Source of the DNA: Thermodesulfovibrionales bacterium
Lineage (GTDB): Bacteria; Nitrospirota; Thermodesulfovibrionia; Thermodesulfovibrionales; SM23-35
Length of the DNA stretch: 64,000 bases
Assembly (NCBI GenBank): GCA_963753165.1
Contig: CAVWBP010000002.1
Location: forward strand, 80,301-144,300
Reading direction: 5' to 3'
Shown: positions 1-64,000 of the stretch, one piece after another
How positions within the stretch are numbered: the stretch's first letter is position 1
How the letters are laid out: every line of letters starts with the position of its first letter
Notes under the pieces: generated by a model
Database searches by the model: none
Told to the model about the DNA's origin: nothing
What the model saw: the letters and a program-made list of their open reading frames with translations, nothing else
Translations under genes and position numbers: made by a program

Positions 1-748
1 TGTCTTTTCTGAAACCGGTCTTGGTGATGGTCATGTTTCAGATAGCGATCCTCAAGCAGCCTGATTTCGGGGCGGCGATGAGCCTCGCGTTTCTTACCTT
101 TGCAATGCTTTTTCTTTCCGGGGTGCGGCTCAGATATATCGCATCGCTCTCTTTGTCTGGCCCTTCCTGTTGTGGTAAAGCTTGCCATGGCAGCCTTACC
201 GCCTCAGAAGGATAACCTCATTCCTTGACCCATGGGATGATCCGCAGGGAAGCGGATTCCAGCTTATACAGTCTTTTATCGCACTCGGAAGCGGAGGCAT
301 AACAGGAGTAGGACTTGGAAGTTCGAAACAGAAGCTCGCGTATCTGCCGGAATCTCATACGGATTTTATCTTCTCCATTATCGGAGAAGAGTTTGGGTTC
401 ATCGGGGTGATGGTAGTGATCGCCCTCTTCCTGTTCCTGTTCATCAAGGGCATTGCGATCGCATACAGGGCAAAAGACCAGTTTGTCTATTATCTTGCAA
501 CAGGGCTTTCGCTGATGATTGCCCTGCAGGCGCTCATAAATTTTGCAGTTGCAACCGGTATGGTGCCCACGAAAGGGCTGCCGTTGCCGTTTATCAGTTA
601 CGGAGGTTCTTCTCTCCTGGTGAATATGGTTGCAGTCGGAATCCTTCTGAATATTTCAAGGGGAGAGGAGAGAAGCGAGATGCCGGGTATGAACCGGGAA
701 ATACTGGCGAGGAGAAAAGCGCGAAGGACTGTCTATGGGACCAAATAG
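1..748 (+). pseudogene. ftsW: FtsW/RodA-family (SEDS) cell-division protein; 5' end lies outside the window; frame switches twice near 155-190 as assembled
   Basis: Frame 0 reads LKQPDFGAAMSLAFLTFAMLFLSG. Frame 1 reads LALPVVVKLAMA. Frame 2 reads PYRLRRITSFLDPWDDPQGSGFQLIQSFIALGSGG...LPESHTDFIFSIIGEEFGF. The gene lies directly upstream of murG. Confidence 0.85.
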
Positions 749-781
749 CAACCGGAAAACATTCGGGAAATTGAAAGGTTT

Positions 782-1918
782 ATGCGGGTGATAATTGCAG
801 GCGGAGGTACAGGCGGACATCTCTTCCCGGGACTTGCCGTCGCGGAAGAATTGAAGCAGAGGAATGCTTCCACTGAAGTGATATTCGTAGGGACCGAGCA
901 CGGTATCGAAGCCAGGGTGGTTCCGAGGGAGGGATATCCGATAAGGTTTCTGCGTGCAGAAGGGATTGTAGGGGTATCCCCTGTGAAAAAGATCAGAGCC
1001 ATATTCAGGGCATTCCTCTCGACCGTCGATTCATACCGCATCATCAAAACGGTCAAGCCCGATATGGTGATCGGAGTGGGAGGATATGCATCAGGCGCTC
1101 TTGTGCTTGTCGCACATTTCATGTCGATCCCGACCATGATCCTTGAACAGAATTCCATGCCCGGACTTACAAACAAGATACTCGGCAAATTTGTGAATTC
1201 AATATGCGTGACATATCAGGAAAGCATTTCCTTCTTCCCCCGGGAAAAGACTTTTCTCACCGGCAATCCCGTGAGGTTGCAGGTGCTTAAGGGGAGCATT
1301 GAGTCTGCGTACCGGCTGTTCTCGCTCGAAGAAGGATTATTTACTATCTTTACTTTTGGAGGGAGTGCCGGTGCACGGAGCATCAATACCGCCATGGTGG
1401 ACGCCCTGAATCATCTCTATGACCTGAAAGACCAGATTCAGTTCTTCCATCAGACCGGGGTCAGGGATTATGAAAATGTCCGGGAGGCGTACCGGAAGGC
1501 AGGGTTCAAGGGGACAATCACTCCCTTTGTTTACCAGATGGGCGAAGCGTATGCAGTGGCGGATATCGTAGTCTCACGGGCAGGGGCGACAACACTCGCG
1601 GAAATAACCACCCTGGGAAAGCCGTCCATCCTGGTCCCGTATCCCTACGCGGCAGGCAACCATCAGGAGTTGAACGCAAAGAAACTCGTTGAAATAGGCG
1701 CGGCAAAAATGATACCGGACCGGGAGTTGAACGGAGAAGCTTTGGCAGCGTCGATACGGGAACTCTATCTGAACGAGTCCCTGAGAATTGAGATGCGGAA
1801 AAACAGCAGGACGGTCGGAAGACCGGAAGCCTGCGAAAAAATTGTGGATATCGCACTGAGCCTGATGAAACAGTCCGGTGGCAATGGGCATCAGACGGAA
1901 GGGAAAGCGCGTGTTTGA
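782..1918 (+). CDS. murG: UDP-GlcNAc:lipid I N-acetylglucosaminyltransferase MurG
   Basis: N-terminus MRVIIAGGGTGGHLFPGLAVAEEL. C-terminal half contains SRAGATTLAEITTLGKPSILVPYPYAAGNHQELNA. Position in the dcw cluster fits. Confidence 0.93.
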   Translation: MRVIIAGGGTGGHLFPGLAVAEELKQRNASTEVIFVGTEHGIEARVVPREGYPIRFLRAEGIVGVSPVKKIRAIFRAFLSTVDSYRIIKTVKPDMVIGVGGYASGALVLVAHFMSIPTMILEQNSMPGLTNKILGKFVNSICVTYQESISFFPREKTFLTGNPVRLQVLKGSIESAYRLFSLEEGLFTIFTFGGSAGARSINTAMVDALNHLYDLKDQIQFFHQTGVRDYENVREAYRKAGFKGTITPFVYQMGEAYAVADIVVSRAGATTLAEITTLGKPSILVPYPYAAGNHQELNAKKLVEIGAAKMIPDRELNGEALAASIRELYLNESLRIEMRKNSRTVGRPEACEKIVDIALSLMKQSGGNGHQTEGKARV

Positions 1919-3323
1919 ACGGTACAGGGTAATATACTTTGTCGGCATCGGGGGCATCGGGATGTCGGGGATTGCGGAACTGCTTCACAACCTCGGCTAT
2001 GAAGTTACCGGTTCGGATCTGAGAGAGTCGGAAACAACAACCCGGTTAAGGGTCCTGGGCATCAAGGTCCATATCGGCCATAGAGCAGAAAATATCGATG
2101 ATGCTCATGTCCTGGTAATCTCCTCTGCAGTCTCAGGAAGCAATCCCGAAGTTGCCGAGGCACGGAGAAAATCAATCCCTGTCATTCCGCGGGCCGAGAT
2201 GCTTGCGGAACTCACGAACCTGGTCGGCAACCTGAAATACGGGATACTCATTGCAGGAGCACATGGAAAGACGACGACGACATCCCTTATCGCAACTGTT
2301 CTTGCACAAAATGCGCTCGATCCTACGGTCGTTATCGGAGGGAAACTGAAGGCACCGGGAAGTAATACAAGGCTTGGCACGGGTGAGTTTCTCGTTGCTG
2401 AAGCAGACGAAAGTGACGGCTCGTTCCTCAAGCTCTCTCCGACAATTGCCGTCGTCACAAATATCGACAGGGAACATATGGATTTTTTCAGGACCATGGA
2501 ATCGTTAAAAGATGCATTTCTCTCGTTTATCAATAAAGTGCCCTTCTATGGCACATCAGTAATCTGTATCGAAAACAAACATATCCGGGACCTCCTCCCG
2601 TTTGTCGAGAGGCGGTATCTTGCTTACGGTCTTACGAAAAAGGCAGAACTCTATGCGGAGAATATCAGGACAGGTTTTATGTCGGTAACCTTTGATGTTG
2701 TCTATAAAGGATTACAGCTTGGAAATTTTGAACTCCCGGCGCCCGGCGCCCATAATGTCCTGAACAGTCTGGCAGCTATCGGGGTTGCTTTGGTGCTCAA
2801 TCTTGATATCGCGGTAGTGAAGGACGCACTCAGGGGGTTCAGCGGCATTCAGAGAAGACTCGAGTTTAAGGGCGAGGCAGGGGGAATAAAAATATACGAC
2901 GATTACGGACATCATCCGACAGAGATCAAGGCAACGCTAAAAGCGATAAAAGAAGGACTTATTTCAGGGAGGCAGCAGTCCGGAAGGTTAATCGTCCTTT
3001 TTCAGCCGCATCGATACACCAGGACAAAGGACCTTATGGAAGAATTTGCCCTGTCATTTCATGACGCCGATATGCTCCTGCTCCTCGATATTTATCCCGC
3101 AGGGGAAAAACCGGTGCGTGGTGTGAAAACGCCGAAACTTTGCGAAAAAATCAGGGAGGCGGGGCAGGGCAATGTCCTGTATCTCAAGGACCGAGAAAAG
3201 GCAATTGCCTATGGGCTTGCAAATCTCAGGCAGGGAGATATCTTCCTCACACTTGGGGCCGGGAACGTCTGGCAAACCGGGGAGACAATGCTTCTGAAGT
3301 TACAGGAAAAAAGTGAGGGATGA
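1878..3323 (+). CDS. murC: UDP-N-acetylmuramate--L-alanine ligase MurC (true start may be GTG 1911 or ATG 1884)
   Basis: Contains YFVGIGGIGMSGIAELLHNLGYEVTGSD, the AGAHGKTTTTSLIA P-loop, and DDYGHHPTEI. Overlaps the murG stop. Confidence 0.92.
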   Translation: MAMGIRRKGKRVFERYRVIYFVGIGGIGMSGIAELLHNLGYEVTGSDLRESETTTRLRVLGIKVHIGHRAENIDDAHVLVISSAVSGSNPEVAEARRKSIPVIPRAEMLAELTNLVGNLKYGILIAGAHGKTTTTSLIATVLAQNALDPTVVIGGKLKAPGSNTRLGTGEFLVAEADESDGSFLKLSPTIAVVTNIDREHMDFFRTMESLKDAFLSFINKVPFYGTSVICIENKHIRDLLPFVERRYLAYGLTKKAELYAENIRTGFMSVTFDVVYKGLQLGNFELPAPGAHNVLNSLAAIGVALVLNLDIAVVKDALRGFSGIQRRLEFKGEAGGIKIYDDYGHHPTEIKATLKAIKEGLISGRQQSGRLIVLFQPHRYTRTKDLMEEFALSFHDADMLLLLDIYPAGEKPVRGVKTPKLCEKIREAGQGNVLYLKDREKAIAYGLANLRQGDIFLTLGAGNVWQTGETMLLKLQEKSEG

Positions 3324-4245
3324 ACAATTCAGGGCTATTTTTGCTGAGGGTTTTTTTGAAGGAGAGGTCCGGTTTATGGAGCTGATGAGCAACCATACCT
3401 CGCTGCGCATCGGAGGGGCTGCGGAAATCTTTGCCATGCCAAGGGACCTTGATTCGCTGAGGAATATTCACCTGAACCTGCAAAAAAGCAATATTCCCTA
3501 TATTGCCCTGGGCAGCGGGACAAATATCCTGATCAGGGATGGAGGGATAGAGGGTGCGGTCGTGCTGCTCAGGTCGCTGAAAAAGATCGAGACCCTGCGT
3601 GAGGAGGACGAATTCATATTCATCCATGCAGACGCCGGTGCGCTGCTCGCGAAGCTGGTCCGTTTCTCACAGGAGCACGGATATTCAGGATTGGAAGGAC
3701 TTGCAGGAATCCCCGGCACTGTCGGAGGCGCGATCTGCGGTAATTCCGGCGCATTCGGTTATGAAATAAAAGATGTTCTTGTTTCTCTTGAGATGATGGA
3801 CAGCGAAGGTATTGTGTCCCGGCGCAGAGCCGAAGATATAGCCTTCGGGTACAGAAAGTCCGGGATCAGGCCGGAGGAGTTCATCCTCGGGGCGGAGATA
3901 CGGCTGAAAAAAGACCATGCAGAAGCAGTCTCGAAAAGGATAGGAGAATTTTTGCGGACAAAACGGGAAAGGCAGCCTATATGGGAGCCCTCTGCCGGAT
4001 GCGTCTTTAAGAATCCTCCCGGGGCATCGGCAGGGAAGCTCCTCGACGAAGCCGGCTGCAAGGGCTCAAAAATCGGTGAGGTTGAGGTGAGCGAAGTGCA
4101 TGCAAATTTTTTCGTCAATAAAGGGAACGCAAACGCCTTGGATTTTATAAAGCTTATGGAACTGGTTTCGCTGAGAGTCGAAAAGAGGTTCGGGATACTC
4201 CTTGAACCGGAGATAAAGATTCTGGGGAGAGAAATTGCTGACTGA
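3313..4245 (+). CDS. murB: UDP-N-acetylenolpyruvoylglucosamine reductase MurB (GTG start)
   Basis: Contains [37 protein letters not shown] and [15 protein letters not shown]. Confidence 0.9.
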
Positions 4246-5144
4246 CAGGAAGATAGGCGTGCTGATGGGCGGGATATCAGCCGAGAGGGAGGTGTCACTC
4301 CGGAGCGGCACTGCAATCTATCACGCGCTCAAAGGGCTAGGGTACCGCGCTGTTACCATAGACGTCGGGCAGGACTTCTGTGAGGTCCTGGGGAGAGAGA
4401 AAATAGAGATCGCCTTTCTTTCCCTCCATGGCGGATACGGCGAGAACGGCTCTATCCAGGGGATGCTCGAAGTGCTCGGGATTCCGTATACAGGGTCCGA
4501 TGTCCTTGCATCCGCCCTTGCAATGGACAAAGAGGCATCGAAAAAGATTTTTCTCTACCACGGCATACCGGTCCCGCCGTTCGTTATTATGAACAAAGAG
4601 CAAAGTGCAAAGAGTGTGGATTTCGCGCTTCCCTGGGTTGTGAAGCCTGCAGCCGAGGGTTCGAGCATCGGGGTGAGTATCGTCAAAAAGAAAGAGCAGC
4701 TGCAGGAAGCACTCGTCAAGGCGTATTCGCACGGATCACGGGTGATTATAGAAGAATTTATCGACGGCAAGGAAATACATATCGGCATACTCAACAAGAA
4801 GGCGCTCGGAGGGGTTGAAGTAAGACCGTCTCTTGAGTTTTATACCTATGAAGCGAAATATACTGCCGGTCTTACCCAATACATTCTGCCCCCCGAGATA
4901 GACGAAGCTGCGTACGAAAAAGCAAAAAGGACTGCGCTTGCCGCCCATAATGCCCTTGGGTGCAAGGGCGCTACCCGTGTAGACCTGCGGCTGGACCGGG
5001 ACGGGAATCCCTCTGTCCTTGAGGTCAACACAATACCGGGCATGACAGAGACAAGCCTCCTCCCCAAGATAGCAGGCCTTGCGGGACTTGAGCTTTCCCG
5101 GACTCATAGAAGAGATTCTCAGCGGGGTTCTTAATGAAAATTAG
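4235..5144 (+). CDS. ddl: D-alanine--D-alanine ligase; the last ~18 codons are in another frame as assembled (shift near 5088)
   Basis: Contains [19 protein letters not shown] and [17 protein letters not shown]. The ORF-track tail [14 protein letters not shown] is atypical. The +1 frame gives the Ddl-like end [17 protein letters not shown] with a stop at 5142-5144. Confidence 0.88.
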
Positions 5145-5898
5145 CAGGCTGAAGAAAAAGAACAGAAAGACATCGATAGCGGGCATTTTCAGGAAGAGCG
5201 CGGTAATCATCTCGCTCCTCGGGGTTTCCATCGGCGCATATCTTCTGATTCATTCCCTGCAGGCGGTCACTCTCCTGCCGATAACACAGATTCTGTTCAC
5301 CGGAAACAGACATCTTACCGATGAAGAGTTAAGTGCACTGTCTGGAGTGCATCTCCATGACAGTCTCCTCTCGCTCTCAGGAAAAGCGGTGAGCGAGCAG
5401 CTGCTCAAATCTCCGTGGATACGGTCGGTGCAAATGAGGAAACAGTTCCCGGATATCCTCTCGTTTGTGATCAAAGAGGCAGAGCCTTTTGCGCTTCTTG
5501 ACATGAAGGGGCATCTGTTCCTTGTAGACGAGAAAGGGACCCTGCTCGAGGAATTGAGGGACGATTCCATCCCTTTTCTCCCTGTTATTGCCGGAGACCC
5601 GTTTAAACAAAAAGAAGGATTTGCCGAAGCGGTGAGCCTTGCAAAAGTCATGAACGAGAAGGGTTTTGCAGCAGAAAGAGACCAGATCGAGATTATTGCC
5701 GACAGGCCGGAAGAACTGACCATAATGGTAGACGGAACCTATGTCAAGATAGGGAACGGTGATTACGAACAGAAACTCGAACGACTCGTGACTCTGGAAG
5801 AAGAGGTCAGGAGCAGGGGTATCCCAGTGGAGTATATCGATCTGCGCTTTGCAAACAGGGCAGTGGTAAAACCTATAGCAGATATGGTGGTTCAGTGA
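5134..5898 (+). CDS. ftsQ: Cell division protein FtsQ (POTRA domain)
   Basis: N-terminal basic region plus a TM segment (VIISLLGVSIGAYLLI). A POTRA-like ITQILFTGNRHLTDEEL follows. Lies between ddl and ftsA. Confidence 0.8.
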   Translation: MKISRLKKKNRKTSIAGIFRKSAVIISLLGVSIGAYLLIHSLQAVTLLPITQILFTGNRHLTDEELSALSGVHLHDSLLSLSGKAVSEQLLKSPWIRSVQMRKQFPDILSFVIKEAEPFALLDMKGHLFLVDEKGTLLEELRDDSIPFLPVIAGDPFKQKEGFAEAVSLAKVMNEKGFAAERDQIEIIADRPEELTIMVDGTYVKIGNGDYEQKLERLVTLEEEVRSRGIPVEYIDLRFANRAVVKPIADMVVQ

Positions 5899-7106
5899 AA
5901 AACGGGAATATTGTTGTAGGCCTTGATATCGGAACGACTAAAATCTGCGCCATTGTCGGTGAGGTTATCGAGGGAACACTGGAGTTCCGGAACGTGAGCG
6001 TATCGCCTTCTACAGGCCTGAGAAAAGGCGTGGTTGTAAACATAGAAGAGACCGTCTCATCTATCAGAGACGCAGTGAGGATGGCAGAGTCTGCTGCAGG
6101 AATCGAGATTCATACGGTATATGTCGGGATTTCCGGAGGTCATGTTAAGGGGCTCGACAGCTACGGTGCGGTTGGTATCCGGGGAAAAGAAGTGAAACCC
6201 GTAGATGTGAACCGGGTGATAGACTCTGCAAAGGCGGTCTATGTGCCCCTCGACAGGGAGGTTCTCCACGTCATACCCACAGGATATACCCTTGACGGGC
6301 AGAACGGCATCAGAGACCCGATCGGCATGGCAGGGGTGAGGCTTGAAGCAAAAGTGTATATTCTCACCGGTGCGGTGAGTTCTGTGCAGAACCTTGTGAA
6401 ATGCTGCGAGAAGGCAGGGCTTGAGGTTATCGATATCGTGTTTGAGCCTCTTGCTTCGGCGGAAGCGATCCTTACAGACGATGAGAGAGAACTCGGCGTG
6501 GCAATTGTTGATGTCGGCGGCGGGACAACGGATATCATCCTCTATAAGGATGGATGGCTGAGGCATTCTTCGGTCCTTGCGCTTGGAGGAAATCATTTTA
6601 CGAACGACATCGCGGTAGGATTGAGGCTTCCTGTGACCGAGGCTGAACGGGTGAAAAAGAGCTTCGGCCACGCGGTCACTACTCTGGTCGAAGATAGTGA
6701 AGAGATAGAGATATTCCAGGCGGGACAGGGCAGGAAGATACTGAGGAGGCATGTGGCTGAAATCATCCAGCCGCGCGCAGAGGAGCTTCTTGAATTAATT
6801 AAAGCTGAACTCCGTTCCTGTTCCGGCTACGATATCGCAGCGACGGGAGTCGTCATGACCGGCGGCGGGTCCCTGCTTGAAGGCATGGACAGAATGGCGG
6901 AAGCGATCCTGGAACTGCCTGTCAGAATTGGGTTCCCGATAGGGATCAGGGGATGTGCCGAGATTGAAAAAAATCCGATGTATGCAACCGGAGCAGGACT
7001 TGTGCTCTATGGCTTTGATTCGGAAAGCGATAAAGTCTTTTACCCTGATGCGTTCGCCGGCATATTCGAAAAGATGAAAGAATGGGTCAAAGGGATCTTC
7101 ATATAA
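5895..7106 (+). CDS. ftsA: Cell division protein FtsA (actin-like ATPase)
   Basis: Contains VGLDIGTTKICAIVGE and VAIVDVGGGTTDIILY. C-terminal amphipathic tail IFEKMKEWVKGIFI. Confidence 0.93.
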   Translation: MKNGNIVVGLDIGTTKICAIVGEVIEGTLEFRNVSVSPSTGLRKGVVVNIEETVSSIRDAVRMAESAAGIEIHTVYVGISGGHVKGLDSYGAVGIRGKEVKPVDVNRVIDSAKAVYVPLDREVLHVIPTGYTLDGQNGIRDPIGMAGVRLEAKVYILTGAVSSVQNLVKCCEKAGLEVIDIVFEPLASAEAILTDDERELGVAIVDVGGGTTDIILYKDGWLRHSSVLALGGNHFTNDIAVGLRLPVTEAERVKKSFGHAVTTLVEDSEEIEIFQAGQGRKILRRHVAEIIQPRAEELLELIKAELRSCSGYDIAATGVVMTGGGSLLEGMDRMAEAILELPVRIGFPIGIRGCAEIEKNPMYATGAGLVLYGFDSESDKVFYPDAFAGIFEKMKEWVKGIFI

Positions 7107-7130
7107 CAATACAAAGAGGAGGGAGAACAG

Positions 7131-8297
7131 ATGTTTGAAATCGAAGAAGTAAAAGGGCAGAGAGCAAAAATCAGAGTTATCGGCGTCGGGGGAGCCGGTG
7201 GAAATGCCATTAATAATATGATCGCCTCAAACCTGCAGGGAGTCGAGTTTGTGGCAATCAACACAGATATGCAGGCCCTTGAAACGAACCTTGCGCCCGT
7301 GAAGGTGCAGATAGGGGCCAACCTTACCCGTGGCCTTGGCGCAGGGTCAAATCCCCAGATCGGCAGGGATGCGGCGCTTGAAGACACCGCAGCCATCGCC
7401 GAACATCTCGACGGGTCTGATATGGTCTTTATCACCGCCGGTATGGGTGGCGGAACAGGAACCGGCGCGGGTCCCGTGATCGCAAGTGTGGCAAAGGAAC
7501 TCGGCGCCATCACCGTTGCGGTGATCACCAGGCCTTTCTTCTATGAGGGAAAAGTGAGATATCTGAATGCGGAAGAAGGGATCATGGAATTAAAAAAACA
7601 CGTTGATACCCTCATCGTGATACCGAATGACAAGATCGGCCTTGTTGTTGAAAAAGGCACCCCGCTCCTCAAATCATTCGCGGTGGCGAATGATGTCCTG
7701 AAACAGGCGGTCCAGGGAATTTCCGACATTATTCTGATACCGGGGCTCATCAATGTTGACTTCGCGGACGTGAGAACGATCATCGAGGATAAGGGCCGCG
7801 GAGTCATGGGCGCCGGAACGGGAAGAGGAGATACCGGGGCGCTCGATGCAGCGAAAAAGGCTATATCCAATCCGTTGCTCGAAGATTCTTCCATCGAGGG
7901 AGCAAAGGGTATCCTTGTGAACATCACCGGCGGGCTCGAACTTTCGCTCAACGATGTTCAGGATGCCGTGTCATACATATATGATTCTTCCCACGAGGAA
8001 GTGCACCTCATATTCGGCGCAGTGATCAATCCCGACATCGGAGACGAGGTGCGGGTTACGGTGATCGCTACCGGATTCGATGCGCAGAAAGAGAAGGTAG
8101 ATCTTCCCCAGGTGAAGAAGTGGGCTCCTCTGAAACACCCTGTCAGTCTGAAAGGTTCAGAGCGGGTATTGTCAAAGAACATGAGATCTGAATTAGGGAT
8201 AGATGTCGTGACGACGGAGATCATGTCCACCTATGAGAACAATATTGACATACCTGCTTTTTTACGAAAAGCTCCCCAACCCCAAAAGGAAGTATAG
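7131..8297 (+). CDS. ftsZ: Cell division GTPase FtsZ
   Basis: Contains IRVIGVGGAGGNAINNM, the tubulin signature FITAGMGGGTGTGAGPV, and the conserved C-terminal peptide DIPAFLRK. Confidence 0.97.
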   Translation: MFEIEEVKGQRAKIRVIGVGGAGGNAINNMIASNLQGVEFVAINTDMQALETNLAPVKVQIGANLTRGLGAGSNPQIGRDAALEDTAAIAEHLDGSDMVFITAGMGGGTGTGAGPVIASVAKELGAITVAVITRPFFYEGKVRYLNAEEGIMELKKHVDTLIVIPNDKIGLVVEKGTPLLKSFAVANDVLKQAVQGISDIILIPGLINVDFADVRTIIEDKGRGVMGAGTGRGDTGALDAAKKAISNPLLEDSSIEGAKGILVNITGGLELSLNDVQDAVSYIYDSSHEEVHLIFGAVINPDIGDEVRVTVIATGFDAQKEKVDLPQVKKWAPLKHPVSLKGSERVLSKNMRSELGIDVVTTEIMSTYENNIDIPAFLRKAPQPQKEV

Positions 8298-8372
8298 CTT
8301 TCCCTCCCACGAGGGGTCTCCTCCCCCGGAGGCCCCTCCCCCTCCATCAATAATGCGACAGATCAATTCATC

Positions 8373-8837
8373 TTGCTTTTTCTCACCGCTTGTACTATTT
8401 TGAAGGGAATGAAAAACCAGGTGAAGTATCTCCAGAATCTTTTTTATGACCTTTTCAACGATTACGGACGGGTCTATGTCGCGGTGAAATATTCTGAGCA
8501 TACCACTATCGGACAGAGAGGATTTACCGAGGAAGAGAAAGAGAAAGGGCTCGTGCTCGTCTTCACCCAGAGCAACTACAGAGACCTTCAATGGACGGAG
8601 GACGGAAGCATTCGCGCCAAGCTCGGATTCGGCGCCGGGAACAGGCCCGAGAAGTGTTTCTTCAGGGCGGACGACATCGTTTCGGTTTTTTCACCGGACG
8701 CAAAGGTGCGGTTTGACCGGTGGGACTGGCTTGGAGAAGATGAGTCGACCAAAGCGGAGACTCCCGTGGCAGAAGAGAAAATACCAAACGATGAAAAAGT
8801 AGTCACCCTCGACAAGTTCAGAAAACAGAAGAAGTAG
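8373..8837 (+). CDS. SspB-like ClpXP adaptor candidate (alternative start ATG 8409)
   Basis: By eye, the layout LFNDYGRVYVAVKY...GLVLVFTQSNYRDLQWTEDGSIRAKLGFGAGNRPEKCFFRADDIVSVFSPDAKVRF resembles the SspB fold pattern, followed by an acidic or unstructured tail. Not verified by search. Confidence 0.45.
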   Translation: MLFLTACTILKGMKNQVKYLQNLFYDLFNDYGRVYVAVKYSEHTTIGQRGFTEEEKEKGLVLVFTQSNYRDLQWTEDGSIRAKLGFGAGNRPEKCFFRADDIVSVFSPDAKVRFDRWDWLGEDESTKAETPVAEEKIPNDEKVVTLDKFRKQKK

Positions 8838-8856
8838 AACCTCTCCATAAAGTTAT

Positions 8857-8943
8857 GTCATTGTACGGCTTGACCGGACAATCCAGTCCCGAAAGCTTTC
8901 AGGATTGACAACACTGGATTCCCCGATCAAGTCGGGGAATGAC
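8857..8943. repeat. Family-C intergenic palindromic element (GTCATT...AATGAC termini), copy 1
   Basis: Sequence gtcattgtacggcttgaccggacaatcc...cccgaaagctttc...ggattccccgatcaagtcggggaatgac. The two halves are mutually inverted. Confidence 0.8.
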
Positions 8944-8990
8944 GGATAACTTAATTTTCAGTTTTCAGATAAACTTGGCAGATGAATGTA

Positions 8991-10346
8991 TCAGGGTTGT
9001 TTCACTTTCCTCTGTAAGGTTCTGAGGCCGATATTCAGCAGTTTTGCAGCCTGTGTTTTGTTCCCGCCCGTTCTCTTCAGGGAGAACTCAATAACCTTCT
9101 TTTCAATTTCAGCGAGAGTAAGGTCTTTCGGTATCTGATAATATTCGTTGTGTTCAAGGGGGTTGAGCAGCAGAAATGAGGGGAGATACTTCGCCTCGAT
9201 GATCTCTCCCTCAGCGAGCGCCATTGCTGATTCAAGGGCATTTTCGAGTTCACGGATATTGCCGGGCCAGGGGTAGTTGATGAGTATCTGCATGGCGTCT
9301 TTCCCGATGCCTTTCATCTGATACCCCTTCTCAGTGTTTAATTTATTGATGAAATAACTTACGAGCAGGGGGATATCTTCAGAACGGTCCCTGAGTGCGG
9401 GCATTTCGATATTCACGACATTTAGGCGATAGTAGAGGTCTTTCCTGAAATGTCCTTCTTCAATCAGTTTCTTCAGGTCCCTGTTTGTTGCCGCGAGGAC
9501 CCGTACATCCACTTTCTTAGTTTCGTTCCCTCCCACCCGCTCGAACTCCCTTTCCTGCAACACCCGGAGGAGTTTTATCTGGATGTTTGGGGAAACGTCC
9601 CCTATTTCATCAAGGAAGATTGTGCCACCGTCTGCAAGTTCGAACCTGCCTACCCGTGTTGCGCTCGCGCCGGTGAATGCGCCTTTCTCATGCCCGAAGA
9701 GTTCGGAGTCGAGGACGCCTTCGCTCAATGCTGCACAGTTTAGTTTTATAAAAGGTTTTGCGGAGCGCGGGCTGTTGTAATGAATCGCGCCCGCAACAAG
9801 TTCCTTCCCTGTCCCTGTTTCTCCTGAAATAAGAATGTTGACATTTTTTTGGGCTACTGAGCTTACGATATCCACTACATGCTTGATCGCCTTACTCCGT
9901 CCGATGATATTCCTGTAATCAAACTGTTCCTGGATCTTCAGTACAAGGGCCGATTTTTCGAAGAAGAGGATCTGTTTTTCTATTGCCTTGTCAATAACGG
10001 TATGCAACAGTCTTTTGTCGACAGGGAGCTGATAGAAATCATACGCGCCCTCTTTCATTGCCTCGGTCGCTTTCGAGAGGTTCACGTTTTCCGAAAGGAA
10101 GATCACCTCGATATAGGGCTTGAGGGACTTCACTTTTCTTAGAAATTTGAGGCTGTCTTTTGGAAGGTCATAGTCACAAATAATAATATGGATAGGCTCA
10201 TTCTTGATGATCATTACCGCTTCACTGATGGAAGCAGTCACATAGGGAATGAAATCCTTGTGTTTTTTCAGGCCGGCAATCAGGTCTTCCCATCCTTTGT
10301 TCCGGGTTCCGATGATGACCAGAATATGGCTTGTCTTTTCTCTCAT
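8991..10346 (-). CDS. Sigma-54-dependent transcriptional activator (NtrC-family EBP) with an atypical receiver domain
   Basis: AAA+ sigma-54 interaction domain: GETGTGKELVAGAIH, GAFTGA, ELENALE. C-terminal Fis-type HTH: GNKTQAAKLLNIGLRTLQRKV. The N-terminal receiver lacks the acidic pair (ILVIIGTRN). Confidence 0.9.
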   Translation of the reverse strand: MREKTSHILVIIGTRNKGWEDLIAGLKKHKDFIPYVTASISEAVMIIKNEPIHIIICDYDLPKDSLKFLRKVKSLKPYIEVIFLSENVNLSKATEAMKEGAYDFYQLPVDKRLLHTVIDKAIEKQILFFEKSALVLKIQEQFDYRNIIGRSKAIKHVVDIVSSVAQKNVNILISGETGTGKELVAGAIHYNSPRSAKPFIKLNCAALSEGVLDSELFGHEKGAFTGASATRVGRFELADGGTIFLDEIGDVSPNIQIKLLRVLQEREFERVGGNETKKVDVRVLAATNRDLKKLIEEGHFRKDLYYRLNVVNIEMPALRDRSEDIPLLVSYFINKLNTEKGYQMKGIGKDAMQILINYPWPGNIRELENALESAMALAEGEIIEAKYLPSFLLLNPLEHNEYYQIPKDLTLAEIEKKVIEFSLKRTGGNKTQAAKLLNIGLRTLQRKVKQP

Positions 10347-10447
10347 CCCGCGTTATTTTGACCTCCATAAAGGGATTAATTAAGAACAGTATACCCTATT
10401 TATGTCAAAGTGGCATAGTTAAAAAGCATTAATCGATTTTTATATGT

Positions 10448-10473
10448 CATTATGGCACGCATATGCCAGAATG
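10448..10473. promoter_or_regulatory. 10-6-10 inverted repeat, candidate EBP upstream activating site
   Basis: CATTATGGCA-cgcata-TGCCAGAATG, with 9 of 10 arm positions complementary. It lies about 80 bp upstream of the sigma-54-like element at 10553 and about 100 bp from the EBP start codon. Confidence 0.35.
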
Positions 10474-10552
10474 GATAATGAATAAGGGGAGAATCACTTA
10501 AGGTTCCTGGTAACTCATTGAATTTGAATAATTATTGTCTTTCCTTTCGATC

Positions 10553-10567
10553 TGGCACAGGAATTGA
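10553..10567 (+). promoter_or_regulatory. Candidate sigma-54 (-24/-12) promoter facing the lipoprotein/L,D-transpeptidase operon
   Basis: TGGCACaggaaTTGA has a perfect -24 TGGCAC and correct GG-N10 spacing. The -12 dinucleotide is GA instead of GC. Confidence 0.35.
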
Positions 10568-10739
10568 TAATACCGGTCTGTTCCTTGTATTCGGGGATAA
10601 TCTTTTACAGAGGAGGGCATGGATGGACAAGAAAAAAGCTTCGGCCAAGCCAAAAGGCAAAAAAGGAAAATAAGATTCACCGCATGATTTGGAGAAGCAG
10701 GAAAAAACTTACAAAGATGAAAAAAGGAGACAAACAAGA

Positions 10740-11342
10740 ATGAAGAAAATTACTATTACCTTTCTGATCTGCAGCCTGTTGGCGGTGCTTCTCGTTACGG
10801 GATGCGCCAAACAGCCTACAGAAGATATTAAAGCTGCACAGGTTTCAGTCGATGCCGTTGTGGCCGAAGGTGCTCAGAAATACGCGCCTGAAGATGCGAA
10901 GATGATCACAGAAGCGATGACTGCAGCAATGGAAGAGATCAAGGTGCAGGACGGAAAAACCATGAAGGACTACGGCAAGGCCAAGGAGATGCTTGCCAAG
11001 GTGAAAGCTGATGCCGAGGCGCTCAAGTCCAATCTCCCGATGAAGAAAGAGCAGGCAAAAAATACCGCCCTTACTGCACAGGAAACCGCAAAGACAGCGG
11101 TGCAGGAGGCGAAAACCCTGCTTTCAAAGGCGCCGAAGGGAAAGGGCTCCAAGGCAGATATAGAGGCGCTCAAAGCAGATGTCAAGGGGCTTGAAGATTC
11201 TCTCGCAGAAGTCCAGGCAGCAATGGACGGCGAAGATTACGGCGCGGCAATGGAAAAGGCGGGCAGCATCAAAGAGAAAGCAGGAGAAGTCTCCGCCCAG
11301 GTTACCCAGGCCATGGAGAAAGTCGGCACAAAAGCAAAATAG
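10740..11342 (+). CDS. Ala/Lys/Glu-rich lipoprotein, function unknown
   Basis: Lipobox signal MKKITITFLICSLLAVLLVTGC, with AGGAG 11 nt upstream of ATG 10740. Predicted helical, low-complexity body. Confidence 0.7.
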   Translation: MKKITITFLICSLLAVLLVTGCAKQPTEDIKAAQVSVDAVVAEGAQKYAPEDAKMITEAMTAAMEEIKVQDGKTMKDYGKAKEMLAKVKADAEALKSNLPMKKEQAKNTALTAQETAKTAVQEAKTLLSKAPKGKGSKADIEALKADVKGLEDSLAEVQAAMDGEDYGAAMEKAGSIKEKAGEVSAQVTQAMEKVGTKAK

Positions 11343-11368
11343 AATAACTATTCAGGCGATATCCGACG

Positions 11369-12466
11369 TTGAACCTGAGTCGCATTCAGAACATATTGCT
11401 CGCAGTGGCACTTCTGTGCCTTGCAGGCTGCACTGAACCTCCGATACCTCCAGAGGTAAAACAGGCAGAGGAACAAGATATTGCCCTCTGGAGGTCGGAG
11501 GCGCCTGTGTACCTGCCGGAAGAATATGGACAGTATAAAGAAGCGCTTATCAAGGCAAAGGCCGATTTTATCAGGGAGAGATCGAGGCTGATCCTCTTCC
11601 GCAATTATATCCATGTGCAGTCAGAATTCAGACACCTTTTGCAGAGCGGTAATTCCATAATCGGACAACTGGAGGGAAAGAAGCGGGAATTTTCCCGGAA
11701 CATAGAGGAGAAGTTGTCGTTTCTTGGCAATCAAATAGAGATGCTGAAGGGGCTGTCAAAAACGATGAATGAAGGACGCCTGGCCAGGAGGGACCTCATA
11801 CAGGCGGAAGTCATCCTGATCGAAGCGAAGAAGCGCTTTGAAAAAGGAGATTATATAGGCGCTGATGAAAAGACACCCTCGCTTGCCGAACACATCAATG
11901 CCGCAGAGAAGACACTCTATCCGATAGTAACCCGGTATTCAGATAAAAAACAGATCGGGCAATGGCAGCAGTGGTTTGATGATACGATTGCCGAATCACG
12001 CACAAGGAATATCCCTGTAATTATAATCAATAAAAGTGAACGCACACTCACGTTCTATAAACGAGGGAACGCCCTAAAGAGTTATAAGATCGGGCTCGGC
12101 AGGAACGGATCAAAGGATAAACTCCATGCAGGAGATTATGCAACACCCGAGGGGAGATACAGAATTATCAAAAAATTACCAAGGAGCCGTTATCACAAGG
12201 CCCTGCTCATAAACTACCCGAATGAGGATGACCGGAGGCAATTCGAAGCTGCAAAGAAAAAAGGGCTCATTCCCCGAACAGTCAGCATTGGAGGGTTGAT
12301 AGAAATACACGGCGGCGGAAAAGACAGCATGACCTATGGCTGTATTGGCATGGACAATCAAAACATTGATGAACTCTACGGATTAACAAGCGTCGGAACG
12401 CCGGTCACTATTATCGGAGCAGTTGCCTCGATGAACAGATTTTCCTCGACGGTTCAGGGAAAGTAA
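11369..12466 (+). CDS. L,D-transpeptidase (YkuD domain) lipoprotein, TTG start
   Basis: Lipobox LLCLAGC. C-terminal YkuD catalytic region: YKIGLGRNG...GLIEIHGGGKDSMTYGCIGMDNQNIDELY (H...GC motif). Confidence 0.8.
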   Translation: MNLSRIQNILLAVALLCLAGCTEPPIPPEVKQAEEQDIALWRSEAPVYLPEEYGQYKEALIKAKADFIRERSRLILFRNYIHVQSEFRHLLQSGNSIIGQLEGKKREFSRNIEEKLSFLGNQIEMLKGLSKTMNEGRLARRDLIQAEVILIEAKKRFEKGDYIGADEKTPSLAEHINAAEKTLYPIVTRYSDKKQIGQWQQWFDDTIAESRTRNIPVIIINKSERTLTFYKRGNALKSYKIGLGRNGSKDKLHAGDYATPEGRYRIIKKLPRSRYHKALLINYPNEDDRRQFEAAKKKGLIPRTVSIGGLIEIHGGGKDSMTYGCIGMDNQNIDELYGLTSVGTPVTIIGAVASMNRFSSTVQGK

Positions 12467-12469
12467 GCG

Positions 12470-13099
12470 ATGTTCCGGGATAAAAAAACCCTGTTTGCCT
12501 CGGCTGCTTTGTTCCTTTCCCTGTTGATGTGGGGCGCGGGATTCTATATCGGAATGTGGCCGCCCGTCGAGACAGAGGGTAAGGGTTCAGACAGGAGCGT
12601 ATCCAGGCTGAAATCTGAAAACCAGTATCTGAAGCAGAGGATAAAGAGCATGGCTCCGGATGTTATTTATATTGTGATTGACAGCGGGAATAACAGGCTT
12701 TACCTGAAAAAAGGGGCCAGGGTTATCCGTGAAGCGGTCGTATCCTGTGGAAGCGGTGCAGTGTTGAGAGATCCGGACAAGAAAACCACATGGGTGTTTG
12801 ATACCCCACGGGGAGTCTTTACGGTCCAGACGAAACATGTTGCGCCGGTCTGGACAAAGCCTGACTGGGCTTTCATTGAAGAGGGCGAAAAGATTCCGGG
12901 TACGGTACAGGGGAGAATGGAGACGGGGATGCTTGGGGATTATGCGCTCGGCTTCGGCAGCGGTTACTTTATACACGGAACGCTCTATACGAGATTGCTC
13001 GGCAGAAATGTGACACATGGGTGTGTCCGTGTTGGTGACGAAGACCTCAAGGCCTTATTCGCAGCGACGGACATCGGGACAAGAATTTACATCTTTTAA
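12470..13099 (+). CDS. L,D-transpeptidase (YkuD domain), membrane-anchored
   Basis: N-terminal TM segment. YkuD motif GYFIHGTLYTRLLGRNVTHGCVRVGDEDLKALF. Confidence 0.85.
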   Translation: MFRDKKTLFASAALFLSLLMWGAGFYIGMWPPVETEGKGSDRSVSRLKSENQYLKQRIKSMAPDVIYIVIDSGNNRLYLKKGARVIREAVVSCGSGAVLRDPDKKTTWVFDTPRGVFTVQTKHVAPVWTKPDWAFIEEGEKIPGTVQGRMETGMLGDYALGFGSGYFIHGTLYTRLLGRNVTHGCVRVGDEDLKALFAATDIGTRIYIF

Positions 13100-13100
13100 T

Positions 13101-13721
13101 ATGCGTATCAAAATACTGTTTCTCATCTTAACGCTTATGCTGCTCCCCTTCCAAACCTTTGGAGAGGGCCGGGCAAGCTTTGCAAAGGAAAACGGGCTCC
13201 TCAGAGAAGAGTGGTCATTGGCACAAAAGTCAAATCTCTATGTGGTCGTTCAGTTAAAAGAAAAAACCATACAGATAAAGGCAAAAGGAATCGCTTTGCG
13301 GGAATTCCCGATACACCATATTGACCTTTGGGGGAACAATGTGCCTGACAAGGCGCTGGCCCTGGTGAAAAAGAGCGCGTTGGTGAAACCGTCAAGAAAG
13401 GCCGTCAGGCCTGGAGACATGAAGGAATCGGAGGATTTTACCCTTGATGTGCTTGAGCTCGATGATATGCCAATACGGTACACCCTTGTGCTTGATAACA
13501 GGGTATTCATATCAATACGTCCCTCGGAAGGAGTGACTTCAAAATTTGGAAATACGCTCTCATCTCTGGAGGAATTTCTCGTGAGACCTGCGGTTACCTT
13601 CTGGTATGCAGTGCGCGGGAAACAATACACTGCGCTGGATCTCGGACTTGAGAAACAGGATGCCAAAGCCCTGTACTGGTCTTTCACCGAAGGTGCGAAG
13701 TGTATTGTATATCCACAATAA
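13101..13721 (+). CDS. Secreted hypothetical protein, last gene of the L,D-transpeptidase cluster
   Basis: Signal peptide MRIKILFLILTLMLLPFQTFGEG begins at ATG 13101, immediately after the previous stop. No catalytic motif recognised. Confidence 0.6.
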   Translation: MRIKILFLILTLMLLPFQTFGEGRASFAKENGLLREEWSLAQKSNLYVVVQLKEKTIQIKAKGIALREFPIHHIDLWGNNVPDKALALVKKSALVKPSRKAVRPGDMKESEDFTLDVLELDDMPIRYTLVLDNRVFISIRPSEGVTSKFGNTLSSLEEFLVRPAVTFWYAVRGKQYTALDLGLEKQDAKALYWSFTEGAKCIVYPQ

Positions 13722-13778
13722 TGACCCCGATGCTTTTGATCTGGCAGCATCCCTGCTCCGGATCGGACAGGAGAGAAG

Positions 13779-15593
13779 ATGATTGAACGAGAGTCCTCTC
13801 TTAAAGGTATCATGAAATCTCTCGGTCTTGTCTTTGGCGATATAGGAACCAGTCCCATCTATACGGTAACGGTAATCTTCATCTTCCTCAAACACAGCAA
13901 CGACAATATCCTGGGCGCGCTTTCCTTAATTGTCTGGACGCTCACAATCCTGGTAAGCATACAATTCGCATGGCTGGCTATGAGTCTGAGCATCCGGGGA
14001 GAGGGCGGCAAGATCGTTCTCAAAGAGATACTCCTTCCCTTACTCAAGAAAAGGAAGAGCGCCGGACTGGTTTCGTTTCTCGCAATTATCGGGGTTTCAC
14101 TGCTTATCGGCGACGGAATCATAACCCCGGCAATAAGCATATTGAGCGCAGTCGAAGGCGCTGCGCTTATCCCGGGATTTGAGCATCTCTCCGGAACTGC
14201 CATAGTGCTCATCGCAATGGTTATCGCTCTTGTCCTTTTCTCATTTCAGAAGAGAGGCACCGAAAAGGTTGCAGGGATCTTCGGCCCTGTCACCGCGATA
14301 TGGTTTCTTTCACTCGCGATATCCGGGATTGTTGCCATTGCCGAAGCGCCCCAGGTGCTCGTTTCTCTCAACCCCTATTATGGATTGAAGTTCCTCGTTG
14401 AGAATAAGCTTGCGGGATTTTTTCTCCTCGGTGAGATAATCCTCTGCGCGACAGGCGGGGAAGCCCTCTATGCCGATATGGGACACCTGGGGGGAAAACC
14501 CATACGCCAGGCATGGGTAGGGGTTTTCGCTGCCCTTGTTTTGAACTATCTGGGACAGGGAGCTTTCCTCATGAATCATCCTGAGGCAAAGAGCATCCTA
14601 TTCGAGATGATACTGTATTATGCGCAGTCCCTCTATGTGCCGTTCCTGCTTCTGAGTGTAGCGGCAACGATTATCGCTTCGCAGGCGATGATCAGCGGGA
14701 CATTTTCTATGGTATACCAGGGAATTACCACGCGGCTTCTGCCTGCGTTTGAGGTGAGTTATACGTCAGAGGAGAGAAAATCCCAGATTTACATAGGGTC
14801 AGTGAACTGGTTCCTTCTTGCGGCCGTGCTTTTTGTCATGTTTGAATTCAGGGAGTCTCACCGTCTTGCTGCTGCATACGGAATAGCAGTAACCGGCACT
14901 ATGGTCATTACGGGAATTTTCATGACCCTTATCTTTTCTCTGAAGAGGAAGAGAACGCTTGCAGCGATTTCAGCCTTTGTTACAGTTGTTGATGCTGTGT
15001 TCTTCGCTTCAAATCTCTACAAACTGCCGCACGGGGGCTACTGGTCCCTGCTTCTGGCTGCGCTGCCGCTTGGAATGATACTTCTTTACATGCATGGCCA
15101 GAAAAAACTGTACAGGACGATGGATTTTATGCCCCTTGATGAATTTCTCCATAAATTCAAAAGAGTATATGCGGTGAAAGAAAAACTGGAAGGCAGCGCT
15201 CTTTTTCTGATTAAGGACATACAGGATATCCCGTTCTATGTCACGCAGACAATGTTTTTTCACAACATTATTTATGAGGACAATATTTTTGTATCGCTCA
15301 TTAAAAGAGAGGACCCGTATGGAATGACGGGATTTTTCAGAGAAGGGCTTGCATCCGGGCTGAGGGTTTTTGAGGTGCAGGTTGGGTATATGGAGGTGAT
15401 TGATGTCGAAGAAATTCTGCGAGAAGCAGGCATCGAGGAAAGAGTTGTCTTCTACGGCCTTGAAGATATTTCCACACCGAATATAATCTGGAAATTGTTT
15501 GCGTTAATGAAAAGGATAATGCCTCCCTTCGTGCGTTTCTATAATTTCCCGCCCAAGAAACTCCATGGGGTATTTACGAAAATTCAGCTTTAA
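13779..15593 (+). CDS. kup: KUP/HAK/KT potassium uptake transporter
   Basis: Contains LGLVFGDIGTSPIYT near the N-terminus and GGEALYADMGHLG. Roughly 12 hydrophobic segments are followed by a cytoplasmic C-terminal domain. Confidence 0.93.
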   Translation: MIERESSLKGIMKSLGLVFGDIGTSPIYTVTVIFIFLKHSNDNILGALSLIVWTLTILVSIQFAWLAMSLSIRGEGGKIVLKEILLPLLKKRKSAGLVSFLAIIGVSLLIGDGIITPAISILSAVEGAALIPGFEHLSGTAIVLIAMVIALVLFSFQKRGTEKVAGIFGPVTAIWFLSLAISGIVAIAEAPQVLVSLNPYYGLKFLVENKLAGFFLLGEIILCATGGEALYADMGHLGGKPIRQAWVGVFAALVLNYLGQGAFLMNHPEAKSILFEMILYYAQSLYVPFLLLSVAATIIASQAMISGTFSMVYQGITTRLLPAFEVSYTSEERKSQIYIGSVNWFLLAAVLFVMFEFRESHRLAAAYGIAVTGTMVITGIFMTLIFSLKRKRTLAAISAFVTVVDAVFFASNLYKLPHGGYWSLLLAALPLGMILLYMHGQKKLYRTMDFMPLDEFLHKFKRVYAVKEKLEGSALFLIKDIQDIPFYVTQTMFFHNIIYEDNIFVSLIKREDPYGMTGFFREGLASGLRVFEVQVGYMEVIDVEEILREAGIEERVVFYGLEDISTPNIIWKLFALMKRIMPPFVRFYNFPPKKLHGVFTKIQL

Positions 15594-16810
15594 CTCTTTA
15601 CGCCTATGTGCCGTACCCCCGATGGTTTCCAGGCGGGAGAGATGACGCGGGGCGGGGCAATGTTCCTGAGATACGACGCCCATATGAGCTTGAAGTCGCC
15701 ATGCCGGTCGTTTACCGCATCAATTGCCTGAAGGAGGGCCTTCTCTTTTCTCTGCTCCGCAAATAACAGCGTCTGGCCCTGGTCTCTGACAAGGTTTGAA
15801 AGAGATACGCCGAGCAATCTCACGCTGTCTTTCAACGTGATGGTGTCGAGGATGGAGACAGCGTTCCGGTAAATCTCGTGAGTATGGTTTGTGTGCCCGG
15901 CGAGTGTTGTCTGCTTCGAAAACGTCTCAAAGTCAGGATACCTCACTGTGAGAGTTACTTTTCTCCCGATGAACCCGTATCTCCGCGCCCGTCTCCCTAC
16001 CATATCGCTCAGCTTGAGCATCTCCGCCTCTATCGCACTCCTCTGCGAGAGGTTCTTCTCGAAGGTCATGCTGTGGCCGATGGATTTGGGGTCTTCCTCG
16101 TGCACATGGAGCGGCCTGTTGCATATACCCATGCCCATGGCCTTGAGATGTTCGCCGACGATGCCGAATTTATTCCGCAGAAGACTTGCCGGCGCTCTTC
16201 CCAGTTCACCGCAGGTTTTGATTCCCATGGCGTCAAGTTTCTCCGAAAGCCGGGAGCCGATTCCCCAGAGTTCTTTTACAGGAAGACATTCAAGTGCGGA
16301 CCCTGCATCTTCAGGCCTGATCCACTTCAGGCCGTCCGGCTTTGCAATATCACTCGCAAGCTTTGCGAGAAGGATGTTGGGAGCAATTCCTGCGGTACAA
16401 TTGATGCCGAACTGTTTTTTGATCTCTCTTTTGATGGTATTTCCGATTGCTTCCGGTCCGCCGAAAAGATGGTGTGAGGCGGTGACATCGAGAAACGCCT
16501 CATCGATGGAATACGCCTCAACCTCAGGGGTAAACCGGAGATATATTTTCTGCAGTTCCCTGCAGGTATGGGTATATTTCTCGTTGTTCCCGATCACAAA
16601 AATAAGAGGGGGGCAGAGCTTCTTTGCCTCGTACAGGTTCATGCCCGTTTTTACGCCGTATTTCCTTGCCTCGTAGGAACGGGTTGTGATGACCGTTCTG
16701 CCCCCGGACCCGATGACTGCAATCGGTTTTCCCCGGAGCTTCGGATTGGACTGCTGCTCCACCGAGGCAAAAAATGCGTCCATGTCTATGCAGAGGATTA
16801 TTTTAGACAT
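15590..16810 (-). CDS. dinB: DNA polymerase IV (Y-family translesion polymerase)
   Basis: Contains ILCIDMDAFFASVEQ, SIDEAFLDVT and LPVKELWGIGSRLSEKL. Confidence 0.93.
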   Translation of the reverse strand: MSKIILCIDMDAFFASVEQQSNPKLRGKPIAVIGSGGRTVITTRSYEARKYGVKTGMNLYEAKKLCPPLIFVIGNNEKYTHTCRELQKIYLRFTPEVEAYSIDEAFLDVTASHHLFGGPEAIGNTIKREIKKQFGINCTAGIAPNILLAKLASDIAKPDGLKWIRPEDAGSALECLPVKELWGIGSRLSEKLDAMGIKTCGELGRAPASLLRNKFGIVGEHLKAMGMGICNRPLHVHEEDPKSIGHSMTFEKNLSQRSAIEAEMLKLSDMVGRRARRYGFIGRKVTLTVRYPDFETFSKQTTLAGHTNHTHEIYRNAVSILDTITLKDSVRLLGVSLSNLVRDQGQTLLFAEQRKEKALLQAIDAVNDRHGDFKLIWASYLRNIAPPRVISPAWKPSGVRHIGVKS

Positions 16811-16822
16811 ACACCACTACCT

Positions 16823-16856
16823 CACCCAACCCTCCCCTTATAAAGGGGAGGAGGTC
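16823..16856. repeat. Family-B hairpin repeat (CCTCCCCTT-loop-AAGGGGAGG), copy 1
   Basis: Perfect 9-bp stem 16831-16839/16843-16851, with the conserved leader cacccaac. Confidence 0.8.
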
Positions 16857-16864
16857 TTTTATGA

Positions 16865-16902
16865 AATCCCCTCCTTAACAAGGAGGGGTATGGGGAGGTT
16901 TT
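16865..16902. repeat. Family-A hairpin repeat (CCCCTCCTT-loop-AAGGAGGGG + tAGGGGAGGTTTT), copy 1
   Basis: Perfect 9-bp stem 16868-16876/16880-16888. Fills the dinB/acyltransferase gap together with the B copy. Confidence 0.8.
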
Positions 16903-17761
16903 ATGCCTTAATGGATGCTCCCCATTGCCGGAGATGACTGATTATGAAATCGATAATCTTTTTCTGTTCATCCTTGCCGGTCCCATGAATCGAAAAGGGC
17001 TGGCCGAAGACCATATGGATGGGTTTGGTGCGGTTGATAGTCCCCAGGTCTTTCAGATATTTGCCGTTTGCCCAGAAATCTGTCTTGATGGCCACGGGTA
17101 TAACCTGCACACCGGCAGCCCTGGCAAGTTTGACGCCCAAAGAATTAAACTCCTCCGGTATAAATGCTGCGCTTCTGGTGCTCTGGGGGAAAATGATGAT
17201 TGAAGTCCCTTTGGCCAATAATTCTTTCCCTTTGGTCATAACGGTCTGAAAATCTTCACGGGGATTCTTCCTGCTCACAAGGATAGGGGACCTGGCGCGC
17301 ATTACCGGTCCGAACAGGGGGTGTGTCGCCAAACTTTCCTTGACTACAAATGTGACCTTTATAAAAGGAGCGATTATACAGGGAAGTGTCATGGTTTCCA
17401 GGATACTCATATGATTGCTGATAAAAACTACGGGACCCTGACAGGAATGCAGGTTGTCCAATCCCCTCAGGTGAAACCTTCCGCCGCACCCTTCTATTAT
17501 TTTTAAAACTCTGTAAGAAGACTCTGCCCAGGCTTTCCTGTCGTACAGACCACTGAGCGCTATCGCGCGGGACCTGAATACTTCGCGTATATATTTCCCG
17601 GCAAAATACCACCGGGTATCCAGAGCGAGACGGTCCCCAAGAAAACGCGGCGCATTATCCGGGGTGTCGTACGAGTCGCCGGTAAAAAAGGGTTCCATGC
17701 TTGTCGTATCCTTATCCGTCATGAAAGGATCACTCATCTCTCTCCATTTCCTCTGGACCAC
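16901..17761 (-). CDS. Lysophospholipid (1-acyl-glycerol-3-phosphate type) acyltransferase family protein
   Basis: Contains FISNHMSILETM (HX4D/E block) and IIFPQSTRS (second acyltransferase block). Confidence 0.65.
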   Translation of the reverse strand: MVQRKWREMSDPFMTDKDTTSMEPFFTGDSYDTPDNAPRFLGDRLALDTRWYFAGKYIREVFRSRAIALSGLYDRKAWAESSYRVLKIIEGCGGRFHLRGLDNLHSCQGPVVFISNHMSILETMTLPCIIAPFIKVTFVVKESLATHPLFGPVMRARSPILVSRKNPREDFQTVMTKGKELLAKGTSIIIFPQSTRSAAFIPEEFNSLGVKLARAAGVQVIPVAIKTDFWANGKYLKDLGTINRTKPIHMVFGQPFSIHGTGKDEQKKIIDFIISHLRQWGASIKA

Positions 17762-17898
17762 TCACTCTTTGTTTTTGCGGATACAATGCTCAATTACCTG
17801 CCAACTCAGGGAATTATAAACACAGATACTGTGAGATTACTACGTTATCCCTCTGCTTTCTGAAACATTGTATCCCCGGTTCATCTATTTTGCAATTT

Positions 17899-17932
17899 AA
17901 AACCCCACCCGCTCTTTCCTTAGGAAAGCGTG
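17899..17932. repeat. Degenerate family-B-like hairpin
   Basis: The aaaaccccaccc leader is followed by CTTTCC-tta-GGAAAG. Confidence 0.4.
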
Positions 17933-17967
17933 GATTTCTGTCGGAAGCTTTGGAGTAATTTATTATC

Positions 17968-18003
17968 AAACCCCACCAACCTCCCCTTGGAAAGGGGAGG
18001 ATT
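17968..18003. repeat. Family-B hairpin repeat, copy 2
   Basis: Sequence aaaccccaccaaCCTCCCCTTggaAAGGGGAGGatt. Confidence 0.8.
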
Positions 18004-18266
18004 AGAGGACGCTCCGTGAAGAGGATCAGAGGACACCCCCGGTACCCCGTGAGAGGATTAAAGGATGCCTCATGAAGAGAAAATGGGTTCAAAAATATTA
18101 TCCGTTTTAGCAAAACATCTCCAGTAGCCTTCTCCTTAATTACCCCAGAGGCAGGGAGAAACCCATGTCCCCCTTTAGAGATACCCCAGAACCCTCATTT
18201 CGAAAGGCGAGGAAACAGGAAGCCGCCTTCCTCAGCAAAGAGGTCCCTCAGTAGCAGAGAGGTTCT

Positions 18267-18305
18267 AATCCCCTCCTTTACAAGGAGGGGTAGGGGAGGT
18301 TTTTG
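18267..18305. repeat. Family-A hairpin repeat, copy 2
   Basis: Sequence aatCCCCTCCTTtacAAGGAGGGGtaggggaggttttt. Confidence 0.8.
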
Positions 18306-18352
18306 AATACCATTACCGCTTTCTCTCCCTTTGGAAACAGGTGAAATTTATG

Positions 18353-18592
18353 TTATACCTCCAGCCTCTCCAGTCTCCACACAAGCGATGCGGTATCGAA
18401 GCTCAGTTCATACAATGTCTTTCCATCTGTTATCGAGAAATGGTATATCTTTGTCTGCCCCTCTTTTGTCTGCCATACATAGGTAATGTCTTTGACTTCG
18501 AATAATTTCCCGTTCCACCTGAACTTTACCGGTCTTATTTTGTACGGCATTCCGAAGGAGGCGACGACGCTTATGGTTTCTCGGATGTCCAT
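18353..18592 (-). CDS. Small hypothetical protein (79 aa) between lexA and the acyltransferase/dinB genes
   Basis: Intact ORF MDIRETISVVASFGMPYKIRPVKFRWNGKLFEVKDITYVWQ... on the same strand as lexA and dinB. No family recognised. Confidence 0.45.
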   Translation of the reverse strand: MDIRETISVVASFGMPYKIRPVKFRWNGKLFEVKDITYVWQTKEGQTKIYHFSITDGKTLYELSFDTASLVWRLERLEV

Positions 18593-18677
18593 GGTTCTGG
18601 TATCTTTTGAGAATTAATTCCAAACAGGTCTTTTTACCTCTATCCCCTCTTGCAGGGAGTAAGGGAGTTAAATAGAA

Positions 18678-18716
18678 AAATCCCCTCCTTTACAAGGAGG
18701 GGTGGGGGGAGGTTTT
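18678..18716. repeat. Family-A hairpin repeat, copy 3
   Basis: Sequence aaaTCCCCTCCTTtacAAGGAGGGGtggggggaggtttt. Confidence 0.8.
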
Positions 18717-18732
18717 AGAAAAATGCCTCATC

Positions 18733-18770
18733 AAAACCCCTCCAACCTCCCCTTGGAAAGGGGAGGAGAC
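18733..18770. repeat. Family-B hairpin repeat, copy 3
   Basis: Sequence aaaacccctccaaCCTCCCCTTggaAAGGGGAGGagac. Confidence 0.8.
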
Positions 18771-18842
18771 AGGAATATAGTCCGTGTAACTTGAGGACAA
18801 AATTGTCATAGGCGTAATCCTGTATAAGAATTTCTCACGCAA

Positions 18843-19448
18843 TTACATTTTCCTTATCACCCCGACAACCTTCCCGATCACGGTTACTTCATGGGGACTA
18901 TGTTCTGTCGGCTGCATGGTTCTGTTTTCAGGCTTCAGGACTATTTTATTTTTGTCCCGATACACCCTTTTTACCGTTGCCTCGTCTTCCAGCAGGACTA
19001 CCCCGATCTCCCCGTTTTCGAGGGTCCTCTGCGGTCTTACGATCACATAATCGCCTTCCAATATTCCTGCTTCGATCATACTGTCCCCTGTGACCGTTAA
19101 AGAGAATGAATCATCGTGGGGAAACAGGGACCTGTCAATCAGAATATGCGCATCGATATCTTCTCTCGCCAGTATCGGTTTGCCCGCGCGTATCCTTCCT
19201 GCAACCGGAAGCATCACCCCGTCGGAAGGCATTAACCCCGGGATCTCTATCCCCCTGGATTTTGAAGGGTTTACCTTTATGAACCCTTTTTTCTCAAGCG
19301 CCTTGAGATGCACCCGCGCCGCCGCCCAGAGGAATTGAAAGTGCCCGCCGATTTCCCTGACCGTAGGCGGGTAGCCGTGGTTTTTCGTATATTCCCTGAG
19401 AAAATCGAGGATACGTTTCTGTTTGTCCGTAATGGCTTTCATATACAA
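18843..19448 (-). CDS. lexA: LexA SOS repressor (start 19448 or ATG 19442)
   Basis: Winged-helix N-terminus: KQKRILDFLREYTKNHGYPPTVREIG. S24 peptidase domain: VAGRIRAGKPI, TVTGDSMIEAGI, VVLLEDEATVKRV (Ser/Lys dyad context). Confidence 0.93.
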   Translation of the reverse strand: MYMKAITDKQKRILDFLREYTKNHGYPPTVREIGGHFQFLWAAARVHLKALEKKGFIKVNPSKSRGIEIPGLMPSDGVMLPVAGRIRAGKPILAREDIDAHILIDRSLFPHDDSFSLTVTGDSMIEAGILEGDYVIVRPQRTLENGEIGVVLLEDEATVKRVYRDKNKIVLKPENRTMQPTEHSPHEVTVIGKVVGVIRKM

Positions 19449-19472
19449 ATATATTCCTCTTTAGTCGGAAGG

Positions 19473-19525
19473 GGCTGGGCAGGGTAGTTTCGGGAAAAGC
19501 GTTGTTCCCTGATCCCTGCCCAGCC
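19473..19525 (-). other. Long stem-loop in the presumed lexA 5' leader
   Basis: Perfect 12-bp arms GGCTGGGCAGGG (19473-19484) and CCCTGCCCAGCC (19514-19525) with a 29-nt loop. No T-run follows on either strand. Confidence 0.5.
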
Positions 19526-19554
19526 TCTCCTCAGAAAGTGGGGGAAAATATATA

Positions 19555-19589
19555 TATACAAATGTATACTAAAAATACGGGTTTGTCAA
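19555..19589 (-). promoter_or_regulatory. Candidate lexA promoter with an operator-like inverted repeat over the -10
   Basis: Minus strand reads TTGACA (19589-19584), a 17-nt spacer, then TACATT (19566-19561). The perfect inverted repeat TATACA-aa-TGTATA at 19555-19568 covers the -10. Confidence 0.4.
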
Positions 19590-19635
19590 GAAGTATTAAT
19601 AATGTCTAAAGTCGCATAAAAAATCAGGTATTTAG

Positions 19636-19713
19636 GTCATTCTCCGGCTTGACCGGTGGATCGATAACCCATTGGGATAAAAACTGGATTCCCCGATCAA
19701 GTCGGAGAATGAC
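19636..19713. repeat. Family-C palindromic element, copy 2
   Basis: Sequence gtcattctccggcttgaccgg...ggattccccgatcaagtcggagaatgac. The right half is nearly identical to copy 1. Confidence 0.8.
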
Positions 19714-19772
19714 AAACAACTTATATTCAATTGGTTTATGGATAGACCCCATGAGTTGTAAAAAGGAGGAAT

Positions 19773-20669
19773 TTATCGTGTCTTCTGCCCTGTCAGTTCC
19801 TTTAATCTCAGGGCATTCCGCATCGCAAATCCTCCGTGGCAGTTGTTGAACATGGCATACGTGATTTTTGCCTTTTTGCCCGCTGAGCGAAGGGGAGGGA
19901 CAAACTCCCGGAGTTCCTGATCTGAATAGAGATAGCTGTACCGGAGCGCGGTCTCTACGCCTTTCTTCAGCCACGTCTCTTTGTTCCTCCCGTGAAATCT
20001 GAAATAGGCGATATCCGAAGTGGTTCGGGGGATAAAGGGGACTGTTGCCAGCGAACCATATTGAGGTTCGTCTGCGGCGATGTAGGTCAGTCCGGAATCT
20101 TCCAGAAACTGAAAAACGGATTGCTGTACCTCAGGGGCGAGCCAGCTTCCATGTCTGAACTCTACAGCTATCGGCAGTCCCTGCATCAGTTCCCCGCATT
20201 TCAGGATAGAATCGAAATGCGTTTTTCTGTACTGAAACCAGGGAGGGAACTGAAAGACGAGCACGCCGAGTTTCTTCGCCTGTATGAGGGGGGTCAGGGA
20301 GTCCCTGAACCGTTCTGCCATAAGACTGAGCAGAGAAGGTTCTTTTGTATACACATATTTTGCCGATTTGTCTTTTTCCGGAAGGAGGGCATGCATATCC
20401 TTCGGCAGGGTCTTTGGATCGATTCCGTGGCCTGTGAATGCGCCATATGCTTTTATGTGAAAAATAAAATCTTCAGGCGTTCTCTCGGCCCAGAGAGAAG
20501 TATTCTTTCTGTCGGGAATTGCATAATAGGTGGCATCAACTTCTACCGTATTAAAATGGTCGGCATAATACCTGAGGCGGCCTTCGGCGGTCTTAACCTC
20601 TCCCGGATAGAATTCTCCGCTCTGAATGAGCGTTTTCTCGGTCCAGGAGCATGTGCCGATAGAGATCAT
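19773..20669 (-). CDS. DUF72 (YecE-like) family protein
   Basis: Contains ISIGTCSWTEKTLIQSGEFYP, YYADHFNTVEVDATYYAIP and VFQFPPWF, a pattern typical of DUF72. Confidence 0.75.
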   Translation of the reverse strand: MISIGTCSWTEKTLIQSGEFYPGEVKTAEGRLRYYADHFNTVEVDATYYAIPDRKNTSLWAERTPEDFIFHIKAYGAFTGHGIDPKTLPKDMHALLPEKDKSAKYVYTKEPSLLSLMAERFRDSLTPLIQAKKLGVLVFQFPPWFQYRKTHFDSILKCGELMQGLPIAVEFRHGSWLAPEVQQSVFQFLEDSGLTYIAADEPQYGSLATVPFIPRTTSDIAYFRFHGRNKETWLKKGVETALRYSYLYSDQELREFVPPLRSAGKKAKITYAMFNNCHGGFAMRNALRLKELTGQKTR

Positions 20670-21679
20670 GCACTCTGCATTTTTATTTCATAACACTGAT
20701 GTGCCAATGCAACCAGTTCATCGTATTTCCAGGTCTGCCTGTCTGTAAGATGCCGGGGACGATGTGAAGGGATGCCCCCAAGCCCCAGATAGGCGCCGCT
20801 GATTGCGCCTGCCATCGCCGCTGTTGTGTCCGTATCACCGCCTGCGGAGATAGCGGTGCAGATGGTTTCCCAGTAATCTTCCGGTGTCCTGAGGAAGGAA
20901 TAGAGGCTCCAGAGTACACTGCTGACGACATATCCTGATATTCCCTTCCATTCATCGTCATCGATATATTCGGCATCAAACCCTGCGTCAGCAATGACTT
21001 CTGCCGCTTCTTCAGGCGGGAGAGGAAGCCATTCCGAAAGTTTTGCCAATTCTGCGGCGAATACCGGGGATACCCTTCCTGTCCATTCTCCGAGCGTTGC
21101 GAGAAACCTGTCTGGCCTGATTGGCTTTTCCTGCAGTGCGACCGCCACCGCGCCACTCACCGCAACTGCACCTGCAGAACTCCTCGGGTCCCGGTGAGTG
21201 ATCCTCCCCTGATCATGGGCGGACTGAATGAGTATCTCGGGATTGTCATAGAAGAACAGGCCTATGGGTGCTGCCCGCATGGCGCTTCCGTTCCCGGCTG
21301 CAGGAGGCGGCGCCCCGGATTCCTCCCATGAGGTTCCCAGACATAATCTCTTAACAGCCTCTTTTGTTGAATACCCGAAGGCAACGATTCTTTGCTCGAC
21401 AAAAATCGTCTTCAACCGTTCAGCATAATCGGCAGGATCAAATTTTCTGCAGGCAGCATAGCCCTGCATCAGTTCGCGGGCGAGTTGCGAGTCGTCGGAA
21501 TACTGCCCGAAAGGGAAGGGGAAATGCCCTCCGAATTGCTCTGCCTTGTCAGTTTTTAAAAAATCCTCGACATACCGCCTGCATGCAGCAGGGGAATAGC
21601 CTTCGACAACAAATCCTATCGCATCGCCGAGGCATTGACCGATCAGACATCCGCTGAATTGTTCTTTCCGGGGGGTCAT
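20666..21679 (-). CDS. ADP-ribosylglycohydrolase family protein
   Basis: Contains GCLIGQCLGDAIGFVVEG and GGDTDTTAAMAGAISGAYLG. Confidence 0.85.
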   Translation of the reverse strand: MTPRKEQFSGCLIGQCLGDAIGFVVEGYSPAACRRYVEDFLKTDKAEQFGGHFPFPFGQYSDDSQLARELMQGYAACRKFDPADYAERLKTIFVEQRIVAFGYSTKEAVKRLCLGTSWEESGAPPPAAGNGSAMRAAPIGLFFYDNPEILIQSAHDQGRITHRDPRSSAGAVAVSGAVAVALQEKPIRPDRFLATLGEWTGRVSPVFAAELAKLSEWLPLPPEEAAEVIADAGFDAEYIDDDEWKGISGYVVSSVLWSLYSFLRTPEDYWETICTAISAGGDTDTTAAMAGAISGAYLGLGGIPSHRPRHLTDRQTWKYDELVALAHQCYEIKMQSA

Positions 21680-21758
21680 TCTCTTACCTTAACGCATTTT
21701 TGTTGCATGAGACAAGCAGAAGAGTGAGTTTACAAGCCTGTCGGCTTTCCCCGTGAAT

Positions 21759-22130
21759 TTATCTGATGATACTTCCCGGAGGGACTTCCTTGTCGGGGTG
21801 CATGAGGACTGCCTTCCCATCCATAACCGCGGCGAGTATCATGCCATGGCTTTCAACTCCCCTGATGGTTCGCGGTTCCAGGTTGAGAAGAACAGGGATT
21901 TCTTTCCCGATAAGCGTATCAGGTTCATAGCTCTGTGCAATCCCTGCGACAAGCTGTCTTTTTTCGGTACCGACCTCGATCTCGATCTTCAGCAATTTTT
22001 CGGTGTCCTGGACTCTCTCGGCGGCAATGATTTTTCCGATTCTGATGTCCAGTTTTTTGAAATCGTCAAAAGAAATCATGGCTCTATTATTGAACGGCAG
22101 CAATATTTTTTCAAGGGAATCTTTCCTCAT
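21759..22130 (-). CDS. tRNA-binding (CsaA/Trbp111-type, EMAP fold) protein
   Basis: Contains FDDFKKLDIRIGKIIAAERVQDTEKLLKIEIEVG...QLVAGIA...NLEPRTIRGVESHGMILAA. Confidence 0.8.
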   Translation of the reverse strand: MRKDSLEKILLPFNNRAMISFDDFKKLDIRIGKIIAAERVQDTEKLLKIEIEVGTEKRQLVAGIAQSYEPDTLIGKEIPVLLNLEPRTIRGVESHGMILAAVMDGKAVLMHPDKEVPPGSIIR

Positions 22131-22181
22131 GCTTTTTCAGCAACGGGTTTACATAGGGCATCCTGTGTGATAGAATTTTGA

Positions 22182-22691
22182 ATGAGGAAAGTTTTACTGA
22201 TAGGGCTTTCTGTCTTGTTTTTCAGCAGTCTTTTCCTCATGCTGAGAAGCGGGAGGGAAATGGTCGGGGATATACGGACAAGAACGGATTCTTTCCTCGA
22301 AGATATCCGGATTGTACAGAAGAAAGACGGCGTCACCACATGGACCCTCACGGCAAGCAAGGCTGATTTCCGGGAAGGAGACCAAAGGGCGGAACTGAGC
22401 GATATAGAACTCCGCATAGAGAAAAACGGCATGATACTCCATGCAGACAAAGGAGTATATGATCTTTCGAGTCAGAGCTTTTCCACAGATGAAGCGGTGA
22501 AAGCCTCTGGAAAAGACATAAGTCTCTCCGCAGATTCTCTGGATTATGAAGTTGCTTCAGGAATGATCAGAACCGAGGGAAAAATCAGGGTGGAGGGGAA
22601 AGGATTCAGTGTTGAAGGCACAGGCATGCACGCAGACTCTGAACAGAAAGTCAATATTCTCAATGATGTCAAGGCGACATTTCATAAGTAA
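22182..22691 (+). CDS. lptC: LPS export protein LptC candidate
   Basis: Single N-terminal TM segment followed by a beta-rich periplasmic body. Lies immediately upstream of lptA-lptB. Confidence 0.55.
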   Translation: MRKVLLIGLSVLFFSSLFLMLRSGREMVGDIRTRTDSFLEDIRIVQKKDGVTTWTLTASKADFREGDQRAELSDIELRIEKNGMILHADKGVYDLSSQSFSTDEAVKASGKDISLSADSLDYEVASGMIRTEGKIRVEGKGFSVEGTGMHADSEQKVNILNDVKATFHK

Positions 22692-23151
22692 CCTCTGCCA
22701 GTGTGGCGGCGCGCTTCTCCTTGTTTTTTTGCTCTCTTCCACCGGCCTTGCTGAAGAGACGAAAAAGATTCAGGGCCCGGTGGTTATCACTTCCCAGAAA
22801 CTCACTGCCGACAGCAAGACGCACTCTGCTGTTTTTGAGCATTCTGTCGTCGCACGCACCCCTGATATGACCATATGGGCAGACCTGATGAATGTCGCGT
22901 ATGACAGCAATACAGGCAATGTTACCCGTATCGACGCTCAGGGGAACGTAAGAGTAATGAAAGAGAAGCGGGTGATCACCGCCAGGGAAGCAACCTATTT
23001 CTCGGGGGAGGAAAAGGTCGTCTTTACCGGTGAACCAAGGGCTGCGGAAGGTGAAAATGTGATTACCGGAAAAACAATGACATACCTCATGAAAGAAGAC
23101 CGGTTCATCGTCGAGGGCAGCAAGGTTTTCATCACTTCCAGGGAAAAATAA
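22663..23151 (+). CDS. lptA: LPS transport periplasmic protein LptA (OstA-like)
   Basis: Signal peptide, then ITSQKLTADSKTHSAVFEHSVV...IDAQGNVRV...ATYFSGEEKVVFTGEPRAAEGENVITGKTMTY. Confidence 0.8.
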   Translation: MMSRRHFISNLCQCGGALLLVFLLSSTGLAEETKKIQGPVVITSQKLTADSKTHSAVFEHSVVARTPDMTIWADLMNVAYDSNTGNVTRIDAQGNVRVMKEKRVITAREATYFSGEEKVVFTGEPRAAEGENVITGKTMTYLMKEDRFIVEGSKVFITSREK

Positions 23152-23165
23152 GGACGGGAAACGCA

Positions 23166-23888
23166 GTGCACATCCTTGAAGCAAAAGGACTCTCAAAACA
23201 TTACGGCAAGAGGCATGTTGTTCAGGGTCTCAGCCTCTCGGTAACGAACGGCGAGATTGTGGGGCTGCTCGGCCCAAACGGCGCAGGGAAAACGACCACC
23301 TTTTATATGATGGTAGGTCTTATAAAGCCCGACAGCGGGCATATCTTTATTGACGACGAGGACCTTACGAGAACGCCCATGTACCGGAGGGCTCTCAGGG
23401 GGATCAGTTACCTCCCGCAGGAACCTTCGATTTTCAGAAAACTCTCGGTTGAAGACAATCTCAGGGCTGTGCTGGAAATAAGGGGATTGGGGAAGGATGA
23501 GATTGCAAGCGAGGTCGAGCGGTTATTGAAGGAATTCAATCTCACGGAACTCGCGAACAAGGAGGGATACAAGCTTTCCGGAGGTGAACGGAGGAAGACA
23601 GAAATAGCGCGGGCGATTGCGGTAAAACCCACCTTCCTCCTGTTCGACGAACCGTTTGCAGGGATAGACCCTATCGCGATCATTGAACTGAAAAAGATGT
23701 TGAGATACCTGAAAAGTAAAGGGCTCGGAATCCTGATTACAGATCATAATGTCCGGGATACGCTTTCGATCACCGACAGGGCATATATCATAAGCAGCGG
23801 GGCAATACTCCAGGAAGGCAGTCCGGATACCCTTGTCTCAGACCCGCGTGTCAGAGAAGTGTTTCTCGGAGAGGAGTTCCGTCTCTGA
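23166..23888 (+). CDS. lptB: LPS export ABC transporter ATPase LptB (GTG start)
   Basis: Walker A GPNGAGKTT, ABC signature LSGGERRK, Walker B FLLFDEPFAGIDP. Confidence 0.93.
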   Translation: MHILEAKGLSKHYGKRHVVQGLSLSVTNGEIVGLLGPNGAGKTTTFYMMVGLIKPDSGHIFIDDEDLTRTPMYRRALRGISYLPQEPSIFRKLSVEDNLRAVLEIRGLGKDEIASEVERLLKEFNLTELANKEGYKLSGGERRKTEIARAIAVKPTFLLFDEPFAGIDPIAIIELKKMLRYLKSKGLGILITDHNVRDTLSITDRAYIISSGAILQEGSPDTLVSDPRVREVFLGEEFRL

Positions 23889-25331
23889 TGGCACTCGAGA
23901 GCAGACTTGAACTCAGGCTGTCCCAGAAGCTGATCCTGACACCGCAGCTGCAGCAGGCAATAAAACTGCTCCAGTTGCCCCATCTTGAGCTTTCCGAATT
24001 TCTCAATCAGGAACTCATGGAAAACCCTTTCCTTGAGGAGACAGACGAAGAAGTTCCGCCGGAGGAACTCAGCGCCGAAGAGCGGGAAAATGCCGAAAGG
24101 GAAGTTGAGCATGAAGATGCAGAGGCTCCGATCGAGAAGCTTATGAATCTTACTGTGGATGAATACTTTGAAGAGAGAAGCTCTGACGGCCGGGACCTCG
24201 GGTATTTCACCCCCGGGACTGTTACCCCGCCGTCATTTGAGCAGTTTCTCACCAGGGAACCCGATCTTGCCGATCATCTCCTGTGGCAATTGCGTCTTTC
24301 CCACATTCCTGATGAAATAAGGAAGGTGGGAGAAATAATCATCGGAAATATCGATGAGAACGGATATCTCGCTGCTTCTTCTGAAGAGATTATGAATGGG
24401 GCAGAGACTGATGAGGCGACTGCAGAAAAAGCCCTCAGGATGATACAGGGATTCGATCCGCCGGGAGTCGGCGCACGGAATATGCAGGAGTGCCTGCTTA
24501 TCCAGGTATCCGTTTTGGGTCTTAACGGGACAATCATTGAGAAGATCATTCTCAATAACATAGAGGAACTCGAGAAAAAGAAATATACCGTCCTCGCACA
24601 GCACTACAATGTTCCTGTCGGAGATATTATGGCTGCGGTAAAGGTCATAGAAGGTCTTGAGCCGAAACCCGGCCGCAATTTTTCGAGCACGGCGCCGCAT
24701 TATATCGTTCCTGATGTGTATCTCATCAAAACAGCAGAGGGGTATCAGATCATCCTCAACGATGAGGGAGTTCCGAAGCTGAACGTGAGCAGCTTTTACC
24801 GGAAATTGATTCAGCAGGACAATGACTTCCCGAAAGAAGAAAAAAATTTTCTTATTGAGAAATGGCGCGTCTGCGGTCGGACTCCTGAAAAGTCTTGACC
24901 AGCGGAACAGGACGATATACCGTGTGACCGAGACGCTCCTTGACCTCCAGCGGCAGTTCTTCGACCATGGCGTCGAATTTCTGAAGCCCCTGACGCTCAG
25001 GGACGTTGCTTCAATACTGAACCTGCACGAGAGCACGGTGAGCAGGGTTACCTCGAATAAATACCTTGCATGCGAGCACGGAATCTTCGGTTTCCGGTTT
25101 CTCTTCAGCAGCGCCCTCAGCAGCGACATGGGGAATATTTCCTCCACGTCGGTCAAGAATATGATCAGAAAGATTGTGACTGAAGAGGATACGCAGAAAC
25201 CTTTCAGCGACCAGAAGATCGCCGAGATGCTGCAACAGCAAGGTATCGAAATTGCGAGGAGGACTGTGGCAAAATACAGAGATGAACTGGGCATCCCGTC
25301 ACAAACACAGAGAAGGAAACTGAACAAATAA
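23888..25331 (+). pseudogene. rpoN: RNA polymerase sigma-54 factor; one frameshift near 24862-24868 as assembled
   Basis: N-terminus LELRLSQKLILTPQLQQAIKLLQLPHLEL. After the shift: SAVGLLKSLDQRNRTIYRVTE. HTH: LTLRDVASILNLHESTVSRV. RpoN box: ARRTVAKYRDELGIPS. Confidence 0.92.
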
Positions 25332-25345
25332 AAAAGGAGGATTTC

Positions 25346-25871
25346 ATGAACATCATTATTACCGGAAGACACCTCGAAGTTACTCATGCTTTGAAAACCT
25401 ATGTGGAAAAGAAGATAAAAAGATTTGACCGGTATATTACGAATATTTCCGAAGCGAATGTCACTCTTAGCGGTCGAAAAATACCGGCATAAAGTCGAAG
25501 TTCTCCTGAAGGTAAACGGAGTGTTAATACAGGCCGAGGCAATTACCGGCGACGTGTATTCGTCTATAGACGAAGTCGCGGAAAAACTCGAGCGGCAGAT
25601 AAAGAAATACAAGGAAAAGCTCGTTTCACACAGAAAAGCCGAGGGGAAGGAAGGGACAGAGGTTCAGGAGACTGCATTGCCTCCTGAGGTCGGTACGATT
25701 ATTAAGAACAAACGGTTTGAACTCAAACCGATGAGTCCTGACGAGGCTGTGATGCAGATGGAACTTCTTGACAAGGATTTTTTTGTGTTCACAAACGACA
25801 ACAGCGGTGAAATCAATGTGATCTATCGGAGAAGAGACGGGAATTTCGGTCTTATCGAGCCGGTAAGATAG
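25346..25871 (+). pseudogene. hpf: Ribosome hibernation promoting factor, long form; frameshift near 25470 as assembled
   Basis: Frame A reads MNIIITGRHLEVTHALKTYVEKKIKRFDRYITNISEANVTLS. Frame B reads VEKYRHKVEVLLKVNGVLIQAEA...SSIDEVAEKLERQIKKYKEK. C-terminal dimerisation domain: KPMSPDEAVMQMELLDKDFFVFTN. Confidence 0.88.
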
Positions 25872-25879
25872 AGAGTGAT

Positions 25880-26725
25880 TTGAAACCGATCATCGTTATA
25901 CTGACCGGCCTTTCAGGTTCCGGCAAGACAGTGGCGTTGCGTTCTCTTGAGGATTGCGATTATTATTGTGTAGACAATCTGCCGGTTGCCCTCATCGAAT
26001 CCTTCGTCACTACCATTACCCGCCAGAAGAGATATTGAAAAGATCGCCATCGGTATTGATATACGGGAAAAGTGTTTCCTGTCCGAAATCAGCGGTGTTC
26101 TCAAGATCCTCAGGAAGCAGCGCCAGACAGAGGTGCTGTTTCTTGATGCCGAGAAAGACGTCCTGGTGAGAAGATTCAAGGAAACACGCCGACCCCATCC
26201 TCTCGGGGGAAACGTAGAGGAGGCGATGCAATGGAGAGAGAAAGACTCTCCGTCCTCAGAGATTCAGCTGACCGGATCATTGATACTTCCTCGTTTACTC
26301 CCCATCAACTGAGACAGTTTGTAACATCACTCTATGCGGTGAAAACCGGGGAAAAAGCACTGACCATTGCGCTGATATCGTTCGGTTTCAAGTTCGGTGC
26401 TCCGCAGAATATTGACCTGCTCTTTGATGCGAGGTTTCTTCCCAATCCAAACTTTGTTCCTGAACTCAAAGTTCTGAGAGGGACCGACAAAAAGGTGGCA
26501 GAGTATGTTTTCCGGAGAAGGGTAGCGAAGACATATGTGAACAAGATACAAGACCTGCTGGATTTCCTAATCCCTAACTATATCAAGGAGGGAAGAGCCT
26601 ATCTGACCATTGGTATCGGGTGTACAGGCGGCAATCACCGGTCCCCGGCGATTGTTGAGAGGCTCAGGGCATATCTTAAAAAATATCCGGTAGAACTGAG
26701 CGTAGTCCACAGGGATATTGCCTGA
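25880..26725 (+). pseudogene. rapZ: RNase adapter / nucleotide-binding protein RapZ (YhbJ); two frameshifts (~26015-26030 and ~26230) as assembled
   Basis: TTG start, then [34 protein letters not shown]. Next frame: IAIGIDIRE...FLDAEKDVLVRRFKETRRPHPL. Third frame: RERLSVLRDSADRIIDTS...FGFKFGAPQNIDLLFDARFLPNP...IGCTGGNHRSPAIVE. Confidence 0.88.
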
Positions 26726-26760
26726 ATTGATCGCAAGTTGTTAGTATATAAATCTGTCCG

Positions 26761-26853
26761 GGAGAGGTGGCCGAGCCGGTCGAAGGCAGCCGCCTGCTAA
26801 GCGGTTGTGGGGGTAACACTCCACCCAGGGTTCGAATCCCTGCCTCTCCGCCA
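26761..26853 (+). tRNA. tRNA-Ser (anticodon GCU), CCA encoded
   Basis: Acceptor GGAGAGG/CCTCTCC. Anticodon arm GCCGC-CTGCTAA-GCGGT. Long variable arm, GGTTCGAATCC T-loop, 3' GCCA. Confidence 0.93.
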
Positions 26854-26923
26854 TTAATTAGAGTGAAAAGCCGGAAGTGAATAGTTAAGAGTGAAAAGTG
26901 AAAATCTAAAGAAGGAGACAACC

Positions 26924-27565
26924 ATGAAGAAAGGTTTGTTGCTTACCATATGTCTTTTATTGATTTTTTCATTGCAAGCGTGCAAGAAGAAGGAAGAGCA
27001 GCCACCGGTCCCCCAGACTCCGGTGCAGATGATGCCGGGGCAGATGCCTTCTGGTCCGGTATCTCCGGGACAAATGCCTCCCGGCTCTACGACTCCGGGA
27101 CCGATGCCGCCAGGACAAGCGCCTCAGGGTATGATGCCGCCGGGTGGATCGCAACAGATGGCAAAGCCGGGCACTATGCCGATGGGGAAAACTCAGGTCA
27201 TCATCCCTGCTTCCGTGAAGGGAAAGTGGGAAGCGGCGAAGATAGTAGTTGAGGACAAGGTCTCAAAGACGAAGCAGGAATATACGGTGAAGCTGAACAG
27301 TGATTTTGCAGTTCCGAATTCGGCGCTGAAAATCCATATCGGCGATTTTCTCCCGGATTTCAAAATGGACGGACTTACGCTCACTTCGTCATCGACCCAG
27401 CCGAACAATCCTGCTCTCAGCATGAGGGTTTTTGAGAACGGCAAGCAGATATTCCCTGCTCCGGGAAGACAGTGGGGGTGGTTGTTTTCCAAGGTGCCGT
27501 CAATACATCCGTTCGAACATCCGAAGTATGGCATTACCTTAAAAGAAGGCCTTAAAAAAGGATAA
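26924..27565 (+). CDS. Lipoprotein with an N-terminal Met/Pro/Gly-rich repeat region
   Basis: Lipobox LIFSLQAC with GGAG upstream of ATG 26924. Repeats QMMPGQMPSGPVSPGQMPPGSTTPGPMPPGQAPQGMMPPG precede a globular C-terminal half. Confidence 0.7.
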   Translation: MKKGLLLTICLLLIFSLQACKKKEEQPPVPQTPVQMMPGQMPSGPVSPGQMPPGSTTPGPMPPGQAPQGMMPPGGSQQMAKPGTMPMGKTQVIIPASVKGKWEAAKIVVEDKVSKTKQEYTVKLNSDFAVPNSALKIHIGDFLPDFKMDGLTLTSSSTQPNNPALSMRVFENGKQIFPAPGRQWGWLFSKVPSIHPFEHPKYGITLKEGLKKG

Positions 27566-27580
27566 ACAAGAGTCGAGATT

Positions 27581-27657
27581 GCGCCCATAGCTCAGCTGGA
27601 TAGAGCGACGGACTACGAATCCGCAGGTCGGGGGTTCAAATCCTCCTGGGCGCGCCA
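27581..27657 (+). tRNA. tRNA-Arg (anticodon ACG), CCA encoded
   Basis: Contains GCGCCCATAGCTCAGCTGGATAGAGC, the anticodon loop CTACGAA, the T-arm GGGGGTTCAAATCCTCC, and 3' GCGCCA. Confidence 0.93.
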
Positions 27658-27660
27658 TTT

Positions 27661-28521
27661 ATGAATTGTATAATAAACCTCGACAAGCCCGAAAACATAT
27701 CTTCACAGCAGGCAGTCACAAAGGTAAAAAGAATGCTTGCGGTGAAGAAAGCCGGCCATGCAGGGACGCTTGATCCGATTGCAACCGGAGTACTTCTCAT
27801 CTGCCTGAACAAGGCGACCAAAATAACACGATTCCTGTCCGATCTTGATAAGGAATATATCTTCCGCATGAAACTTGGCGAAAAAACCGACACCTATGAT
27901 TCAACCGGGACCGTTCTTGCAAAAAAGGATTACCATTTCATTCAGGAGTCAGACGTTCGCCATGCTCTTGAAAACTTCACCGGCAGGGTAAAACAGGTGC
28001 CGCCTCTTTTTTCCGCAATTCAGGTCGGAGGACAACGCCTTTATAACCTCGCCCGAAAGGGCATAACAGATGTTCAAATCCCGGAGAGAACTGTCTCTAT
28101 TCACGAACTGGAACTCATCCGGTTTGATCCTCCCTTCATGGACTTGCGGGTTGCATGCTCGAAGGGAACATATGTGAGAAGTCTATGCGATGATCTTGGC
28201 GCCGTTCTTGGCGCCGGCGCCCACATGACTTCTTTGCAGAGGACCGCAATCGGAAAGTTCCGGATCAAGGAGGCAACAACATTCAGCGAATTGGAACAGG
28301 GAAGCAACCTGTGCTATCCGATGGACTTCGCACTGTCCCACCTGCCGGGTATTATCCTCAGCGATGAAGAATTCGGGAAGGTAGGGAAAGGCCTTCCAAT
28401 CAAAGCCCACCAGGATTTTTCAGCTTATCAATATATCAGATTAAAAAGCCCTGAAAATGTTTTTTTCGGTATCGGGAAAATTGGACAAGACGAGATAAGA
28501 ATAGAAAGATTGTTAAACTAA
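27661..28521 (+). CDS. truB: tRNA pseudouridine(55) synthase TruB
   Basis: Contains INLDKPENISSQQAV...KAGHAGTLDPIATGVLLICL (catalytic Asp) and QVPPLFSAIQVGGQRLY. Confidence 0.92.
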   Translation: MNCIINLDKPENISSQQAVTKVKRMLAVKKAGHAGTLDPIATGVLLICLNKATKITRFLSDLDKEYIFRMKLGEKTDTYDSTGTVLAKKDYHFIQESDVRHALENFTGRVKQVPPLFSAIQVGGQRLYNLARKGITDVQIPERTVSIHELELIRFDPPFMDLRVACSKGTYVRSLCDDLGAVLGAGAHMTSLQRTAIGKFRIKEATTFSELEQGSNLCYPMDFALSHLPGIILSDEEFGKVGKGLPIKAHQDFSAYQYIRLKSPENVFFGIGKIGQDEIRIERLLN

Positions 28522-28567
28522 TTTCTCAGTGTTAGATTGAAATTGTCTGATATTAAATAAAAAAAGC

Positions 28568-28596
28568 TTGACAAGATGTTTTTTTTTTGTTATTCA
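28568..28596 (+). promoter_or_regulatory. Candidate sigma-70 promoter upstream of pilM
   Basis: TTGACA (28568-28573), 17-nt spacer, TATTCA (28591-28596). The pilM ATG at 28603 would then be nearly leaderless, so this is uncertain. Confidence 0.25.
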
Positions 28597-28602
28597 TATG
28601 TC

Positions 28603-29640
28603 ATGTTTCTTGGTGGAAAAAGCACTATAGGGTTGGATATCGGCTCAGGGTATCTGAAGATTGTTCAGCTTAAGGATACAAAAGGCGGATATGAGCTTGA
28701 GCTTTTCGATATCCTCCCGCTGCCCCCGGAACTTATTGTAGACGGCTCGGTAATAGATTCCTTGCGGCTTGTTGATTCGCTCAAGGAAATCACCCGAAAG
28801 GCCAAGATAAAAACAAAGGATGTCGTTATCAGCATGGCCGGTCATTCTTCGGTCATCATCAAACGGGTTTCTCTTCCGGATATGTCTGAAGAAGAACTCG
28901 CAGAGTCCATAAAATTCGAAGCCGAGCAATATATACCATTTGATATAGAAGATGTGAACCTCGACTTCCAGATCCTCGGACCCAAGGAAGAACCCGGTCA
29001 GATGGATGTTATCCTGGTTGCGGTAAAAAAAGATATCATTAACGAGTATCTCACTGTGGTAAAAGACGCGGGCTTTAACTGCATCATTGTAGACGTCAAC
29101 CCGTTTGCCCTTGAAAATATCTATGAAGTGAATTACGAAATCGAACCCGGAAAGAATGTCGCGCTCGTCAACATCGGCGCGAGCACAATTAATATGAATA
29201 TTCTCAAGGGCGGAGTTTCAGTGTTTACAAGAGACAGCGCAGTCGGCAGCAATCTCCACACCGAAGTCCTTCAGAGAGAATTTAACCTTACGTACGAAGT
29301 AGCGGAAAGGCTGAAACGGGGCGAGCCTGTTGAGAACGTGTCCCCTCAGGATGCGCATTCTGTAATGGAACTTGCCTCTGAAGAGATAATCGGTGAAGTG
29401 AACCGTTCCCTGGAATACTTCCATGAGGAGATCAACGAAGTAATACTGAGCGGAGGCTGCGGTCTCATCAGGGATTTCCCCAGGCTTCTTGCGGAAAAGG
29501 TAGGGGTGGAGACAAAGGTCATACAGACGTTCAAAAATATCAAGATACCGAAAAAATTTGATGTTACCTATATTGAAGAAATGGCGCCGATAGCAGCAGT
29601 TGCGGCTGGATTGGCGCTCAGGAGACCGGGCGACAGATGA
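28603..29640 (+). CDS. pilM: Type IV pilus assembly protein PilM (actin-like)
   Basis: Contains STIGLDIGSGYLKIVQL, VALVNIGASTINMNIL and ILSGGCGLIRDFPRLLAEKVG. Confidence 0.88.
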   Translation: MFLGGKSTIGLDIGSGYLKIVQLKDTKGGYELELFDILPLPPELIVDGSVIDSLRLVDSLKEITRKAKIKTKDVVISMAGHSSVIIKRVSLPDMSEEELAESIKFEAEQYIPFDIEDVNLDFQILGPKEEPGQMDVILVAVKKDIINEYLTVVKDAGFNCIIVDVNPFALENIYEVNYEIEPGKNVALVNIGASTINMNILKGGVSVFTRDSAVGSNLHTEVLQREFNLTYEVAERLKRGEPVENVSPQDAHSVMELASEEIIGEVNRSLEYFHEEINEVILSGGCGLIRDFPRLLAEKVGVETKVIQTFKNIKIPKKFDVTYIEEMAPIAAVAAGLALRRPGDR

Positions 29641-30179
29641 TAAAAGTAAACCTTCTGCCGGTTAAAAGGAAAAAGAAAGCGAAACCGCTGCCGACCTTTC
29701 TGCTTTCCACAATTCTGGCTACAGTCGCAGCAGCGCTCATTATGGCATATCTCACGTTCTTTTTTACTTCACGCCTGAACGCACGGAAATCTGATTTTGC
29801 AAACAATGAGAGAAAAATCGAGGAACTCAAACAGCAGATAAAGGCAGTTGAGGACTTCGAGCAACGTAATAAAAAATTCAAACAAAGGAATGACGTCATA
29901 GAGCAATTGAGCAGCAACAGGAGCGTGCCGGTAAAAGTGCTGGACGAAATCAATTTGTTAATTCCCAACGGCATCTGGTTGAAAGACATGAAAATGTCAG
30001 GAACCGGCAGCATCGATATCGAGGGACTCGGGTTCACCAACACGGACATCGTTGCTTATGTGGACAACTTGAAAAAATCACCGCTCTTTACCGAAGTGTA
30101 TCTCAAGGAATCGAAAAGCTTCGAACTAGAAAAAATTCCTCTGTATGCGTTTAAATTGAGCTTTAAAATAAAAGGATGA
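29637..30179 (+). CDS. pilN: Type IV pilus assembly protein PilN
   Basis: Starts MIKVNLLPVKRKKK, followed by a TM segment, a coiled coil and a C-terminal ferredoxin-like part. Follows pilM with a 4-nt overlap. Confidence 0.85.
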   Translation: MIKVNLLPVKRKKKAKPLPTFLLSTILATVAAALIMAYLTFFFTSRLNARKSDFANNERKIEELKQQIKAVEDFEQRNKKFKQRNDVIEQLSSNRSVPVKVLDEINLLIPNGIWLKDMKMSGTGSIDIEGLGFTNTDIVAYVDNLKKSPLFTEVYLKESKSFELEKIPLYAFKLSFKIKG

Positions 30180-30180
30180 G

Positions 30181-30804
30181 ATGGCACTGAAATTAAACAT
30201 TAATATGAAGAATCTTCCCCTCCCGGTCAAGATTCTTATTGCAGTAGCCCCTGCTATTCTTATTGTTGCGGTTGTCCTTTTTTTGTTTGTCATGCCGAAA
30301 AATAAAGAAATCAAAGCCCTTGAAAAGAAAATCGCTGCTCAGGAAAATGAGATCGCCGCAGACCAGGTAAAAGTGGCGAAATTACCTGAACTGACATTGG
30401 AAAATGAACGACTGAGAAAAAGGCTCGAAGAATTAAAACAGCAGTTGCCTGAGGAAAAGGAAGTATCAACTCTGCTGAAACAGGTCTCTGACCTTTGTAT
30501 CAGTTCAGGGCAGAAAGTACAATTATGGCAGCCGGCGCAGAAAAAGACCCATTCGAGCGGAATTGTGTTCGAAATTCCTGTCAAGGTTGAACTTTCAGGC
30601 AGTTATCACAATTTGGGGTATTTCTTCGGAAGCATCACGAAACTCAACCGAATAGTCAATATCTCTGATATCAAACTCTCAGACCCGAAGCCGGACAAAG
30701 GCGTGGCTGTTATGAAAATAGCATTCACTGCGACGACCTTTTCGTCAGTGCCGGAGGAAGAGATCCAGAAAGAAACAGCAGCTCCTAAGGGCGGGAGACA
30801 ATGA
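30181..30804 (+). CDS. pilO: Type IV pilus assembly protein PilO
   Basis: TM segment, coiled coil (KKIAAQENEIAADQVKVAKLPELTLENERLRKRLEEL), then YHNLGYFFGSITKLNRIVNISDIKL. Confidence 0.82.
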   Translation: MALKLNINMKNLPLPVKILIAVAPAILIVAVVLFLFVMPKNKEIKALEKKIAAQENEIAADQVKVAKLPELTLENERLRKRLEELKQQLPEEKEVSTLLKQVSDLCISSGQKVQLWQPAQKKTHSSGIVFEIPVKVELSGSYHNLGYFFGSITKLNRIVNISDIKLSDPKPDKGVAVMKIAFTATTFSSVPEEEIQKETAAPKGGRQ

Positions 30805-31307
30805 AAAGCATTCTCTTAGGCATCTTTGTTTCACTGTTTGTATTGTTCGCCGGCTGCGGAAAAGATCAGCCTCCACCCAAAAAACCGGCTGCGGAAAAGA
30901 TGCCAGAGGCAAAAACAGAAGAGAAGGCCGCCACGGAGACTGCAAAATCCCCGCCGGAAGAAGTTGCCTATGATGCGAGGGGTAGACGAGATCCGTTCCT
31001 TCCCCTCGTACAATTGTCAAAAGAAAAACCAAAAAAGAAGGCAGGGGCTAGTCCGATAGAAAGCTATGGTATTGACGAACTCAATCTTCTGGCGATTGCA
31101 TGGGACAAAGACAAATACTACGCACTGGTAATGCTTCCGGACAGGAAGACATATACAATCACCGAAGGGATGGCCCTTGGACTCCAGGGAGGGAAGGTAG
31201 AAAAGATCACGAATAATACCGTTCTTATCAGAGAATATATTAAGGATTATAAGGGTGATATAAAGCCAAGGGATTCGATTTTGAAACTCCACAAGGGGGA
31301 AGAATAA
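30801..31307 (+). CDS. pilP: Type IV pilus assembly lipoprotein PilP
   Basis: Lipobox LFAGCG. Contains RRDPFLPL and the C-terminal beta domain LLAIAWDKDKYYALVMLPDRKTYTITEG. Confidence 0.8.
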   Translation: MKSILLGIFVSLFVLFAGCGKDQPPPKKPAAEKMPEAKTEEKAATETAKSPPEEVAYDARGRRDPFLPLVQLSKEKPKKKAGASPIESYGIDELNLLAIAWDKDKYYALVMLPDRKTYTITEGMALGLQGGKVEKITNNTVLIREYIKDYKGDIKPRDSILKLHKGEE

Positions 31308-33533
31308 TGAATCAGAACTTAACAGTTAATAAACAAATATTGAGGGATAAAAAGCATGACGGAGCATCATTCATCTTTTATGCCCTTTCTCTCTTTCTTA
31401 TCTGCTCATTTATTGCTGTTGTTGCCGGTTGTGCCGGGACAAAAGGCAAGGACAAAGAAGCGATGCAGATACAGGAACCTGCGGTTATAACCGGCATCAG
31501 CGTACAGGATAACATGGTAACCATAACAGCGAATAAACCATTTATCTATACGATTTATAAACCCGGCGACCCGTATAAGATAGTGCTCGACATGCCTGAT
31601 GTTTCTGTGGGAACTTTCAACGCAAAAATCGTGTCCCAGAAACCCGGTATTACAGAAATAACGCCTTCCCAGATTGAATCCCCTTCCCTCCTGGCCCGGT
31701 TCGAAATGCTGCTTCAAACCCCTGGTTCAGTTGACCAGGATTACAATAATAATGTCCTGACGATCAAGATCAGGCAAGATGCAGTAAAAAAGGAAGAGCC
31801 CCGCCCTGTCGTGCAGGCAAGAAAAATGGAAGAACCGACGCCACCGTCTGCAATACGAGGCCCTCTGCCGAAAGCTACCGAGGTCAATGAGATTTCATTT
31901 GAACCTTCTGTTGATGTGGTAAAAGTGCTGATTAAAGGAAACGGTTCCATGATCCCGAATGTTTTCCCTCTGGAAGACCGTCTGGTTATTGATATCCCTG
32001 ATGTGACACTGAATGCCCTGATCCCGGTTTCTGTGGTTTCCCCGGTCAAGGGAATGCGGGCGGGCAAACATGACGATAAAGTGCGGCTTGTTCTTGATCT
32101 CCAGGGAGAAGACGAATTTTGATGTCGCATCCATTGCTGACTCGATTGTGATCAGTCTGAGAAGAAATGAGAATGAACCTGCCGGATTGCTTTCTGCTGA
32201 AACACATTCAGAAGAGACGTCCCCGGCATCACCTGATACCATCCAGCCGAACGAAAAACTGGCAGGAACCAGGTGCGAGTCGTATCTTTCAGGGAAAGAG
32301 ACCGTAAATTTTGATTTTCAGGATCAGGATATTGTGCCGATCCTCAGGTTATTCTCTGATATCAGCGGATGCAATCTCTTCATACATCCTGATGTCAAAG
32401 GCAAGGCTACCATGAAATTCAGGGATGTCCCCTGGACCCAGGCCCTTGATACAATACTGAAGACCTTCAGTCTTGATAAAAGCATCGATGGCAACATTAT
32501 ACGGATTGCACCTAATGTAATATTCGCAAAGGAGAGTGACGACAGGGCAAAAGTCGTGGAGGCGGAAATGAAGGCTGAGCCCCTTGAAACAAGGGTATTC
32601 AGTGTCAGCTATGCAGATGTGAGCCTGGTGGAAACTGCAGTGCGGAACGCAAAGATTCTTTCGCCAAGGGGAAGCCTCAATATGGATAAGCGGACGAGTA
32701 CGATGCTTGTTAAGGATATAGCTTCGGTTTTCCCTGAAATTGAAAATCTCCTTGCCACCCTTGATAAACCAACGCCGCAGGTTCTGGTCGAGGCGCGGAT
32801 AGTAGAGGTGAACACAGATAATACCCAGGAGTTGGGTATACAATGGGGAATTAATGCGGTGAGCGCGAATGGACTCGCAAGTTTGGGTGGCCTTTCAGGG
32901 GTTCCAAACGTTTTAACGGGACCGGTTACCGGCGGACACTATATGGTTGATTTGCCGTCCAAAAGTGCTGGTCCGTTGTCAGGTTCCGGTATTACATTCG
33001 GAATTCTGGATCCTTCAAGGACAATAGGACTCGACATGCAGCTTTCTGCCATAGAAACTATGGGTAAACTCAAGGTGGTCTCGAATCCGAAAATTCTGAC
33101 AGTGGATAACGGCAAGGCTATGATCAAACAGGGGAAGAGCATCCCGGTAAGAAAGCTGACGACAGAAGGAACCGTATCAACCGAATACAAAGATGTTACG
33201 CTTGATTTAATCGTAACTCCTCATATAACACCCGATAAATCAATATCGATGGTTATTGAAATCAAAAAAGAAGAGCTTGACCCGACTGTTCCCTCGGTTG
33301 AAGGTGTGCCGGGAACAGATAAAAAAGAAGCAAGCACCAATGTAATCATTAAAGATGGAGAGACTATTGTTATCGGGGGGTTGTACAAAGTCGCTACCAA
33401 TGATTCTGAAACCGGCGTCCCTGGCTTGATGAAAATCCCTATTCTCGGCTGGTTATTTAAATCGAAGAGGGAGCAAACATCTACGAACGAATTGCTAATT
33501 TTTGTAACACCCCGGATTATTACATCGCAATGA
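31307..33533 (+). pseudogene. pilQ: Type IV pilus secretin PilQ (two AMIN domains plus a secretin domain); one frameshift near 32108 as assembled
   Basis: AMIN-like: ITGISVQDNMVTITANKPFIYTIY...YKIVLDMPDV and DKVRLVLDLQGE|KTNFDV. Secretin: VNFDFQDQDIVPILRLFSDISGCNLF, VVSNPKILTVDNGKAMIKQG, PGLMKIPILGWLFKSKREQTSTNELLIFVTPRII. Confidence 0.88.
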
Positions 33534-33588
33534 AGGTAAATTTATCAGAAAATGACTATTGTGGAATAAGAGAAAAACAGGGGGCAAA

Positions 33589-34224
33589 ATGAAAAAACGA
33601 TCTTTCTTACTCTTTTTACTTTATATTTCGGTCCTGTCGGTGCTTTTGTATGGATGCGGCAGCGGCGCCGGAGCACCGGGCAGTAAAGGGATCGAAGATA
33701 CCGGCGTTCAGCTGAGTGCGGTCGTGAACGGTTTGTATCTTGGAGGGAACACAAATTCCATTGATGTTTTTCAGGATGTATGCGACGAGGGGCCGCCTCC
33801 TACTTACGAATTATTTACTGACCATCAGGCAGAAGTGACATTCACCGCGTCCCTTATAAACCCAAACCCTACCATAAGGCCAGGAACGCTTTATGTCGAG
33901 AAATATACCATTGAATATAAACGTTCGAATGATTCACTCGGGGCTCCACCGATCGAAAAGGATACCCGTTTTGAGACTATCATCATTTCTCCTCCCCTTT
34001 CAGGGACCGGCAATACAAGTGTTACATGGACCATAGCGCTTGTTGACCTGCCCAGAAAAGAGAAGTATGGAGATGATGTTTTGTCGGGCCGTTATGACTA
34101 TCATCTGGCATATATCAACAACTATACAGCCATCTTTACTTTCTATGGCAAAAATGAATATGGCGAAGATTTTTCCGTCAAGACACAGATGAATTTCCAG
34201 ATCGGGTGGTTTGATAACTGTTAG
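33589..34224 (+). CDS. Hypothetical lipoprotein
   Basis: Lipobox signal MKKRSFLLFLLYISVLSVLLYGC. No family recognised. Confidence 0.6.
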   Translation: MKKRSFLLFLLYISVLSVLLYGCGSGAGAPGSKGIEDTGVQLSAVVNGLYLGGNTNSIDVFQDVCDEGPPPTYELFTDHQAEVTFTASLINPNPTIRPGTLYVEKYTIEYKRSNDSLGAPPIEKDTRFETIIISPPLSGTGNTSVTWTIALVDLPRKEKYGDDVLSGRYDYHLAYINNYTAIFTFYGKNEYGEDFSVKTQMNFQIGWFDNC

Positions 34225-34260
34225 TCAGTAGTGTGAGCAATTACAGTTTTGGAGGATAAG

Positions 34261-36183
34261 ATGAAAAAAGTCTTCATAATATTGGCGTTACTTGCTTTTG
34301 CACTCTCCTTCGCCGGCTGTGGAGGAGGAGGCGGATCAATGAATTCACCGAAAGGTGAGAATCCCGGAAAATCCACACTTGTTGAATTAACGCCTTCTCA
34401 CTTTGTCTCACATACGAACAGCGACATCACCCTGCATGCAAAGGTTCTGGACGGGAATGGCAACCCGGTCAAAAACAAGCCGGTCAGGTTCACCAACCTT
34501 TCGCCAATCGGGACGCTGGACAAAATAACCGACAAGACGAATGCAGCGGGCATCGCCACTGTCACCCTTCACTCACATGAAGTCGGTTATGCAACCATCC
34601 AGGCGGAAGTCGATGAGGGTTTGAACCAGGTCAGAGACAGGACAGTCATCTATTACTCCAGTTTCAACCTCATGTGGCCGGAGCCGCAGGTAGTGCTTGA
34701 GGTAGACGCTGATAACGACGGAATATACAATGAGACAAGTGATTTCAATTTCTTTGAGACCCCCACCGATGATACCGCTACATTGCGGGCTACTGCGTAT
34801 GATGAATTCGGGAAAAGGATCGTCGGTATGGATATTACCTTCAGCGGTGATTCCGGCGCATCCTTCCCATTGGGGAATGTTTTCAAAACGAATTCAGCAG
34901 GTCAGGCATTCACTACCCTGAAAGTTTCCCCGACCTCTGTTGTCGGTCAGGAAACGTCGCTGAATGTTTATGCTACAGGCGCAAATAATGCAGTAGGCTT
35001 TCTCCAGGTATTTCTCCGGCCGGTATATATCACCGGTATAACGCTGGTCGCAAACCCATCGGGAGTCATTGCAGGTGAAACATCGACAGTTACCGCTTAT
35101 GTTACGACAAGCGCAGGCACAGTACCGGATGATCTTGCGGTGCAGTTCAGCGTAAGCCCTGTGACCTTAGGCTATGTTGAGCCAGTGGTTGCCCTTACAA
35201 GTAACGGTGCAGCGACAACGGTGTTTACACCGTCTGCAACATACCTAGGGAATGCAACAGTTTCAGCCACCATAGCTAATGTTACTGGCTCAGTTCAAAT
35301 TCTTGTGGCAAATGAGCTCAATGTTGTGCCGACCGGTCAAACTATTGATGGTACTGCGGGTGGAACAACCCTTCCTTATACCATTAACGGTGGTATCCCA
35401 CCTTATACAGATTAACGACTGATAATTCAAGTTTGCTCGCCACACTGATACAGTCGCAGCGAGTGGCGATACATTTACCGTGACAGTTCCTGCTGCAACT
35501 GCTGCGACAACTGTAACCTATACAGTCAGGGATTCAGCAGGGCACACAGACGGCGACACTCGATGTAACCGTAGTGCCGATAGTTACCTTGCCGTGAATC
35601 CGACTTCAACATCAATTTGCGAGAACAATACTTCCTGTAGTGCCGGCCAGACTACTTCAACATTTACAATTTCTGGTGGCATCGCACCATATACATCACG
35701 CGCCCAATCCTGCAATACTCACTATCACATCTGGTGGAAATATCTTTATCGTTGACGCGAACAACGATAGCATTGTGAACGATACACCAGTAATATTGAC
35801 AATGACGGATAGCGCGGCCGTGCCCAGAGCACGTTTGCCGGTAAATGATAGATGTTAATCAGTCACCAGTTGCTCCTTACGCCGACAGCAAGTACGATTG
35901 CAGGAATAGATAATCCACCAGCAGGAAATGCTAATAGTGGGTGTCCACCTGATGGCGACGCTAGCTGATGATCGTACTTTTACCATAACTGGAGGAACTG
36001 CACCATATTCTGTAGTACTTTCTAACGATACTACTGTTATCAATTACTGTGCTATTTCAATAGTTGGGAATACGCTTGCTATTGATCCGGATAGCGTGGC
36101 GCAAACACTGTATGTTCACTGTTACCATCACTGATAGCTTGGGAATAGATACAGCAACTGTCACAGTAACTGTTACACCATAA
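34261..36183 (+). pseudogene. Large Ig-like repeat (Big_1/invasin-type) surface lipoprotein; the 3' third (35.4-36.15 kb) has five or more frame changes as assembled
   Basis: Lipobox LSFAGCGGGGG. Big_1-like: ITLHAKVLDGNGNPVKNKPVRFTN...TNAAGIATVTLHS. The recurring domain end-motif T-I-x-G-G-x-x-P-Y (LPYTINGGIPPYT, FTISGGIAPYT, FTITGGTAPYS) appears in three different frames. Terminal piece: TVTITDSLGIDTATVTVTVTP, stop at 36181-36183. Confidence 0.7.
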
Positions 36184-36210
36184 GTAATGCGTTGAACTCG
36201 GATGAAAAGA

Positions 36211-36230
36211 GGGCGGGTGAGAGCCCGCCC
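36211..36230 (+). terminator. GC-rich hairpin after the Ig-repeat gene (weak terminator candidate)
   Basis: GGGCGGG-tgagag-CCCGCCC. The downstream sequence is A-rich rather than T-rich. Confidence 0.3.
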
Positions 36231-36304
36231 TGAATAAAACGATAAATAGAAGGGTTCTGATTGGAGATGATGAGTGTGAATGATTTCAATAAAGGAGTGA
36301 GACC

Positions 36305-38408
36305 ATGAGGAAATATTTATATTTAATGATATGCCTGTTTCTTGCCGCCTGCGGCAGCCAGTCTTCCACGAACATCTCTTCAGATACATCAGGGTCCTCG
36401 GGCAGCATTAAGCTCTCTACGCAATCCATTCTTGCGGAGATGGAGAAGGGCGGCCAGTACAAGGACGGGGAACTGCTCGTGAAATTCAAATCCGGCGTCA
36501 AGGCCGCATCGACTGCTGCAGTGCATCAGGCAGCGGGGGCAACGGTCATAAGAAAATATACCGCAATCCAAAACCTTGAACAGGTGAAACTGCCCCAGGG
36601 GCTTTCGGTCAAAGATGCAGTGATGCAGTACATGTCGAGCCCGGGCGTTGAATACGCAGAACCGAACTATATAAGAAAATTAGACACCATAATACCGAAT
36701 GATACCTATTTCGCAAACCAATGGTCTTTCCTGAACACCGGTCAATATGCATATGGAATAGCCGGTGCGGATATCAAAATGGCGGCAGGATGGGATGTTA
36801 CCATCGGCAGCGGCGACATAACGATTGCGGTGCTTGATACGGGAATCGATTACAGCCACAATGACCTTGTCTGGAACATATGGAGGGATCTGGGCGAGAC
36901 GAGTTGCACCGATGCTATCGATAATGACGGAAACGGATACGTGGACGACTGTATAGGCTGGAATTTCGTCGATAATAACAGTGATTCAATGGATGACCAT
37001 GGCCACGGGACACATGTAGCGGGAGTTATCGGGGCCAAAGGGAATAACAGCACAGGCATTGCGGGCGTTATGTGGTTGACAAACATGATGGCGTTGAAGG
37101 TATGCGACGCGAATGGTTCCTGTGATGTCGGGGCTGAAATCGCAGCCATCGATTATGCTATTAACATGAAGGATAACCATGGGGTGAATGTGAGAGCCAT
37201 GAATGCCAGTTTCGGCGGCGGTGATTTTTCGGCTTCGGAATATCAGGCTCTCGCACGGGCAAACACCGCAGGGATTCTTTTCGTAGCTGCTGCAGGAAAT
37301 GGCGGCGGAGATGGAGTCGGCGATAATAACGATGTTGCCCCTCATTATCCCTCGAGTTACGATCTGCCGAATATTATCGCGGTCGCAGCGACTGACCAGG
37401 ATGACAGAAGGGTCTCATTCAGCAATTTCGGCCCAACCTCTGTTGATGTGGCGGCACCGGGTACCTATATTTTCAGTACAGTACCCAACTGGTGGACAAT
37501 GTATTATGGATACGGCCATCTTGAGATGTTCGATGGCACTTCCATGTCTACCCCGCATGTGACCGGTCTTGCCGGCCTTTTGAGCGCATATTATGGTCAT
37601 TTTACCCATGGCCAAATTCGTACGATGATACTGAGATATGTTGATGTGCTGCCCACGCTGAACGGCTGGATTCTCACAGGCGGAAGGATCAACGCGGACA
37701 GAGCCCTGAAGTCACTGTGGGCGACATACGATCTTTCTGCAACCCCGGTTTCCGCGTTACAGATGGATCTGGCATGGACCGACCGGGCTACGGACGAAAT
37801 CGGTTATAGAATTTATAGAGGAACAGACGGGATTTCTTATCTGCAGATAGCCACAGTCGGCGTGAACGGGTCATTTTACTCGGATGCAGGCCTCACTGAC
37901 GGGACGAGATATTATTACAGGGTGAGGGCGTTTAATGATATCGGCGAATCCCCTCTCCAGCAGGGAACTCAGGTATCTCAGGTGACGCCTATTAACCCTC
38001 CGACGAATCTGAGAGTAGTAACAACCTCAAGCGCTCAGATCCAGCTTGCCTGGTCGGACAATTCGTCGACTGAACAGAACTATTTGATCGAGAGACGTAC
38101 ATATAACAGTGATTTTGTACAGATAGACCAAGTGGGCCAGAACGTATCTACCTACACTAATTCCGGACTCAGTCCGGCCACTTCATACTGGTACAGGGTG
38201 AGAGCACATAATCCGGTTGCGGGATATTCTGCATATTCCAATGAAATTTCAGGGACCACTCTCTACTTCAGGCGGGACCACGAAGAAGCATGGCGGAGGC
38301 GGTGGATGTTCTGTCGGAGGGCCGCAGAATACACCGACAGCATTTGCAGACCTCCTGATACTGCTCATGCCTGCAATCGTACTCGCACTCATAAGACGGA
38401 GGAATTAA
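36305..38408 (+). CDS. S8 subtilisin-family serine protease lipoprotein: I9 prodomain, two FN3 domains and a Gly-Cys C-terminal sorting tag. The tag is in frame 0 after a shift near 38258-38262.
   Basis: Lipobox LFLAACG. I9 prodomain: GELLVKFKSG...GVEYAEPNYI. Catalytic triad: VLDTGIDYSHNDL, HGHGTHVAGVIG, GTSMSTPHVTGLAG. FN3 x2: YRIYRG...YYYRVRAFN and YLIERR...YWYRVRAHN. Shifted tail: GGGGGCSVGGPQNTPTAFADLLILLMPAIVLALIRRRN. Confidence 0.9.
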
Positions 38409-38436
38409 GGGTAATTACCGCTTATACATTTTCAAT

Positions 38437-38470
38437 ACAACCCCGAACATGTTCGGGGTTGTCTGTTTTT
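38437..38470 (+). terminator. Rho-independent terminator downstream of the first S8 protease
   Basis: Perfect palindrome ACAACCCCGAAC-at-GTTCGGGGTTGT followed by cTGTTTTT. Confidence 0.8.
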
Positions 38471-38546
38471 AGGGTGCCTTCTGATTCAGGGTATATGATG
38501 GGGTTCTCATAATAGTGTTGGACATAGAATTGAGTGCTTTTACTTT

Positions 38547-38610
38547 GTCATGCTGGCTTGTCCAGCATCTTTCTTCGCAGCAAGAAGGATTCCCGACAAG
38601 CGGGAATGAC
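38547..38610. repeat. Family-C palindromic element, copy 3
   Basis: Sequence gtcatgctggcttgtccagcatctttcttcgcagcaagaaggattcccgacaagcgggaatgac. Confidence 0.8.
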
Positions 38611-38677
38611 ACACTGGGTGAAGTCAATACTATTAGCACATCTTGATAATGTCAAAAAAGGTTAACAAGGATAACCA

Positions 38678-39554
38678 TTGAACACAGGACTTCTTACAAA
38701 AAGAACTATTTTTTCCCTGAATGTCTGCCTTAGCATCTTCCTCCTTTTCGCGGTCCTTTTTCTTGTAAGAGATGCGATGACGCTGTATTTCGAACAGGGA
38801 AAGACCATAAGGACGGAATCCACTTCGCCTGCCAATCAAGAAGCGGGAGCGAAAAAGGCGCAATTTACAGAGTACGCCCGTATCCTTGCCAATAACCCCT
38901 TTGGTTTCTCCGGAGGCGAACTGAAGCTTCTGGCCGGTTCTCTCCGCAAGCCTCTCGAATCCCGCGGATATCGCGCTGGTCGGCACAGTAGTGGGGCCGA
39001 AGGAACTGACGTTCGGGGTATTCAGGGACAGGACAGGTATGCAGGAAGTATTCAGGCTCGGCGAATCGGTCTTTGGAGCAGGGAAGCTCTCACGGGTCGA
39101 AAGGGAAAAGGTCCTGCTCAAACAGGGAGGCAGAGAGATCGAAATCCCCCTCGATGATGTCAAAATAAAAGAGATCAGCAAACCAGGCATTGCAGGCAGT
39201 CCACAGCTTTCCGCATTTGCCCAGAAGGTTGGGAGGGGTTTATACATCGTTGATCAGAACAAACTCCAGCAGGCAATTGCCGATCCGGGCCAGATGATGA
39301 CTGACGCACGGCTGAAACCAAACGTTGCAAACGGCAAGGAGGAAGGGTTTGTCCTCAATGAGGTGAAACCCGGGGGGATATACCATAGCCTGGGCCTCCA
39401 GGACGGTGATGTGCTGCTCCGGATAAATGAATATGATATTTCGAATCCTGAAAGGGCGCTGCAGGCATTTAATGCGCTGAAAGGTCTCGACAGGGTGCAG
39501 ATTGACATGATCCGTTCGGGTGCACGGATGACTATGACATATCAGATCAAGTAA
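38678..39554 (+). pseudogene. gspC: Type II secretion system protein GspC (TM segment, HR region, PDZ domain); frameshift near 38925-38945 as assembled
   Basis: TTG start and the TM segment IFSLNVCLSIFLLFAVLFLV. After the shift: DIALVGTVVGPKELTFGVFRDRTGMQEVFRLGESV...KVLLKQGGREIEIPL. PDZ: GFVLNEVKPGGIYHSLGLQDGDVLLRINEYDI. Confidence 0.8.
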
Positions 39555-39657
39555 GAAATGAATATAAGCGCATAGCAGGATAGCCTAATTAGACGGGTAA
39601 AGTATATTGATGATTCCCGCTTATCTTGTCCTTTCTCTGCGGAAGAGAAGATCGATG

Positions 39658-39688
39658 GTCATTCCCCTGAGTAAAGCCGGACAATGAC
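39658..39688. repeat. Family-C-like partial element, copy 4
   Basis: Sequence gtcattcccctgagtaaagccggacaatgac, preceded by a degenerate gattcccgcttatcttgtc. Confidence 0.5.
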
Positions 39689-39829
39689 ATATAGAACTAT
39701 GAGACCTTTAATACTGGCTGTAACTAGTGTTTGATGCTAAAATAAACGGTGATGCAGAATAGGGCTCCTGGAAGAGATTGCTCATCTCATGTCACAATAG
39801 ACTGAAGAGATGAAAAACAGCGAGAGGAA

Positions 39830-42140
39830 ATGAATAAACAACGGTCATCAGACATTATGAATGTATTCGCTATTCTGATTTTAATTGGATTTTTCGCCTC
39901 CGCTTCTCATCCCTGAATCTCTCTTCGCTGAAGAGACCCCGACCGATACCGCTGTTCAAGAGGATCAGCCTGTCAAAGTACAACAGGGGGATAATCCTCA
40001 GCAGGAACTTAAGCAGACTGGAAAACAAAAAGGCAGGGAGAAAAAAGTCGCCTTTAATTTTGTTGATGTGGACATACCGGTCGTGTGAAGTTTATCAGTG
40101 AAGTAACGGGCAAAAACTTTGTGTTCGATGAGAGAGTAAAAGGCACAATAACCATCATCGCTCCGTCCAGGCTTTCTGTGGACGATGCATTCCGTCTCTT
40201 CACCTCTGTGCTGGAGCTGAAAGGGTTTACCATCATCCCGTCCGGAAAAGTGTATAAGATTCTGCCGACTGCGCAGGCAAAGCAGACAGGGCCCGAACTC
40301 CAGAAAGACGAGGTTGTGCACGGTGAGCGATGCGTATATCACAAGGCTCATACAGCTGAGGGCGATATCATCTGCGAAGGCAATGAATTTCCTCCAGCCC
40401 CTTGTCTCAAGGGACGGACATATCTCTTCGTTCGGCCCCGGAAACATGCTTATGATTGTGGACTCTGCCACAAATATCGAGCAGATACTCGAGATCCTCG
40501 ACTCGATAGACAAACCGGGGGTGGAGGAAGCGGAGATTATCCTGCTGAAGCATGCAAATGCGGATGACGTGGTGAAGATCATCACCGAGACGCTGGTCCT
40601 GAGCAGCAAAGGGCAACCCTCTGCGATACGCGGACTGAGGCCGGGTGCAGGTGCCGGCAGCATCTGTCGAAGAATCCAAATCGTCTGTTTTTGCAGATAC
40701 CCGCCTGAATGCAATCGTCCTGATCGCGGACAAGCAGGGAAAGAGAGGCCATGAAGAGGATCATAGCGCTCCTCGATATCCCGCTTCCCGAGGCAACGAG
40801 CAAGATCAACGTCTATTTCCTTGAATATGCCGATGCGACGGAGCTCTCCGAGGTGCTCGAAACGATGCTTTCAGGGATTTCTGCACAGCAAGGGCAGGGC
40901 AGGCGGGACAGCAGGGCCAGGCCCAGAAGAGCCCCTTTGAGCCGGAGGGAAGATGATTATTTCCCCGGACAAGGCAACCAACTCTCTCGTTATTGTGGCA
41001 TCTCCTGCAGATTACCAGAACCTTGTCCAGGTAATAAGGCAGCTTGACAAGAAGAGAAGGCAGGTGTACGTGGAGGCGATGATCGTTGAAGCCTCAATAG
41101 ACAGATTGCAGGAACTCGGGTCCAAGTGGCGGATTATCGCCGAGAAGGACGGAGAACCGGTAGTGGTCGGAGGGTTCGGCCAGATCGACTCTACCTCAAT
41201 GCAGGGAATTCTTTACGGACTCACCGGAATGACAGCCGGCGGCATGGGAAACTTTCTCGATGTCCCGATTACGACAATTGGTTCGGACGGATCAGTTATC
41301 ACCTCGACACTCACAGTTCCGGGATTTGCCGCACTTTTCAGCCTGAACGAATTCAAGGATGCTGTAAATGTCCTTTCCACACCGCAGATCCTGACTTCAG
41401 ACAACAAGGAAGCGGAAATCATTGTAGGGGAAAATGTCCCGTTCATAGCCCAGAAAGAATCGGACCCCGCACGATCGCAATCAATTTTTACCTCGATTGA
41501 GAGAAAAGACGTCGGAATCACCCTGAGGATCACTCCTCAGATTACCGAAGGGAACCATGTGAAACTCGACATCTATGAGGAGATATCAGCCCTGAAGCAG
41601 GAATCGACAACGGTGGTGCTTACCGTGGGACCGACGACCACAAAACGTTCGACAAAAACGTCTGTTCTTGTCAAAGATAACCAGACTGTTGTAATAGGGG
41701 GGCTCATGGAAGAGAGAGAGGAAGAAACAGTGAATAAAATACCGCTCCTGGGCGACATCCCCCTCCTGGGCTGGTTGTTCAAGAATAAATCTGTGGAAAA
41801 AAAGAAGACAAACCTGCTCATATTTTTAACGCCCCATATTGTGAGAGAACCTGAGCAGCTCGATAAATTGACCGGTGAAAAAAGGCTGCAATTTGCAAGG
41901 ATGGAAGAAAGATATAAAGAGGGCGAATTGCTCGTAAAATTCAGGGGGGAGACTTCAGAAGAGAGAATCATGGAGATACTCTCTCAGGAAGGCGCTGCTA
42001 TCCTGGCCCCGTTACAACCGAAAGGGCTCTGCCGGATACAGCTGAAAAAAGGCCGGGAAGTGAAAGACGCGGTCAGGATTTTCACTGCATATCAGGAAGT
42101 GGAATATGCGGAACCCAATTATATTATGAAAATACAGTGA
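39830..42140 (+). pseudogene. gspD: Type II secretion secretin GspD with a C-terminal I9-prodomain-like extension; five or more frameshifts between 39.9 and 41.0 kb as assembled
   Basis: Signal peptide MNKQRSSDIMNVFAILILIGFFASA. N0/N1 pieces lie in different frames: VAFNFVDVDIPVV | KFISEVTGKNFVFDERVKGTITII | AKAMNFLQPLVSRDGHISSFGPGNMLMIVDS | SVFADTRLNAIVLIAD | INVYFLEYADATELSEVLE. Intact secretin core: VYVEAMIVEASIDRLQELG...LSTPQILTSDNKEAEIIVGENVPF...IPLLGDIPLLGWLFKNK...NLLIFLTPHIV. Confidence 0.88.
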
Positions 42141-42184
42141 AGCCCTTCAGAATTTAAAGCTTTTAAGATTATGAATGAATACAG

Positions 42185-43705
42185 ATGGAAACGATCGATG
42201 TCATAAAGGATGAGGATGTAGAAATCTCCCTTCTCCAGAATATTCCTCTCAGCTTCGTGAAGAACAACCAGATATTCCCTTTCAGCCGGAATGGCGAGGA
42301 ACTTTCAGGCGCTGTTGCTGACGACAGGGGGTTGCTGGCGCTTTCGGAAGTCGCAAAAACATTGGGCTTAAAGCCCAGACCTTTCAAGGCAAACTCAGGG
42401 ATCATCCTCGATGCAATCAACAGGTTCTACGGGCAAATGGGTTCGGCAGAGGAGGTTATGGATACCATAACCGGCGAGGACCTCTCCTCTGTCGCGACCG
42501 AATTCGAAGCCCCGAAAGATCTGCTCGAACTGACCGAGGAGGCTCCCATAATCCGTCTCCTCAACGCTCTCCTTCTCCAGGCGGTAAAAGAGAGGGCAAG
42601 TGATATCCACATCGAGCCGTATGAGAAAGAACTCGATGTGAGATTGAGAATAGACGGGATACTGCACAGGGTTTTGACCCCGCCAAAAATTATTCAGGAC
42701 GCGTTAATCAGCAGAATAAAGATCATGTCGAACCTCGACATCGCTGAAAAGCGGCTCCCGCAGGACGGAAGGATACGGCTTCTTCTCGGCGGAAGGGACA
42801 TCGATATCAGGGTGTCGGTCATCCCTACTTCTCACGGTGAGAGAGCGGTCCTGCGGCTCCTTGACAGAAAACAGGGCCTGCTGGGTCTCTGGGAGGTCGG
42901 GTTTAACAGGGATGACGAAAAGAATATGGAGGACCATCTGAGAAGACCGGATGGGATCATCCTGGTTACCGGACCCACGGGGAGTGGAAAAACGACGACC
43001 CTGTATGCTGCGCTCAACAGGATTCATACGGAAGAAAAGAATATTATCACGGTTGAGGACCCCATCGAATATCAGCTGAAAGGCATCGGACAGGTACAGG
43101 TGAACCCTAAAATACGGCTTACCTTTGCCTCAGGGCTCAGGTCTATTCTGAGACAGGACCCCGACGTGATTATGATCGGCGAAATAAGAGACCTGGAGAC
43201 GGCTGAAATAGCCATGCAGGCATCGCTTACAGGACATCTCGTTCTCAGCACCCTTCATACAAACGACGCACCGAGTGCGTTGGTGAGGCTTATAGACATG
43301 GGGATCGAGCCCTTCCTCGTCGCTTCGTCATTGGCCCTTGTGCTGGCGCAAAGGCTGGTACGGACGATCTGTCCCCAGTGCAAGATATCCTATACCCCGA
43401 CTGAGATCGAGCAATCATATTTTGCAGAACCTCCCAGGGTCCTCTACAGGGGACAGGGATGTGACAAATGCAAGGGGAAGGGATATCTCGGGAGACTGGG
43501 CATTTTCGAACTGCTTGAGATCAGCAATGAAATACGGCCCATGATCACCGAACGGATGGATTCTCAGAGAATAAAGAACCAGGCGGTTTCGCAGGGCATG
43601 AAGACCCTCCGGCAGGACGGACTTGAGAAGGTGATTCAGGGGATAACAACCCTTGAAGAGGTTCTGCGGGTAACACAGAAGGATTATGCCGATATTTCAA
43701 TATAA
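42185..43705 (+). CDS. gspE: Type II secretion ATPase GspE
   Basis: Walker A VTGPTGSGKTTTLYAAL. Asp/His boxes: ITVEDPIEYQL, RQDPDVIMIGEIRD, TGHLVLSTLHTND. Tetracysteine motif: CPQC...CDKC. Confidence 0.95.
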   Translation: METIDVIKDEDVEISLLQNIPLSFVKNNQIFPFSRNGEELSGAVADDRGLLALSEVAKTLGLKPRPFKANSGIILDAINRFYGQMGSAEEVMDTITGEDLSSVATEFEAPKDLLELTEEAPIIRLLNALLLQAVKERASDIHIEPYEKELDVRLRIDGILHRVLTPPKIIQDALISRIKIMSNLDIAEKRLPQDGRIRLLLGGRDIDIRVSVIPTSHGERAVLRLLDRKQGLLGLWEVGFNRDDEKNMEDHLRRPDGIILVTGPTGSGKTTTLYAALNRIHTEEKNIITVEDPIEYQLKGIGQVQVNPKIRLTFASGLRSILRQDPDVIMIGEIRDLETAEIAMQASLTGHLVLSTLHTNDAPSALVRLIDMGIEPFLVASSLALVLAQRLVRTICPQCKISYTPTEIEQSYFAEPPRVLYRGQGCDKCKGKGYLGRLGIFELLEISNEIRPMITERMDSQRIKNQAVSQGMKTLRQDGLEKVIQGITTLEEVLRVTQKDYADISI

Positions 43706-44866
43706 GGGATACAGGCCTGACGGTTCGGAGGTCGCCGGGCACTATCGAGGCAGCAAGCCAGAAGGAGGCAGCGCTCAGGCTTAAAGAGTCCGGACTCTAT
43801 CCAAGGAACGTAGCAGGGGCTTCAGAGAAAAGACGGTTCTCTCTGTTCAACCGGCACGATGCAACTCTCCTCCCCTCTGTGACGCGTCAGCTGTCAACAC
43901 TTATCTCCTCCGGTGTCCCGCTCCTTGAGGCCCTCAGGTCGCTTTCCGACGAACAGAAAGGTTTCTGGAAAACCATGCTGGTGGACATAAAAGAACGGAT
44001 TGCTGGCGGGATCGAGTCTCTCAAAGGCGCTTGGAAGAGTATCCGAAAATATTTCCCTGAATTCTATGTCAATATGGTTGCCGCCGGAGAGGCGAGCGGA
44101 AATCTCGACAATATTCTCACCCGCATTGCTGATTTTCTGGAGGCCCAGGACAACCTGAAATCCAAAGTCAGGACATCGATGGTCTACCCTGTTTTCATGA
44201 TCTGCATCAGTTTTATCGTGCTCTCTTTTCTCTTCGCCTTTGTGATGCCGAAAATTACCAGAATATACAAAGACACGCAGAGTGCACTCCCCTTGCTTAC
44301 CGTGGTCCTTATCTGGGTGAGTGAGATTTTTCAGCGTTACTGGTGGCTCCTTATAGGATTGCTTCTCGGCGGGTTATATTCCCTCAGGGAATTGAGGGAG
44401 AAGAAACGCGTATTCCTCGACAGGATGATATTGCGCATTCCCGGGAACATCCTCCAGAGTCTCTATTTCGGGCGTTTCGCCCGGACATTGGGGTTCCTTC
44501 TTGAGGGGGGGCTCCCTATGCTGAGTTCTCTTGAACTTTCTGCAAAGTCCATCGGGAATAAAGTGATCGAACATGAGCGTTCTGGAATCCGGGAAACGGG
44601 TGTCGGAGGGTGCACGGCTTTCTGCATCGCTCGATGGCTTTCCCCCGGTGCTCCTCCAGTTGATTTCGACAGGGGAGAGGAGCGGACAACTGGTAGAGGT
44701 TCTGAAAAATGCCGCACGTTCCTACGAGGAGGAGTTCTCCCGCAGGGTGGACAAAGCCCTTTCACTTCTTGAACCGGTGATGATTCTCTGCATGGGCTTT
44801 CTGGTGGGACTCATCGTCCTCGCAGTCCTTCTGCCGATATTCCAGTTGAACCAGTTGATAAAATGA
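43686..44866 (+). pseudogene. gspF: Type II secretion inner-membrane platform protein GspF; frameshifts near 43738 and 44570, plus a possible compensating pair around 44020-44055
   Basis: Starts MPIFQYKGYRPDGSEVAG | TIEAASQKEAALRLKESGLYP. Contains TRQLSTLISSGVPLLEAL and VNMVAAGEASGNLDNIL. After the shift: GFPPVLLQLISTGERSGQLVEVL...LLEPVMILCMGFLVGLIVLAVLLPIFQL. Confidence 0.88.
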
Positions 44867-44874
44867 GCATACGA

Positions 44875-44991
44875 ATAACTGTCCGGTATAGTACTTTCGC
44901 TCATTCTCGTCCCGAAAGCATTCGGGAGGACTCCGAGGTATTCCGATAAGAATCGGGATAAAGCCGCTCAAGTACTATACCGGACAGTTAT
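44875..44991. repeat. Structured intergenic element with perfect 21-bp terminal inverted repeats, between gspF and gspG
   Basis: ATAACTGTCCGGTATAGTACT (44875-44895) pairs with AGTACTATACCGGACAGTTAT (44971-44991). The interior carries the cccgaaagcattcggg hairpin shared with family-C copies. Confidence 0.85.
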
Positions 44992-45016
44992 CAGAGAACA
45001 ATATAACGGAGGAATA

Positions 45017-45448
45017 ATGAAGAACAATAAAGGATTTACCCTGCTCGAAATCATTGTGGTGGTCTTCATCCTCAGTCTCCTTGTGGCGATTGTGGCGCCG
45101 AAGATCATAGGGCGGACCGATGACGCGCGGATTGCAGAGGCAAAGGTTCAGATAAGGAATTTTGAGACTGCCCTGAAACTCTTCAAGCTCGACAACGGAT
45201 TTTATCCGGCTACGGAACAGGGGCTTGAATCACTCATCGAGAAGCCCACTGTCGGGCAGATACCCCAGAAATACCGTGAAGGCGGCTATCTTGAACAGAG
45301 AAAAATCCCGCTCGACCCCTGGAACAATCCCTATATTTATATCTCACCCGGTATCTACGGAGACTTTGATATCTTGAGCTACGGAGCAGATGGGAAAGAG
45401 GGCGGTGAAGGGAAAGATGCGGAGATCAAGAACTGGGACATGCAATAG
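45017..45448 (+). CDS. gspG: Type II secretion major pseudopilin GspG
   Basis: Prepilin signal MKNNKG|FTLLEIIVVVFILSLL. Also contains AKVQIRNFETALKLFKLDNGFYP, DPWNNPYIY and SYGADGKEGGEG. Confidence 0.95.
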   Translation: MKNNKGFTLLEIIVVVFILSLLVAIVAPKIIGRTDDARIAEAKVQIRNFETALKLFKLDNGFYPATEQGLESLIEKPTVGQIPQKYREGGYLEQRKIPLDPWNNPYIYISPGIYGDFDILSYGADGKEGGEGKDAEIKNWDMQ

Positions 45449-45886
45449 CACCGGATTTTCTCTTATTGAGCTGATCGTCGTACTCTTCGTCCTGTCTCTG
45501 GTCCTTGCGATTGTATTGCCGACCTTCACCGGTTTCGGAGAGAGCAGGCTTAAGGCCGAAGCACGGGAGATGGCCTCAATCCTGAGATACGTGAATGACA
45601 ATGCGGTATCGAGAAAAGAGACGTTCTTTCTGAAATTCGATCTCGGGAAAAATATGGTTGCCTGGAGTGAACCCGGAGGGAAAAAACCCGGTCTTTTGAT
45701 GATCTCACCGGCGTCGAAATACAATCGAGAGGTCTTGTGTCGAGTGGGGAACTGACTCTTTTCTTTGAACCTCTCGGCGCCCGTGAAAATCTCGTTGTGT
45801 ACATGAAGCGGGGAGACAGCCACATGACAGTTACACTAAACCACCTGAGCGGCAGGGTGAAAATCGAGACAAAGGATGAAGGATGA
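45417..45886 (+). pseudogene. gspH: Type II secretion minor pseudopilin GspH; frameshift near 45690-45700 as assembled
   Basis: Prepilin motif TG|FSLIELIVVLFVLSLVLAIV. After the shift: DDLTGVEIQSRGLVSSGELTLFFEPLGARENLVVYMK...VTLNHLSGRVKIE, stop at 45884-45886. Confidence 0.7.
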
Positions 45887-46031
45887 GGGATGAAGGAGAA
45901 ATAAAGAAGAAAAAAACATGAGGAAATACTTGTAAAAGAAAATATCAGAGGAATCTCTGAACAAGGATACGCTCAATGTCATTCCCGCGTGGCGGGAATT
46001 TTTCATCCTTCATCCCTCATCCTTCATCCTT
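45872..46031. repeat. Element bounded by perfect 26-bp inverted repeats made of GGATGAR heptads, spanning the gspH-gspI junction
   Basis: AAGGATGAAGGATGAGGGATGAAGGA (45872-45897) and its exact reverse complement (46006-46031). The 108-nt interior contains a family-C half-site hairpin ATTCCCGC-gtg-GCGGGAAT (45981-45999). Confidence 0.9.
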
Positions 46032-46361
46032 CGGAAGAGGGGCTTTACGCTTCTCGAGGTCCTGATCGCGCTGGCTATACTCAGCAGCCTGCTCGTCACC
46101 CTCATCTATACCGTGAATTACCAACTGGGACTCATCGAGAGGCAGGAGACTATCACGGTCGCAACCCTGCTCGCCAAGAGCAAGATGTCGGATCTCGAAA
46201 AAGATCCTGCCGGCAGCAAGGGAGAGTTCGATGCCCCCCATGAGCATTACTCATACGAGACTTTTGTGAAGGCCTCGCCGTATATCGGGGTTTCAGAAAT
46301 TATCGTTGTGGTAAAAGCGGGCAGTGAAGAGGTGAAACTGAATGAGTTTATTGTTCAATAA
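45989..46361 (+). pseudogene. gspI: Type II secretion minor pseudopilin GspI; GTG start and a frameshift in a G4 run near 46040 as assembled
   Basis: The frame after the shift reads G|FTLLEVLIALAILSSLLVTL...ERQETITVATLLAKSKMSDLE. The only in-range start (GTG 45989) is in the neighbouring frame. Confidence 0.7.
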
Positions 46362-47004
46362 GACTTATCCTTTATCCCCTTTTGCAGGGAAGGATAAGGC
46401 CGGGTTTCCTCCCTCCCGGCGAAAAGCCGGCTTTACGCTTCTGGAGGTGCTTATCGCAGTGTCGATCCTCTCCATCATTCTTGCCGCACTCTACAGCACA
46501 TTTTTCATGAGCCACAGGGCAATGGAAGGAATGGATGAATCTTTGACAAAACTTCAGGAGGCAAGAAGGGCCATCGATATCCTCAGGTGTGAACTTGAAT
46601 CGGCCTATCAGAATGAACAGGACGCAGATACTTTGTTCAGAATAGAGGACAGGGATGTCTACGGCAAGCAGACTACGCAGCTCGATTTCACCGCGTTCTC
46701 CGCAGTACGCCCCGGGCTTTCGAAGATTTCTTATTATGTTGAAGAGAAAGAGGGAAAACTGAGTCTCTTCAAAAAGGTGGAATCGCCGTACGGCAGGGAA
46801 GAATCAGAGGGCGTTGATATTATAGAAGATCTTGAAGGTTTTGCCGTCGAAGCAAAATATAATGATACCTGGGTAAGGACCTGGGATGCAGCAATAAATA
46901 AAGCAAAACCCGGGGAACTGAGGATCGGCATGACCATGAACATTAAAGGGCACACGATTACGCTCAATGATATCGCAAAACCGAGGATAGGAAATCAGGT
47001 ATAG
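46342..47004 (+). CDS. gspJ: Type II secretion minor pseudopilin GspJ, with an unusually long leader if ATG 46342 is used
   Basis: Contains RRKAG|FTLLEVLIAVSILSIILAAL, LQEARRAIDILRCELESAY and a beta-rich C-terminal half. Confidence 0.75.
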   Translation: MSLLFNKTYPLSPFAGKDKAGFPPSRRKAGFTLLEVLIAVSILSIILAALYSTFFMSHRAMEGMDESLTKLQEARRAIDILRCELESAYQNEQDADTLFRIEDRDVYGKQTTQLDFTAFSAVRPGLSKISYYVEEKEGKLSLFKKVESPYGREESEGVDIIEDLEGFAVEAKYNDTWVRTWDAAINKAKPGELRIGMTMNIKGHTITLNDIAKPRIGNQV

Positions 47005-47083
47005 ATTCCATATCATGAAAGAACAGAAGCCACTGTTTGAAAATTTAGTTGCTAAAAATTAACGGGTCAGGTTTCTCTAATAT

Positions 47084-47147
47084 GTCATTCCCGCTTGTCG
47101 GGAATCTTTTTGAGGAACCGGAAAGATTGCGGACAAGCCGCAATGAC
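47084..47147. repeat. Family-C palindromic element, copy 5 (near-consensus)
   Basis: Sequence gtcattcccgcttgtcgggaatctttttgaggaaccggaaagattgcggacaagccgcaatgac. Confidence 0.85.
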
Positions 47148-47158
47148 AAAAATTTCAT

Positions 47159-48089
47159 ATGAAATTGAAACAACCATATTTATTAGCAAGGAACCAGCAC
47201 GGCATGGCCTTGGTCATAACGCTGCTTGTCCTTGTGCTCTTGACCGCAATGGTAGTGGAATTTTCCTATGGCGTCTATACGGGCACGAATAATCTCTATA
47301 ACTGGAGGGATGCACAGCGCCTCTCCCTTATGGCAAAGTCAGGCGTCAGTGTGACTGCCAGGATTCTTAAAGGGTTGCGAATCAACAGAGTCAGTAAACA
47401 ACGCAAAATTTCATATTGAGATGCCTGTTGAAAATCCTTTCGAGGACTTTCAAGGGAATATAAACGTCAGGATCGAGGATGAAACGCCAAATTCAATCTA
47501 AACGCTCTTGTCTGTCCAGCGGGTGATCGGGATGTGAATATGGGAGCATACAATGCACTGAAGAGGCTTATTAGTGTGCTTGCACTTGATGAGAGGATAG
47601 CCAGACAGAATCGTCGACTGGATCGATGAAAACAGTGAGGTGAGAATTTCGGGGGGAGAAGCCGGCGCAAAGAATACTTTTCTTGATAGTACTGACGAAC
47701 TTCTCTTAATACGTGGGATTACCAAACAAGATTATGATACGTTAGTTCCTTATATTACGGTGTGCGGGTCAAAGGGGATGCTCTATGTTAATATTAATAG
47801 AGCAGACATCCCCGTTATGAGGAGCTTGTCAGATTGGATGAAAGAGCAGGATGCAGAGGAAATAGTCAATCGCCGCAACTCAATACCTTTTACAGGTGAA
47901 CATGGGGCAATTCTTGGAGAGATTCAAGGTATTGTGGGCGGATTTGGGACTGAAACAGGAGTCTTTTTGACTTCAGAAGGACAACACTTTTCTATAATTT
48001 CTACTGCATCATCAGGTGGTGTGAAGAGAATTATTGAAATGGTATTGAATACTGCGAAAAACACAATGGAGTACTGGAAGGAATATTAA
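47159..48089 (+). pseudogene. gspK: Type II secretion minor pseudopilin GspK; three or more frameshifts between 47.39 and 47.64 kb as assembled
   Basis: Starts GMALVITLLVLVLLTAMVVEF...WRDAQRLSLMAKSGV. Further pieces: IEDETAKFNLNAL, IVDWIDENSEV, and GGEAGAKNTFLDSTDELLLIRGITKQDYDTLVPYITV. Confidence 0.75.
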
Positions 48090-49153
48090 TGGCGACAGTG
48101 CTCTTTATCGATGTCAGGGAATCTGAAGTCGAAACCTATCTCTTCGATTCCGGAAGGGGTGGTCATACACTTAAGGAGAGGAAGACATATCCCCTGTCCG
48201 GCAACCTGGATTTTTCCCTCGATCCCGTTCCGGTGACTGTTGAGAATACCTATGTAAGCCTTCCTCTGAGCAGCCTCAATTTCAGGGTCGTAGACCTCCC
48301 GTTTGTGCAGAAAGACAAGGTCAGGGATGTCCTTCCCTTCGAACTTGACAGTATCATCCTCGGAGGATCTGAGAAGGTAGTCTTTGACGGCGTTCCGCTC
48401 AATAATTCCGGGGACGCAAGCCAGGTGCTTGCAGTGTATGCCGGGAAACAGACTATCGGGGACCTCCTCAGAAAACTGAAAACATGCAATGCAGACCCTG
48501 CCTGCGTAACATCGCTTGAGTTGAGCAAAGTGGTCCGGGAATTTTCATCGGAAAAACTTCTCGCTCCTGTGCGGTTGGAGGCGCAGGAAAGGGTATCTCT
48601 TGCGATTGAAGAGATGAAAATTCCTACCGTCAACCTCCGCAGGGACGAGTTCGCGTACACCCGCGAAACCGATAAGACAAAGAGGTCACTCAGATGGACT
48701 GCGCTCCTCGCGGTATTCGTCGCGCTTATTTTTGCGGCAGGTATACTGCTGAACATTCTCTCTGTCCGCTCGGAAATTGCAGCAGTAAAGAATGATATGA
48801 GGAAAAAATATCAGGAAGCTTTCCCCGGAGAAAAAAATATCATCAACGAACTCCATCAGATGAAGTCCCATATGAAAGAACTGAAAACCGATGAGGGACT
48901 CTACCTGGGAATCAGCCCTCTTGCAACCATCCTCAGGATATCGGATACTGACAGACAGGGCGTCGTGTTCCATGAGATAACCATCGACAGGGAGAACATG
49001 ATTCTGAAGGGCGAAGCGCCGACTCTGAGCGACGTGCAGAAGATGAAGGACAGGCTGGATGTTCTCTTTGACGGGGTCACCATATCAGACTCTAAGTCAT
49101 CTGCACAGGGCAGGATGCTGTTCACTATAACGGCAAAGGAGAGGAAATCCTGA
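48089..49153 (+). CDS. gspL: Type II secretion protein GspL-like (cytoplasmic actin-like domain, TM segment, periplasmic domain)
   Basis: Contains SLPLSSLNFRVVDLPFVQKDKVRDVLPFELDSIIL and the central TM segment WTALLAVFVALIFAAGILLNIL. Lies between gspK and gspM with coupled start and stop codons. Confidence 0.6.
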   Translation: MATVLFIDVRESEVETYLFDSGRGGHTLKERKTYPLSGNLDFSLDPVPVTVENTYVSLPLSSLNFRVVDLPFVQKDKVRDVLPFELDSIILGGSEKVVFDGVPLNNSGDASQVLAVYAGKQTIGDLLRKLKTCNADPACVTSLELSKVVREFSSEKLLAPVRLEAQERVSLAIEEMKIPTVNLRRDEFAYTRETDKTKRSLRWTALLAVFVALIFAAGILLNILSVRSEIAAVKNDMRKKYQEAFPGEKNIINELHQMKSHMKELKTDEGLYLGISPLATILRISDTDRQGVVFHEITIDRENMILKGEAPTLSDVQKMKDRLDVLFDGVTISDSKSSAQGRMLFTITAKERKS

Positions 49154-49656
49154 TGACGTTTCTTAAAGACAAAAGGGTCGTCGCTTTTTTTGCCGGTCTG
49201 ATCATTGTTATTTTTCTCTTCTTCTCCGGAATGCATCAGCTCTCATCATCAAAAAAAGAACTTGCCGCGCTCAAAGGACAACGGAATGAACTGTTCCTGC
49301 TGAAAGATGAATACCTCTCGCTGAAACAGAGAATAGATTCCGTGGAAGGCAGGAAGAGCCAGTCAGGCCCTCAGGGCATTGTCCAGGCAGTCGATGAAGT
49401 CTTCCAGTCTATGGGCTTGAAAGACAAAATAAAGACGCTGAAATCCACAGGGAAGAGAGAGATCAGGGACGGATTTGAAGAGAATGCCGATCTTTCCATA
49501 GAGAAAGTGACCATGAACGAGATGGTGAATATCCTCTACAGAATCGAGAATGCACCCATGGTCCTTACCATGAAAAAGGTTACCATAAAAAAGTCTTTTG
49601 AGAATCCCGAACTCATGAATATCTCCCTTGACCTCTCGTTCTTAAAGACAAAGTGA
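49153..49656 (+). CDS. gspM: Type II secretion protein GspM-like
   Basis: 167 aa with one N-terminal TM segment (VVAFFAGLIIVIFLFF), a coiled coil and a small C-terminal domain. Translationally coupled (ATGA) to gspL. Confidence 0.5.
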   Translation: MTFLKDKRVVAFFAGLIIVIFLFFSGMHQLSSSKKELAALKGQRNELFLLKDEYLSLKQRIDSVEGRKSQSGPQGIVQAVDEVFQSMGLKDKIKTLKSTGKREIRDGFEENADLSIEKVTMNEMVNILYRIENAPMVLTMKKVTIKKSFENPELMNISLDLSFLKTK

Positions 49657-50432
49657 AGCTTTTCCTCATCCTCATATGCGCGCTGGTCCTGATTGTCTTC
49701 GGACCATGGTTTGTTTTCTCTCCAAACACTCTGCAGGCCATTATCGAAGATTCCCTTTCAGCACACAGGATCGACACTGAATTGCATGGGCTGAAGAAAG
49801 GGTTGTTGTATACTATACATATTGATAGAGCTGTCCTGAGGCGGAACAGCCATGAACTGATCTCTTTGCATAATCTCTCTCTTCGTATTCACCCGGTCAG
49901 TCTCTTCATTTCCAGTCTGCGCGGGGCGATCGATGGAGAGGTATACGGAGGCACTATTTCCGGCAGCATGAAATTTACGAAGGACACGCAGCAGATGAAT
50001 TTTTCTCTGAAAGAAGTCAGCATCAGTGAGATAGTGTTTCTGAAAAGAATCGGACTGGCAGGGAAAGGCACCCTGTCCGGCACAGCAGCAATTACCGATG
50101 CAGCAGGTCATGTTGAGTTTGCTGCGAGGGACGCCCAATTTGAACCTGCCACCTATTCGGGAAGAAGGGTGCCCCTGAATATGTTTCGAGTTATTACGGG
50201 AGCGCTGGATATACAAGGTGATACGATACACATGCTGTCAGTTTCATTTGAGGGAGAAGAAGTGTTTGCGAGACTCAAGGGCAAGATTCAGAACGCGGTG
50301 ATGGATCTTGCCATGGAAATCATGCCGGGCAGGTCATTTGCGGAAAACCCCTTTCTGCTCGCGGAACTTGAGCAATACAAAGTTTCTCCCGGATATTTTG
50401 TAATACCGGTGAAGGGCAACCTTCCCCTATAA
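49653..50432 (+). CDS. gspN: Type II secretion protein GspN-like
   Basis: 259 aa with an N-terminal TM segment (LILICALVLIVFGPWFVF) and a beta-rich periplasmic body. Last gene of the gsp block, with a 4-nt overlap. Confidence 0.45.
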   Translation: MKLFLILICALVLIVFGPWFVFSPNTLQAIIEDSLSAHRIDTELHGLKKGLLYTIHIDRAVLRRNSHELISLHNLSLRIHPVSLFISSLRGAIDGEVYGGTISGSMKFTKDTQQMNFSLKEVSISEIVFLKRIGLAGKGTLSGTAAITDAAGHVEFAARDAQFEPATYSGRRVPLNMFRVITGALDIQGDTIHMLSVSFEGEEVFARLKGKIQNAVMDLAMEIMPGRSFAENPFLLAELEQYKVSPGYFVIPVKGNLPL

Positions 50433-50442
50433 GGAGGTTATT

Positions 50443-52749
50443 GTGAGATATTTCATTTACCTGGTTCTTGTGCTGGCGCTTGCAGGGTGCGGCGCAGAAG
50501 GACAACCCCGGATCACTCAAAACACAACGAATTCTGACTCTGTCGCCGTACACACACAGGAAGGTCCCCCCGCCGGGATGGTGTTACCGTTGCCCCGGTA
50601 TCTCCCCGGAGAAATTCTCGTGAAATTCAAGGCCGGAACTCCGAGCCACACAATAAATACGCTTAATCACGCAATGGGTGCGGCAACTGTCCGGGAACTG
50701 AAGCATATCGGAGTGCAACGGATTCTATTGTCTGATGCCATGGATCTTCAAGAGACGCTTGCCTCCTATCGATCGAATGCCGATGTTGAATATGCAGAAC
50801 CAAACTATATTGTGAGAAAGGCGGTCATCCCGAATGACCCCGGATTCCCTCAGGAATGGGGGCTCTCCAATACCGGGCAGACCGGAGGGAGCATTGATGC
50901 AGATATCGATGCTCCGGAAGCGTGGGACATCACCACCGGTTCACACGATATTCTCATCGCCGTGATCGATACAGGAGTGGCATATGGCCATCCGGACCTT
51001 GCAGCAAATGTCTGGCAGAATACGAAAGAAATTCCGGCGAATGGCATAGATGACGACGGGAACGGATACGTCGATGACGTCTATGGATGGGATTTTATCG
51101 ATAATGACGGGTATCCGGAAGACCTGGACTCGCACGGGACTCATGTCGCGGGTATTATCGCATCACAGGGCAATAATGGGGCTGGCGGATCCGGTGTTAT
51201 GTGGTCAGCCGGAATCATGGCGCTCCGTTTTTTAGGGGTGAGCGGGTCAGGTGATGTGGGGAATGCAGCCAGGGCAATCATCTATGCTGCCGACAATGGA
51301 GCGCGGATTATCAATGCAAGCTGGGGTGGTTTTGATTACTCAACTACTCTCTATAATGCTATCAGCTATGCACGATCCAAAGGGGTGCTCTTTGTTGCCG
51401 CTGCCGGGAATGAGGCGCAGAACAGTGATTTCGCTCCATTCTATCCTTCAGCATTTACCCTCGACAATATCATATCGGTTGCTGCTTCCGACAGCATGGA
51501 TAACCTCGCGTATTTTTCGAACTATGGAGCAACCTCTGTTGATCTGGCTGCCCCCGGAGTGGGGATCTATAGCACGGTCCCCGTTATTTCGGCGGGTGCT
51601 CCGGTTACTGTTTACAGTGAGAACTTTGACAGTGCGTCAGGTCTGCTTCCGCTGCTCGGATGGGCTCAGGGGGGAGTGAACGCAACATGGGCGGTAACCC
51701 CGGGCACCGGGGTGAATGGAACGAACAGCCTTGAAGACAGTCCGGGAGGAACCTATCTGCCAAACACAAATTCCTGGGCGGGCTATCTGACCCTTCTGCC
51801 AGCCGTGAAAAACAACCGTTATATTTTGTCCTGTGTCTGGAAAGGATATATTGATTCGTTTAGCCTCGATTATTTCCAGTTCAATTATTCTCCGGACGGC
51901 AAATCCTGGGAAACAGTTGCCTGGACAGACGGAAATACAGGAGGCAATTTTGTCCCGGTTTCTACCGACCTAATTACGGAAGCAGGTGATCTCTACGACA
52001 GGTTCTCTGTCGGTTTCGGTCTCCAATCAGACGGGGTCCTCCAGCAGGAAGGTGTCTATATTGATGATGTTACTGTGCAGAGGCAACCGCTGAGTATAGG
52101 CAGTTATTCATATGCATCGCAGGCCTGGAACGGCACCTCTCTTGCTGCTCCGTATGTGAGTGGCGCAGCAGGACTGGTATTATCTGCGAATCCTTCGTTC
52201 GTATACTCGGATGTCAAAAACATTCTCCTGAACAGCGTGGATAAGAAGCCTTTCCTCCTCGGGACTTCGGTTTCAGGGGGAAGGCTGAATGCCTTCGCAG
52301 CGTTAAAAGGGATGGCCCCGGCTGCGCCGTCAAATCTTGCAGCAACTGCGGTTTCATCAAGCCGCATCGATCTTTCCTGGACTGAAGTCTCCTCTGAAAC
52401 CGGCTTCAGCATAGAGAGAAAGACGGGAGAGAGCGGGATATTTGGAGAAATCGCACAGACAGGAATGAACAGTATGAGTTACGGTGACACCGGCTTGAGT
52501 CCGTCTACGACTTACTTTTATCGCGTGCGCGCGTATAACGCATCCGGCTATTCAGTATATTCGAATGAGGCACAGGCAACAACAGACAAATCTTCCTCCG
52601 GCAATGGAGGTGGAGGCGGCGGCGGGTGTGCCATCGGGGGCACCGCTTCCTCTCAGACAGCGATAGCAGATACCCTTGTGCTGGTTCTTCCTCTCATCAT
52701 TGTGTATCTTTTGAGAAGGAAAGGATCGAATACGCTGTTTCGCAATTAG
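50443..52749 (+). CDS. S8 subtilisin-family serine protease lipoprotein: I9 prodomain, a ~190-aa insert between the His and Ser regions, one FN3 domain and a Gly-Cys C-terminal sorting tag (GTG start)
   Basis: Lipobox LALAGCG. I9 prodomain: GEILVKFKAG...DVEYAEPNYI. Catalytic triad: VIDTGVAYGHPDL, HGTHVAGIIAS, NGTSLAAPYVSGAAG. FN3: FSIERK...YFYRVRAYN. Tail: GNGGGGGGGCAIGGTASSQTAIADTLVLVLPLIIVYLLRRKGSNTLFRN. Confidence 0.92.
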   Translation: MRYFIYLVLVLALAGCGAEGQPRITQNTTNSDSVAVHTQEGPPAGMVLPLPRYLPGEILVKFKAGTPSHTINTLNHAMGAATVRELKHIGVQRILLSDAMDLQETLASYRSNADVEYAEPNYIVRKAVIPNDPGFPQEWGLSNTGQTGGSIDADIDAPEAWDITTGSHDILIAVIDTGVAYGHPDLAANVWQNTKEIPANGIDDDGNGYVDDVYGWDFIDNDGYPEDLDSHGTHVAGIIASQGNNGAGGSGVMWSAGIMALRFLGVSGSGDVGNAARAIIYAADNGARIINASWGGFDYSTTLYNAISYARSKGVLFVAAAGNEAQNSDFAPFYPSAFTLDNIISVAASDSMDNLAYFSNYGATSVDLAAPGVGIYSTVPVISAGAPVTVYSENFDSASGLLPLLGWAQGGVNATWAVTPGTGVNGTNSLEDSPGGTYLPNTNSWAGYLTLLPAVKNNRYILSCVWKGYIDSFSLDYFQFNYSPDGKSWETVAWTDGNTGGNFVPVSTDLITEAGDLYDRFSVGFGLQSDGVLQQEGVYIDDVTVQRQPLSIGSYSYASQAWNGTSLAAPYVSGAAGLVLSANPSFVYSDVKNILLNSVDKKPFLLGTSVSGGRLNAFAALKGMAPAAPSNLAATAVSSSRIDLSWTEVSSETGFSIERKTGESGIFGEIAQTGMNSMSYGDTGLSPSTTYFYRVRAYNASGYSVYSNEAQATTDKSSSGNGGGGGGGCAIGGTASSQTAIADTLVLVLPLIIVYLLRRKGSNTLFRN

Positions 52750-52778
52750 TGAAAGATGCAAAAGTAATGTCCTATTTT

Positions 52779-52848
52779 GTCATTCCGGCTTGCCCGGAAT
52801 CTTTCTTCAGAATCCCGAAAGCTTTCGGGACCGACAAGCGGGAGTGAC
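52779..52848. repeat. Family-C palindromic element, copy 6
   Basis: Sequence gtcattccggcttgcccggaatctttcttcagaatcccgaaagctttcgggaccgacaagcgggagtgac. Confidence 0.8.
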
Positions 52849-52921
52849 AGATTACGAGTAAATTGCATAGGGCATTAATTATGCAGGAATCAATCATGTG
52901 CCTGGGGAGCGGCAATTCTGT

Positions 52922-53461
52922 TTAACCGGGAATTGACTGTTGTATCAGATTCGCAAGCCAGTGAAATATAATCCCGGGCAGTATATTGTTCGTCTTCAGG
53001 TAAAGCCATCCCATAATCAGTGAGGGGAAAAAACTGAGGAGTACAATCCAGTCGCCCCCGAATATCGTCTTCGGGAGATGGGCAAGCGCAAACAGGAGGC
53101 TTGCGAGGACGATAGATTTATAATTCTTCCCCAGCGAATCCTGAATGAACCCTCTGAAGAAAAATTCTTCAGGGAACGCAACGCTGATAAACTGAAACGC
53201 TATGAAATAAGGGGTAAGGTCTGTCATCTGTGCTCTGAAGGCAATCCCGTAAGGCACAAGAATCAGCAGTGTTATGGCAATCCCGAGCACGATATCCTTC
53301 GGAGAAGAACTGATCTTTACCCTGTAGCCTGTGATTATCGGATAGAGCAGCAGGAAGACCGGCAGCATCAGGTGGATATACGTTTTTGCAGGACTCAGTG
53401 CATGGAGGAGAAACGAGAGGACCAGAACGATACAATACCCTGATATGGTTTTTTTATTCAT
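52922..53461 (-). CDS. CPBP-family intramembrane glutamic endopeptidase (type II CAAX protease/Abi fold)
   Basis: 179 aa, polytopic. Motif 1 FPEEFFFRGF (EExxxR), motif 2 LLFALAHL (FxxxH), motif 3 IFHWLANL (HxxxN). Confidence 0.85.
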   Translation of the reverse strand: MNKKTISGYCIVLVLSFLLHALSPAKTYIHLMLPVFLLLYPIITGYRVKISSSPKDIVLGIAITLLILVPYGIAFRAQMTDLTPYFIAFQFISVAFPEEFFFRGFIQDSLGKNYKSIVLASLLFALAHLPKTIFGGDWIVLLSFFPSLIMGWLYLKTNNILPGIIFHWLANLIQQSIPG

Positions 53462-53513
53462 CGCTGTTTTATGTCTGATTCAGTAATATAGTCATAAGAA
53501 AAAGATATCCGCT

Positions 53514-53572
53514 GTCATTCCCGCTTGTCGGGAATCTTTCCCGAAGAAGGATTGCGGACAAGCCGCAATGAC
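53514..53572. repeat. Family-C palindromic element, copy 7 (near-consensus)
   Basis: Sequence gtcattcccgcttgtcgggaatctttcccgaagaaggattgcggacaagccgcaatgac. Confidence 0.85.
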
Positions 53573-53682
53573 AGAACTATCAGACATGTCTGCTTGATAG
53601 TAACCTCCCTAGTATAGTATCTTCCGGACGGAGAAAAATTCCATAAAAACTATGGTATACTTTCACAAAACAATCGGTAATT

Positions 53683-54921
53683 ATGGGTACGTTACGTTAC
53701 ATAACAGCAGGTGAATCACACGGAAAGGCTTTGACCGGAATTCTTGAAGGCATTCCCGCAGGGCTTAAGATTTCCTCTGACGATATTGACGGGGATCTGA
53801 AGCGAAGGCAGGGGGGCTACGGCAGAGGCGGGAGGATGAAGATCGAGTCAGACCGCGCGGAAATACTTTCGGGCGTCAGATGGGGGAAAACCATCGGCTC
53901 GCCGGTCGCGCTTATGATCGAGAATAAGGATTACAAGAACTGGAATGAAGGGATGTCGCCTCTTGCGGATGCAGAGAGTTCAATCCCTGCGGTGACGCGG
54001 CCGAGGCCCGGACATGCCGATCTCGCAGGTGCGATTAAATATGATCAGCAGGACATAAGGAACATCCTCGAACGTTCGAGTGCACGCGAGACTGCAATGA
54101 GGGTTGCGCTCGGCGCCGTCACAAAAAGATTTCTCTCTGAATTTGGAATATCGGTCGGCAGTTTTGTCATTCAGATCGGAAGTCAAAAAACAGCGGTAAA
54201 AAGTCATGATATGAACGAAAAAGAACTTCTGAAAACGTTCGCCCAGGCCGAGAAGTCGGTCGTCAGATGTCCTGATGAAGCGGTTTCGAAAAAGATGGTC
54301 AGGCTCATAGACAAAGCAATGAAAGAGGGCAATTCACTCGGCGGGATATTCGAAGTCTTTGTCACCGGCGTCCCCGCAGGTCTTGGGAGCCATATCCAGT
54401 GGGACCGGAAACTCGATGGTAAGCTTGCACAGGCTGTGATGGGTATCCAGGCGATGAAAGGGGTTGAGATTGGGCTCGGTTTCGATATGGGCAGGAAATT
54501 CGGATCCGAGGTCATGGATGAGATACTGTATACTTCCTTTAATCCCACCCTTTCCAAGGGGGGGCGAAGGGGGGGTAATGCATCCGGATATATCGGCGCC
54601 GGTTTCTCCAGAAAAACCAATTTTGCCGGCGGGATCGAGGGAGGCATCACCAACGGCATGCCGATAATCGTACGTGCTGCCATGAAACCTATACCGACCC
54701 AGAGGAAACCGCTCCGTTCCGTCGATATTATCACAAAAAAGTCTAATGAAGCAGCCTATGAACGCTCCGATATCTGTGCTGTCCCCGCAGCCGGCGTGAT
54801 CGGAGAGGCGATGGTTGCCCTCACAATTGCAGAAGCCTTCCTCGAAAAATTCGGCGGCGACAGCATGACCGAAACGCGCCGCAATTACGAATCGTATATG
54901 GAGTATGTAAGGAAGTTTTAA
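53683..54921 (+). CDS. aroC: Chorismate synthase, with a ~17-codon repeat-like in-frame insertion
   Basis: Contains [44 protein letters not shown] and [19 protein letters not shown]. At 412 aa it is longer than usual. Confidence 0.93.
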
Positions 54922-55033
54922 TCTGTTCTGCTCTCTTGCGAAGCCTGCTTTGAAGAGTATCCTGGCTTCTTCATATTTAATTCACATTTTCTTACTAAAG
55001 TATATTAATAATAAAAAGCGAGGGGGATCTAAA

Positions 55034-55270
55034 TTGCTTCAGGAGAGACATATAGAGATATTGGACACTTTAAATTTGAAATGTCCTGGACCTCTTTTAA
55101 AAATTGCGGTAAGGGCAGTAAATATGAAACAGGGCGCTATTTTAGAGGTAATTGGAAATTGTCCAACCTTTGAGAGGGATATAAAAATGTGGTGTAAGAG
55201 GTCACATAAAACCCTCCTGTTTATTGGGAATGATGGTAATGGAACAATGAAATGTCAGATACAGTTTTAA
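55034..55270 (+). CDS. TusA/SirA-like sulfur-carrier family protein (TTG start proposed)
   Basis: ILDTLNLKCPGPLLKIAVRAVNMKQGAILEVIGNCPTFERDIKMWCKRSHKTLL contains the CPxP active-site motif. GAGGGGGA lies upstream of TTG 55034. Confidence 0.6.
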   Translation: MLQERHIEILDTLNLKCPGPLLKIAVRAVNMKQGAILEVIGNCPTFERDIKMWCKRSHKTLLFIGNDGNGTMKCQIQF

Positions 55271-55349
55271 AATTTAATCTGTCCGGATGCGGCGTTAATT
55301 TGTTTTTATGCTCAATGACAGCTAATCCTGCAAACAAAAGGGGAGGAGA

Positions 55350-55787
55350 TTGAAAGACACGGAACAAAAGTCCAATACTAACTGGATTATTCTGTTCATA
55401 GCCTGGCTTATTGCCAGCATAGCAATGCTGGGGAGCCTGTTCTTCAGTGAGGTGATGGAATTTGCCCCCTGTGTCTTATGCTGGTACCAGAGAATCTTCA
55501 TATACCCTTTGGTAATAACCCTGGCCATTGGACTCTTCCCGCTTGATAAAAACAGCATTAAATACTCACTGCCTTTAGCTGCGATAGGGTGGTTTTTCGC
55601 GCTTTATCACACGCTTCTGTATTCAGGAATTATCCCTGCAAGCATACAGCCCTGCAGAAAGGGGGTCTCATGCACGGAGGTATATATAGAACTGTTTGGC
55701 TTTTTGTCAATTCCCATGCTTTCATTGATCGTATTCTCAATTATAATAATTCTGCTTGTTACGTTAAAAAGGAGGCTATCTGAATGA
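55350..55787 (+). CDS. dsbB: DsbB/BdbC-family disulfide bond formation membrane protein
   Basis: Four TM segments. First Cys pair FAPCVLCWYQRIFIYP, second pair QPCRKGVSC. Confidence 0.8.
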   Translation: MKDTEQKSNTNWIILFIAWLIASIAMLGSLFFSEVMEFAPCVLCWYQRIFIYPLVITLAIGLFPLDKNSIKYSLPLAAIGWFFALYHTLLYSGIIPASIQPCRKGVSCTEVYIELFGFLSIPMLSLIVFSIIIILLVTLKRRLSE

Positions 55788-56440
55788 AGAAGGGTCGGGT
55801 ATTTATACTCTCGGGTTTAGCGCTGTTAATGTTATTTATTGCCGGAAGTCTTTTATATCAAGGCCAGGAAACGAAAAAGATTGAGTCCGTAGCTACAGAA
55901 AACACCGCTGTGTTTGCCAGGGAATATTCGCAGACACTCGGCAGTGATGATGCAAAAGTTATTATCACTGAGTTTCTTGACCCCGGATGTGAGACCTGCC
56001 GCGACTTTCAACCGTTTCTCAAAGAAATGCTGGCGTACTATACGGGCAAGGTAAAGCTCGTTATCAGGTATATCCCCTTGCACCATGGCGCTGACGAGAT
56101 GATCAAGATTCTCGAAGCCTCTAAAGAACAGGGCAAGTACTGGGAAACCCTTGAGGTTATGTTTGAATCCCAGCCTAACTGGGCAAGCCATTCAAATCCG
56201 CAGCCTGAACAGATATGGAAGTTCCTTCCTCAGATCGGTCTGGATACAGATAAGCTAAGAAAGGATATGCGCAGGCCAGAGATTGAGAAAATTCTTGCTC
56301 AGGACATTGCAGATGCCAATGCCCTGAACGTCAGAAAGACGCCTCAGTTCTTCGTAAACGGAAGGCCGCTTGTAACCTTTGGTTCTCAACAGCTGGCAGA
56401 CCTTGTCCATTCTGAAGTTATAAAAAAATACCCTGAATAA
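55784..56440 (+). CDS. DsbA-like thioredoxin-fold thiol:disulfide oxidoreductase
   Basis: N-terminal anchor. Active site FLDPGCETCRDF (CxxC). Also contains cis-Pro region RKTPQFFVNGRPL. Confidence 0.8.
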   Translation: MKKGRVFILSGLALLMLFIAGSLLYQGQETKKIESVATENTAVFAREYSQTLGSDDAKVIITEFLDPGCETCRDFQPFLKEMLAYYTGKVKLVIRYIPLHHGADEMIKILEASKEQGKYWETLEVMFESQPNWASHSNPQPEQIWKFLPQIGLDTDKLRKDMRRPEIEKILAQDIADANALNVRKTPQFFVNGRPLVTFGSQQLADLVHSEVIKKYPE

Positions 56441-56613
56441 GACCGGATTATTCATGAACTACAATAAATAGCTGCCCGCTGATGCTAATCTCCGCGAAAT
56501 AATGTGGCTCTTCCATGCTGAATTGATGAAGAATTTCTCGGATTAATTCAATCCCGCGGATTCAGCATCTGTGACATTGTCTGATACGTTGCATCGCAAC
56601 AGAAAAAAATCGG

Positions 56614-58431
56614 TTACACTTCAGGCAGGTTCAGTTTGATGGAGAGTTCCCGCAGTTGTTTCTGTTCAACCGGCGTCGGGCTGCCGCTCATGAGGCAATA
56701 AGCCTTCTGGGTTTTCGGGAAGGCGATCACCTCTCTGATGGAGGAGGCGCCGACCATAATCATTACCAGCCTGTCGAGGCCGAGCGCGATGCCGCCGTGG
56801 GGAGGTGCGCCGTATTCGAGCGCATCGAGGAGGAACCCGAATTTCGTTTGTGCCTCTTCCTCCGATATCCGGAGGATTTCGAACATCTTCCTCTGGACGT
56901 CACGCTGGTGGATACGGATGCTCCCGCCTCCGATCTCGTAGCCGTTCAGCACGATATCATATGCTTTCGCTTTGATGCGGGAAAGTGCGGAGTCCGGCGT
57001 CTGGAGGTCGGAGATATTCAATGAGGACAGCTTTGCGATATCTTCATCGGCAGGCGAGGTGAACGGGTGATGCATTGCCTCAAACCGGCCTTCTTCAGCA
57101 TTCCACTCCAGAAGTGGAAAGCCGGTTATCCATGCGAACTTATATCCGGGCTGTATAAGATTTAATTTTCTGCCGAATTCCAGTCTCATCCTGCTCAGCA
57201 CATCGTGAACGACTTTTTCGCTGTCCGCAACAAAGAGCATCAAATCGCCTTCCTCTGCTTCAAGCCGCTGTGCCATCTGCCGCAGGATTTCTTCAGGAAA
57301 GAATTTCGCGATCGGAGAATCAAATCCGTTGTTTTTCAGTTTGATCCACGCAAGGCCTTTTGCGCCGAATGAGATTGCCTCTTCGGTCAGCATGTCGATC
57401 TCTTTTCTCGAAAGACCGGCCATTCCCTTGCCATTAATCGCCTTGACTCTTCCGCCGGCCTTTATCGCATCGAGAAAGACTTTGAACGTGCCTTTTTCTG
57501 CCAGGTCAGCCATTTCTTTCAGTTCAAGACCAAACCGGAGGTCGGGTTTATCGTTTCCGAACCTTTCCATAGACTCATGGAACCCCAGAGAAGGAAAAGG
57601 CAGGGCAAGGTCTATGCCGAGGATCTCCCTGAAGAGCTTTTGCATCATGCCTTCAACCGTATTGATTACCTCAGCGGTATCCGCAAACGACATCTCCATA
57701 TCGACCTGAGTGAACTCAGGCTGCCTGTCTGCACGCAGGTCTTCGTCCCTGAAACACTTCACGATCTGGAAGTATTTTTCGAGGCCGGCCACCATTAATA
57801 TCTGCTTGAAGATCTGGGGTGACTGCGGAAGGGCATAGAAATGTCCGGGGTTCAACCGGCTTGGAACGAGATAATCCCGCGCGCCCTCAGGGGTAGATTT
57901 TGTGAGCATGGGAGTTTCGATCTCCAGAAAACCTTTCTCGTCGAGATAATCCCTTATAAGTTTAGTCGTCCTGTGCCGCGTGATAATATTCTGCTGCATC
58001 TCCGGCCTTCTCAGGTCAAGATACCGGTGTTTAAGCCTCAGCGGCTCTGAAGCATCGGCAGCGTCCTCGACCATGAACGGCAGGGGAGCTGATTCATTCA
58101 AAACATCAAGTCTGTTTACATACATCTCTATCATGCCGGTGGCCATAGCGGGGTTTTCCGTCCCCTCAGGCCGCTTTCTGATCTCTCCCGATACGGAGAT
58201 CACGTACTCGCTCCGCAGGTCATGCGCATGTTCATGTGCCGCCCCAGCGACGTCGGGGCTGAATACAATCTGAAGCACCCCGCTCCTGTCCCGCAGGTCT
58301 ATAAAGATGAGGCCGCCGTGGTCTCTCCGTCTGAATACCCAGCCGCAGAGACTGAGGTCTTTGCCGATCTCAGACTCCAGTATTTCACCACACCCTTTAT
58401 CGCGAACCATCTGCCCTCCGATCAGCTGCAA
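56614..58431 (-). CDS. aspS: Aspartate--tRNA ligase (start possibly Met-8 at 58410)
   Basis: OB fold: LCGWVFRRRDHGGLIFIDLRDRSG. Class II motifs: FRDEDLRADRQPEFTQVDMEMSF, GGGSIRIH and GIALGLDRLVM. Confidence 0.95.
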   Translation of the reverse strand: MQLIGGQMVRDKGCGEILESEIGKDLSLCGWVFRRRDHGGLIFIDLRDRSGVLQIVFSPDVAGAAHEHAHDLRSEYVISVSGEIRKRPEGTENPAMATGMIEMYVNRLDVLNESAPLPFMVEDAADASEPLRLKHRYLDLRRPEMQQNIITRHRTTKLIRDYLDEKGFLEIETPMLTKSTPEGARDYLVPSRLNPGHFYALPQSPQIFKQILMVAGLEKYFQIVKCFRDEDLRADRQPEFTQVDMEMSFADTAEVINTVEGMMQKLFREILGIDLALPFPSLGFHESMERFGNDKPDLRFGLELKEMADLAEKGTFKVFLDAIKAGGRVKAINGKGMAGLSRKEIDMLTEEAISFGAKGLAWIKLKNNGFDSPIAKFFPEEILRQMAQRLEAEEGDLMLFVADSEKVVHDVLSRMRLEFGRKLNLIQPGYKFAWITGFPLLEWNAEEGRFEAMHHPFTSPADEDIAKLSSLNISDLQTPDSALSRIKAKAYDIVLNGYEIGGGSIRIHQRDVQRKMFEILRISEEEAQTKFGFLLDALEYGAPPHGGIALGLDRLVMIMVGASSIREVIAFPKTQKAYCLMSGSPTPVEQKQLRELSIKLNLPEV

Positions 58432-59158
58432 ATTCTCTTTTCATTTTCTCTATTTCTTCGGCTGTCAGGAACCGGTATCCTCCGGATTTGAGGTCGCCGA
58501 GCGACAGACTGCCAAACTTTATTCTCGTCAGTTTCAGGACGGGATGGTTAATCTCCTTGAACATCCTTCTGATCTGCCGCTTTTTTCCTTCATGTATGGT
58601 CATCTCATACCATGTATTATTTTCAGTCTTCCGCAGTTTCTTTATTTTCGCAGGAGCGGTTACTCCTTCCATGAGCTTAATCCCGTCCCTCAGTTTCTGA
58701 ATCTTTGCCTCGTCCGGTTCACCTTTTGCTTTTACAAGATATGTCTTGAATGTCTTTTTCGAAGGATGGAGTAATGATTGCGCGAAATCTCCATCATTCG
58801 TCAGGAGCAGCAACCCTTCAGAATCATAATCGAGCCGTCCGACGGGGAAAACCCTGTATTTTACCTTCTTGAGGAAATCTTTGACCGTGGGCCTTCCTTC
58901 AGGGTCATTGAGGGTCGTAACCACACCTCTCGGTTTATGGAACATGAGATAAACCTTTGGTTCCGGCCTGATCAGAAGCTTTCCGTTCAGCTTTATGTGA
59001 TCTTTTGCCGCGTCCGCCTTGGCGCCGAGCGTGGCCACCTGGCCGTTGACTGTCACGCGACCCTCAAGGATCAGTTCTTCGGATTTTCTTCTCGAAGCTA
59101 TCCCCATTTCGGAGAGTATCTTCTGGAGTCTTTTTTCCATAAGACTTAATAATACCAT
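58397..59158 (-). CDS. Pseudouridine synthase, RsuA/RluB family, with an S4 domain
   Basis: S4 domain: RLQKILSEMGIASRRKSEELILEGRVTVNG. Catalytic region: VFPVGRLDYDSEGLLLLTNDG. Confidence 0.85.
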   Translation of the reverse strand: MVLLSLMEKRLQKILSEMGIASRRKSEELILEGRVTVNGQVATLGAKADAAKDHIKLNGKLLIRPEPKVYLMFHKPRGVVTTLNDPEGRPTVKDFLKKVKYRVFPVGRLDYDSEGLLLLTNDGDFAQSLLHPSKKTFKTYLVKAKGEPDEAKIQKLRDGIKLMEGVTAPAKIKKLRKTENNTWYEMTIHEGKKRQIRRMFKEINHPVLKLTRIKFGSLSLGDLKSGGYRFLTAEEIEKMKREFAADRRADGSR

Positions 59159-59224
59159 AGATCATCAGAACGATTGGTGGACGACGGGTTCCCGGAATAC
59201 AGAAAAATTATGAATTTAAGTAGG

Positions 59225-59698
59225 CTAAACTCTTTTCTTGAGCCACTTCTTCGGGTTTACGACTGAGAATCCGCCGTTCCCGTCAGAGCAAACGACTTTT
59301 GCTATCTGCGAGTTCAGAATCATCCGTTTGCACATCATGCAGGGCTCGGAGTTGCACTCTTGGCCCTTTTCATCGGTCCCGGAGATATAGATTGTGGCGT
59401 CCCTTAATTCATCAACAGAAGCGCGGATTATTGCATTGGCCTCTGCGTGCACACTGTGACAGAGTTCATATCTCTCGCCGTGAGGGATCTGGAGTTCTTT
59501 CCGGGTGCATTTGCCTGCATCAAGGCAGTCTTTCATGCCCCGGGGAGCGCCGTTGTAACCGGTGGTGACGATAATATTGTCCTTGGTGATCACCGACCCA
59601 TACTTTCTCCGCAAACAGGTGGCTCTGGTCGAAACAGCCTTTGCAATACCTATAAAATATTCGTCCCAGCCGGGTCTCAGTTTTTTTGATTTTTTCAT
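59225..59698 (-). CDS. dCMP deaminase (ComEB-type cytidine/deoxycytidylate deaminase)
   Basis: Contains WDEYFIGIAKAVSTRATCLRRKYGSVI, CHSVHAEANAI (HAE zinc ligand) and PCMMCKRMI (PCxxC). Confidence 0.88.
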   Translation of the reverse strand: MKKSKKLRPGWDEYFIGIAKAVSTRATCLRRKYGSVITKDNIIVTTGYNGAPRGMKDCLDAGKCTRKELQIPHGERYELCHSVHAEANAIIRASVDELRDATIYISGTDEKGQECNSEPCMMCKRMILNSQIAKVVCSDGNGGFSVVNPKKWLKKRV

Positions 59699-59738
59699 GA
59701 TATGTATAATAGCTTACAGAATAAGATGCTTACAAGGT

Positions 59739-60695
59739 TCAGAACAGTCTCCTGAAAGAAAAATTCATGGTGAAATCAGGCGCTCCGGAGGTATTGGGGT
59801 CCTCGGTAAACGATAATTCTACGCGGTTCTTCCCTGAAGAATACCTTCCCCCAAAAGAGAGGAGCACCGCAGCCCTGTCCACTGAGGGGATGTCTGTTTC
59901 GGGGAATGGAGAGCCCTGAATAAATATTTGTCCTAAAATGCTGATATCTTTCCAGAAGGCTGCTTCCACTGCCGCTCCCCCATAGAGGTAGTCCCTGAGG
60001 GTTACCCTTTCATATCCTCTCAGGTCGCCCGGAAATACTATGCCGAAGTTCAGGTATGCGCTCAGTTTTTCCCCGAGATTCTTTTCCATCATGAGAGAAA
60101 GACCTGTATCCAGGCTGCCGTTTCCGAATCCGGCCTTCGCATCACCTGAAGGGAATTCTATGAACGCCTGGACGCTTACAGCCGGATCGGATTTCAGGAT
60201 GGGTTTTTTCACTGTGAGCCGGATGTCTCCGATTTGTATCCGTCCGTTTTTCCCCTTTATGATCAGAGCTTTTTCCCTCCGCACCTCGTAGAGGAATTCA
60301 TTCTCAGGCCTCCTGCTTCTCCCGTAATCAGGAAAACCGAAGGTATCATGATAGCGGTTGAGAAAGCCGTCCATGACACCGGAACTGAAACCGAGTATCG
60401 GCAACTCAATCCCGATCTCGAGGAAGTCGTTCAGGTTCTTTTTCGCCCGCAGATTGAGTTCGGTTATCTCCATATCAAGCCCCATCCCCCACGTTGCTGA
60501 ACTGTCCACAAGATAGACACTCGAGTGTGAAAGAACTGCGCTGAAGGACGTCTCGATTGCGGCTTTTTCCAAAAAAGGGGCATTGACCGGGAGAAAGAGA
60601 GGGAACTGATTCCGGACCTGCAAAGGCCCGTCAAATGCACATACTGAACCTGGAAGAAAGAAGAGAAGGAAAAACGAAAAGAATAGTTGCTTCAT
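59739..60695 (-). CDS. Putative outer-membrane protein (DUF3187-like by eye)
   Basis: Signal peptide MKQLFFSFFLLFFLPGSVCA at the internal ATG 60695. Beta-strand-rich with alternating hydrophobicity, and a C-terminal aromatic end RRLF. Confidence 0.4.
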   Translation of the reverse strand: MKQLFFSFFLLFFLPGSVCAFDGPLQVRNQFPLFLPVNAPFLEKAAIETSFSAVLSHSSVYLVDSSATWGMGLDMEITELNLRAKKNLNDFLEIGIELPILGFSSGVMDGFLNRYHDTFGFPDYGRSRRPENEFLYEVRREKALIIKGKNGRIQIGDIRLTVKKPILKSDPAVSVQAFIEFPSGDAKAGFGNGSLDTGLSLMMEKNLGEKLSAYLNFGIVFPGDLRGYERVTLRDYLYGGAAVEAAFWKDISILGQIFIQGSPFPETDIPSVDRAAVLLSFGGRYSSGKNRVELSFTEDPNTSGAPDFTMNFSFRRLF

Positions 60696-60863
60696 GGCAA
60701 GGGATACAGTAACAAAGGCAGGGTTTGAAGTCAATCGTGCATGCTTTCCGGTCGCTTTCATTTTTCTATTGTTTTTGTAATACTTTATGGAAGAGGCCTC
60801 GCAATATTCCGGAGAGATCCTGAACAATTAATTGTATCAGGCGAACTTGGCCGAAAGGATGGT

Positions 60864-61562
60864 ATGGAGGAGAGAAGACGGCACAAGAGATTTTCAGTCG
60901 ATATTCTGGAAATAAGCGGCAAGATGGTTTTGGCCAGGTATGTAAAGATTCTTGATATCAGTATCGGCGGCGTTTCATTCAAGGCTGACAGACGGCTCCA
61001 TATAGGGCATGAATACACGCTGAAAATATTGGGCAAAGGGAAGGAATTGTCAGTAAAAGGGATTGTGATGAGGTCGTTGCTCAGTGAAAGCGTAGGAGAC
61101 TCCCGCGGCAATGTTGTGCCGATTTATACCGCAGGGATGCAATTTACAGACGTATCAGAAGAAAAGCTGCAAGAAATTGCCGCATTCATTGAGGACCATC
61201 TGGGTGATATAGACAAACAGGTGGATTTATTCAGCGCCAGCGGCCGCAGGCTTTTTGTGAGAGTCCGAATGGAAAACCTTGAAAAATCCATCCTGAAATT
61301 CTCCGAAAGTTACAGAGTGAAAAATCTCAGTCTTGGCGGAATGCGGATAGAGAGCGAATATGCTCTGGAAATCGAAAGTACATTGCCTTTGGACCTGGTG
61401 TTTGGAGAGGACAAGTCTTTTCAGTTTTCCGGAAGGGTTGTTTCATGCAGCCAGGTCAAAGATGAGGAAACCGGGCGCTATGAAGTTGGGATAGAATTTT
61501 TGGATATGTCTGAAAAAGACAAAGAAGCACTGAACGAATTTATCAGCTCGCTCAACAATTAG
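60864..61562 (+). CDS. Tandem PilZ-domain protein (c-di-GMP receptor candidate)
   Basis: First domain: RRRHKRF...ILDISIGGVSFK (RxxxR...DxSxxG). Second domain: RRLFVRVRM...VKNLSLGGMRIE. Confidence 0.7.
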   Translation: MEERRRHKRFSVDILEISGKMVLARYVKILDISIGGVSFKADRRLHIGHEYTLKILGKGKELSVKGIVMRSLLSESVGDSRGNVVPIYTAGMQFTDVSEEKLQEIAAFIEDHLGDIDKQVDLFSASGRRLFVRVRMENLEKSILKFSESYRVKNLSLGGMRIESEYALEIESTLPLDLVFGEDKSFQFSGRVVSCSQVKDEETGRYEVGIEFLDMSEKDKEALNEFISSLNN

Positions 61563-61580
61563 GGATATAAACCCTTCTAC

Positions 61581-61612
61581 AAAAAAAACCCTTTGACATG
61601 ATTGCCAAAGGG
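61581..61612 (-). terminator. Rho-independent terminator for the minus-strand tRNA pair; also a weak terminator for the plus-strand PilZ gene
   Basis: Stem CCCTTTG/CAAAGGG (61589-61595/61606-61612). It is followed by T8 on the minus strand (A8 at 61581-61588 on plus). Confidence 0.7.
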
Positions 61613-61626
61613 ATCGATTTTGAGAT

Positions 61627-61704
61627 TGGCGTCCCCAACGGGATTTGAACCCGTGTTACCGCCTTGAAAGGGCGATGTCCTAGGCCAGGCTAGACGATAG
61701 GGAC
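61627..61704 (-). tRNA. tRNA-Glu (anticodon UUC), CCA encoded
   Basis: Reverse complement reads GTCCCTATCGTCTAGCCTGGCCTAGGACATCGCCCTTTCAAGGCGGTAACACGGGTTCAAATCCCGTTGGGGACGCCA. Anticodon loop CTTTCAA. Confidence 0.9.
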
Positions 61705-61709
61705 GCATT

Positions 61710-61785
61710 TGGTGAGCCGCGTTGGATTCGAACCAACGACCCACGCCTTAAAAGGGCGTTGCTCTACCAACTGAGCTAGCGGCCC
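61710..61785 (-). tRNA. tRNA-Lys (anticodon UUU), CCA encoded
   Basis: Reverse complement reads GGGCCGCTAGCTCAGTTGGTAGAGCAACGCCCTTTTAAGGCGTGGGTCGTTGGTTCGAATCCAACGCGGCTCACCA. Anticodon loop CTTTTAA. Confidence 0.93.
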
Positions 61786-61824
61786 AAACGTAATAATTAA
61801 TTTAACCTTTCAATGCTTTTCTTG

Positions 61825-63777
61825 TCAAATATCCCGAAGATGTTTTTTTGTATTCGGCAGCAGTCCCCCGGAAATGATGATCTCCTTTTCTCTTCCATTC
61901 AGATGTGAAGAGACTTCAAAGGTGTAGTCTTTGGTCATGTTGTAAATGTGGTAGGACTGACTCCCGGTCACTGTGTTCTTCAGGTCTTTCATGAGCAGCC
62001 TGTCACCCTGTTCAATCTTCTCAGCATCTTCTGCATTCATGAAGAGAAGAGGTAAAATGCCAAAGTTGATCAGGTTGGATCTGTGGATCCGTGCAAAGGA
62101 TTTTGCGATAACTGCCTGTATACCGAGGAACATCGGTGCGATCGCCGCGTGTTCCCTTGATGAACCCTGGCCGTAGTTTTCGCCTCCGATAAGAATTCCT
62201 CCCCCTGCCGATTTTGCCTCCTGTGCCCGTTTGCTGAATGTGTTATCGATATTACTGAAAACAAATTCTGAGATTGCAGGGATATTCGAGCGGTAGGGAA
62301 GCACGGCGGAACCGGCAGGCATGATATCGTCTGTCGTGATGTTGTCTCCGAGCGTCAACAGCACTTCTGCTTCGATTGCGTCCTTTAAGGGGTCTTTCAC
62401 GGATATTTCCCTGATATTCGGTCCCTTGATAACCGACACCTCGGAGGTGTCGTCTTTCGGGGGGATGATGAACGTTCTGTTTATAAGGTATTTTTTTGGT
62501 TCTTTAAAATTGCTGATGTGCAACCCTGATTCGCGGGGATCGATGATCTTCTCCTTTTATCGCGAATACCGCACATGATACCGGGCTTGCGAGATAGACA
62601 GAGGCGTCCTTTGTGCCGCTTCTGCCCTTGAAATTTCTGTTGTATGAGCGTACGGAAACCTGACCGCTGCCCGGCGCCCCGCCCATGCCGATGCACGGGC
62701 CACATGACGATTCAAGCATTCTTGCCCCGGCAGAGATCATGTCGGTGGTGAGCCCCTCTTTTGCGATCATCTCATGCACCTGCTTCGATCCTGGATTTAT
62801 CAGAAGGTTGACTCCTGTGTGCAACGGTATTGCCCTTCAGCAGCGATGCCACAGTTTTCATGGCCTGATACGAAGAATTGGTGCAGCTGCCGATACAGAC
62901 CTGATCTACTTTCATTCCCCTGAGACTTTTTACCGGTACGACATTGTCCGGGCTGTGGGGCTGTGCGATCATCGGTTCGACCATGCTGAGATCTATCTGA
63001 ATAATTTCAGCGTACCTGGCGCCCTTATCAGCCTTGAGTTCCGTCCAGTCAGCCTCTCTGCCGACAGCAGCAAGGTAGGTCTTTGTTTTTTTGTCACTCG
63101 GGAATATGGAGGTGGTAGCACCGAGTTCAGCCCCCATGTTGGTAATGGTTGCTCTCTCAGGAACATTCAGATCTTTTACGCCGGGACCGCCATATTCGAA
63201 TATCTTGCCGACCCCTCCCTTGACGGTCAGCCTTCTGCAGGATTTCGAGGATAACATCCATGGCCGTAACCCATGGCCGCTGGAGCTTTCCGGTCAGATT
63301 GATCTTTACGACCTTTGGCATGGTGATTTCAAAGGGCGAACCGGCCATGACTGTCGCGGCATCCAGACCACCGACGCCGATTGCGATCATCCCCATGCCG
63401 CCGCCCGTAGGGGTGTGGCTGTCAGTGCCGAGAGCGATCTTCCCGGGAGCAGCGAACTGCTCAAGATGGACCTGATGGCAGATGCCATTCCCCGGTCTCG
63501 AAAAATACGCGCCGTATCTCGCGGCGACGGTCTGAAGAAACAGGTGGTCGTCAGGATTCATAAAATTCTGCTGGAGCATATTGTGGTCTACATACGAGAC
63601 CGCGAGCGGTACTTTTACCCGCTCGATGCCGATTGCTTCGAACTGCAGCCAGGTCATGGTGCCGGTCGCGTCCTGCGTATATACCTGGTCGACTTTGACC
63701 CCGACCGGCGTCCCCGGTTTCAGGTCTCCATATGCTCTGTGGGCCTCAAATATTTTTTCGACAATGTTCTTTCCCAA
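61825..63777 (-). pseudogene. Aconitase-family hydratase (~650-aa fused large plus swivel domains); three or more frameshifts (~62515, ~62800, ~63240) as assembled
   Basis: Four overlapping ORFs in different frames: VDQVYTQDATGTM...GTDSHTPTGGGMGMIAIGVGG; GKIFEYGGPGV...ITNMGAELGAT...CIGSCTNSS; ESSCGPCIGMG...RSYNRNFKGRSG; GENYGQGSSREHAA (swivel domain). Confidence 0.8.
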
Positions 63778-63928
63778 AGCTACCTCCGAAGGTTGAATTC
63801 AAAAGCTCTCTATAAAACTTTACCATACCCGAAAGCATGAAATACAAATTCCCGGATATCTTGAGATAACAGGAATAATCCGTTAAAATACAGCTCGCAG
63901 AGAAAAATAACAAAAAGGGAGACCTCCG

Positions 63929-64000
63929 ATGCATTTTTTCAAGTACCGTGCTGGGGAATTATTTGCGGAAGACGTGCCGGTAAAAAAGCTCGCTGAAAAA
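63929..64000 (+). CDS. lysA: Diaminopimelate decarboxylase, first 24 codons only (runs off the window)
   Basis: MHFFKYRAGELFAEDVPVKKLAEK matches the typical LysA N-terminus pattern. GGGAG lies upstream of ATG 63929. Confidence 0.55.
   Translation, partial: MHFFKYRAGELFAEDVPVKKLAEK

Follow-up and report, generated by a model that had tools for sequence, protein, structure and literature searches.

We believe that a block of about 17 kb in the DNA analysed here (a window of 64 kb) is the Nitrospirota (Thermodesulfovibrionales-like) version of the Cys-tag/myxosortase/T2SS surface-sorting pathway, with subtilases as its main clients, and we put the probability of this reading at roughly 0.6. A link between a Cys tag, a CPBP protease and a type II secretion system (T2SS) has been described (Haft preprint, 10.1101/2023.06.07.544157), and cleavage by MrtX has been shown experimentally (Guo, Haft & Wall, PMC11980579). 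The literature we searched for this system in Nitrospirota yielded nothing relevant. On the + strand the order is a first S8 subtilase (S8-1), a hairpin, gspC-D-E-F-G-H-I-J-K-L-M-N and a second subtilase (S8-2), with a CPBP gene convergent to them. The features are as follows.

36305..38408, + strand: S8-1, lipoprotein-type pre-pro-subtilase; lipobox LAAC, Fervidolysin_NPro, Peptidase_S8, two fn3, Cys tag GGGGGCSVGGPQNTPTAFADLLILLMPAIVLALIRRRN
38437..38462, + strand: intrinsic-terminator-like hairpin; 11-bp stem then a T-run, 29 nt past the true S8-1 stop
38541..38620, no strand: REP/MITE-like paired palindromic element
38678..39554, + strand: gspC; T2SSC and PDZ, one frameshift near 38935
39829..42140, + strand: gspD secretin; signal peptide, N0, Secretin_N repeats and secretin core (PF21305, PF03958, PF00263)
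41913..42137, + strand: subtilase-prodomain-like domain at the C-terminus of the secretin, GELLVKF...VEYAEPNYIMKIQ-COOH; PF22148 (Fervidolysin_NPro-like), E = 2.5e-11
42185..43705, + strand: gspE ATPase; PF00437, 488 bits, intact
43686..44866, + strand: gspF; PF00482 match, frameshifts at about 43732 and 44572
45017..45448, + strand: gspG major pseudopilin; TIGR01710, 170.7 bits against a cut-off of 88.85, intact
45390..45886, + strand: gspH; frameshift at 45686 in an A6 run
46002..46361, + strand: gspI; prepilin motif KRGFTLLE at 46041, canonical in-frame start codon absent upstream
46342..47004, + strand: gspJ; T2SSJ Pfam matches on orthologues, intact
47159..48089, + strand: gspK; three frameshifts, T2SSK on orthologues
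48089..49153, + strand: gspL; TIGR01709, 57.7 bits, below the cut-off of 65, GspL_C in orthologues, intact
49153..49656, + strand: gspM; assigned from position and orthology, family matches weak, intact
49653..50432, + strand: gspN, Leptospira-type; TIGR04411, 89.1 bits against a cut-off of 50, intact
50443..52749, + strand: S8-2, lipoprotein-type pre-pro-subtilase; lipobox LAGC, prodomain, S8, one fn3, tag GGGGGGGCAIGGTASSQTAIADTLVLVLPLIIVYLLRRKG...., intact
52922..53461, - strand: glutamic intramembrane protease of CPBP/Rce1-like type, resembling myxosortases and convergent with S8-2; PF02517, 77.7 bits (cut-off 22.4)

All 12 genes from gspC to gspN are present in alphabetical order on the + strand (38678-50432). 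Pfam and TIGR profile matches identify the core parts GspD, GspE, GspF and GspG, while profile, motif and orthologue evidence together identify the minor pseudopilins (H-K) and the assembly proteins GspC, L, M and N; a motif scan places prepilin motifs at 45453, 46041 and 46429. The ORFs, Pfam matches and profiles thus confirm the gene order given in the initial annotation, and the physical linkage of cargo, machine and CPBP protease that it described is both present here and kept in many relatives. It was also right that the window has no prepilin peptidase: no GspO/PilD turned up in the 64 kb when every ORF was scanned for GxGDxK and 30 ORFs, 10 of the block and 20 from the rest of the window, were compared with Pfam. 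This enzyme may be encoded elsewhere in the genome. The block has no pilotin gene, and the system at this locus includes no lipid-attaching enzyme. More copies of the REP/MITE-like element are found at 45972-46031, 47078-47157, 52773-52854 and 53508-53582, and to the eye alone the gap at 39555-39828 probably contains a degenerate copy.

The two subtilases match PF00082 with 183 and 182 bits and PF22148 with 65 and 56 bits, all above the cut-offs, and both carry lipoboxes. The catalytic D/H/S of S8-1 are present, and the DTG, HGTH and GTS motifs of the Asp/His/Ser triad are visible in both translations. The S8 domain of S8-2 has an insert of ~170 aa, with no Pfam assignment, between the His and Ser catalytic regions. 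In S8-1 the tag is read in a frame (38202-38408) that differs from the frame of the body, with a +1 indel near 38259, and this tag frame matches the tags of homologues in three relatives (L005, L088, L089). A longer S8-1 ORF running to 38512 was rejected as a mis-framed read-through; the tag lies in the other frame. S8-2 starts with a GTG at 50443, 10 nt past the gspN stop, behind a perfect Shine-Dalgarno sequence (AAGGAGG) that lies 5 nt upstream and overlaps that stop. The gap and the ribosome-binding site agree with the tight coupling of gspN to the following protease gene that had been proposed. In relatives the two genes overlap or are separated by gaps of up to 94 nt, mostly 8-21 nt.

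Both proteases had been described as tagged, and each does end in a conserved tripartite Cys tag. Across 55 distinct tags this consists of a Cys motif, a transmembrane helix and a basic cluster at the extreme C-terminus, and the 55 align with no indel. Three positions never vary (C0, D14 and P21), and G3, T10, A11, A13 and the basic pair at 29-30 are nearly invariant. An exhaustive HMMER search found 56 cluster representatives matching the tag profile, with the match at the extreme C-terminus in nearly all of them. It is not a MYXO-CTERM tag: the model TIGR03901 has no match among the tags (best E = 0.57). For the JDVT-CTERM model NF033191 the best score is 16.5 bits, below the cut-off of 27, and 5 of 10 tags give weak matches; the Synerg-CTERM model matches none. 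Judged by sequence, the Cys/Asp/Pro tag is missed by current curated models.

The same tag also occurs on large non-protease Ig-repeat proteins elsewhere, so the subtilases are not its sole clients. One such protein (P0276) is on a 5-kb contig. The Ig-like lipoproteins of the window itself (33556-36183) were considered as tag bearers and rejected; they end in ...TVTVTP and are free of the tag.

The CPBP protein is minimal, at about 179 aa, and its motifs EExxxR, FxxxH and HxxxN are intact here and invariant across 22 homologues. Its top NCBIfam matches are MrtS, MrtP, Mrt_core and MrtC, and it scores below the cut-off of every myxosortase model: Mrt_core (NF040914) 70.8 against 100, MrtS 80.3 against 130, MrtP 73.9 against 250, MrtC 53.8 against 195, MrtX 42.1 against 180 and MrtJ 39.7 against 75. 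The orthologues in L001, L003 and L087 behave in the same way. These low scores for the JDVT/MrtJ pair are meaningful because a true pair passes both cut-offs: a T2SS locus of Nitrospiraceae (L039), our positive control, has a genuine JDVT-CTERM protein and a genuine MrtJ inside it. The role of putative sorting protease is compatible with a myxosortase-like CPBP protein whose catalytic motifs are intact, and like the myxosortase family it is found next to tags (48 of 67 loci, and six long contigs). It counts against sorting that this protein and the tags fall short of all curated myxosortase and CTERM cut-offs, and that some CPBP loci have no S8 gene. At present the annotation of such proteins goes no further than the generic labels 'CPBP family' protease or 'S8 family' peptidase.

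We envisage the pathway as follows. Both subtilases would be made as lipobox pre-pro-enzymes and exported by Sec. The C-terminal helix would then hold each one in the inner membrane with its Arg/Lys cluster in the cytoplasm, until the adjacent CPBP protease cut the helix off at the invariant Cys or close to it. The Cys would become lipid-modified, on the analogy of MYXO-CTERM. The folded enzyme would cross the outer membrane through the co-encoded T2SS and either stay anchored there or be released, and the prodomain-like module of the secretin would probably contact the catalytic domain of the subtilase, either to dock it or to inhibit it locally.

The closest parallel is MYXO-CTERM/MrtX/T2SS of Myxococcus xanthus (PMC11980579, 10.1101/2023.06.07.544157). 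Both systems have a tripartite tag, with a Gly-rich motif containing an invariant Cys, a helix and an Arg-rich end, and both have a CPBP-family sorting enzyme, with a T2SS as the final step to the surface. However, the helices of MYXO-CTERM tags have neither charged residues nor Pro and often include GCGC, whereas the tags here have a single Cys, with D at +14 and P at +21 in the helix. Myxococcus has dozens of dispersed clients, whereas here enzyme, client and T2SS are adjacent, and the minimal CPBP protein reaches 42 bits against the MrtX model. JDVT-CTERM/MrtJ shares the single Cys, the polar and Pro residues in the helix, the small number of clients and the adjacency of client and CPBP gene, but its DP is contiguous at +9. 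Synerg-CTERM/MrtS of Synergistota has been linked to a divergent T2SS cassette by phylogenetic profiling (10.1101/2023.06.07.544157). MrtS is the best-scoring relative of our CPBP protein, and GspL and GspM here have few matches, the Synergistota models of these two proteins being among them, but the Synerg-CTERM tag is shorter, the phylum is another one, and GspN here is Leptospira-type. In GlyGly-CTERM/rhombosortase/VesB of Vibrio cholerae, as we propose here, an intramembrane protease processes a serine protease with a Gly-rich C-terminal tag, which the T2SS then brings to the surface. That system differs in that its sorter is a rhomboid serine protease rather than a glutamic CPBP enzyme, no Cys is required, and VesB is trypsin-like, not a subtilase.

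The C-terminal 395 aa of GspD alone score 328.6 bits against TIGR02517, and after the secretin core the chain continues into a prodomain-like end; of the 120 best GspD homologues, 119 have it too. The AF2 model of this domain predicts a beta-alpha-beta-beta-alpha-beta fold with a core pLDDT of 85-91, and the top PDB fold matches of the model are subtilase prodomains (1spb_P, 1scj_B, 1r6v). Prodomains of subtilisin, fervidolysin and furin share the fold and the GELLVKF and VEYAEPNY motifs with it (PF22148). The secretin chain terminates about where a processed prodomain would, most often 5-8 residues past the conserved YAEPNY motif. The domain is 36-39% identical to the prodomains of the two subtilases, and differs from them in being unattached to a protease and repeated on each subunit of the secretin ring. 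It had been called cargo-derived. The prodomain-like domain is there, but its origin is an evolutionary guess, because it is as far from each of the S8 prodomains as these are from each other. The literature searched holds no description of a secretin bearing a protease prodomain.

The classical S-domain of a T2SS secretin binds the pilotin, and the extra domain here lies at the S-domain position, after the secretin core. We tentatively suggest, while thinking it more probably wrong than right, that the domain is a built-in, cargo-matched receptor or safety inhibitor which, at the channel in the outer membrane, would engage the tagged subtilases by their catalytic cleft; together with the new Cys/Asp/Pro tag and a new, minimal myxosortase subfamily it would make up a distinct, compact surface-display system in Nitrospirota. 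As a variant of this idea, the lipoprotein subtilase may double as the pilotin of the secretin.

The same observations can be turned around to argue that the tagged subtilases are not cargo at all, being instead machine-associated proteases or pilotin-like partners. The catalytic domain of an S8 lipoprotein would dock on the prodomain-like end and either help to target or stabilize the secretin or process other exported proteins, in analogy to the membrane-anchored subtilase mycosin of type VII secretion. The prodomain fold and its end point fit this idea, as do the pilotin-binding position of the domain in a block without a pilotin gene, the two lipoboxes and the place of S8-2 within the operon, directly after gspN. 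Mycosin of the T7SS is even the best NCBIfam match of both proteases (163 and 126 bits), but these scores are below the cut-off of 279 and the match is generic S8 similarity. Moreover, many T2SS loci carry the same secretin domain with no S8 gene nearby (L006, L008, L009 and L090), and in every characterized case the pairing of a cleavable sorting tag with its own CPBP protease marks proteins exported to the surface (10.1101/2023.06.07.544157; PMC11980579). We consider a partner role for the subtilases unlikely.

The remaining question about the linkage is whether it reflects function or only descent. Our synteny sample consists of metagenomic CPBP loci from one clade, the Thermodesulfovibrionales-like Nitrospirota, and the neighbourhood is kept in these relatives, so that the condition under which the initial annotation would have been refuted, a neighbourhood conserved in no relative, does not hold. 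An exact-sequence search with GspE of the window had no match in the collection, so the source contig itself is not part of the sample. Among 67 CPBP-family loci whose flank extends for 250 nt or more, 48 have a convergent tagged ORF, which at 44 lies no farther than 700 nt away, and where the flank reaches about 3.3 kb or more, gsp genes occur at 22 of 23 CPBP loci. Six long contigs centred on the CPBP gene were examined, and each has the T2SS, a tagged S8, the convergent CPBP gene and aroC. The full layout of pilMNOPQ, S8-1, gspC-N and S8-2 recurs in L005, L088 and L089; the CPBP gene is visible only in L005, the other two contigs ending inside S8-2. Shared descent could explain much of this synteny, because one clade was sampled and the aroC adjacency is equally conserved. 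The CPBP protein might then be a housekeeping or unrelated membrane protease sitting between aroC and the T2SS by inherited gene order, and the subtilases would be anchored by an uncleaved C-terminal helix or exported by another route. It fits this idea that the CPBP gene remains beside gspN where S8 is absent (at about 11 CPBP loci either gspN or a Big_5 gene with a small gene adjoins it) and that its product is under all myxosortase cut-offs. However, it is a rigid Cys/Asp/Pro tag that the 48 convergent ORFs bear, and conservation within a transmembrane helix is what is expected of the substrate of an intramembrane protease. Among the loci examined, none that lacks the CPBP gene showed a tagged ORF; the four T2SS loci with a prodomain-bearing secretin that have no adjacent S8 or CPBP gene (L006, L008, L009, L090) have no tagged ORF either. 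The closest characterized relatives of the CPBP protein are all tag-sorting enzymes, and a sister lineage keeps its genuine JDVT-CTERM/MrtJ pair inside a T2SS operon. Inheritance of gene order with no functional link is, in our opinion, quite unlikely.

Two descriptions in the initial annotation do need to be given up. The pathway is not self-contained: gspO and a lipid-attaching enzyme are missing, the tag is also on Ig-repeat proteins, and there are relatives in which the CPBP gene and the T2SS have no S8 beside them, or in which the T2SS stands alone. Nor is the operon complete as sequenced, since 14 frame-breaking indels fall in S8-1 (the one near 38259), gspC (1), gspD (6, near 39895, 40085, 40300, 40640, 40740 and 40940), gspF (2), gspH (1) and gspK (3), and gspI has no ATG, GTG or TTG upstream of its prepilin motif. 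The frames of those six genes are interrupted; the genes that remain whole are gspE, G, J, L, M and N, S8-2 and the CPBP gene. The indels are single-base and lie within otherwise conserved sequence. We rejected homopolymer slippage as the only cause, since a single shift, that of gspH, sits in an A6 run. In-frame recoded stops in gspD were rejected as well, the correct pieces being in three different frames, and a single long gspD tblastn HSP merely crossed mis-framed stretches.

These breaks are most likely assembly errors of the long-read type, because the genes of relatives are intact (the orthologues are unbroken in L001, L003 and L005). The indels crowd in 36-48 kb while 48-55 kb has none, which is uneven for random error. 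That crowding, the number of broken genes, the missing gspI start and the REP-like elements between operon genes could be read as a decaying pseudogene cluster in which the shifts are real and the pathway is non-functional in this organism, but this is very unlikely: the correct frames contain no nonsense codons, protein identity stays high to either side of every shift, three compensating 1-nt insertions in gspF (44005, 44030 and 44051, within 46 nt) jointly restore the frame and resemble read noise rather than evolution, pilQ beyond the block is likewise frameshifted, and L088 and L089, contigs that by their names resemble long-read assemblies, are fragmented in like manner.

How a T2SS recognizes its substrates is a long-standing open question, and here is a secretin with a domain homologous to the prodomain of the cargo. 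If the receptor idea is true, this would be the first T2SS with a recognizable substrate-recognition module on its secretin. With cargo, machine and putative sorting protease in about 17 kb, the block would be a compact system for recognition, tag cleavage and anchoring. The sorting pathway we favor would bring the recently discovered Cys-tag/CPBP myxosortase principle into Nitrospirota, where both the tag and the enzyme subfamily still escape the curated models, and surface-anchored subtilases in Thermodesulfovibrionales-type Nitrospirota could matter for environmental protein degradation.

The gene list and order that the initial annotation gave for 36305-53461 are borne out by Pfam and NCBIfam searches. 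This block runs from one subtilase (S8-1) through the type II secretion (T2SS) genes gspC-N and a second subtilase (S8-2) to the gene for CPBP, a putative CPBP/Rce1-like intramembrane protease.

Features of the locus and its surroundings (window positions)
1-8300, 26761-27654 and 61630-61785: part of a cell-wall/division cluster (murB, ddl, ftsQ) and four tRNA genes
28576-33533: pilM-pilN-pilO-pilP-pilQ type IV pilus cluster with AMIN-domain secretin, after truB and directly upstream of the block
33556-36183: two Ig-like lipoproteins with lipoboxes, one Big_1/invasin-like, between pilQ and S8-1
From 36305: S8-1; Fervidolysin-type prodomain, Peptidase_S8, two fn3 (Pfam/NCBIfam)
38437-38462: hairpin, 11-bp stem and T-run
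38541-38620, 45972-46031 (also given as 45872-46031), 47078-47157, 52773-52854 and 53508-53582: REP/MITE-like copies
Within 39555-39828: probable degenerate REP/MITE-like copy, by eye only
gspC: T2SSC and PDZ (Pfam/NCBIfam)
gspD: N0, Secretin_N and secretin core (Pfam/NCBIfam)
gspE: PF00437, 488 bits
gspF: identified by Pfam/NCBIfam
gspG: TIGR01710, 170.7 bits against a cut-off of 88.85
gspG, H, I and J: the four prepilin-type genes, GF[TS]LxE motifs
gspK, gspL and gspM: by orthology to annotated relatives
gspN: TIGR04411, 89 bits against a cut-off of 50
From 50443: S8-2, second S8 subtilase
52922-53461, convergent: CPBP/Rce1-like gene

S8-2 begins 10 nt downstream of the gspN stop codon, which its Shine-Dalgarno sequence AAGGAGG overlaps. 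As the initial annotation had stated, no prepilin peptidase (gspO) was detected within the 64-kb window. The murB/ddl/ftsQ genes and the tRNA genes appear unrelated to the finding. REP/MITE-like paired palindromes, with a unit of about TGTCATTCCCGCTTGTCGGGAATCTTTC, fill intergenic gaps; two copies are in the gsp operon itself, one between gspH and gspI and one between gspJ and gspK, and the copy at 45872-46031 is flanked by 33-nt GGATGAA-rich inverted arms. In L005, a related genome locus, gspJ overlaps gspK, which suggests that the elements were inserted in the present genome.

The operon had been called complete, and in the given sequence it is not: stop-to-stop maps and tblastn with the intact L005 orthologues reveal heavy frameshifting. 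The frame of S8-1 breaks near 38259, which puts its C-terminal tag (a Cys motif, a transmembrane helix and a basic cluster) in another frame; the gene really stops at 38408, and an ORF that continues to 38512 is an artefact. There is one frameshift in gspC, six in gspD, two in gspF, one in gspH and three in gspK, gspI has no canonical start codon 5' of its prepilin motif, and pilQ, upstream of the block, is likewise shifted near 32080-32120. The second Ig-like lipoprotein is also frameshifted and ends without a tag. The shifts could be real, the locus decaying in this organism, and the stretch at 48-55 kb, which is free of indels, speaks for this. We read the indels as assembly error because DNA alignment with the relative L001 places them as single-base changes amid otherwise conserved sequence, no nonsense codons were found in the correct frames, orthologues are intact in L001, L003 and L005, and the same genes are fragmented in the related contigs L088 and L089 (an ENA assembly, with contig names that resemble long-read output). 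In the L001 alignment gspF has three 1-nt insertions inside 46 nt that together restore the frame. The present copy is probably compromised by sequence errors.

Nitrospirota MAGs are the best relatives: GspE shares 85% identity with that of a Thermodesulfovibrionales MAG, and CPBP 98% with a homologue on a JGI sediment contig. The annotation of CPBP homologues goes no further than a generic CPBP or Rce1 label. Homologues of 53-78% identity led to six long contigs, all of which carry gspE-F-G-H-I-J-K-L-M-N, an S8 protease with prodomain and fn3, a convergent CPBP gene and aroC. The arrangement of pilMNOPQ, Ig-like genes, S8-1, gspC-N and S8-2 recurs in L005 and in the secretin-centred L088 and L089; among these the CPBP gene is visible in L005 only, since the other two contigs end inside S8-2. 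We collected 80 metagenomic CPBP loci; in 67 the side in question extends for 250 nt or more. A convergent tagged ORF is present in 48 of the 67 (within 700 nt in 44), gspN directly abuts the CPBP gene in six (L125 is similar, with gspN 420 nt away), a Big_5 protein and a small gene intervene in four, and eight are unclear. Where the flank is about 3.3 kb or more, gsp genes are found in 22 of 23 loci. The layout thus recurs in relatives, and the outcome that the initial annotation had named as counting against its proposal, a neighbourhood conserved in no relative, did not arise. The more distant T2SS loci L006, L008, L009 and L090 contain no S8 gene, CPBP gene or tagged ORF. Synteny by itself is no proof of function. 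As the adjacency of aroC is conserved to the same degree and the sampling covers one clade, the gene order could simply have been inherited, its members functionally unrelated.

Several loci depart from this layout. In L159 and L160 (around 10001-11332) gspN and the CPBP gene are jointly inverted with respect to gspC-M and aroC; they have stayed paired through the rearrangement. In L143 (10697-12939; also L147, L166, L167 and probably L168) the slot between gspN and CPBP holds a Big_5 protein of 622-656 aa and a protein of about 120 aa instead of the tagged S8, and neither has the tag. In L104 (10601-13469; also L106 and L115) the CPBP gene is separated from the tagged S8 by genes for a GDPD glycerophosphodiesterase and for a sulfatase-family protein of 687 aa (PF00884). 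Phosphoethanolamine-transferase/LtaS-type enzymes are membrane-bound, and the L104-type proteins, if membrane-bound, are candidates for attaching a C-terminal anchor moiety. Between gspF and gspG of another Nitrospirota T2SS operon (L014, 12655-15048) lies an S8 that has a prodomain and also an InhA-like MAM insert. It ends in a transmembrane helix and then RRRRP, with no Cys in this tail, which is another way of anchoring at a locus of this type.

The tag itself is rigidly conserved. Fifty-five distinct tails align from the Cys to the basic pair without an indel, as a G-rich stretch and then C0-[SAT]-[IVL]-G3-x3-N-x-Q-T10-A-x-A-D14-x6-P21-x7-[RK][RK], with C0, D14 and P21 invariant. They fail the curated models: at most 16.5 bits against the JDVT-CTERM cut-off of 27, E >= 0.57 with MYXO-CTERM, and no match to Synerg-CTERM. 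As a control, a protein of a Nitrospiraceae MAG (L039, 3947-6630) passes JDVT-CTERM with 43.7 bits against 27, and the adjoining CPBP passes the myxosortase model MrtJ with 80.6 bits against 75. This pair interrupts a T2SS operon between gspD and gspE, and provides an independent example of a T2SS locus that houses a Cys-tag system. When 1.84 billion cluster representatives were searched exhaustively with the tag profile, 56 tagged proteins were found at E <= 1e-3, nearly all with the match at the extreme C-terminus; Peptidase_S8 occurs in 20 and fn3 in 22, and about nine are large Ig-repeat proteins. One of these, of 1575 aa, lies directly after pilMNOPQ in L172, a position that untagged Ig-like lipoproteins occupy in the window. 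The main clients of the tag are thus subtilases, with others beside them, and the spot between pilQ and S8-1 may be a hot spot for surface-protein genes.

CPBP is a minimal protein of 179 aa, and the EExxxR, FxxxH and HxxxN motifs are invariant across its family. Its top NCBIfam matches, MrtS (80.3 bits), MrtP, Mrt_core (70.8 bits) and MrtC, are all below cut-off, as are those of its orthologues. On present evidence CPBP would act like a myxosortase, one that cannot be filed under any named subfamily.

The unusual feature of the locus is the prodomain on its secretin. The extra domain claimed for GspD is confirmed as subtilase-prodomain-like by a PF22148 match in the last ~75 residues (window 41913-42137; E = 2.5e-11). 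It is 36-39% identical to the two S8 prodomains, as distant from them as they are from each other. Its AF2 model has the beta-alpha-beta-beta-alpha-beta prodomain fold (core pLDDT 85-91), and in the PDB it is matched best by the prodomains of subtilisin, furin/PC1-3 and fervidolysin, at Foldseek E-values (about 1e-2) that are modest, as expected for a small domain. The domain is present in 119 of the best 120 GspD homologues, most of which end 5-8 residues past a conserved YAEPNY motif. In a processed subtilisin-type prodomain the tail lies in the protease cleft, and by established subtilisin structures the GspD chain ends roughly where such a prodomain does. No description of a secretin-prodomain fusion was found in the literature searched. 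Its role is putative; the module could dock the enzyme or inhibit it locally.

Both subtilases have a lipobox (LAAC, LAGC), so the zymogens are probably lipid-anchored through the prodomain end, and the other end would be held in the inner membrane by the C-terminal helix. By analogy with MrtX (PMC11980579), CPBP would cut off the helix at the modified Cys. The T2SS would then take the folded enzyme out, and removal of the prodomain would leave the C-terminal anchor alone. The subtilases could instead be machine-associated or pilotin-like partners of the secretin. The locus is real, conserved and coherent in its biology, and is best described as a new version of the known Cys-tag, myxosortase and T2SS system.

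Follow-up and report, generated by a model that had tools for sequence, protein, structure and literature searches.

A subtilase-prodomain-like domain at the C-terminus of a type II secretion secretin

Why should the outer-membrane secretin of a type II secretion system (T2SS) end in a domain that resembles the prodomain of a secreted protease? The question is raised by a stretch of 64,000 nucleotides from a Thermodesulfovibrionales bacterium (hereafter the window), in which the T2SS secretin gene gspD sits in an operon flanked on either side by a gene for an S8 protease (subtilase). We asked what the C-terminal extension of this secretin is, whether it is a genuine part of the gene, where it comes from and what it may do.

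The secretin gene and its C-terminal tail

The following parts of gspD bear on the question.

39885 to 42140, + strand: gspD, the T2SS secretin (tblastn with intact homologues; alignment to the intact orthologue L004:8102-10441)
41355 to 41846, + strand: Secretin (beta-barrel) domain, the C-terminal core (Pfam PF00263, amino acids 135-298 of the last reading frame, E = 1.4e-52)
41844 to 41921, + strand: 26-residue linker REPEQLDKLTGEKRLQFARMEERYKE, aligned with E. coli GspD residues 572-598 (5wq7_A)
41922 to 42119, + strand: subtilase-prodomain-like domain (PF22148), of I9-type beta-alpha-beta-beta-alpha-beta fold (Pfam, AF2, Foldseek)
42120 to 42137, + strand: C-terminal six-residue strand YIMKIQ (hhalign against the BPN' prosegment), followed by the stop codon at 42138-42140

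No intact reading frame for gspD is present in the window. Relative to L004, the gene is split into five reading-frame pieces by six indels of 1-2 nt (at about 40084, 40320, 40648, 40737, 40888 and 40954; net -3), which may be sequencing errors or may reflect pseudogenisation. All six lie upstream of the tail and none inside it, and the last piece (40953-42140, + strand), whose C-terminal end reads ...NLLIFLTPHIVREPEQLDKLTGEKRLQFARMEERYKE-GELLVKFRGETSEERIMEILSQEGAAILAPLQPKGLCRIQLKKGREVKDAVRIFTAYQEVEYAEPNYIMKIQ-stop, is free of interruptions. The secretin core in this piece aligns with ten solved GspD chains (E = 1e-31 to 1e-36; among them 5wq7, 5wq8 and 6hcg), Secretin_N is found by Pfam in the same piece, as N0 and Secretin_N are in full-length orthologues, and the N-terminal part of GspD was recovered from the window by tblastn, with intact homologues matching three frames. 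The NCBIfam model for GspD, TIGR02517, scores 328.6 bits against a cut-off of 351.35, having been scored on the 395-residue C-terminal piece alone because of the frameshifts; as this model stops at amino acid 307 of the reading frame, the tail domain lies beyond the canonical GspD model. In the window, the reading frames of gspF and gspK are likewise broken, as is protease 1 at its 3' end.

Beyond the secretin core, PF22148 (Fervidolysin_NPro-like) matches amino acids 316-389 of the GspD reading frame at 44.2 bits (E = 2.5e-11, Pfam), and the 72 tail residues on their own (41922-42137) reach 40.9 bits, the gathering cut-off of the family being 21 bits. The same family is found on protease 1 (amino acids 46-121, 65 bits) and on protease 2 (amino acids 52-121, 55.7 bits), and BLASTP aligns the tail with the two prodomains at 38% identity over 84 residues (protease 1, E = 1e-14) and 36% over 74 residues (protease 2, E = 1e-13). 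The initial annotation, made by eye, had proposed that a tail of about 72 residues is homologous to the flanking prodomains, and these scores bear it out; its estimate of about one third identity also agrees with values of 33% (protease 1) and 30% (protease 2) across the whole aligned stretch. Three blocks had been described as identical, GELLVKF, VKDAV and VEYAEPNYI. All three recur in protease 1, but protease 2 has only VEYAEPNYI in identical form, with GEILVKF in place of GELLVKF and VKDAV missing. The Pfam family that had been expected was also the wrong one, in that Inhibitor_I9 (PF05922) gives no match at E ≤ 1 for any of the three sequences (the tail and both proteases), which belong instead with the related PF22148. 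Searches of the PDB with the tail returned no match for a single-sequence query and one marginal match for a profile query, to a subtilisin-like protease propeptide (9rk9_A, E = 0.2).

An AF2 model of the tail alone (pLDDT 83, core above 90) predicts a beta-alpha-beta-beta-alpha-beta fold, with strands at model residues 14-23, 42-47, 52-56 and 76-83 and helices at 29-38 and 63-71. Its best PDB matches are subtilase prodomains: Foldseek places 3whi (pro-subtilisin E), 9fid (the PC1/3 prodomain bound to furin), 1spb_P (the BPN' prosegment) and 1r6v (fervidolysin) first, each at a probability of 1.00, and also returns 3cnq_P and 3afg, with E values of only about 1e-2, the fold being small; RRM and NikR folds are likewise among the matches. 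The last eight residues have a mean pLDDT of 69, and the C-terminal strand lies outside the modelled fold core. An hhalign alignment sets N82 of the tail on D71 of the BPN' prosegment, with six further residues in either chain, so that the last residue of the secretin matches Y77, which is P1 in the prosegment of 77 residues, and YIMKIQ corresponds in position to P6-P1 of the pro-subtilisin BPN' cleavage site. The E-P-N motif that closes the prodomain-like domain (42111-42119) is aligned with E69-E70-D71 and, judged from this alignment, would be the equivalent of the helix-capping E69/D71. In subtilisin, the prodomain caps two helices and its C-terminal strand sits in the substrate cleft (PMC4865297).

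In sequence as in predicted fold, the GspD tail is genuinely homologous to the prodomains that both flanking subtilases carry. It is a prodomain homologue and not a prodomain, because it stands C-terminally in a secretin and is followed directly by a stop codon. With the subtilase prodomains (PF22148, 1r6v; BPN' 1spb; MEROPS I9-type) it shares the fold, the blocks GE.LVKF and V.YAEPNY and the register of the strand, but it is unattached to a protease, never precedes an S8 domain and is no intramolecular chaperone of its own chain. The initial annotation knew of no such fusion, and we too found no description of a secretin-prodomain fusion in the literature searched on secretin/GspD, subtilase propeptides and Nitrospirae.

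Conservation and descent of the tail

Given the six frame-breaking indels in the 5' part of gspD, and the broken frames of gspF, gspK and the 3' end of protease 1, the tail might be taken for an assembly artefact in which part of a third protease gene was misjoined or collapsed. The junction nevertheless recurs widely among independent homologues. Of the 120 closest homologues, which are 58-80% identical, 118 have PF22148 behind the Secretin domain, and the remaining two (P0031 and P0033) have a tail that is present but broken by a frameshift. The full query, spanning secretin end and tail, is matched by 33 species genomes, mostly of Thermodesulfovibrionia with a few of Syntrophales. L004, from an independent assembly and collinear (88-94% nucleotide identity to the window), has an intact gspD that ends on the same residue (NYIMKIQ-stop), the tail in the window is itself without indels, and its DNA is well diverged from that of both protease prodomains, even at synonymous positions in the shared motifs. 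The artefact reading is effectively refuted, and the tail is not a collapsed third protease gene, because orthologues keep it. A recent copy of a neighbouring protease gene is ruled out by orthologue conservation, DNA divergence and the clade separation described next.

The secretin tails form a clade of their own, separate from the N-terminal prodomains of S8 proteases (identity of about 33% between tails and Nitrospirota S8 prodomains, and about 51% inside each group), which, like the missing match to Inhibitor_I9, sets them apart from true prodomains. PF22148 proteins that stand alone in tandem form (P0142, P0164) cluster with them, as do second copies found at the C-terminus of S8 proteases (P0145, P0187). 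By its sequence relationships, the tail domain belongs to a group of prodomain-like modules, either tethered or free-standing, that make up an old clade of their own.

The motif residues E, P and N are 98-100% conserved, and conservation falls on the same columns in the tails as in 99 S8 prodomains; in Syntrophales variants E-P-[VI]-N replaces E-P-N. The strand is also strongly conserved across the 118 homologues, with the consensus Y-[KIT]-[IVM]-K-I-Q. No tail of the 118 stops short of the P1-equivalent; 22 stop on it, and 70 run on by at most three residues. The actual C-terminus is variable (Q, K, QK, QNAK or long extensions), and many homologues have 1-150 freely varying residues beyond the strand. 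Past the strand, some fused secretins continue with a SPOR domain, with another prodomain-like copy or with long linkers (SPOR or second-copy variants: P0121, P0128, P0132, P0112, L028 and L033).

Such extensions, and the alignment of the strand with the pro-subtilisin autoprocessing site, would suit a cleavable decoy or regulatory substrate, in which S8 proteases cut the strand after E-P-N and so trim the extensions or switch the state of the secretin. We regard this as improbable: in the 22 homologues that end at the P1-equivalent, and in the window GspD, nothing is left to cut after the strand, and the proposal overlaps with the binding of tail to protease that we favour below, since a cleaved product would remain bound.

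The T2SS operon and its flanking proteases

Around gspD, the window holds the following genes.

36305 to 38408, + strand: S8 protease 1: signal peptide with a lipobox, PF22148 prodomain (36440-36667), catalytic S8 domain, a pair of FN3 domains, and at the C-terminus a putative sorting tag that contains Cys
38991 to 39554, + strand: gspC, C-terminal part with a PDZ domain (Pfam T2SSC and PDZ)
42185 to 50432, + strand: gspE, gspF (split), gspG, minor pseudopilins H-K (gspK split), gspL, a gspM-like gene and gspN (Pfam, NCBIfam, synteny with L001-L004)
50443 to 52749, + strand: S8 protease 2: lipobox, PF22148 prodomain (50596-50805), S8 domain that carries an insert, and an FN3 domain
52922 to 53461, - strand: CPBP/Rce1-like intramembrane protease, probably of the myxosortase family (Pfam PF02517, E = 8e-22)

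The operon that encodes GspD thus runs from gspC to gspN, with products recognised as GspC, E, F, G, the pseudopilins, K, L, an M-like protein and N. PDZ domains recognise beta-strand peptides at a C-terminus, and the PDZ domain on GspC of this operon invites the proposal that GspC binds the C-terminal peptide of GspD, the tail domain then being a scaffold that couples inner and outer membrane. This is very hard to credit, as the C-terminus varies among homologues, unlike PDZ ligands, and in established T2SS structures GspC contacts the N0 domain of the secretin at its base, far from the C-terminus.

Both proteases have an intact D/H/S triad and a tripartite C-terminal tag, composed of a Gly-rich motif with one Cys, a hydrophobic helix and an Arg cluster. 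In protease 1 the real 3' end is masked by a frameshift near 38270, beyond which the listed reading frame continues to 38512; the alternative frame reads GGGGGCSVGG...LLILLMPAIVLALIRRRN-stop, in agreement with the L004 orthologue. The tag of protease 2 reads GGGGGGGCAIGG...LVLVLPLIIVYLLRRKG, and an identical protein (P0271) is found in JGI data. Against the curated NCBIfam models the tags stay below cut-off (JDVT-CTERM 16.3 bits against 27; MYXO-CTERM 10.6 against 20). The CPBP gene clearly matches PF02517 (77.7 bits, cut-off 22.4) and scores below the cut-offs of all NCBIfam models matched (MrtS 80, MrtP 74 and Mrt_core 70.8 bits, the cut-off of Mrt_core being 100). The predicted CPBP protease likely processes the C-terminal tags of the two proteases. 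Cys-containing tripartite tags of this kind reportedly require the T2SS (10.1101/2023.06.07.544157). Because they flank the operon, carry Cys-containing tags and have a putative myxosortase-family CPBP gene adjacent, proteases 1 and 2 are probable T2SS cargo. The arrangement resembles the T2SS-dependent sorting systems MYXO-CTERM/MrtX, JDVT-CTERM/MrtJ and Synerg-CTERM/MrtS in the layout of the protease tags, in the adjacent CPBP gene and in the T2SS operon between the proteases, but differs in that its tags and CPBP protein all fall below the NCBIfam family cut-offs; going by these comparisons, it would be a new, undescribed subtype.

The co-occurrence of fusion and adjacent S8 genes that the initial annotation had in mind applies to part of the family. 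An S8 gene lies within 10 kb of the secretin locus in 7 of 36 fused loci, compared with 0 of 47 unfused ones, but the seven are close relatives that belong to the window's own clade only and are phylogenetically non-independent, and the other 29 fused loci have no S8 gene in the flanks searched. Related S8 genes of other Nitrospirota are located away from T2SS operons. Co-variation between the tail strand and the cleavage strand of the neighbouring protease (in L007, YIRQIK and YIRRIA) looked suggestive at seven loci but was set aside, these being too few and confounded by phylogeny.

Possible roles of the tail

The initial annotation placed the tail where classical GspD has its S-domain, and it does lie in S-domain territory, but the S-domain is not wholly replaced. 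The linker ahead of the tail corresponds in the alignment to the helix that opens the S-domain in E. coli GspD (5wq7), and the tail domain therefore lies at the place of the pilotin-binding part; the linker is strongly conserved in fused secretins (K..EFA..E..Y; K 100%, F 93%, E 88%). A classical S-domain is a helix-turn-helix behind the barrel whose distal helix binds the pilotin; as far as the alignment goes, the distal part of the S-domain is replaced by the PF22148 domain and its first helix is kept. Compared with pairs of GspD S-domain and pilotin (PulD-PulS, GspD-AspS), the extreme C-terminal position, the periplasmic location outside the barrel and, by the alignment, the first helix are the same; the difference lies in the distal pilotin-binding part, for which a folded domain of an unrelated family, about 70 residues long, here stands in. 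In established secretin structures the C-terminus of GspD is periplasmic, on the outer face of the barrel. A docking of proteases as they pass through the pore, which the initial annotation had envisaged, is topologically doubtful for this reason, and the variants with a SPOR domain agree with the outside placement.

The reading that we prefer, at a probability of roughly 40%, is that the tails form a periplasmic ring of tethered prodomain mimics which would bind or inhibit cargo proteases. Secretins are 15-mers, and because their C-termini lie outside the barrel in the periplasm, the pore would carry about 15 such mimics under the outer membrane, on its periplasmic outside. The tail appears to retain the features of protease contact, namely the beta-sheet core, E-P-N and a six-residue substrate-like strand, which as conserved would end at the autoprocessing P1 position or a few residues beyond. 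Because of these features, its most likely partner would be the catalytic domain of an S8 lipoprotein protease, bound as by a cleaved prodomain, with the tail as product-like competitive inhibitor or holding site. A protease rid of its own lipid-anchored prodomain could then be held inactive and concentrated at the secretin until export, the ring of tails serving as a periplasmic safety catch or docking ring. Somewhat more tentatively, the ring may be specific for the subtilase cargo of its own system, which it would capture in the periplasm by way of the active-site cleft of the protease. Free-standing subtilase inhibitors of MEROPS family I9, such as POIA1 of Pleurotus and PBI2 of yeast, are prodomain homologues that act in trans on a subtilase, which by analogy is the mode proposed for the tail; they are soluble, whereas the GspD tail is covalently tethered to a secretion pore and the inhibitor, chaperone or docking activity that we infer for it is putative.

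Several observations weaken this model. S8 genes flank the fused operon only in the window's clade, a protease held outside the barrel would be off the secretion path, the motifs may be conserved for the sake of the fold or of contacts made with the secretin, some variants extend beyond the strand, so that a free C-terminus is not required, and Syntrophales variants have E-P-[VI]-N. Much of this would fit a surrogate for the S-domain, in which the fold has been co-opted as a peripheral ring or spacer that binds no protease and that stabilises the multimer, allows pilotin-free targeting to the outer membrane or connects the pore to the cell wall. The domain fills the distal S-domain place behind the kept first helix, most fused operons have no adjacent S8 gene, E-P-N is altered in the Syntrophales variants, and ferredoxin-like folds are generic building blocks, as the RRM and NikR matches illustrate. 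The peptidoglycan-binding SPOR domain or second copy appended in several variants suggests envelope anchoring. Like the AMIN domain of PilQ, SPOR is an extra periplasmic module at a secretin terminus, and some fused GspD proteins add one, but AMIN and SPOR both bind peptidoglycan, and we know of no peptidoglycan binding by the I9-type fold. (An AMIN domain is present on PilQ of the window.) A purely structural role would, however, leave unexplained why E-P-N and an unstructured strand, which are protease-contact features in real prodomains, are conserved, why the chain never ends before the P1-equivalent and why the S8-linked T2SS operons found are all fused ones. We consider such a role the main alternative, somewhat less probable than the reading that we prefer.

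How the T2SS recognises and handles folded cargo is still poorly understood, and secretins are usually viewed as passive gated pores whose C-terminus serves only for pilotin-assisted targeting. A conserved domain of the secretin with homology to the inhibitor and chaperone of the cargo offers a concrete connection of pore and cargo that can be tested. It also widens the known settings of subtilase-prodomain-like modules, in that tethered versions, on secretins, as second C-terminal copies on S8 proteases and in tandem standalone proteins, would join the N-terminal prodomains and the free-standing inhibitors. If capture of the proteases is true, the tail would be the first secretin-borne cargo-specific receptor or inhibitor and would tie T2SS cargo handling to zymogen control; if its role is purely structural, it would define a type of S-domain that is independent of a pilotin and specific to a lineage, namely Thermodesulfovibrionia with some Syntrophales.

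The secretin tail and its predicted fold

The reading frame at 40953-42140 (+) codes for the last 395 residues of the secretin, with the Pfam Secretin domain at residues 135-298 (E 1.4e-52) and PF22148, the "Fervidolysin N-terminal prodomain", at residues 316-389 (44.2 bits, E 2.5e-11; cut-off 21 bits). The NCBIfam GspD model stops at residue 307, so the tail, the last 72 residues (41922-42137), lies beyond the canonical family model; by itself it scores 40.9 bits against PF22148. The same family provides the prodomains of the S8 (subtilisin-type) proteases on either side of the T2SS operon:

36305-38512, protease 1, S8, PF22148 prodomain (65 bits)
50443-52749, protease 2, S8, PF22148 prodomain (55.7 bits)

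The initial annotation quoted the GspD C-terminal sequence exactly as it ends this reading frame, and its proposal that the tail is homologous to both flanking prodomains is borne out by the common Pfam family and by BLASTP (protease 1, 38% over 84 residues, E 1e-14; protease 2, 36% over 74 residues, E 1e-13), with 33% and 30% identity, respectively, across the whole aligned stretch. The blocks it listed as identical, GELLVKF, VKDAV and VEYAEPNYI, are present in protease 1, but protease 2 has only VEYAEPNYI in common with the tail, carrying the variant GEILVKF and lacking VKDAV. The significant Inhibitor_I9 match that it expected did not appear, as this Pfam model gave no match to the tail at E<=1 and PF22148 was matched instead.

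Structure prediction, also proposed there, agrees with the domain assignment: the AlphaFold2 model of the tail, computed from an alignment (A3) of 42 secretin tails and the two protease prodomains, runs strand-helix-strand-strand-helix-strand with a mean pLDDT of 83.4 and a core above 90, and its best PDB matches in Foldseek are subtilase prodomains, all at a probability of ~1.00:

3whi, unprocessed pro-subtilisin E
9fid, PC1/3 prodomain bound to furin
1spb_P and 3cnq_P, 77-residue subtilisin BPN' prosegment
1r6v, fervidolysin (25% identity over 73 columns)
3afg, Tk-SP ProN
PCSK9 prodomains

The E-values are only ~1e-2, as one would expect of a fold that is small and ferredoxin-like, and RRM and NikR domains are among the matches too; sequence searches of the PDB with the tail gave no significant match.

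The barrel is joined to the prodomain-like domain by a linker that is strongly conserved (K 100%, F 93%, E 88%) among fused secretins, i.e. those with a PF22148 prodomain-like tail:

41844-41921, 26-residue linker, REPEQLDKLTGEKRLQFARMEERYKE

This linker aligns with the first S-domain helix of E. coli GspD (5wq7, residues 572-598), so the prodomain-like domain appears to stand in for the distal S-domain only, which is where pilotin binds in classical systems. At the other end, when the tail profile is compared with pro-subtilisin BPN' in hhalign, tail residue N82 is aligned to prosegment D71 and six further residues follow in both chains, which would put the end of the window's secretin level with Y77, which is P1 of the autoprocessing site. 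The 77-residue length of the BPN' prosegment is confirmed by the title of 1spb. In the 118 homologues whose motif is recognisable, the chain never ends before the Y77 equivalent (0/118), ends exactly there in 22 and within three residues past it in 70, and extends 10 to 155 residues beyond it in the remainder. The six-residue strand has the consensus Y-[KIT]-[IVM]-K-I-Q (Y 103/118, K/R 95/118, I/M/L 103/118, Q 68/118) and lies outside the confident AlphaFold2 core (the last eight residues average pLDDT 69). Some fused secretins (P0017, P0021, P0024, P0027 and P0029) have a ~40-60-residue extension past the domain that ends in a conserved motif, (M/L)FGGPF..(F/M).(S/N)GL(D/I)RR.

Bound to subtilisin, the prodomain caps two of the enzyme's surface helices at their N-termini and lays its C-terminal strand in the substrate-binding cleft (PMC4865297). 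E-P-N is conserved at 98-100% in the tails and in 99 S8 prodomains alike, which also have the blocks Y..GE.LVKFK, GA, L, V.eA and P.V.YA in common. The helix caps, reportedly described by Gallagher et al. in 1995, are E69 and D71 of BPN', with which the E and N of E-P-N align. In its sequence, the tail retains the features by which real prodomains contact their protease.

Distribution and history of the fusion

The survey of secretin homologues suggested in the initial annotation found the extension: PF22148 is annotated after Secretin in 119 of the 120 top-ranking homologues, which are 58-80% identical and come from JGI, ENA, NCBI and Logan assemblies, the exception being P0033, whose tail, like that of P0031, is broken by a frameshift. 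When one genome per GTDB species was scanned with a 147-residue query comprising the barrel end, linker and tail, 33 loci (L004-L036) matched it entirely, most of them from Thermodesulfovibrionales or other Nitrospirota, with four from Syntrophales and one from a Desulfobacteraceae MAG. The architecture is independent of the window's own assembly.

The Thermodesulfovibrionales MAG Ess09-11 (L004) matches the window collinearly, with 86-94% of nucleotides identical, and its intact gspD has the same NYIMKIQ-stop ending. Relative to it, the window's gspD carries six frame-breaking indels (~40084, 40320, 40648, 40737, 40888 and 40954; net -3), none of them in the tail, and three further genes intact in L004 are broken:

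43879-44863, gspF, frame-broken into two ORFs
47159-48089, gspK, split
~38270, frame break at the 3' end of protease 1

These reflect either scattered assembly indel errors or decay of this T2SS copy or island. The window's pilQ (31307-33533) is split as well, with AMIN and secretin in separate ORFs. In the motifs that tail and protease prodomains have in common, even synonymous sites of the tail DNA are unlike those of either prodomain, and this rules out that the tail is a protease fragment left by collapse or by a recent duplication. On L003, a long-read metagenome contig, the last 23 codons of the tail recur in a partial second copy just 3' of the gspD stop (11920-11988, 65% identical), either through local duplication or through an error of assembly.

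A neighbour-joining tree (81 columns, low resolution) unites all 113 Nitrospirota tails, the window tail and three Syntrophales/Desulfobacterota tails in one clade, and groups the prodomains of both window proteases with the 99 S8 N-terminal prodomains in the other. Mean identity is 51% from tail to tail, 52% among S8 prodomains and 33% between the two. Separate clades and these identities contradict copying of the tail from the neighbouring protease genes and point to an old fusion. Searched exhaustively with the profile, 1.84 billion cluster representatives gave only 21 proteins at E<=1e-30, where barrel end and tail are matched together, and the fused family is therefore real, small and lineage-restricted; some Nitrospirota secretins (L051, L081) have no tail at all.

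Relatives of the tail also occur in other arrangements. Two S8 proteases, P0145 (residues 751-829 of 831) and P0187 (631-707 of 710), bear a second PF22148 at the extreme C-terminus that groups with secretin tails and is less like S8 N-terminal prodomains; a conserved "CFIATAAYG..." segment precedes it in both. P0142 and P0164 (207 residues each) are standalone proteins with a signal/lipoprotein-like N-terminus and two tandem PF22148 copies, each retaining (Y/F)xEPN(Y/F), which also group with the tails and are candidate free prodomain-like inhibitors. One secretin, P0121, has two prodomain-like copies, the second grouping with tails, and a SPOR-like end, and in P0128, P0132, P0112 and the Syntrophales secretins L028 and L033 a SPOR domain is C-terminal to the prodomain-like domain; in all six a long Pro/Thr/Lys-rich linker precedes SPOR. 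As SPOR is a periplasmic peptidoglycan-binding domain, this position supports a periplasmic secretin C-terminus. Syntrophales variants have E-P-[VI]-N in place of E-P-N.

PF22148 is already annotated on fused secretins in databases, where the source names read only GspD or "hypothetical". Each half has precedent, in S-domains and accessory domains on secretins and in free-standing prodomain-like subtilase inhibitors. The literature searched contained neither a description of the secretin-PF22148 architecture nor a precedent for the combination, in keeping with the initial annotation, which knew of no such fusion.

Flanking proteases and sorting tags

In both proteases, a lipoprotein signal (LAAC/LAGC), FN3 domains and an intact Asp/His/Ser triad are accompanied by a C-terminal tag, GGGGGC[SA][VI]GG followed by a hydrophobic helix and RRR/RRK:

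38270-38408, protease 1 tag region (read after frameshift correction)
52600-52749, protease 2 tag region
52922-53461, minus strand, CPBP/Rce1-like intramembrane protease, directly downstream of protease 2

The best NCBIfam matches of the CPBP protein are the myxosortases MrtS, MrtP and Mrt_core, each below cut-off, and the tags show a weak likeness to JDVT-CTERM and MYXO-CTERM, with scores that again fall short of the cut-offs. CPBP myxosortases are proposed to process Cys-containing C-terminal tags, in Myxococcus and Vibrio the tagged proteins depend on a T2SS for surface delivery, and a divergent T2SS accompanies the Synerg-CTERM system (10.1101/2023.06.07.544157). It is thus very plausible that both proteases are cargo of the window's T2SS, and tags and CPBP gene together suggest that Thermodesulfovibrionales have a T2SS-linked C-terminal sorting subtype not yet described.

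The neighbourhood also contains an intergenic repeat of ~70-110 nt with two hairpins, CATGCTGG..CCAGCATC and ATTCCCG..CGGGAAT, which occurs in either orientation between T2SS-island genes of the window and of L004 and resembles REP or MITE elements:

38546-38611, two-hairpin repeat
53513-53573, 47083-47150, 52773-52849 and 45977-45999, weaker copies
L004 7883-7991 and 13239-13304, two-hairpin repeat

The type IV pilus operon pilMNOPQ (28576-35415 region) is directly upstream of the T2SS island, followed 3' by an unknown 221-aa protein and a Big_1/invasin-like protein, an order also found in L003.

A possible protease-binding ring at the secretin

We conclude that a subtilase-prodomain homologue was fused to the GspD C-terminus, after a retained first S-domain helix, in an ancient and conserved event. 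The most likely reading, to which we give a probability of roughly 0.4, is that the tail binds an S8 protease in the manner of a cleaved prodomain. Co-occurrence with adjacent S8 proteases, raised in the initial annotation, holds in part: an S8 gene lies within the available flanks of 7/36 fused loci (L003-L007, L009 and L019) vs 0/47 unfused secretin loci (one-sided hypergeometric ~0.002, the seven loci forming one clade and being non-independent), but the other fused loci have no S8 gene in those flanks. The arrangement is limited to the window's close relatives; the fused operons of L001 and L002 have no protease nearby, and related S8 proteases of other Nitrospirota are located away from T2SS genes. 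That many fused operons have no adjacent protease favours the main rival, a purely structural or envelope-anchoring replacement of the S-domain, as do the SPOR-bearing and duplicated secretin variants and the altered E-P-N motif in Syntrophales; we regard this rival as only a little less likely than protease binding.

Topology makes the earlier suggestion that proteases dock "as they pass the pore" improbable, because the GspD C-terminus is on the outside of the barrel. If the tail does bind a protease as a cleaved prodomain would, ~15 tethered inhibitor or holding sites would form a periplasmic ring at the secretin, which may be of use for cargo that has to part from a lipid-anchored prodomain of its own.

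Follow-up and report, generated by a model that had tools for sequence, protein, structure and literature searches.

The two S8 protease genes in the window, which is the whole stretch of 64,000 nucleotides analyzed here, are associated with a common C-terminal tail. The tails are probably a Cys-class tripartite sorting signal, with the CPBP-family protease encoded at 52922..53461 as the dedicated myxosortase-like enzyme and the type II secretion system (T2SS) as the route to the cell surface. This reading is based on sequence comparison and on analogy with known systems. The features of the locus are as follows.

36305..38263, plus strand: S8 protease A, body (Pfam PF22148, PF00082, PF00041)
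38259..38408, plus strand: tail A (frame 0 translation; G-run, Cys, SVGG, PQNTPTAFAD, hydrophobic helix with Pro, RRRN, stop)
38678..50432, plus strand: T2SS cassette GspC-D-E-F-G-H-I-J-K-L-M-N (NCBIfam, gene order in relatives)
41898..42137, plus strand: GspD C-terminal domain, with homology to the prodomains of both S8 proteases (PF22148)
50443..52593, plus strand: S8 protease B, body (Pfam)
52594..52749, plus strand: tail B (translation; G-run, Cys, AIGG, TASSQTAIAD, helix TLVLVLPLIIVYLL, RRKGSNTLFRN, stop)
52922..53461, minus strand: CPBP/Rce1-like glutamic intramembrane protease, candidate sorting enzyme, 179 aa (Pfam PF02517)

The layout common to tails A and B is far beyond chance. Both tails were quoted in the preliminary description, and the quotations agree with the DNA: tail B is the exact translation and lies in the reading frame of the 768-aa S8 protease (50443..52749), and tail A is the translation of 38259..38408. 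The Cys codons are located at 38307..38309 (tail A) and 52627..52629 (tail B). Against tail HMMs from relatives, tail A scores 79.0 and 67.3 bits, and tail B scores 71.6 and 52.4 bits. A mechanical scan of the window detected tails A and B only. The consensus is a G-run followed by C-S-I-G-x2-Q-N-x-[PQ]-T-A-x-A-D-x6-P, with basic residues starting at +29. Among 177 unique related tails, no indel is present between the Cys and the basic cluster. The conserved columns are C (100%), S+1 (95%), G+3 (89%), N+7 (81%), T+10 (82%), D+14 (85%), P+21 (98%) and R+29 (87%), and 171 of the 177 tails have a single Cys.

Both proteases carry a lipoprotein signal peptide, LAAC in protease A and LAGC in protease B, and a prodomain, which is Fervidolysin_NPro-like in protease A. 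Protease A further contains a Peptidase_S8 domain and two fn3 domains. Protease B, with tail B in frame, has an insert in its S8 domain and a single fn3 domain. The identity between the two proteases is 40–44% over their domains. In current annotation, the tagged proteases and the enzyme are named just 'S8 family peptidase' and 'CPBP family protease'. The ORF 36305..38512 of protease A continues in frame 2 to an unrelated end, out of frame with tail A. According to the DNA alignment with L089, a 98.9%-identical metagenomic contig, the frame is lost by one extra C at window position 38263. L089 encodes an intact 700-aa protease ending in ...GGGGGCSVGGPQNTPTAFADLLILLMPAIVLALIRRRN, and the intact 700-aa homologues P0124–P0126 show identities of 99%, 94% and 87%. 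The earlier claim that the C-terminal tail is shared by two S8 proteases therefore holds for the gene family, and holds for the window only when one base is repaired. The preliminary description overlooked this frameshift, the T2SS cassette between the proteases and the prior publication of the enzyme class.

The frameshift raises the alternative that the system is decaying in the source organism, in which case protease A, GspC, GspD, GspF and GspK would be true pseudogenes and the tags relics. GspC, GspD, GspF, GspK and the Big_1 lipoprotein are split like protease A, and many 1-nt gaps separate the window from L006 and L089. If the indels are real, the frameshifts in the T2SS genes and protease A mean that the system may be inactive here. 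However, PilQ and aconitase, outside the system, are split as well, whereas protease B, CPBP, GspE, GspG, GspL, GspM and GspN are intact in the window, and near-identical contigs hold intact genes. As the splits also occur outside the system, an indel-prone assembly fits better than targeted decay, which we regard as unlikely.

Further proteins carrying the tail, which the preliminary description had named as possible support, were found. An exhaustive search of 1.84e9 representatives with the 38-position tail profile retrieved only 48 proteins (E<=1e-3), some of them unrelated non-proteases, and the match is located at the extreme C-terminus, stopping at most a few residues before it, in 47 of the 48. 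Using a word-indexed set of 5.8 billion proteins, whose index misses short domains on long proteins, the profile retrieved three short fragments only. The non-protease carriers are He_PIG / HYDIN-VesB-like Ig / DUF1573 repeat proteins of 399–1706 aa, and the tail is also present on Temptin_C/TSP3 proteins and on one protein with no Pfam match. The assembly GCA_016215155.1 has an S8 protease with the tail at a distance of about 5 kb from CPBP (L029), and a Temptin_C protein with the tail that is unlinked (L090). The known clients are few, 2–3 per genome, with about 20 kb inspected around each locus, which is a point against the preferred reading. The Big_1 lipoprotein upstream of protease A was considered as a third client and rejected, as the tail is lacking from the ends of its L085 and L086 orthologues; in other lineages, tail-bearing Ig-repeat proteins are located in this slot. 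As unrelated non-protease proteins carry the tail, it is portable. Judged from sequence, with a motif, a helix and a basic cluster on unrelated carriers, the tail is a tripartite C-terminal sorting signal in the general sense.

The tails were compared with the NCBIfam models of known sorting tags. Tails A and B and their relatives are below the cutoff of every CTERM model, including MYXO, JDVT and Synerg. With MYXO-CTERM (TIGR03901.2, cutoff 20), the window tails give no match at E<=10, and one relative gives 11 bits. With JDVT-CTERM (NF033191, cutoff 27), tail A gives 16.1 bits, tail B gives no match, and relatives give 7.8–9.3 bits. With Synerg-CTERM (TIGR04564, cutoff 22.5), the window tails give no match, and the sole match is a distant Thermodesulfobacteriota tail (9.5 bits). 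GlyGly-CTERM, PEP-CTERM and LPXTG were rejected for the tails, with no model match and no corresponding motif. As the tails fail all of the NCBIfam CTERM models, the tag is a separate signature and not MYXO-CTERM. The proposal of a processed Cys-type sorting signal, related to yet distinct from MYXO-CTERM, is supported. Our verdict is that the tag would be a fifth, as yet unmodelled, signature in the known class of Cys-tag/myxosortase/T2SS sorting systems.

The gene at 52922..53461, convergent with that of protease B, had been named as the candidate enzyme. This assignment agrees with its family, as the known Cys tags are processed by enzymes of the CPBP/Rce1-like protease class, to which its product belongs (Haft 2023, bioRxiv 10.1101/2023.06.07.544157; PMC11980579). 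The CPBP 'myxosortases' for Cys tags were predicted in 2023 (10.1101/2023.06.07.544157), and one enzyme was shown experimentally in 2025 (Guo, Haft and Wall, PMC11980579). The product scores 77.7 bits against PF02517 (cutoff 22.4) and thus belongs to the family. Among 28 homologues, the motifs PEEFFFRGF, F-x2-AH, FFPS-x2-(M/I)GW and FH-x3-N are fully or almost fully conserved, and the catalytic motifs EExxxR, FxxxH and HxxxN are invariant. The FFPSLxMGW stretch matches the region linked to MYXO-CTERM recognition in Haft's SIMBAL analysis. The top-ranked NCBIfam families are all myxosortase models, and none of them reaches its curated cutoff: the scores (with cutoffs) are 70.8 (100) for Mrt_core (NF040914), 80.3 (130) for MrtS, 73.9 (250) for MrtP, 53.8 (195) for MrtC, 42.1 (180) for MrtX, 39.7 (75) for MrtJ, 30.7 (325) for MrtZ and 22 (200) for MrtA. 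Five relatives show the same pattern. As the protein is below every Mrt cutoff, its membership in the myxosortases rests on the rank order and the motifs. The AF2 model has eight helices and a pLDDT of 92.5; a Foldseek search of the PDB found nothing significant for it, a result that is uninformative for an all-helical membrane protein.

The cassette at 38678..50432, between the genes of proteases A and B, is assigned to the T2SS. GspE (700 bits), GspG (171) and GspN_Lepto (89) are above the NCBIfam cutoffs, and GspC_delta, GspD, GspL, GspK and GspH are top matches below the cutoffs. The same gene order is present, intact, in relatives, whereas frameshifts break GspC, GspD, GspF and GspK of the window into several ORFs each.

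The linkage of tail, CPBP and T2SS was examined in both directions, and the tail co-occurs with homologues of 52922..53461, as had been suggested, in each. From the enzyme side, the T2SS cassette adjoins CPBP in all 22 Thermodesulfovibrionales CPBP loci with enough flank, and a tail-bearing S8 protease is located between GspN and CPBP in 19 of them; protease B orthologues adjoin CPBP in 19 related loci. In L012, one of the other three, a tail-bearing S8-A is located at the far cassette end on the same contig. The contigs of the remaining two, L019 and L028, stop inside GspD, where the position of S8-A is out of view. Strong matches of the tail HMM (E<=1e-16) were detected only in loci with a CPBP at least 40% identical to that of the window, and no match with E below 0.03 was detected in 54 loci with more distant CPBPs. 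From the tail side, 80 metagenome loci with 88 tail ends were found by the pattern GGGGCSIG[AGT] alone. The metagenome scan was based on the closer tail subset A5, as the full alignment A3 is too variable, and the loci are thereby biased towards S8 carriers. The next gene after the tail is CPBP for 31 ends and GspC for 24 (together 55/88). Among the other ends, 9 have AroC as the next gene, mostly just after S8-CPBP-S8 arrays, and 14 run into the end of the contig. L088 encodes a 1706-aa Ig-repeat protein that bears the tail, and a CPBP gene of the same family follows after 5 bp. The adjacency to Cys-tagged proteins by which myxosortases are recognized is thus found for this CPBP (19/22 loci; 31/88 tail ends), and it is kept through three arrangements: convergent, co-directional and beside a non-protease carrier. 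A DsbB/DsbA-like pair (55350..56440) and a small ORF (54950..55270) were rejected as parts of the system, as both are absent from those positions in L001 and L003.

These data bear on whether the tail could be an ordinary uncleaved stop-transfer anchor. The proteases would then be inner-membrane proteins facing the periplasm, and CPBP and the T2SS would be neighbours for other reasons. A hydrophobic helix and a basic cluster suffice as a membrane anchor, and the tail is known here from its sequence. In addition, aroC adjoins CPBP almost always, so part of the CPBP synteny may be inherited gene order. However, a plain anchor needs no invariant Cys, no fixed 14-residue SIGxxQNxPTAxAD and no Pro conserved to 98% at a set depth. 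The presence of the same tail on unrelated proteins and the survival of the CPBP adjacency through the three arrangements also disfavour it, and we consider this explanation quite improbable.

Alternatively, the tail might be processed by an enzyme encoded elsewhere (rhomboid, exosortase-like or signal-peptidase-like), with CPBP having an immunity or T2SS quality-control role. The scores of CPBP under all curated myxosortase cutoffs fit another job, CPBP proteins are abundant with varied and poorly known roles, and a view of about 20 kb around each locus leaves room for such an enzyme. Nevertheless, the conserved cluster encodes no intramembrane protease other than CPBP, the CPBP subfamily tracks the tail type, and CPBP is the immediate neighbour of the tail-bearing genes in the S8-CPBP-S8 arrays and in L088. 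Moreover, all four published Cys-type tags pair with the CPBP enzyme class. An enzyme from elsewhere is accordingly held to be highly improbable, and CPBP is preferred as the candidate sorting enzyme.

The proposed system was compared with known systems. MrtX cleaves MYXO-CTERM Cys-dependently, and in E. coli no more than MrtX is needed for this cleavage; the T2SS is required for the surface display of MYXO-CTERM proteins (PMC11980579). The MYXO-CTERM/MrtX system of Myxococcota is similar in the invariant Cys in a Gly-rich motif, the TM helix and the Arg cluster, in the CPBP-family enzyme with EExxxR and the FFPxLxxGW region, and in the link to T2SS-dependent surface display (PMC11980579). In MYXO-CTERM, however, a second Cys (GCGC) is frequent, whereas the Cys is single here. 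The MYXO-CTERM helix has no charged or Pro residue, whereas a conserved Asp and a near-invariant Pro are located in or beside the helix here, and dozens of clients are scattered there, whereas a few per genome lie beside the enzyme here. The window enzyme, of 179 aa, scores 42 against the MrtX cutoff of 180, and its host is a member of Nitrospirota (Thermodesulfovibrionales), not Myxococcota. Synerg-CTERM/MrtS of Synergistota is similar in the Gly/Ser run with a single Cys at its end, in the conserved helix Pro and in the association with a dedicated T2SS cassette, and of the NCBIfam models MrtS gives the highest score with the window CPBP (80.3 bits, cutoff 130). In Synerg-CTERM, the Cys abuts the helix with no spacer, whereas a conserved 14-residue spacer motif is present here; the Synerg-type T2SS subunit models match the window cassette weakly. 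JDVT-CTERM/MrtJ of Pseudomonadota shares a single Cys, a later conserved Asp and Pro, and adjacent enzyme and client genes. In JDVT-CTERM, however, a near-invariant DP is located 9 residues after the Cys, whereas Asp (+14) and Pro (+21) are seven residues apart here; usually one client per genome and no neighbouring T2SS cassette are found there, and the MrtJ score here is 39.7 against 75.

Two more distant systems are similar in part. In the GlyGly-CTERM/rhombosortase system, the secreted serine protease VesB (Vibrio cholerae) is kept at the surface by a cleaved tag after T2SS export, and the outcome is analogous. The enzyme there, however, belongs to an unrelated class, the rhomboid serine proteases; the tag lacks a Cys, and transamidation to a phospholipid is the proposed mode of attachment. 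The Rce1/MmRce1 CAAX proteases belong to the same fold family, CPBP (PF02517), and have the catalytic Glu-Glu, His and Asn motifs in common with the window enzyme, and the cut is likewise expected just after a modified Cys. The CAAX substrate of Rce1 is cytosolic and ends three residues past the Cys, whereas the window tails have about 30 or more residues, including the TM helix, after a Cys on the periplasmic side.

A pathway of four steps is proposed. In the first step, Sec would export each protease through the N-terminal lipoprotein signal peptide, and the C-terminal helix would hold it in the inner membrane with the Arg/Lys residues in the cytoplasm; the layout is observed, and from it we infer the topology. 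In the second step, the invariant Cys, which precedes the helix by about 14 residues on the outer side, would receive a modification, probably a lipid, in analogy to Rce1 substrates and the MYXO-CTERM model. A point against the scheme is that the cluster has no gene for a Cys-modifying enzyme. In the third step, CPBP would recognize C-S-I-G...T-A-x-A-D...P and remove the helix, as suggested by the conserved gene linkage and the enzyme family. In the fourth step, the T2SS would carry the folded protease over the outer membrane, where it would stay attached by the new C-terminus; gene linkage and the experiments on MYXO-CTERM and GlyGly-CTERM proteins point to this step. The N-terminal lipid anchor of the proteases sits on the prodomain. 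Autocatalytic removal of the prodomain would free the enzyme, and this could explain why a second anchor is present at the C-terminus.

The GspD C-terminal domain matches PF22148 (44.2 bits, cutoff 21) and shows 36–38% identity to both protease prodomains (E values of 3e-15 and 6e-15). The PF22148 match is recorded for GspD of L085 and L086 too. As a tentative and rather doubtful extension, the cluster might be a self-contained surface-display module with cargo recognition built into the secretin GspD, and with CPBP giving the C-terminal anchor. At the outer-membrane channel, the propeptide copy on GspD would serve to dock the cargo protease or to inhibit it transiently. If true, this would be a cargo-specific recognition mechanism of the T2SS, in addition to a fifth class of Cys sorting tag. 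The propeptide-like domain of the secretin bears on the old open question of how the T2SS chooses its cargo.

Four Cys-tag types have been modelled so far, none from Nitrospirota, and in the literature searched no paper ties myxosortases or Cys tags to this phylum. The locus would add a fifth signature with its own small enzyme subfamily. The occurrence of enzyme, clients and T2SS cassette together in one conserved gene cluster is unusual, and it directly supports, at the genomic level, the proposed order, in which tag cleavage precedes T2SS export. The 179-aa enzyme and the tag of roughly 40 residues would be the minimal parts for reconstitution, and the tag and enzyme alignments obtained here could become annotation models.

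Two S8 proteases lie on the plus strand on either side of a complete T2SS cassette (GspC to GspN). Directly after the second protease, on the other strand, lies a CPBP/Rce1-like protease (the CPBP), the candidate sorting enzyme. The features are as follows.

36305..38512, plus strand, ORF with the body of protease A (S8-A)
36305..36360, plus strand, lipoprotein signal peptide of protease A (LAAC)
38259..38408, plus strand, tail of protease A, out of frame with the body
38678..50432, plus strand, T2SS cassette
50443..52749, plus strand, protease B (S8-B), 768 aa; Fervidolysin_NPro-like prodomain, Peptidase_S8 and one fn3 (Pfam)
50443..50500, plus strand, lipoprotein signal peptide of protease B (LAGC)
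52594..52749, plus strand, tail of protease B
52922..53461, minus strand, CPBP, 179 aa (Pfam, 77.7 bits)

The preliminary description gave both proteases the same tail. The end of protease B was exact, and the translation of 38259..38408 agrees with the second tail quoted there, but in the window this tail is out of frame with the body of protease A. According to the alignment to a 98.9%-identical contig (L089), the defect is one extra C at 38263. Protease A repaired by joining the two frames has 700 residues, and three intact 700-aa homologues (99%, 94% and 87% identity) all end in the tail. A Big_1 lipoprotein, GspC, GspD, GspF, GspK, PilQ and aconitase are also split in the window (regions 34249..36134, 38678..39554, 39885..42140, 43879..44866, 47159..48089, 31307..33533 and 61825..63840). 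These frameshifts may represent true decay of the genes. As the split genes are intact on near-identical contigs, and housekeeping genes are hit too, the most economical reading is an assembly prone to indels, not decay of the system. Besides the two proteases, 103 of 120 homologues have a lipoprotein signal peptide. The Big_1 protein (34249..35415) and a small upstream protein (33559..34224) begin with one too; the lipobox of these two and of both proteases is L-A-[AG]-C or similar.

Both tails have three parts: a single Cys about 14 residues outside the helix, the helix itself, which contains a Pro, and a basic cluster behind it. In an alignment of tails from proteases next to the CPBP, drawn from about 20 related genomes, no gap falls between Cys and basic cluster. 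Among 177 unique tails, numbered relative to the Cys, the column frequencies are C at 0 (100%), S at +1 (95%), I at +2 (82%), G at +3 (89%), Q at +6 (72%), N at +7 (81%), T at +10 (82%), A at +11 (76%), A at +13 (82%), D at +14 (85%; N 11%), P at +21 (98%) and R at +29 (87%); the Cys is single in 171. An exhaustive search of 1.84 billion representative proteins with a 38-position tail profile gave 48 matches at E<=1e-3. The match is at the extreme C-terminus in 47 of them, the location anticipated for further carriers. These features argue that the tail is a conserved domain and no chance resemblance. About half of the 48 are S8 proteases. Other carriers include He_PIG / HYDIN-VesB-like Ig / DUF1573 repeat proteins (399-1706 aa), Temptin_C/TSP3 proteins and one protein without a Pfam match. 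In the assembly GCA_016215155.1, both an S8 protease encoded near the CPBP (L029) and an unlinked Temptin_C protein (L090) have the tail. Portability across proteins is a hallmark of sorting signals. By its range of carriers (S8, Ig-repeat and Temptin_C/TSP3), the tail is thus a portable module. Behind a third S8-like ORF on the opposite strand of one related locus (L021, 13353..15994, plus strand), a separate frame of 108 aa has a partial tail match (E 3e-11). The pair looks like another frameshifted tail-bearing protease.

The best NCBIfam matches of the CPBP are all myxosortase (Mrt) families: MrtS (80.3), MrtP (73.9), Mrt_core (70.8), MrtC (53.8), MrtX (42.1) and MrtJ (39.7). None of the curated NCBIfam Mrt cutoffs is reached by the CPBP or its relatives. 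More than 240 proteins belong to the family, with lengths of about 175-181 aa; those with a named source come from Nitrospirota/Thermodesulfovibrionales. The motifs PEEFFFRGF, F-x2-AH, FFPS-x2-(M/I)GW and FH-x3-N are fully or almost fully conserved, and the CPBP beside the proteases and the T2SS has all the catalytic motifs. The MrtX segment matching FFPS-x2-(M/I)GW was tied to MYXO-CTERM recognition by SIMBAL analysis (Haft 2023 bioRxiv 10.1101/2023.06.07.544157). An AF2 model of the CPBP shows eight helices, with high confidence (pLDDT 92.5).

The linkage was analyzed from both sides. Starting from the CPBP, 22 Thermodesulfovibrionales loci in the genome collection had enough flank to judge. 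In all 22, the CPBP flanks the same T2SS cassette on its GspN side, and a tail-bearing S8 protease lies between GspN and the CPBP in 19. Protease B is absent in the other three (L012, L019 and L028). On the contig of L012 (L085), an A-type protease with the tail lies on the GspC side of the cassette; the contigs of L019 and L028 stop inside GspD, so that this side is out of view. The conserved order is PilMNOPQ, small lipoprotein, Big_1 lipoprotein, S8-A (tail), GspC to GspN, optional S8-B (tail), CPBP and AroC. Strong tail-HMM matches occur only where the locus has a CPBP with at least 40% identity to that of the window. In 54 loci whose CPBPs are more distant, no tail-HMM match fell below E = 0.03.

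Starting from the tail, metagenomes were scanned for the peptide pattern GGGGCSIG[AGT], which gave 80 loci with 88 tail ends, each 0-11 residues from the stop. The next gene is a CPBP in 31 (co-directional in 25, convergent in 6), GspC in 24, AroC in 9 (mostly behind S8-CPBP-S8 arrays) and something else in 10; the contig ends in 14. The proposed co-occurrence with homologues of 52922..53461 was thus observed from both sides. As aroC almost always adjoins the CPBP, this synteny may in part come from an inherited order of genes. L088 encodes a tail-bearing Ig-repeat protein of 1706 aa, with a CPBP of the same family 5 bp downstream. Together with the metagenome arrangements, this indicates that the tail-CPBP pairing outlasts changes of orientation, cargo and neighbours.

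In other lineages, Ig-repeat proteins of 1575 and 1706 aa (L087, 10001..14728; L088, 10001..15121), both with the tail, occupy the slot after PilMNOPQ and the small lipoprotein that is held in the window by the tail-less Big_1 lipoprotein. The co-directional S8(tail)-CPBP-S8(tail) arrays are a second arrangement in metagenomes (L131, L132, L153, L168 and L170; also L127 and L158). Their CPBPs are 33-42% identical to that of the window, and no T2SS genes were detected nearby. AroC closes the arrays where the contig is long enough, and was not seen in L127 or L158. Just past aroC in the window (54950..56440) are a small ORF (TusA-like by eye) and a DsbB / DsbA-like thioredoxin pair; they are absent at this position in two related loci (L001 and L003), and are probably unrelated to sorting.

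None of the tails tested reached an NCBIfam CTERM (C-terminal sorting-tag) cutoff: JDVT <=16.1 against 27, MYXO <=11 against 20, and Synerg <=9.5 against 22.5. The tail has a single Cys, whereas MYXO-CTERM often has GCGC, and also differs from it by Asp and Pro in or beside the helix. It lacks the DP at +9 of JDVT-CTERM, and is distinguished from Synerg-CTERM and CGP by the conserved 14-residue spacer. The system resembles Synerg-CTERM in the Gly run that ends in Cys, in the Pro of the helix and in the link to a T2SS cassette, and JDVT-CTERM in that the enzyme adjoins its client. According to these comparisons, the system appears to work like the MYXO-CTERM, JDVT-CTERM and Synerg-CTERM systems, and is a member of none by their own models. 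A literature search found no paper tying myxosortases to Nitrospirota. The earlier interpretation, a possible Cys-type signal distinct from MYXO-CTERM with 52922..53461 as the candidate enzyme, holds on model scores and linkage. The sequence evidence points to a fifth C-terminal sorting signal of the Cys type, one that has a small CPBP subfamily of its own and is joined physically to a T2SS and protease clients.

A different Cys tail, GG-C-A-I-[AS]...[ST]-x-F-N-L-x-L-V...R/K, was observed in Thermodesulfobacteriota/Dadabacteria loci with distant CPBPs (L047, 17058..19025; L051, 10937..12004; L053, 1520..4576 and 5351..8521; L054, 14083..15402; L058, 15740..16840). Of 30 such loci, only about 8 show it. 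Their CPBPs are 31-48% identical to that of the window and also below all Mrt cutoffs, and one example of the tail, from L053, reached no NCBIfam CTERM cutoff. This tail may be a further Cys tag that has no model.

Cleavage, lipidation and surface display of the tagged proteases are predicted from established work on the enzyme class, namely Rce1/MmRce1 and the MYXO-CTERM/myxosortase studies (Haft 2023 bioRxiv 10.1101/2023.06.07.544157; Guo, Haft and Wall 2025, PMC11980579). The protease would be exported by Sec and kept in the inner membrane by the tail helix. The tail Cys would then be modified, probably lipidated, by an enzyme that is not encoded in the cluster, the helix would be removed by the CPBP, and the T2SS would bring the protein to the cell surface. 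At the N-terminus, the lipid anchor of the proteases belongs to the prodomain. Subtilases normally cut off the prodomain. Thus, we presume that a C-terminal anchor would be needed to keep the active enzyme.

Outside the tail finding itself, the most unexpected item is a secretin with a domain like the propeptide of its presumed cargo. GspD (ORF 40953..42140) ends in a Fervidolysin_NPro-like domain of about 75 aa (41898..42137; Pfam 44.2 bits, cutoff 21). With the prodomains of the two S8 proteases on either side, this domain shares 36-38% identity (E about 1e-15) and the sequence VEYAEPNYI, and the same Pfam match is on record for GspD in two related contigs (L085 and L086). A literature search found no paper joining secretin, GspD, propeptide and subtilisin. 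The propeptide-like domain on the secretin may be a docking or inhibitory site for the presumed cargo.

Follow-up and report, generated by a model that had tools for sequence, protein, structure and literature searches.

The locus analyzed here raises the question of whether a small intramembrane protease, encoded next to a secreted protease with a Cys-containing C-terminal tail, is the enzyme that processes that tail. The gene lies in a 64,000-nucleotide stretch of DNA from a Thermodesulfovibrionales bacterium (GCA_963753165.1 CAVWBP010000002.1:80301-144300), which we call the window, and a first-pass annotation had proposed that it encodes a dedicated, myxosortase-like sorting enzyme. Comparing sequences and gene neighborhoods, we estimate at roughly 0.7 the probability that the protein is a compact (~178 aa, ~7 transmembrane segments) protease of the myxosortase branch and the cognate processing enzyme for a tripartite tail not yet catalogued. 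The features of the window on which this reading draws are collected in Table 1.

Table 1. Features of the window around the candidate sorting enzyme (positions counted from the first nucleotide of the window)
Feature	Position	Strand	Remarks
S8 protease 1, body	36305..38270	+	lipobox LAAC, prodomain, S8, two fn3; 44% identical to S8 protease 2
Sorting tail of S8 protease 1	38298..38405	+	GGGCSVGGPQNTPTAFADLLILLMPAIVLALIRRRN; frame differs from body
T2SS operon	38991..50432	+	gspC-D-E-F, pseudopilins, gspK-L-M-N; between the two tagged proteases
S8 protease 2	50443..52749	+	last gene of the T2SS operon; lipobox LAGC, fervidolysin-like prodomain, S8, fn3, Cys tail
C-terminal sorting tail of S8 protease 2	52618..52725	+	GGGCAIGGTASSQTAIADTLVLVLPLIIVYLLRRKG
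Palindromic repeat element	52779..52850		in the gap between S8 protease 2 and CPBP; terminator-like hairpin at 52782-52800
CPBP/Rce1-like glutamic intramembrane protease, candidate sorting enzyme	52922..53461	-	179 aa, ATG start, ~7 TM
CPBP motif 3, HWLAN	52949..52963	-	residues 167-171 (His167, Asn171); invariant in family
CPBP motif 2, FALAH	53078..53092	-	residues 124-128 (His128); invariant in family
CPBP motif 1, EEFFFRG	53150..53170	-	residues 98-104, catalytic Glu98/Glu99 and Arg103; invariant in family
Second copy of the repeat	53514..53572		between the CPBP gene and aroC

The gene had been described as encoding a protein with all three CPBP/CAAX-protease motifs, and this was borne out: the open reading frame is real, its product matches the Rce1-like family PF02517 at 77.7 bits (gathering threshold 22.4), and the catalytic motifs by which the CPBP/Rce1-like family is recognized (EExxxR, FxxxH and HxxxN/D) could all be located. 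In a family alignment of 33 sequences, comprising the window protein and 32 homologues with 51-80% identity, residues E98, E99, R103, H128, H167 and N171 are invariant. An AlphaFold2 model built from this alignment (mean pLDDT 92.7, pTM 0.88) has eight helices, of which seven are long enough to cross a membrane. The nearest relatives, up to 96% identical, come from Thermodesulfovibrionales MAGs, and in public sources the homologues are named only as generic CPBP, Rce1 or YdiL proteases.

The CPBP gene is convergent with that of the second S8 protease across a repeat element, as annotated, with a gap of 172 bp; aroC is the divergent neighbor on its other flank. The palindromic element is MITE- or REP-like. 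Its 23-nt end GTCATTCCNGCTTGYCNGGAATC has seven matches in the window where none is expected, all of them intergenic and some on either side of the CPBP gene, and the element also matches at 38588-38610, 45978-46000 and 47084-47147. A related locus (L010) has a gap of 6 bp between the S8 and CPBP genes and lacks the element, and a promoter and terminator scan of the gap in the window found nothing exceeding chance. Elsewhere in the window, a 44-nt direct repeat with 89% identity (8910-8953 and 19680-19723; intergenic, 10.8 kb apart) contains the hairpin GGATTCCCCGATCAAGTCGGGGAATG and may be related to the palindromic repeat family.

The putative clients in the window are the two S8 proteases. 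The second carries GGGGGGGCAIGGTASSQTAIADTLVLVLPLIIVYLLRRKG... at its C-terminus. For the first, which had also been described as tagged, a tail is indeed encoded (GGGGGCSVGGPQNTPTAFADLLILLMPAIVLALIRRRN) but in a reading frame that differs from that of the body, with the junction near 38270; in S8 proteases of its type, such as P0170 (52% identical), the tail is in frame. Directly upstream of this gene, the gene for a Big_1/invasin-like lipoprotein (34249-35415) precedes ~900 bp where short open reading frames with Ig-like sequence occur in several frames, and the region as a whole (34249-36300) looks like another frameshifted large surface-protein gene.

Both tagged S8 proteases have lipoprotein signal peptides, with the lipobox in 50443-50500 (LAGC) and in 36305-36360 (LAAC). 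A strict lipobox pattern was found at the N-terminus of 15 of 18 S8 orthologues (from loci in the L008-L032 range, L033 and L059); of the other three, those of L024 and L033 have near-matches and that of L059 has none. Inspection by eye revealed an N-terminal lipobox in three carriers of the tail that are not S8 proteases as well (P0163, P0172 and P0179). The S8 precursors would, on this evidence, be anchored at both ends. Because the prodomain separates the catalytic domain from the N-terminal lipid anchor, the protease would be freed on maturation unless a C-terminal anchor exists, and the need for an anchor after prodomain loss may be a reason for the tail.

We next describe the tail itself, which spans 36 residues with the consensus GGGCSIG-x3-N-x2-TA-x-AD-x6-P-x7-RRR. 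Its parts are, in order, a run of Gly residues, an invariant Cys, the stretch SIG-x3-N-x2-TA-x-AD, a transmembrane helix in which a mid-helix Pro is invariant, and a cluster of Arg/Lys. We aligned 50 tails, 34 of them representatives from a profile search and 16 from the loci described below; since this set was selected with the profile, part of the conservation is by construction. Counting from the Cys (position 0, 50/50), Gly occupies -3 and -2 (47/50 each), -1 (48/50) and +3 (47/50), with Ser at +1 (44/50) and Ile or Val at +2 (48/50). These are followed by Asn at +7 (43/50), Thr at +10 (45/50), Ala at +11 (43/50) and +13 (46/50), Asp at +14 (44/50) and Pro at +21 (50/50). The stretch from the Cys to this Pro is free of indels in all 50 tails, and the basic cluster starts from +29. 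Residues conserved within the helix mark recognition by an intramembrane protease, as argued by Haft (bioRxiv 10.1101/2023.06.07.544157). The tail combines all the features of a general tripartite C-terminal signal, namely a motif, a transmembrane helix and a basic cluster at the extreme C-terminus of non-homologous carriers.

No curated CTERM model reaches its cutoff on this tail. JDVT-CTERM (NF033191) is the best, sub-threshold match both for the first window tail (16.1 bits) and for the tail of L033 (23.3 bits), against a cutoff of 27. MYXO-CTERM (TIGR03901) does not match the window tails and gives at most 9.3 bits for Nitrospirota tails (cutoff 20), and Synerg-CTERM (TIGR04564) gives no meaningful score on the tails. 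Nitrospirota are not mentioned in the JDVT-CTERM study (Haft 2023, bioRxiv 10.1101/2023.06.07.544157), and our literature search returned no description of this tail-and-enzyme system. Judged by its sequence and its carriers, the tail is a modular signal that is found on several kinds of protein and is absent from current catalogues.

In a scan of the enzyme against NCBIfam (June 2026), models of the myxosortase (Mrt) family make up the top four matches and eight of the 11 listed, with MrtS (NF040589) scoring best at 80.3 bits (cutoff 130). The other scores were 73.9 bits for MrtP (cutoff 250), 70.8 for Mrt_core (NF040914; cutoff 100), 53.8 for MrtC (cutoff 195), 42.1 for MrtX (cutoff 180) and 39.7 for MrtJ (NF033192; cutoff 75), so that no Mrt model reaches its curated cutoff. 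Four generic CPBP controls, taken from plasmid records of Photobacterium, Providencia, Bacillus and Halocatena, gave 29-39 bits with Mrt_core and had ABC_perm_CPBP as their top match; the window protein scores about twice as high on Mrt models as these generic proteins. Scanned relatives from Myxococcales, Binatia, another Nitrospirota lineage and unclassified bacteria reached 99-116 bits with Mrt_core, in a set that is biased because most of its distant members were recovered through the pattern PEEFFFRG. With scores above the generic controls and below the curated cutoffs, the window protein takes a place intermediate between the generic CPBPs and the catalogued myxosortases. By the curated sequence tests it is myxosortase-like and not a member of any named Mrt family, since it falls below the threshold of each. 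A tree tells a similar story: in a neighbor-joining tree without bootstrap, the window family adjoins a Dadabacteria/Thermodesulfobacteriota clade beside Mrt-positive clades, but generic outgroups scatter, and we give this placement little weight for that reason. Most members of that large clade (L034-L065) are ~201 aa long, and the two that we scanned (L035 and L059) gave about 65-68 bits with Mrt_core.

We then asked what is encoded near the enzyme. Scanning 185,579 species genomes with the CPBP family alignment yielded 80 loci, whose neighboring open reading frames we analyzed. Of these, 26 are of the Thermodesulfovibrionales type (40-96% identity), and two of them end right behind the CPBP gene, leaving 24 informative loci. 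A tail-bearing protein is encoded within 6 kb of CPBP in 20 of the 24, in seven different gene arrangements. In 18 it is an intact tailed S8 protease; in L013 and L023 the tail of the S8 protease is broken by a frame interruption, in L022 only S8 fragments are present, and in L016, L021 and L031 CPBP abuts gspN with no protease or other client between them. As shared ancestry could explain the common layout, the rearranged loci carry the weight. In L024, gspN and CPBP are followed by a convergent tailed S8 gene, with aroC 6 kb off; in L033, pilMNOPQ and a tailed S8 gene are followed by a convergent CPBP gene, and the T2SS is not nearby; and in L032, a 1664-aa gene separates the tailed S8 gene from CPBP in the same orientation. 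In L059, from Thermodesulfobacteriota, CPBP is followed after 422 bp by a tailed S8 protease of different architecture (P-domain and He_PIG). CPBP thus remains near tailed proteins through several independent rearrangements (L024, L032, L033 and L059).

Among more distant homologues, CPBP genes of the broad clade directly adjoin genes for Cys-tailed proteins from unrelated families: a Cys-tailed C10 peptidase with Kelch repeats (L068), a Cys-tailed S8 protease with NosD and BACON domains (L077) and a Cys-tailed metalloprotease-like protein (L076). A Cys-tailed beta-helix protein is encoded 1.9 kb from CPBP in L046, and Cache-domain proteins with GGCAI(S/A)G... tails lie 3.7-5.5 kb away in L058 and L061. 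The clade L034-L065 is otherwise mostly without a tail carrier within 10 kb, the exceptions being L046, L058, L059 and L061.

It might be argued that the enzyme belongs to the generic CPBPs and does something unrelated in the membrane, for instance in bacteriocin immunity or envelope homeostasis, and that its adjacency to the protease is simply inherited Thermodesulfovibrionales gene order. The purely generic public names of the homologues, the Mrt scores that all remain under their cutoffs, and aroC, which is likewise a conserved neighbor, are in keeping with this. We consider it improbable given that adjacency to tail carriers persists in loci without aroC, the T2SS or both (L024, L033, L059 and L101), that Mrt models score the protein about twice as high as generic controls, and that the adjacency recurs at non-homologous clients found from the tail alone, as described below.

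The three clientless loci in which CPBP abuts gspN (L016, L021 and L031) invite a different explanation, in which CPBP is an accessory of this T2SS variant that acts on a secretion component or, together with GspN, on membrane lipids. Two loci from other Nitrospirota MAGs are similar in this respect: in L085 (1480-3117) and L087 (9035-10657), CPBP is divergent from an AsmA/GspN-like gene and no other T2SS genes are visible nearby. The L085 protein scores 113.7 bits with Mrt_core, above the cutoff, and its neighbor matches both Pfam AsmA and, by BLAST, the GspN of the window; L087 has the same layout and is described from gene order rather than from family-library scores. Against such a role, L032, L033, L059, L095 and L101 combine CPBP and a tail carrier with no T2SS genes nearby, and we know of no T2SS subunit that requires a CPBP protease. 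We regard this explanation, too, as having little chance of being correct.

Linkage was also examined from the side of the tail. We built a 36-position profile from the two window tails only and searched 1.84 billion representative proteins (E ≤ 1e-3). This resulted in 34 proteins, all 34 matched at their extreme C-terminus. By BLASTP, 21 of these carriers match the two S8 proteases of the window and 13 do not, although one of the 13 (P0160) may be a C-terminal fragment of an S8 protease. We scanned 10 of the 13 with Pfam: P0163, P0178 and P0179 are large proteins with HYDIN/VesB-like Ig, ASH and DUF1573 repeats, P0172 and P0168 are He_PIG proteins, P0182 has a weak match to Temptin_C and a CxxCH motif, and P0164, P0167, P0184 and P0187 have no Pfam matches. 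The motif, of the form CGVCH, lies near the N-terminus of both P0182 (L094 10001-11314) and P0167 (L098 4948-6009), which may be surface-anchored heme- or metal-binding proteins.

Two of these non-homologous carriers lead back to the CPBP family. At the P0172 locus, pilMNOPQ is followed on the same strand by a 151-aa gene, P0172 and, after 60 bp, a 179-aa Rce1-like gene whose product is 44% identical to the window CPBP, with aroC beyond it. P0178 is followed after 45 bp, also on the same strand, by a 209-aa Rce1-like gene (40% identity to the window CPBP) in an otherwise different neighborhood. Both enzymes have an NCBIfam score profile like that of the window CPBP. No CPBP gene was found within 10 kb on each side of P0182, or in the flanks of P0167, which extend only ~1.5 kb downstream; further carrier look-ups ended at contig edges. 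P0182 shares the assembly JACRLQ01 with the CPBP and tailed S8 protease of L032, and that genome therefore has at least two kinds of client.

Co-occurrence with a Cys-containing tripartite signal, one of the marks of a myxosortase, is thus seen at the level of gene neighborhoods in both directions. The proposal was to have been abandoned if CPBP fell in a generic subfamily with no co-occurrence with the tail; what we observed was Mrt scores about twice the generic ones and two-way linkage. The word "dedicated" needs qualification: CPBP is linked to tail carriers but is not dedicated to the neighboring protease alone, given the modular tail and the presence of two kinds of client in at least one genome. 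The sequence data support the view that CPBP serves a modular signal on several kinds of protein, beyond the protease next to it.

Three other searches with the tail were uninformative. A protein search with a 44-aa alignment of 17 tails produced 8000 word candidates and none at E ≤ 10, the Gly run probably swamping the search; scanning metagenome contigs for a strict DNA pattern back-translated from the tail gave a single match, a chance one inside a signal peptide; and the final 150 aa of S8 protease 2 (fn3 and tail), used as a protein query, brought up only fn3 fragments, all of them tailless. A ~150-aa lipoprotein with no Pfam match is encoded directly upstream of two non-S8 carriers (L095 9495-9950 and L093 344-805; 31% identical to each other); we rejected it as a shared extra component on account of its having no homologue in the window.

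That another enzyme processes the tail and CPBP is co-regulated for a different reason, such as defending the cell against the protease or clearing away the tail helix left after cleavage, may draw on the fact that the Cys-modifying enzyme is not known for MYXO-CTERM either, but we think it unlikely, as CPBP is the sole recurrent neighbor common to S8 and non-S8 carriers, no rhombosortase- or exosortase-like gene occurs in the annotated parts of the window or beside the tail carriers looked up, and the window has no homologue of the lipoprotein that precedes two non-S8 carriers.

The system resembles several known ones and differs from each of them. Among the closest is JDVT-CTERM with its enzyme MrtJ (Haft 2023, bioRxiv 10.1101/2023.06.07.544157): its tripartite tail also contains a Cys and conserved in-helix residues, and the CPBP enzyme is usually encoded beside one of few clients per genome. 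However, JDVT-CTERM has a DP motif nine residues after the Cys, whereas the tails described here have no DP at +9 but Asp at +14, Pro at +21 and the spacer N..TA.AD; it is also a system of Pseudomonadota, whereas the present one is from Nitrospirota and linked to a T2SS operon. Synerg-CTERM and MrtS share with it the small size of the enzyme (170-aa model) and the association with a T2SS cassette, and MrtS is the best-scoring model for the window CPBP. They differ in that the signal has no Cys-helix spacer and in that the corresponding GspC and GspL models match only weakly here. MYXO-CTERM and its enzymes MrtX, MrtC and MrtP (PMC11980579) share the superfamily branch, the invariant Cys and, in our proposal, cleavage and T2SS-dependent surface display; for MrtX, Cys-dependent cleavage of MYXO-CTERM and T2SS-dependent surface display have been demonstrated experimentally (Guo, Haft and Wall 2025, PMC11980579). 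These myxosortases are nevertheless housekeeping enzymes with more than 30 clients that are not encoded nearby, and they are larger, with variable N-terminal halves.

Two more distant systems are instructive. In GlyGly-CTERM and rhombosortase, as with VesB of Vibrio cholerae, the client is also a tailed serine protease; it is cut by an intramembrane protease, re-anchored and exported by the T2SS, much as proposed for the S8 proteases, and VesB-like Ig domains occur in some carriers of the tail described here; the enzyme, though, is an unrelated rhomboid serine protease and the signal lacks Cys. The eukaryotic and archaeal type II CAAX protease Rce1 belongs to the same PF02517 fold family, with Glu, His and His-Asn motifs and recognition that depends on a modified Cys, but it takes off only three residues after a prenylated C-terminal Cys, whereas the cut proposed here would remove ~35, a membrane helix among them.

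By analogy with these systems, CPBP most likely trims the Cys-containing tail of surface proteins, secreted proteases among them. Clients would be exported by Sec, most of them with an N-terminal lipobox, and the tail helix would retain them in the inner membrane, the basic cluster facing the cytoplasm. The tail Cys would be modified, probably lipidated, and CPBP would bind the tail helix within the membrane, with the conserved Asp and Pro as likely recognition features. The enzyme would then make an intramembrane cut just after the Cys. We infer cleavage, its position and Cys lipidation from MrtX and Rce1, the cleavage by Rce1, which follows a lipid-modified Cys, serving as the model for the proposed cut. 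The T2SS of the same operon, on which the clients presumably depend, would bring each client to the surface, where the new C-terminal anchor would hold it. An S8 protease that has shed its lipid-anchored N-terminal prodomain would then be tethered by this anchor alone.

In the window, parts of this system are disrupted. The genes gspD, gspF and gspK are broken by frameshifts, the gspD break lying at ~39.9-40.9 kb. Relative to L009, which is 90% identical, single-base indels occur in gspF at 43736, 44010, 44032, 44058 and 44570 and in gspK at 47375-47602. Many such indels fall within 36305-48100 (S8 protease 1, gspD, gspF and gspK) and none in 47640-53472. Because gspD, gspF, gspK and the tail of S8 protease 1 are all frameshifted, the T2SS/tail system may be impaired in this organism, or the sequence may be error-prone; gene decay and sequencing error would both fit. 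The GspN of the window is of the Leptospira type (TIGR04411, 89 bits). We rejected a T2SS of the Synerg-CTERM type: the Synerg models gave 45.9 bits for GspC (cutoff 200) and 29.7 for GspL (cutoff 150), and those for GspM and GspN were unmatched.

The secretin has a feature of its own. The C-terminus of GspD (41898-42119 of the gspD open reading frame 40953-42140) contains a Fervidolysin_NPro-like domain (PF22148; 44 bits, cutoff 21), as does that of L021 (10812-12398; 46 bits, cutoff 21), and BLAST finds the prodomain-like segment in GspD of L016, L024 and L031 as well. This family is also that of the prodomain of the tagged S8 proteases, and a secretin that bears a copy of the prodomain of its cargo may be without precedent in the literature. 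A more elaborate version of our reading, which we put forward tentatively and consider doubtful as a whole, would join these elements into one module: a new class of Cys tail and a minimal myxosortase with seven transmembrane segments, a GspD prodomain copy that docks or chaperones the S8 protease, and an anchor swap in which the N-terminal lipobox, lost with the prodomain, could be replaced by a C-terminal lipid anchor made by CPBP.

Four signals are known to date for sorting of the myxosortase type (MYXO-, JDVT-, Synerg- and CGP-CTERM), and among the enzymes MrtX alone has been put to an experimental test. The pair described here would add a new signal and enzyme of this type in another phylum, Nitrospirota (order Thermodesulfovibrionales), distinguished by a strongly conserved signature, a very small enzyme and the physical linkage of enzyme, client and T2SS genes. 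Because the enzyme adjoins its client, is only ~178 aa long and would act on a 36-aa tail with an invariant Cys and Pro, the system is compact, and it could serve as a model for how CPBP proteases recognize transmembrane substrates, at which position they cleave and by what means the Cys is modified. For the family, there would be a gain in annotation: the ~240 homologues found are now labeled as generic CAAX/YdiL proteases.
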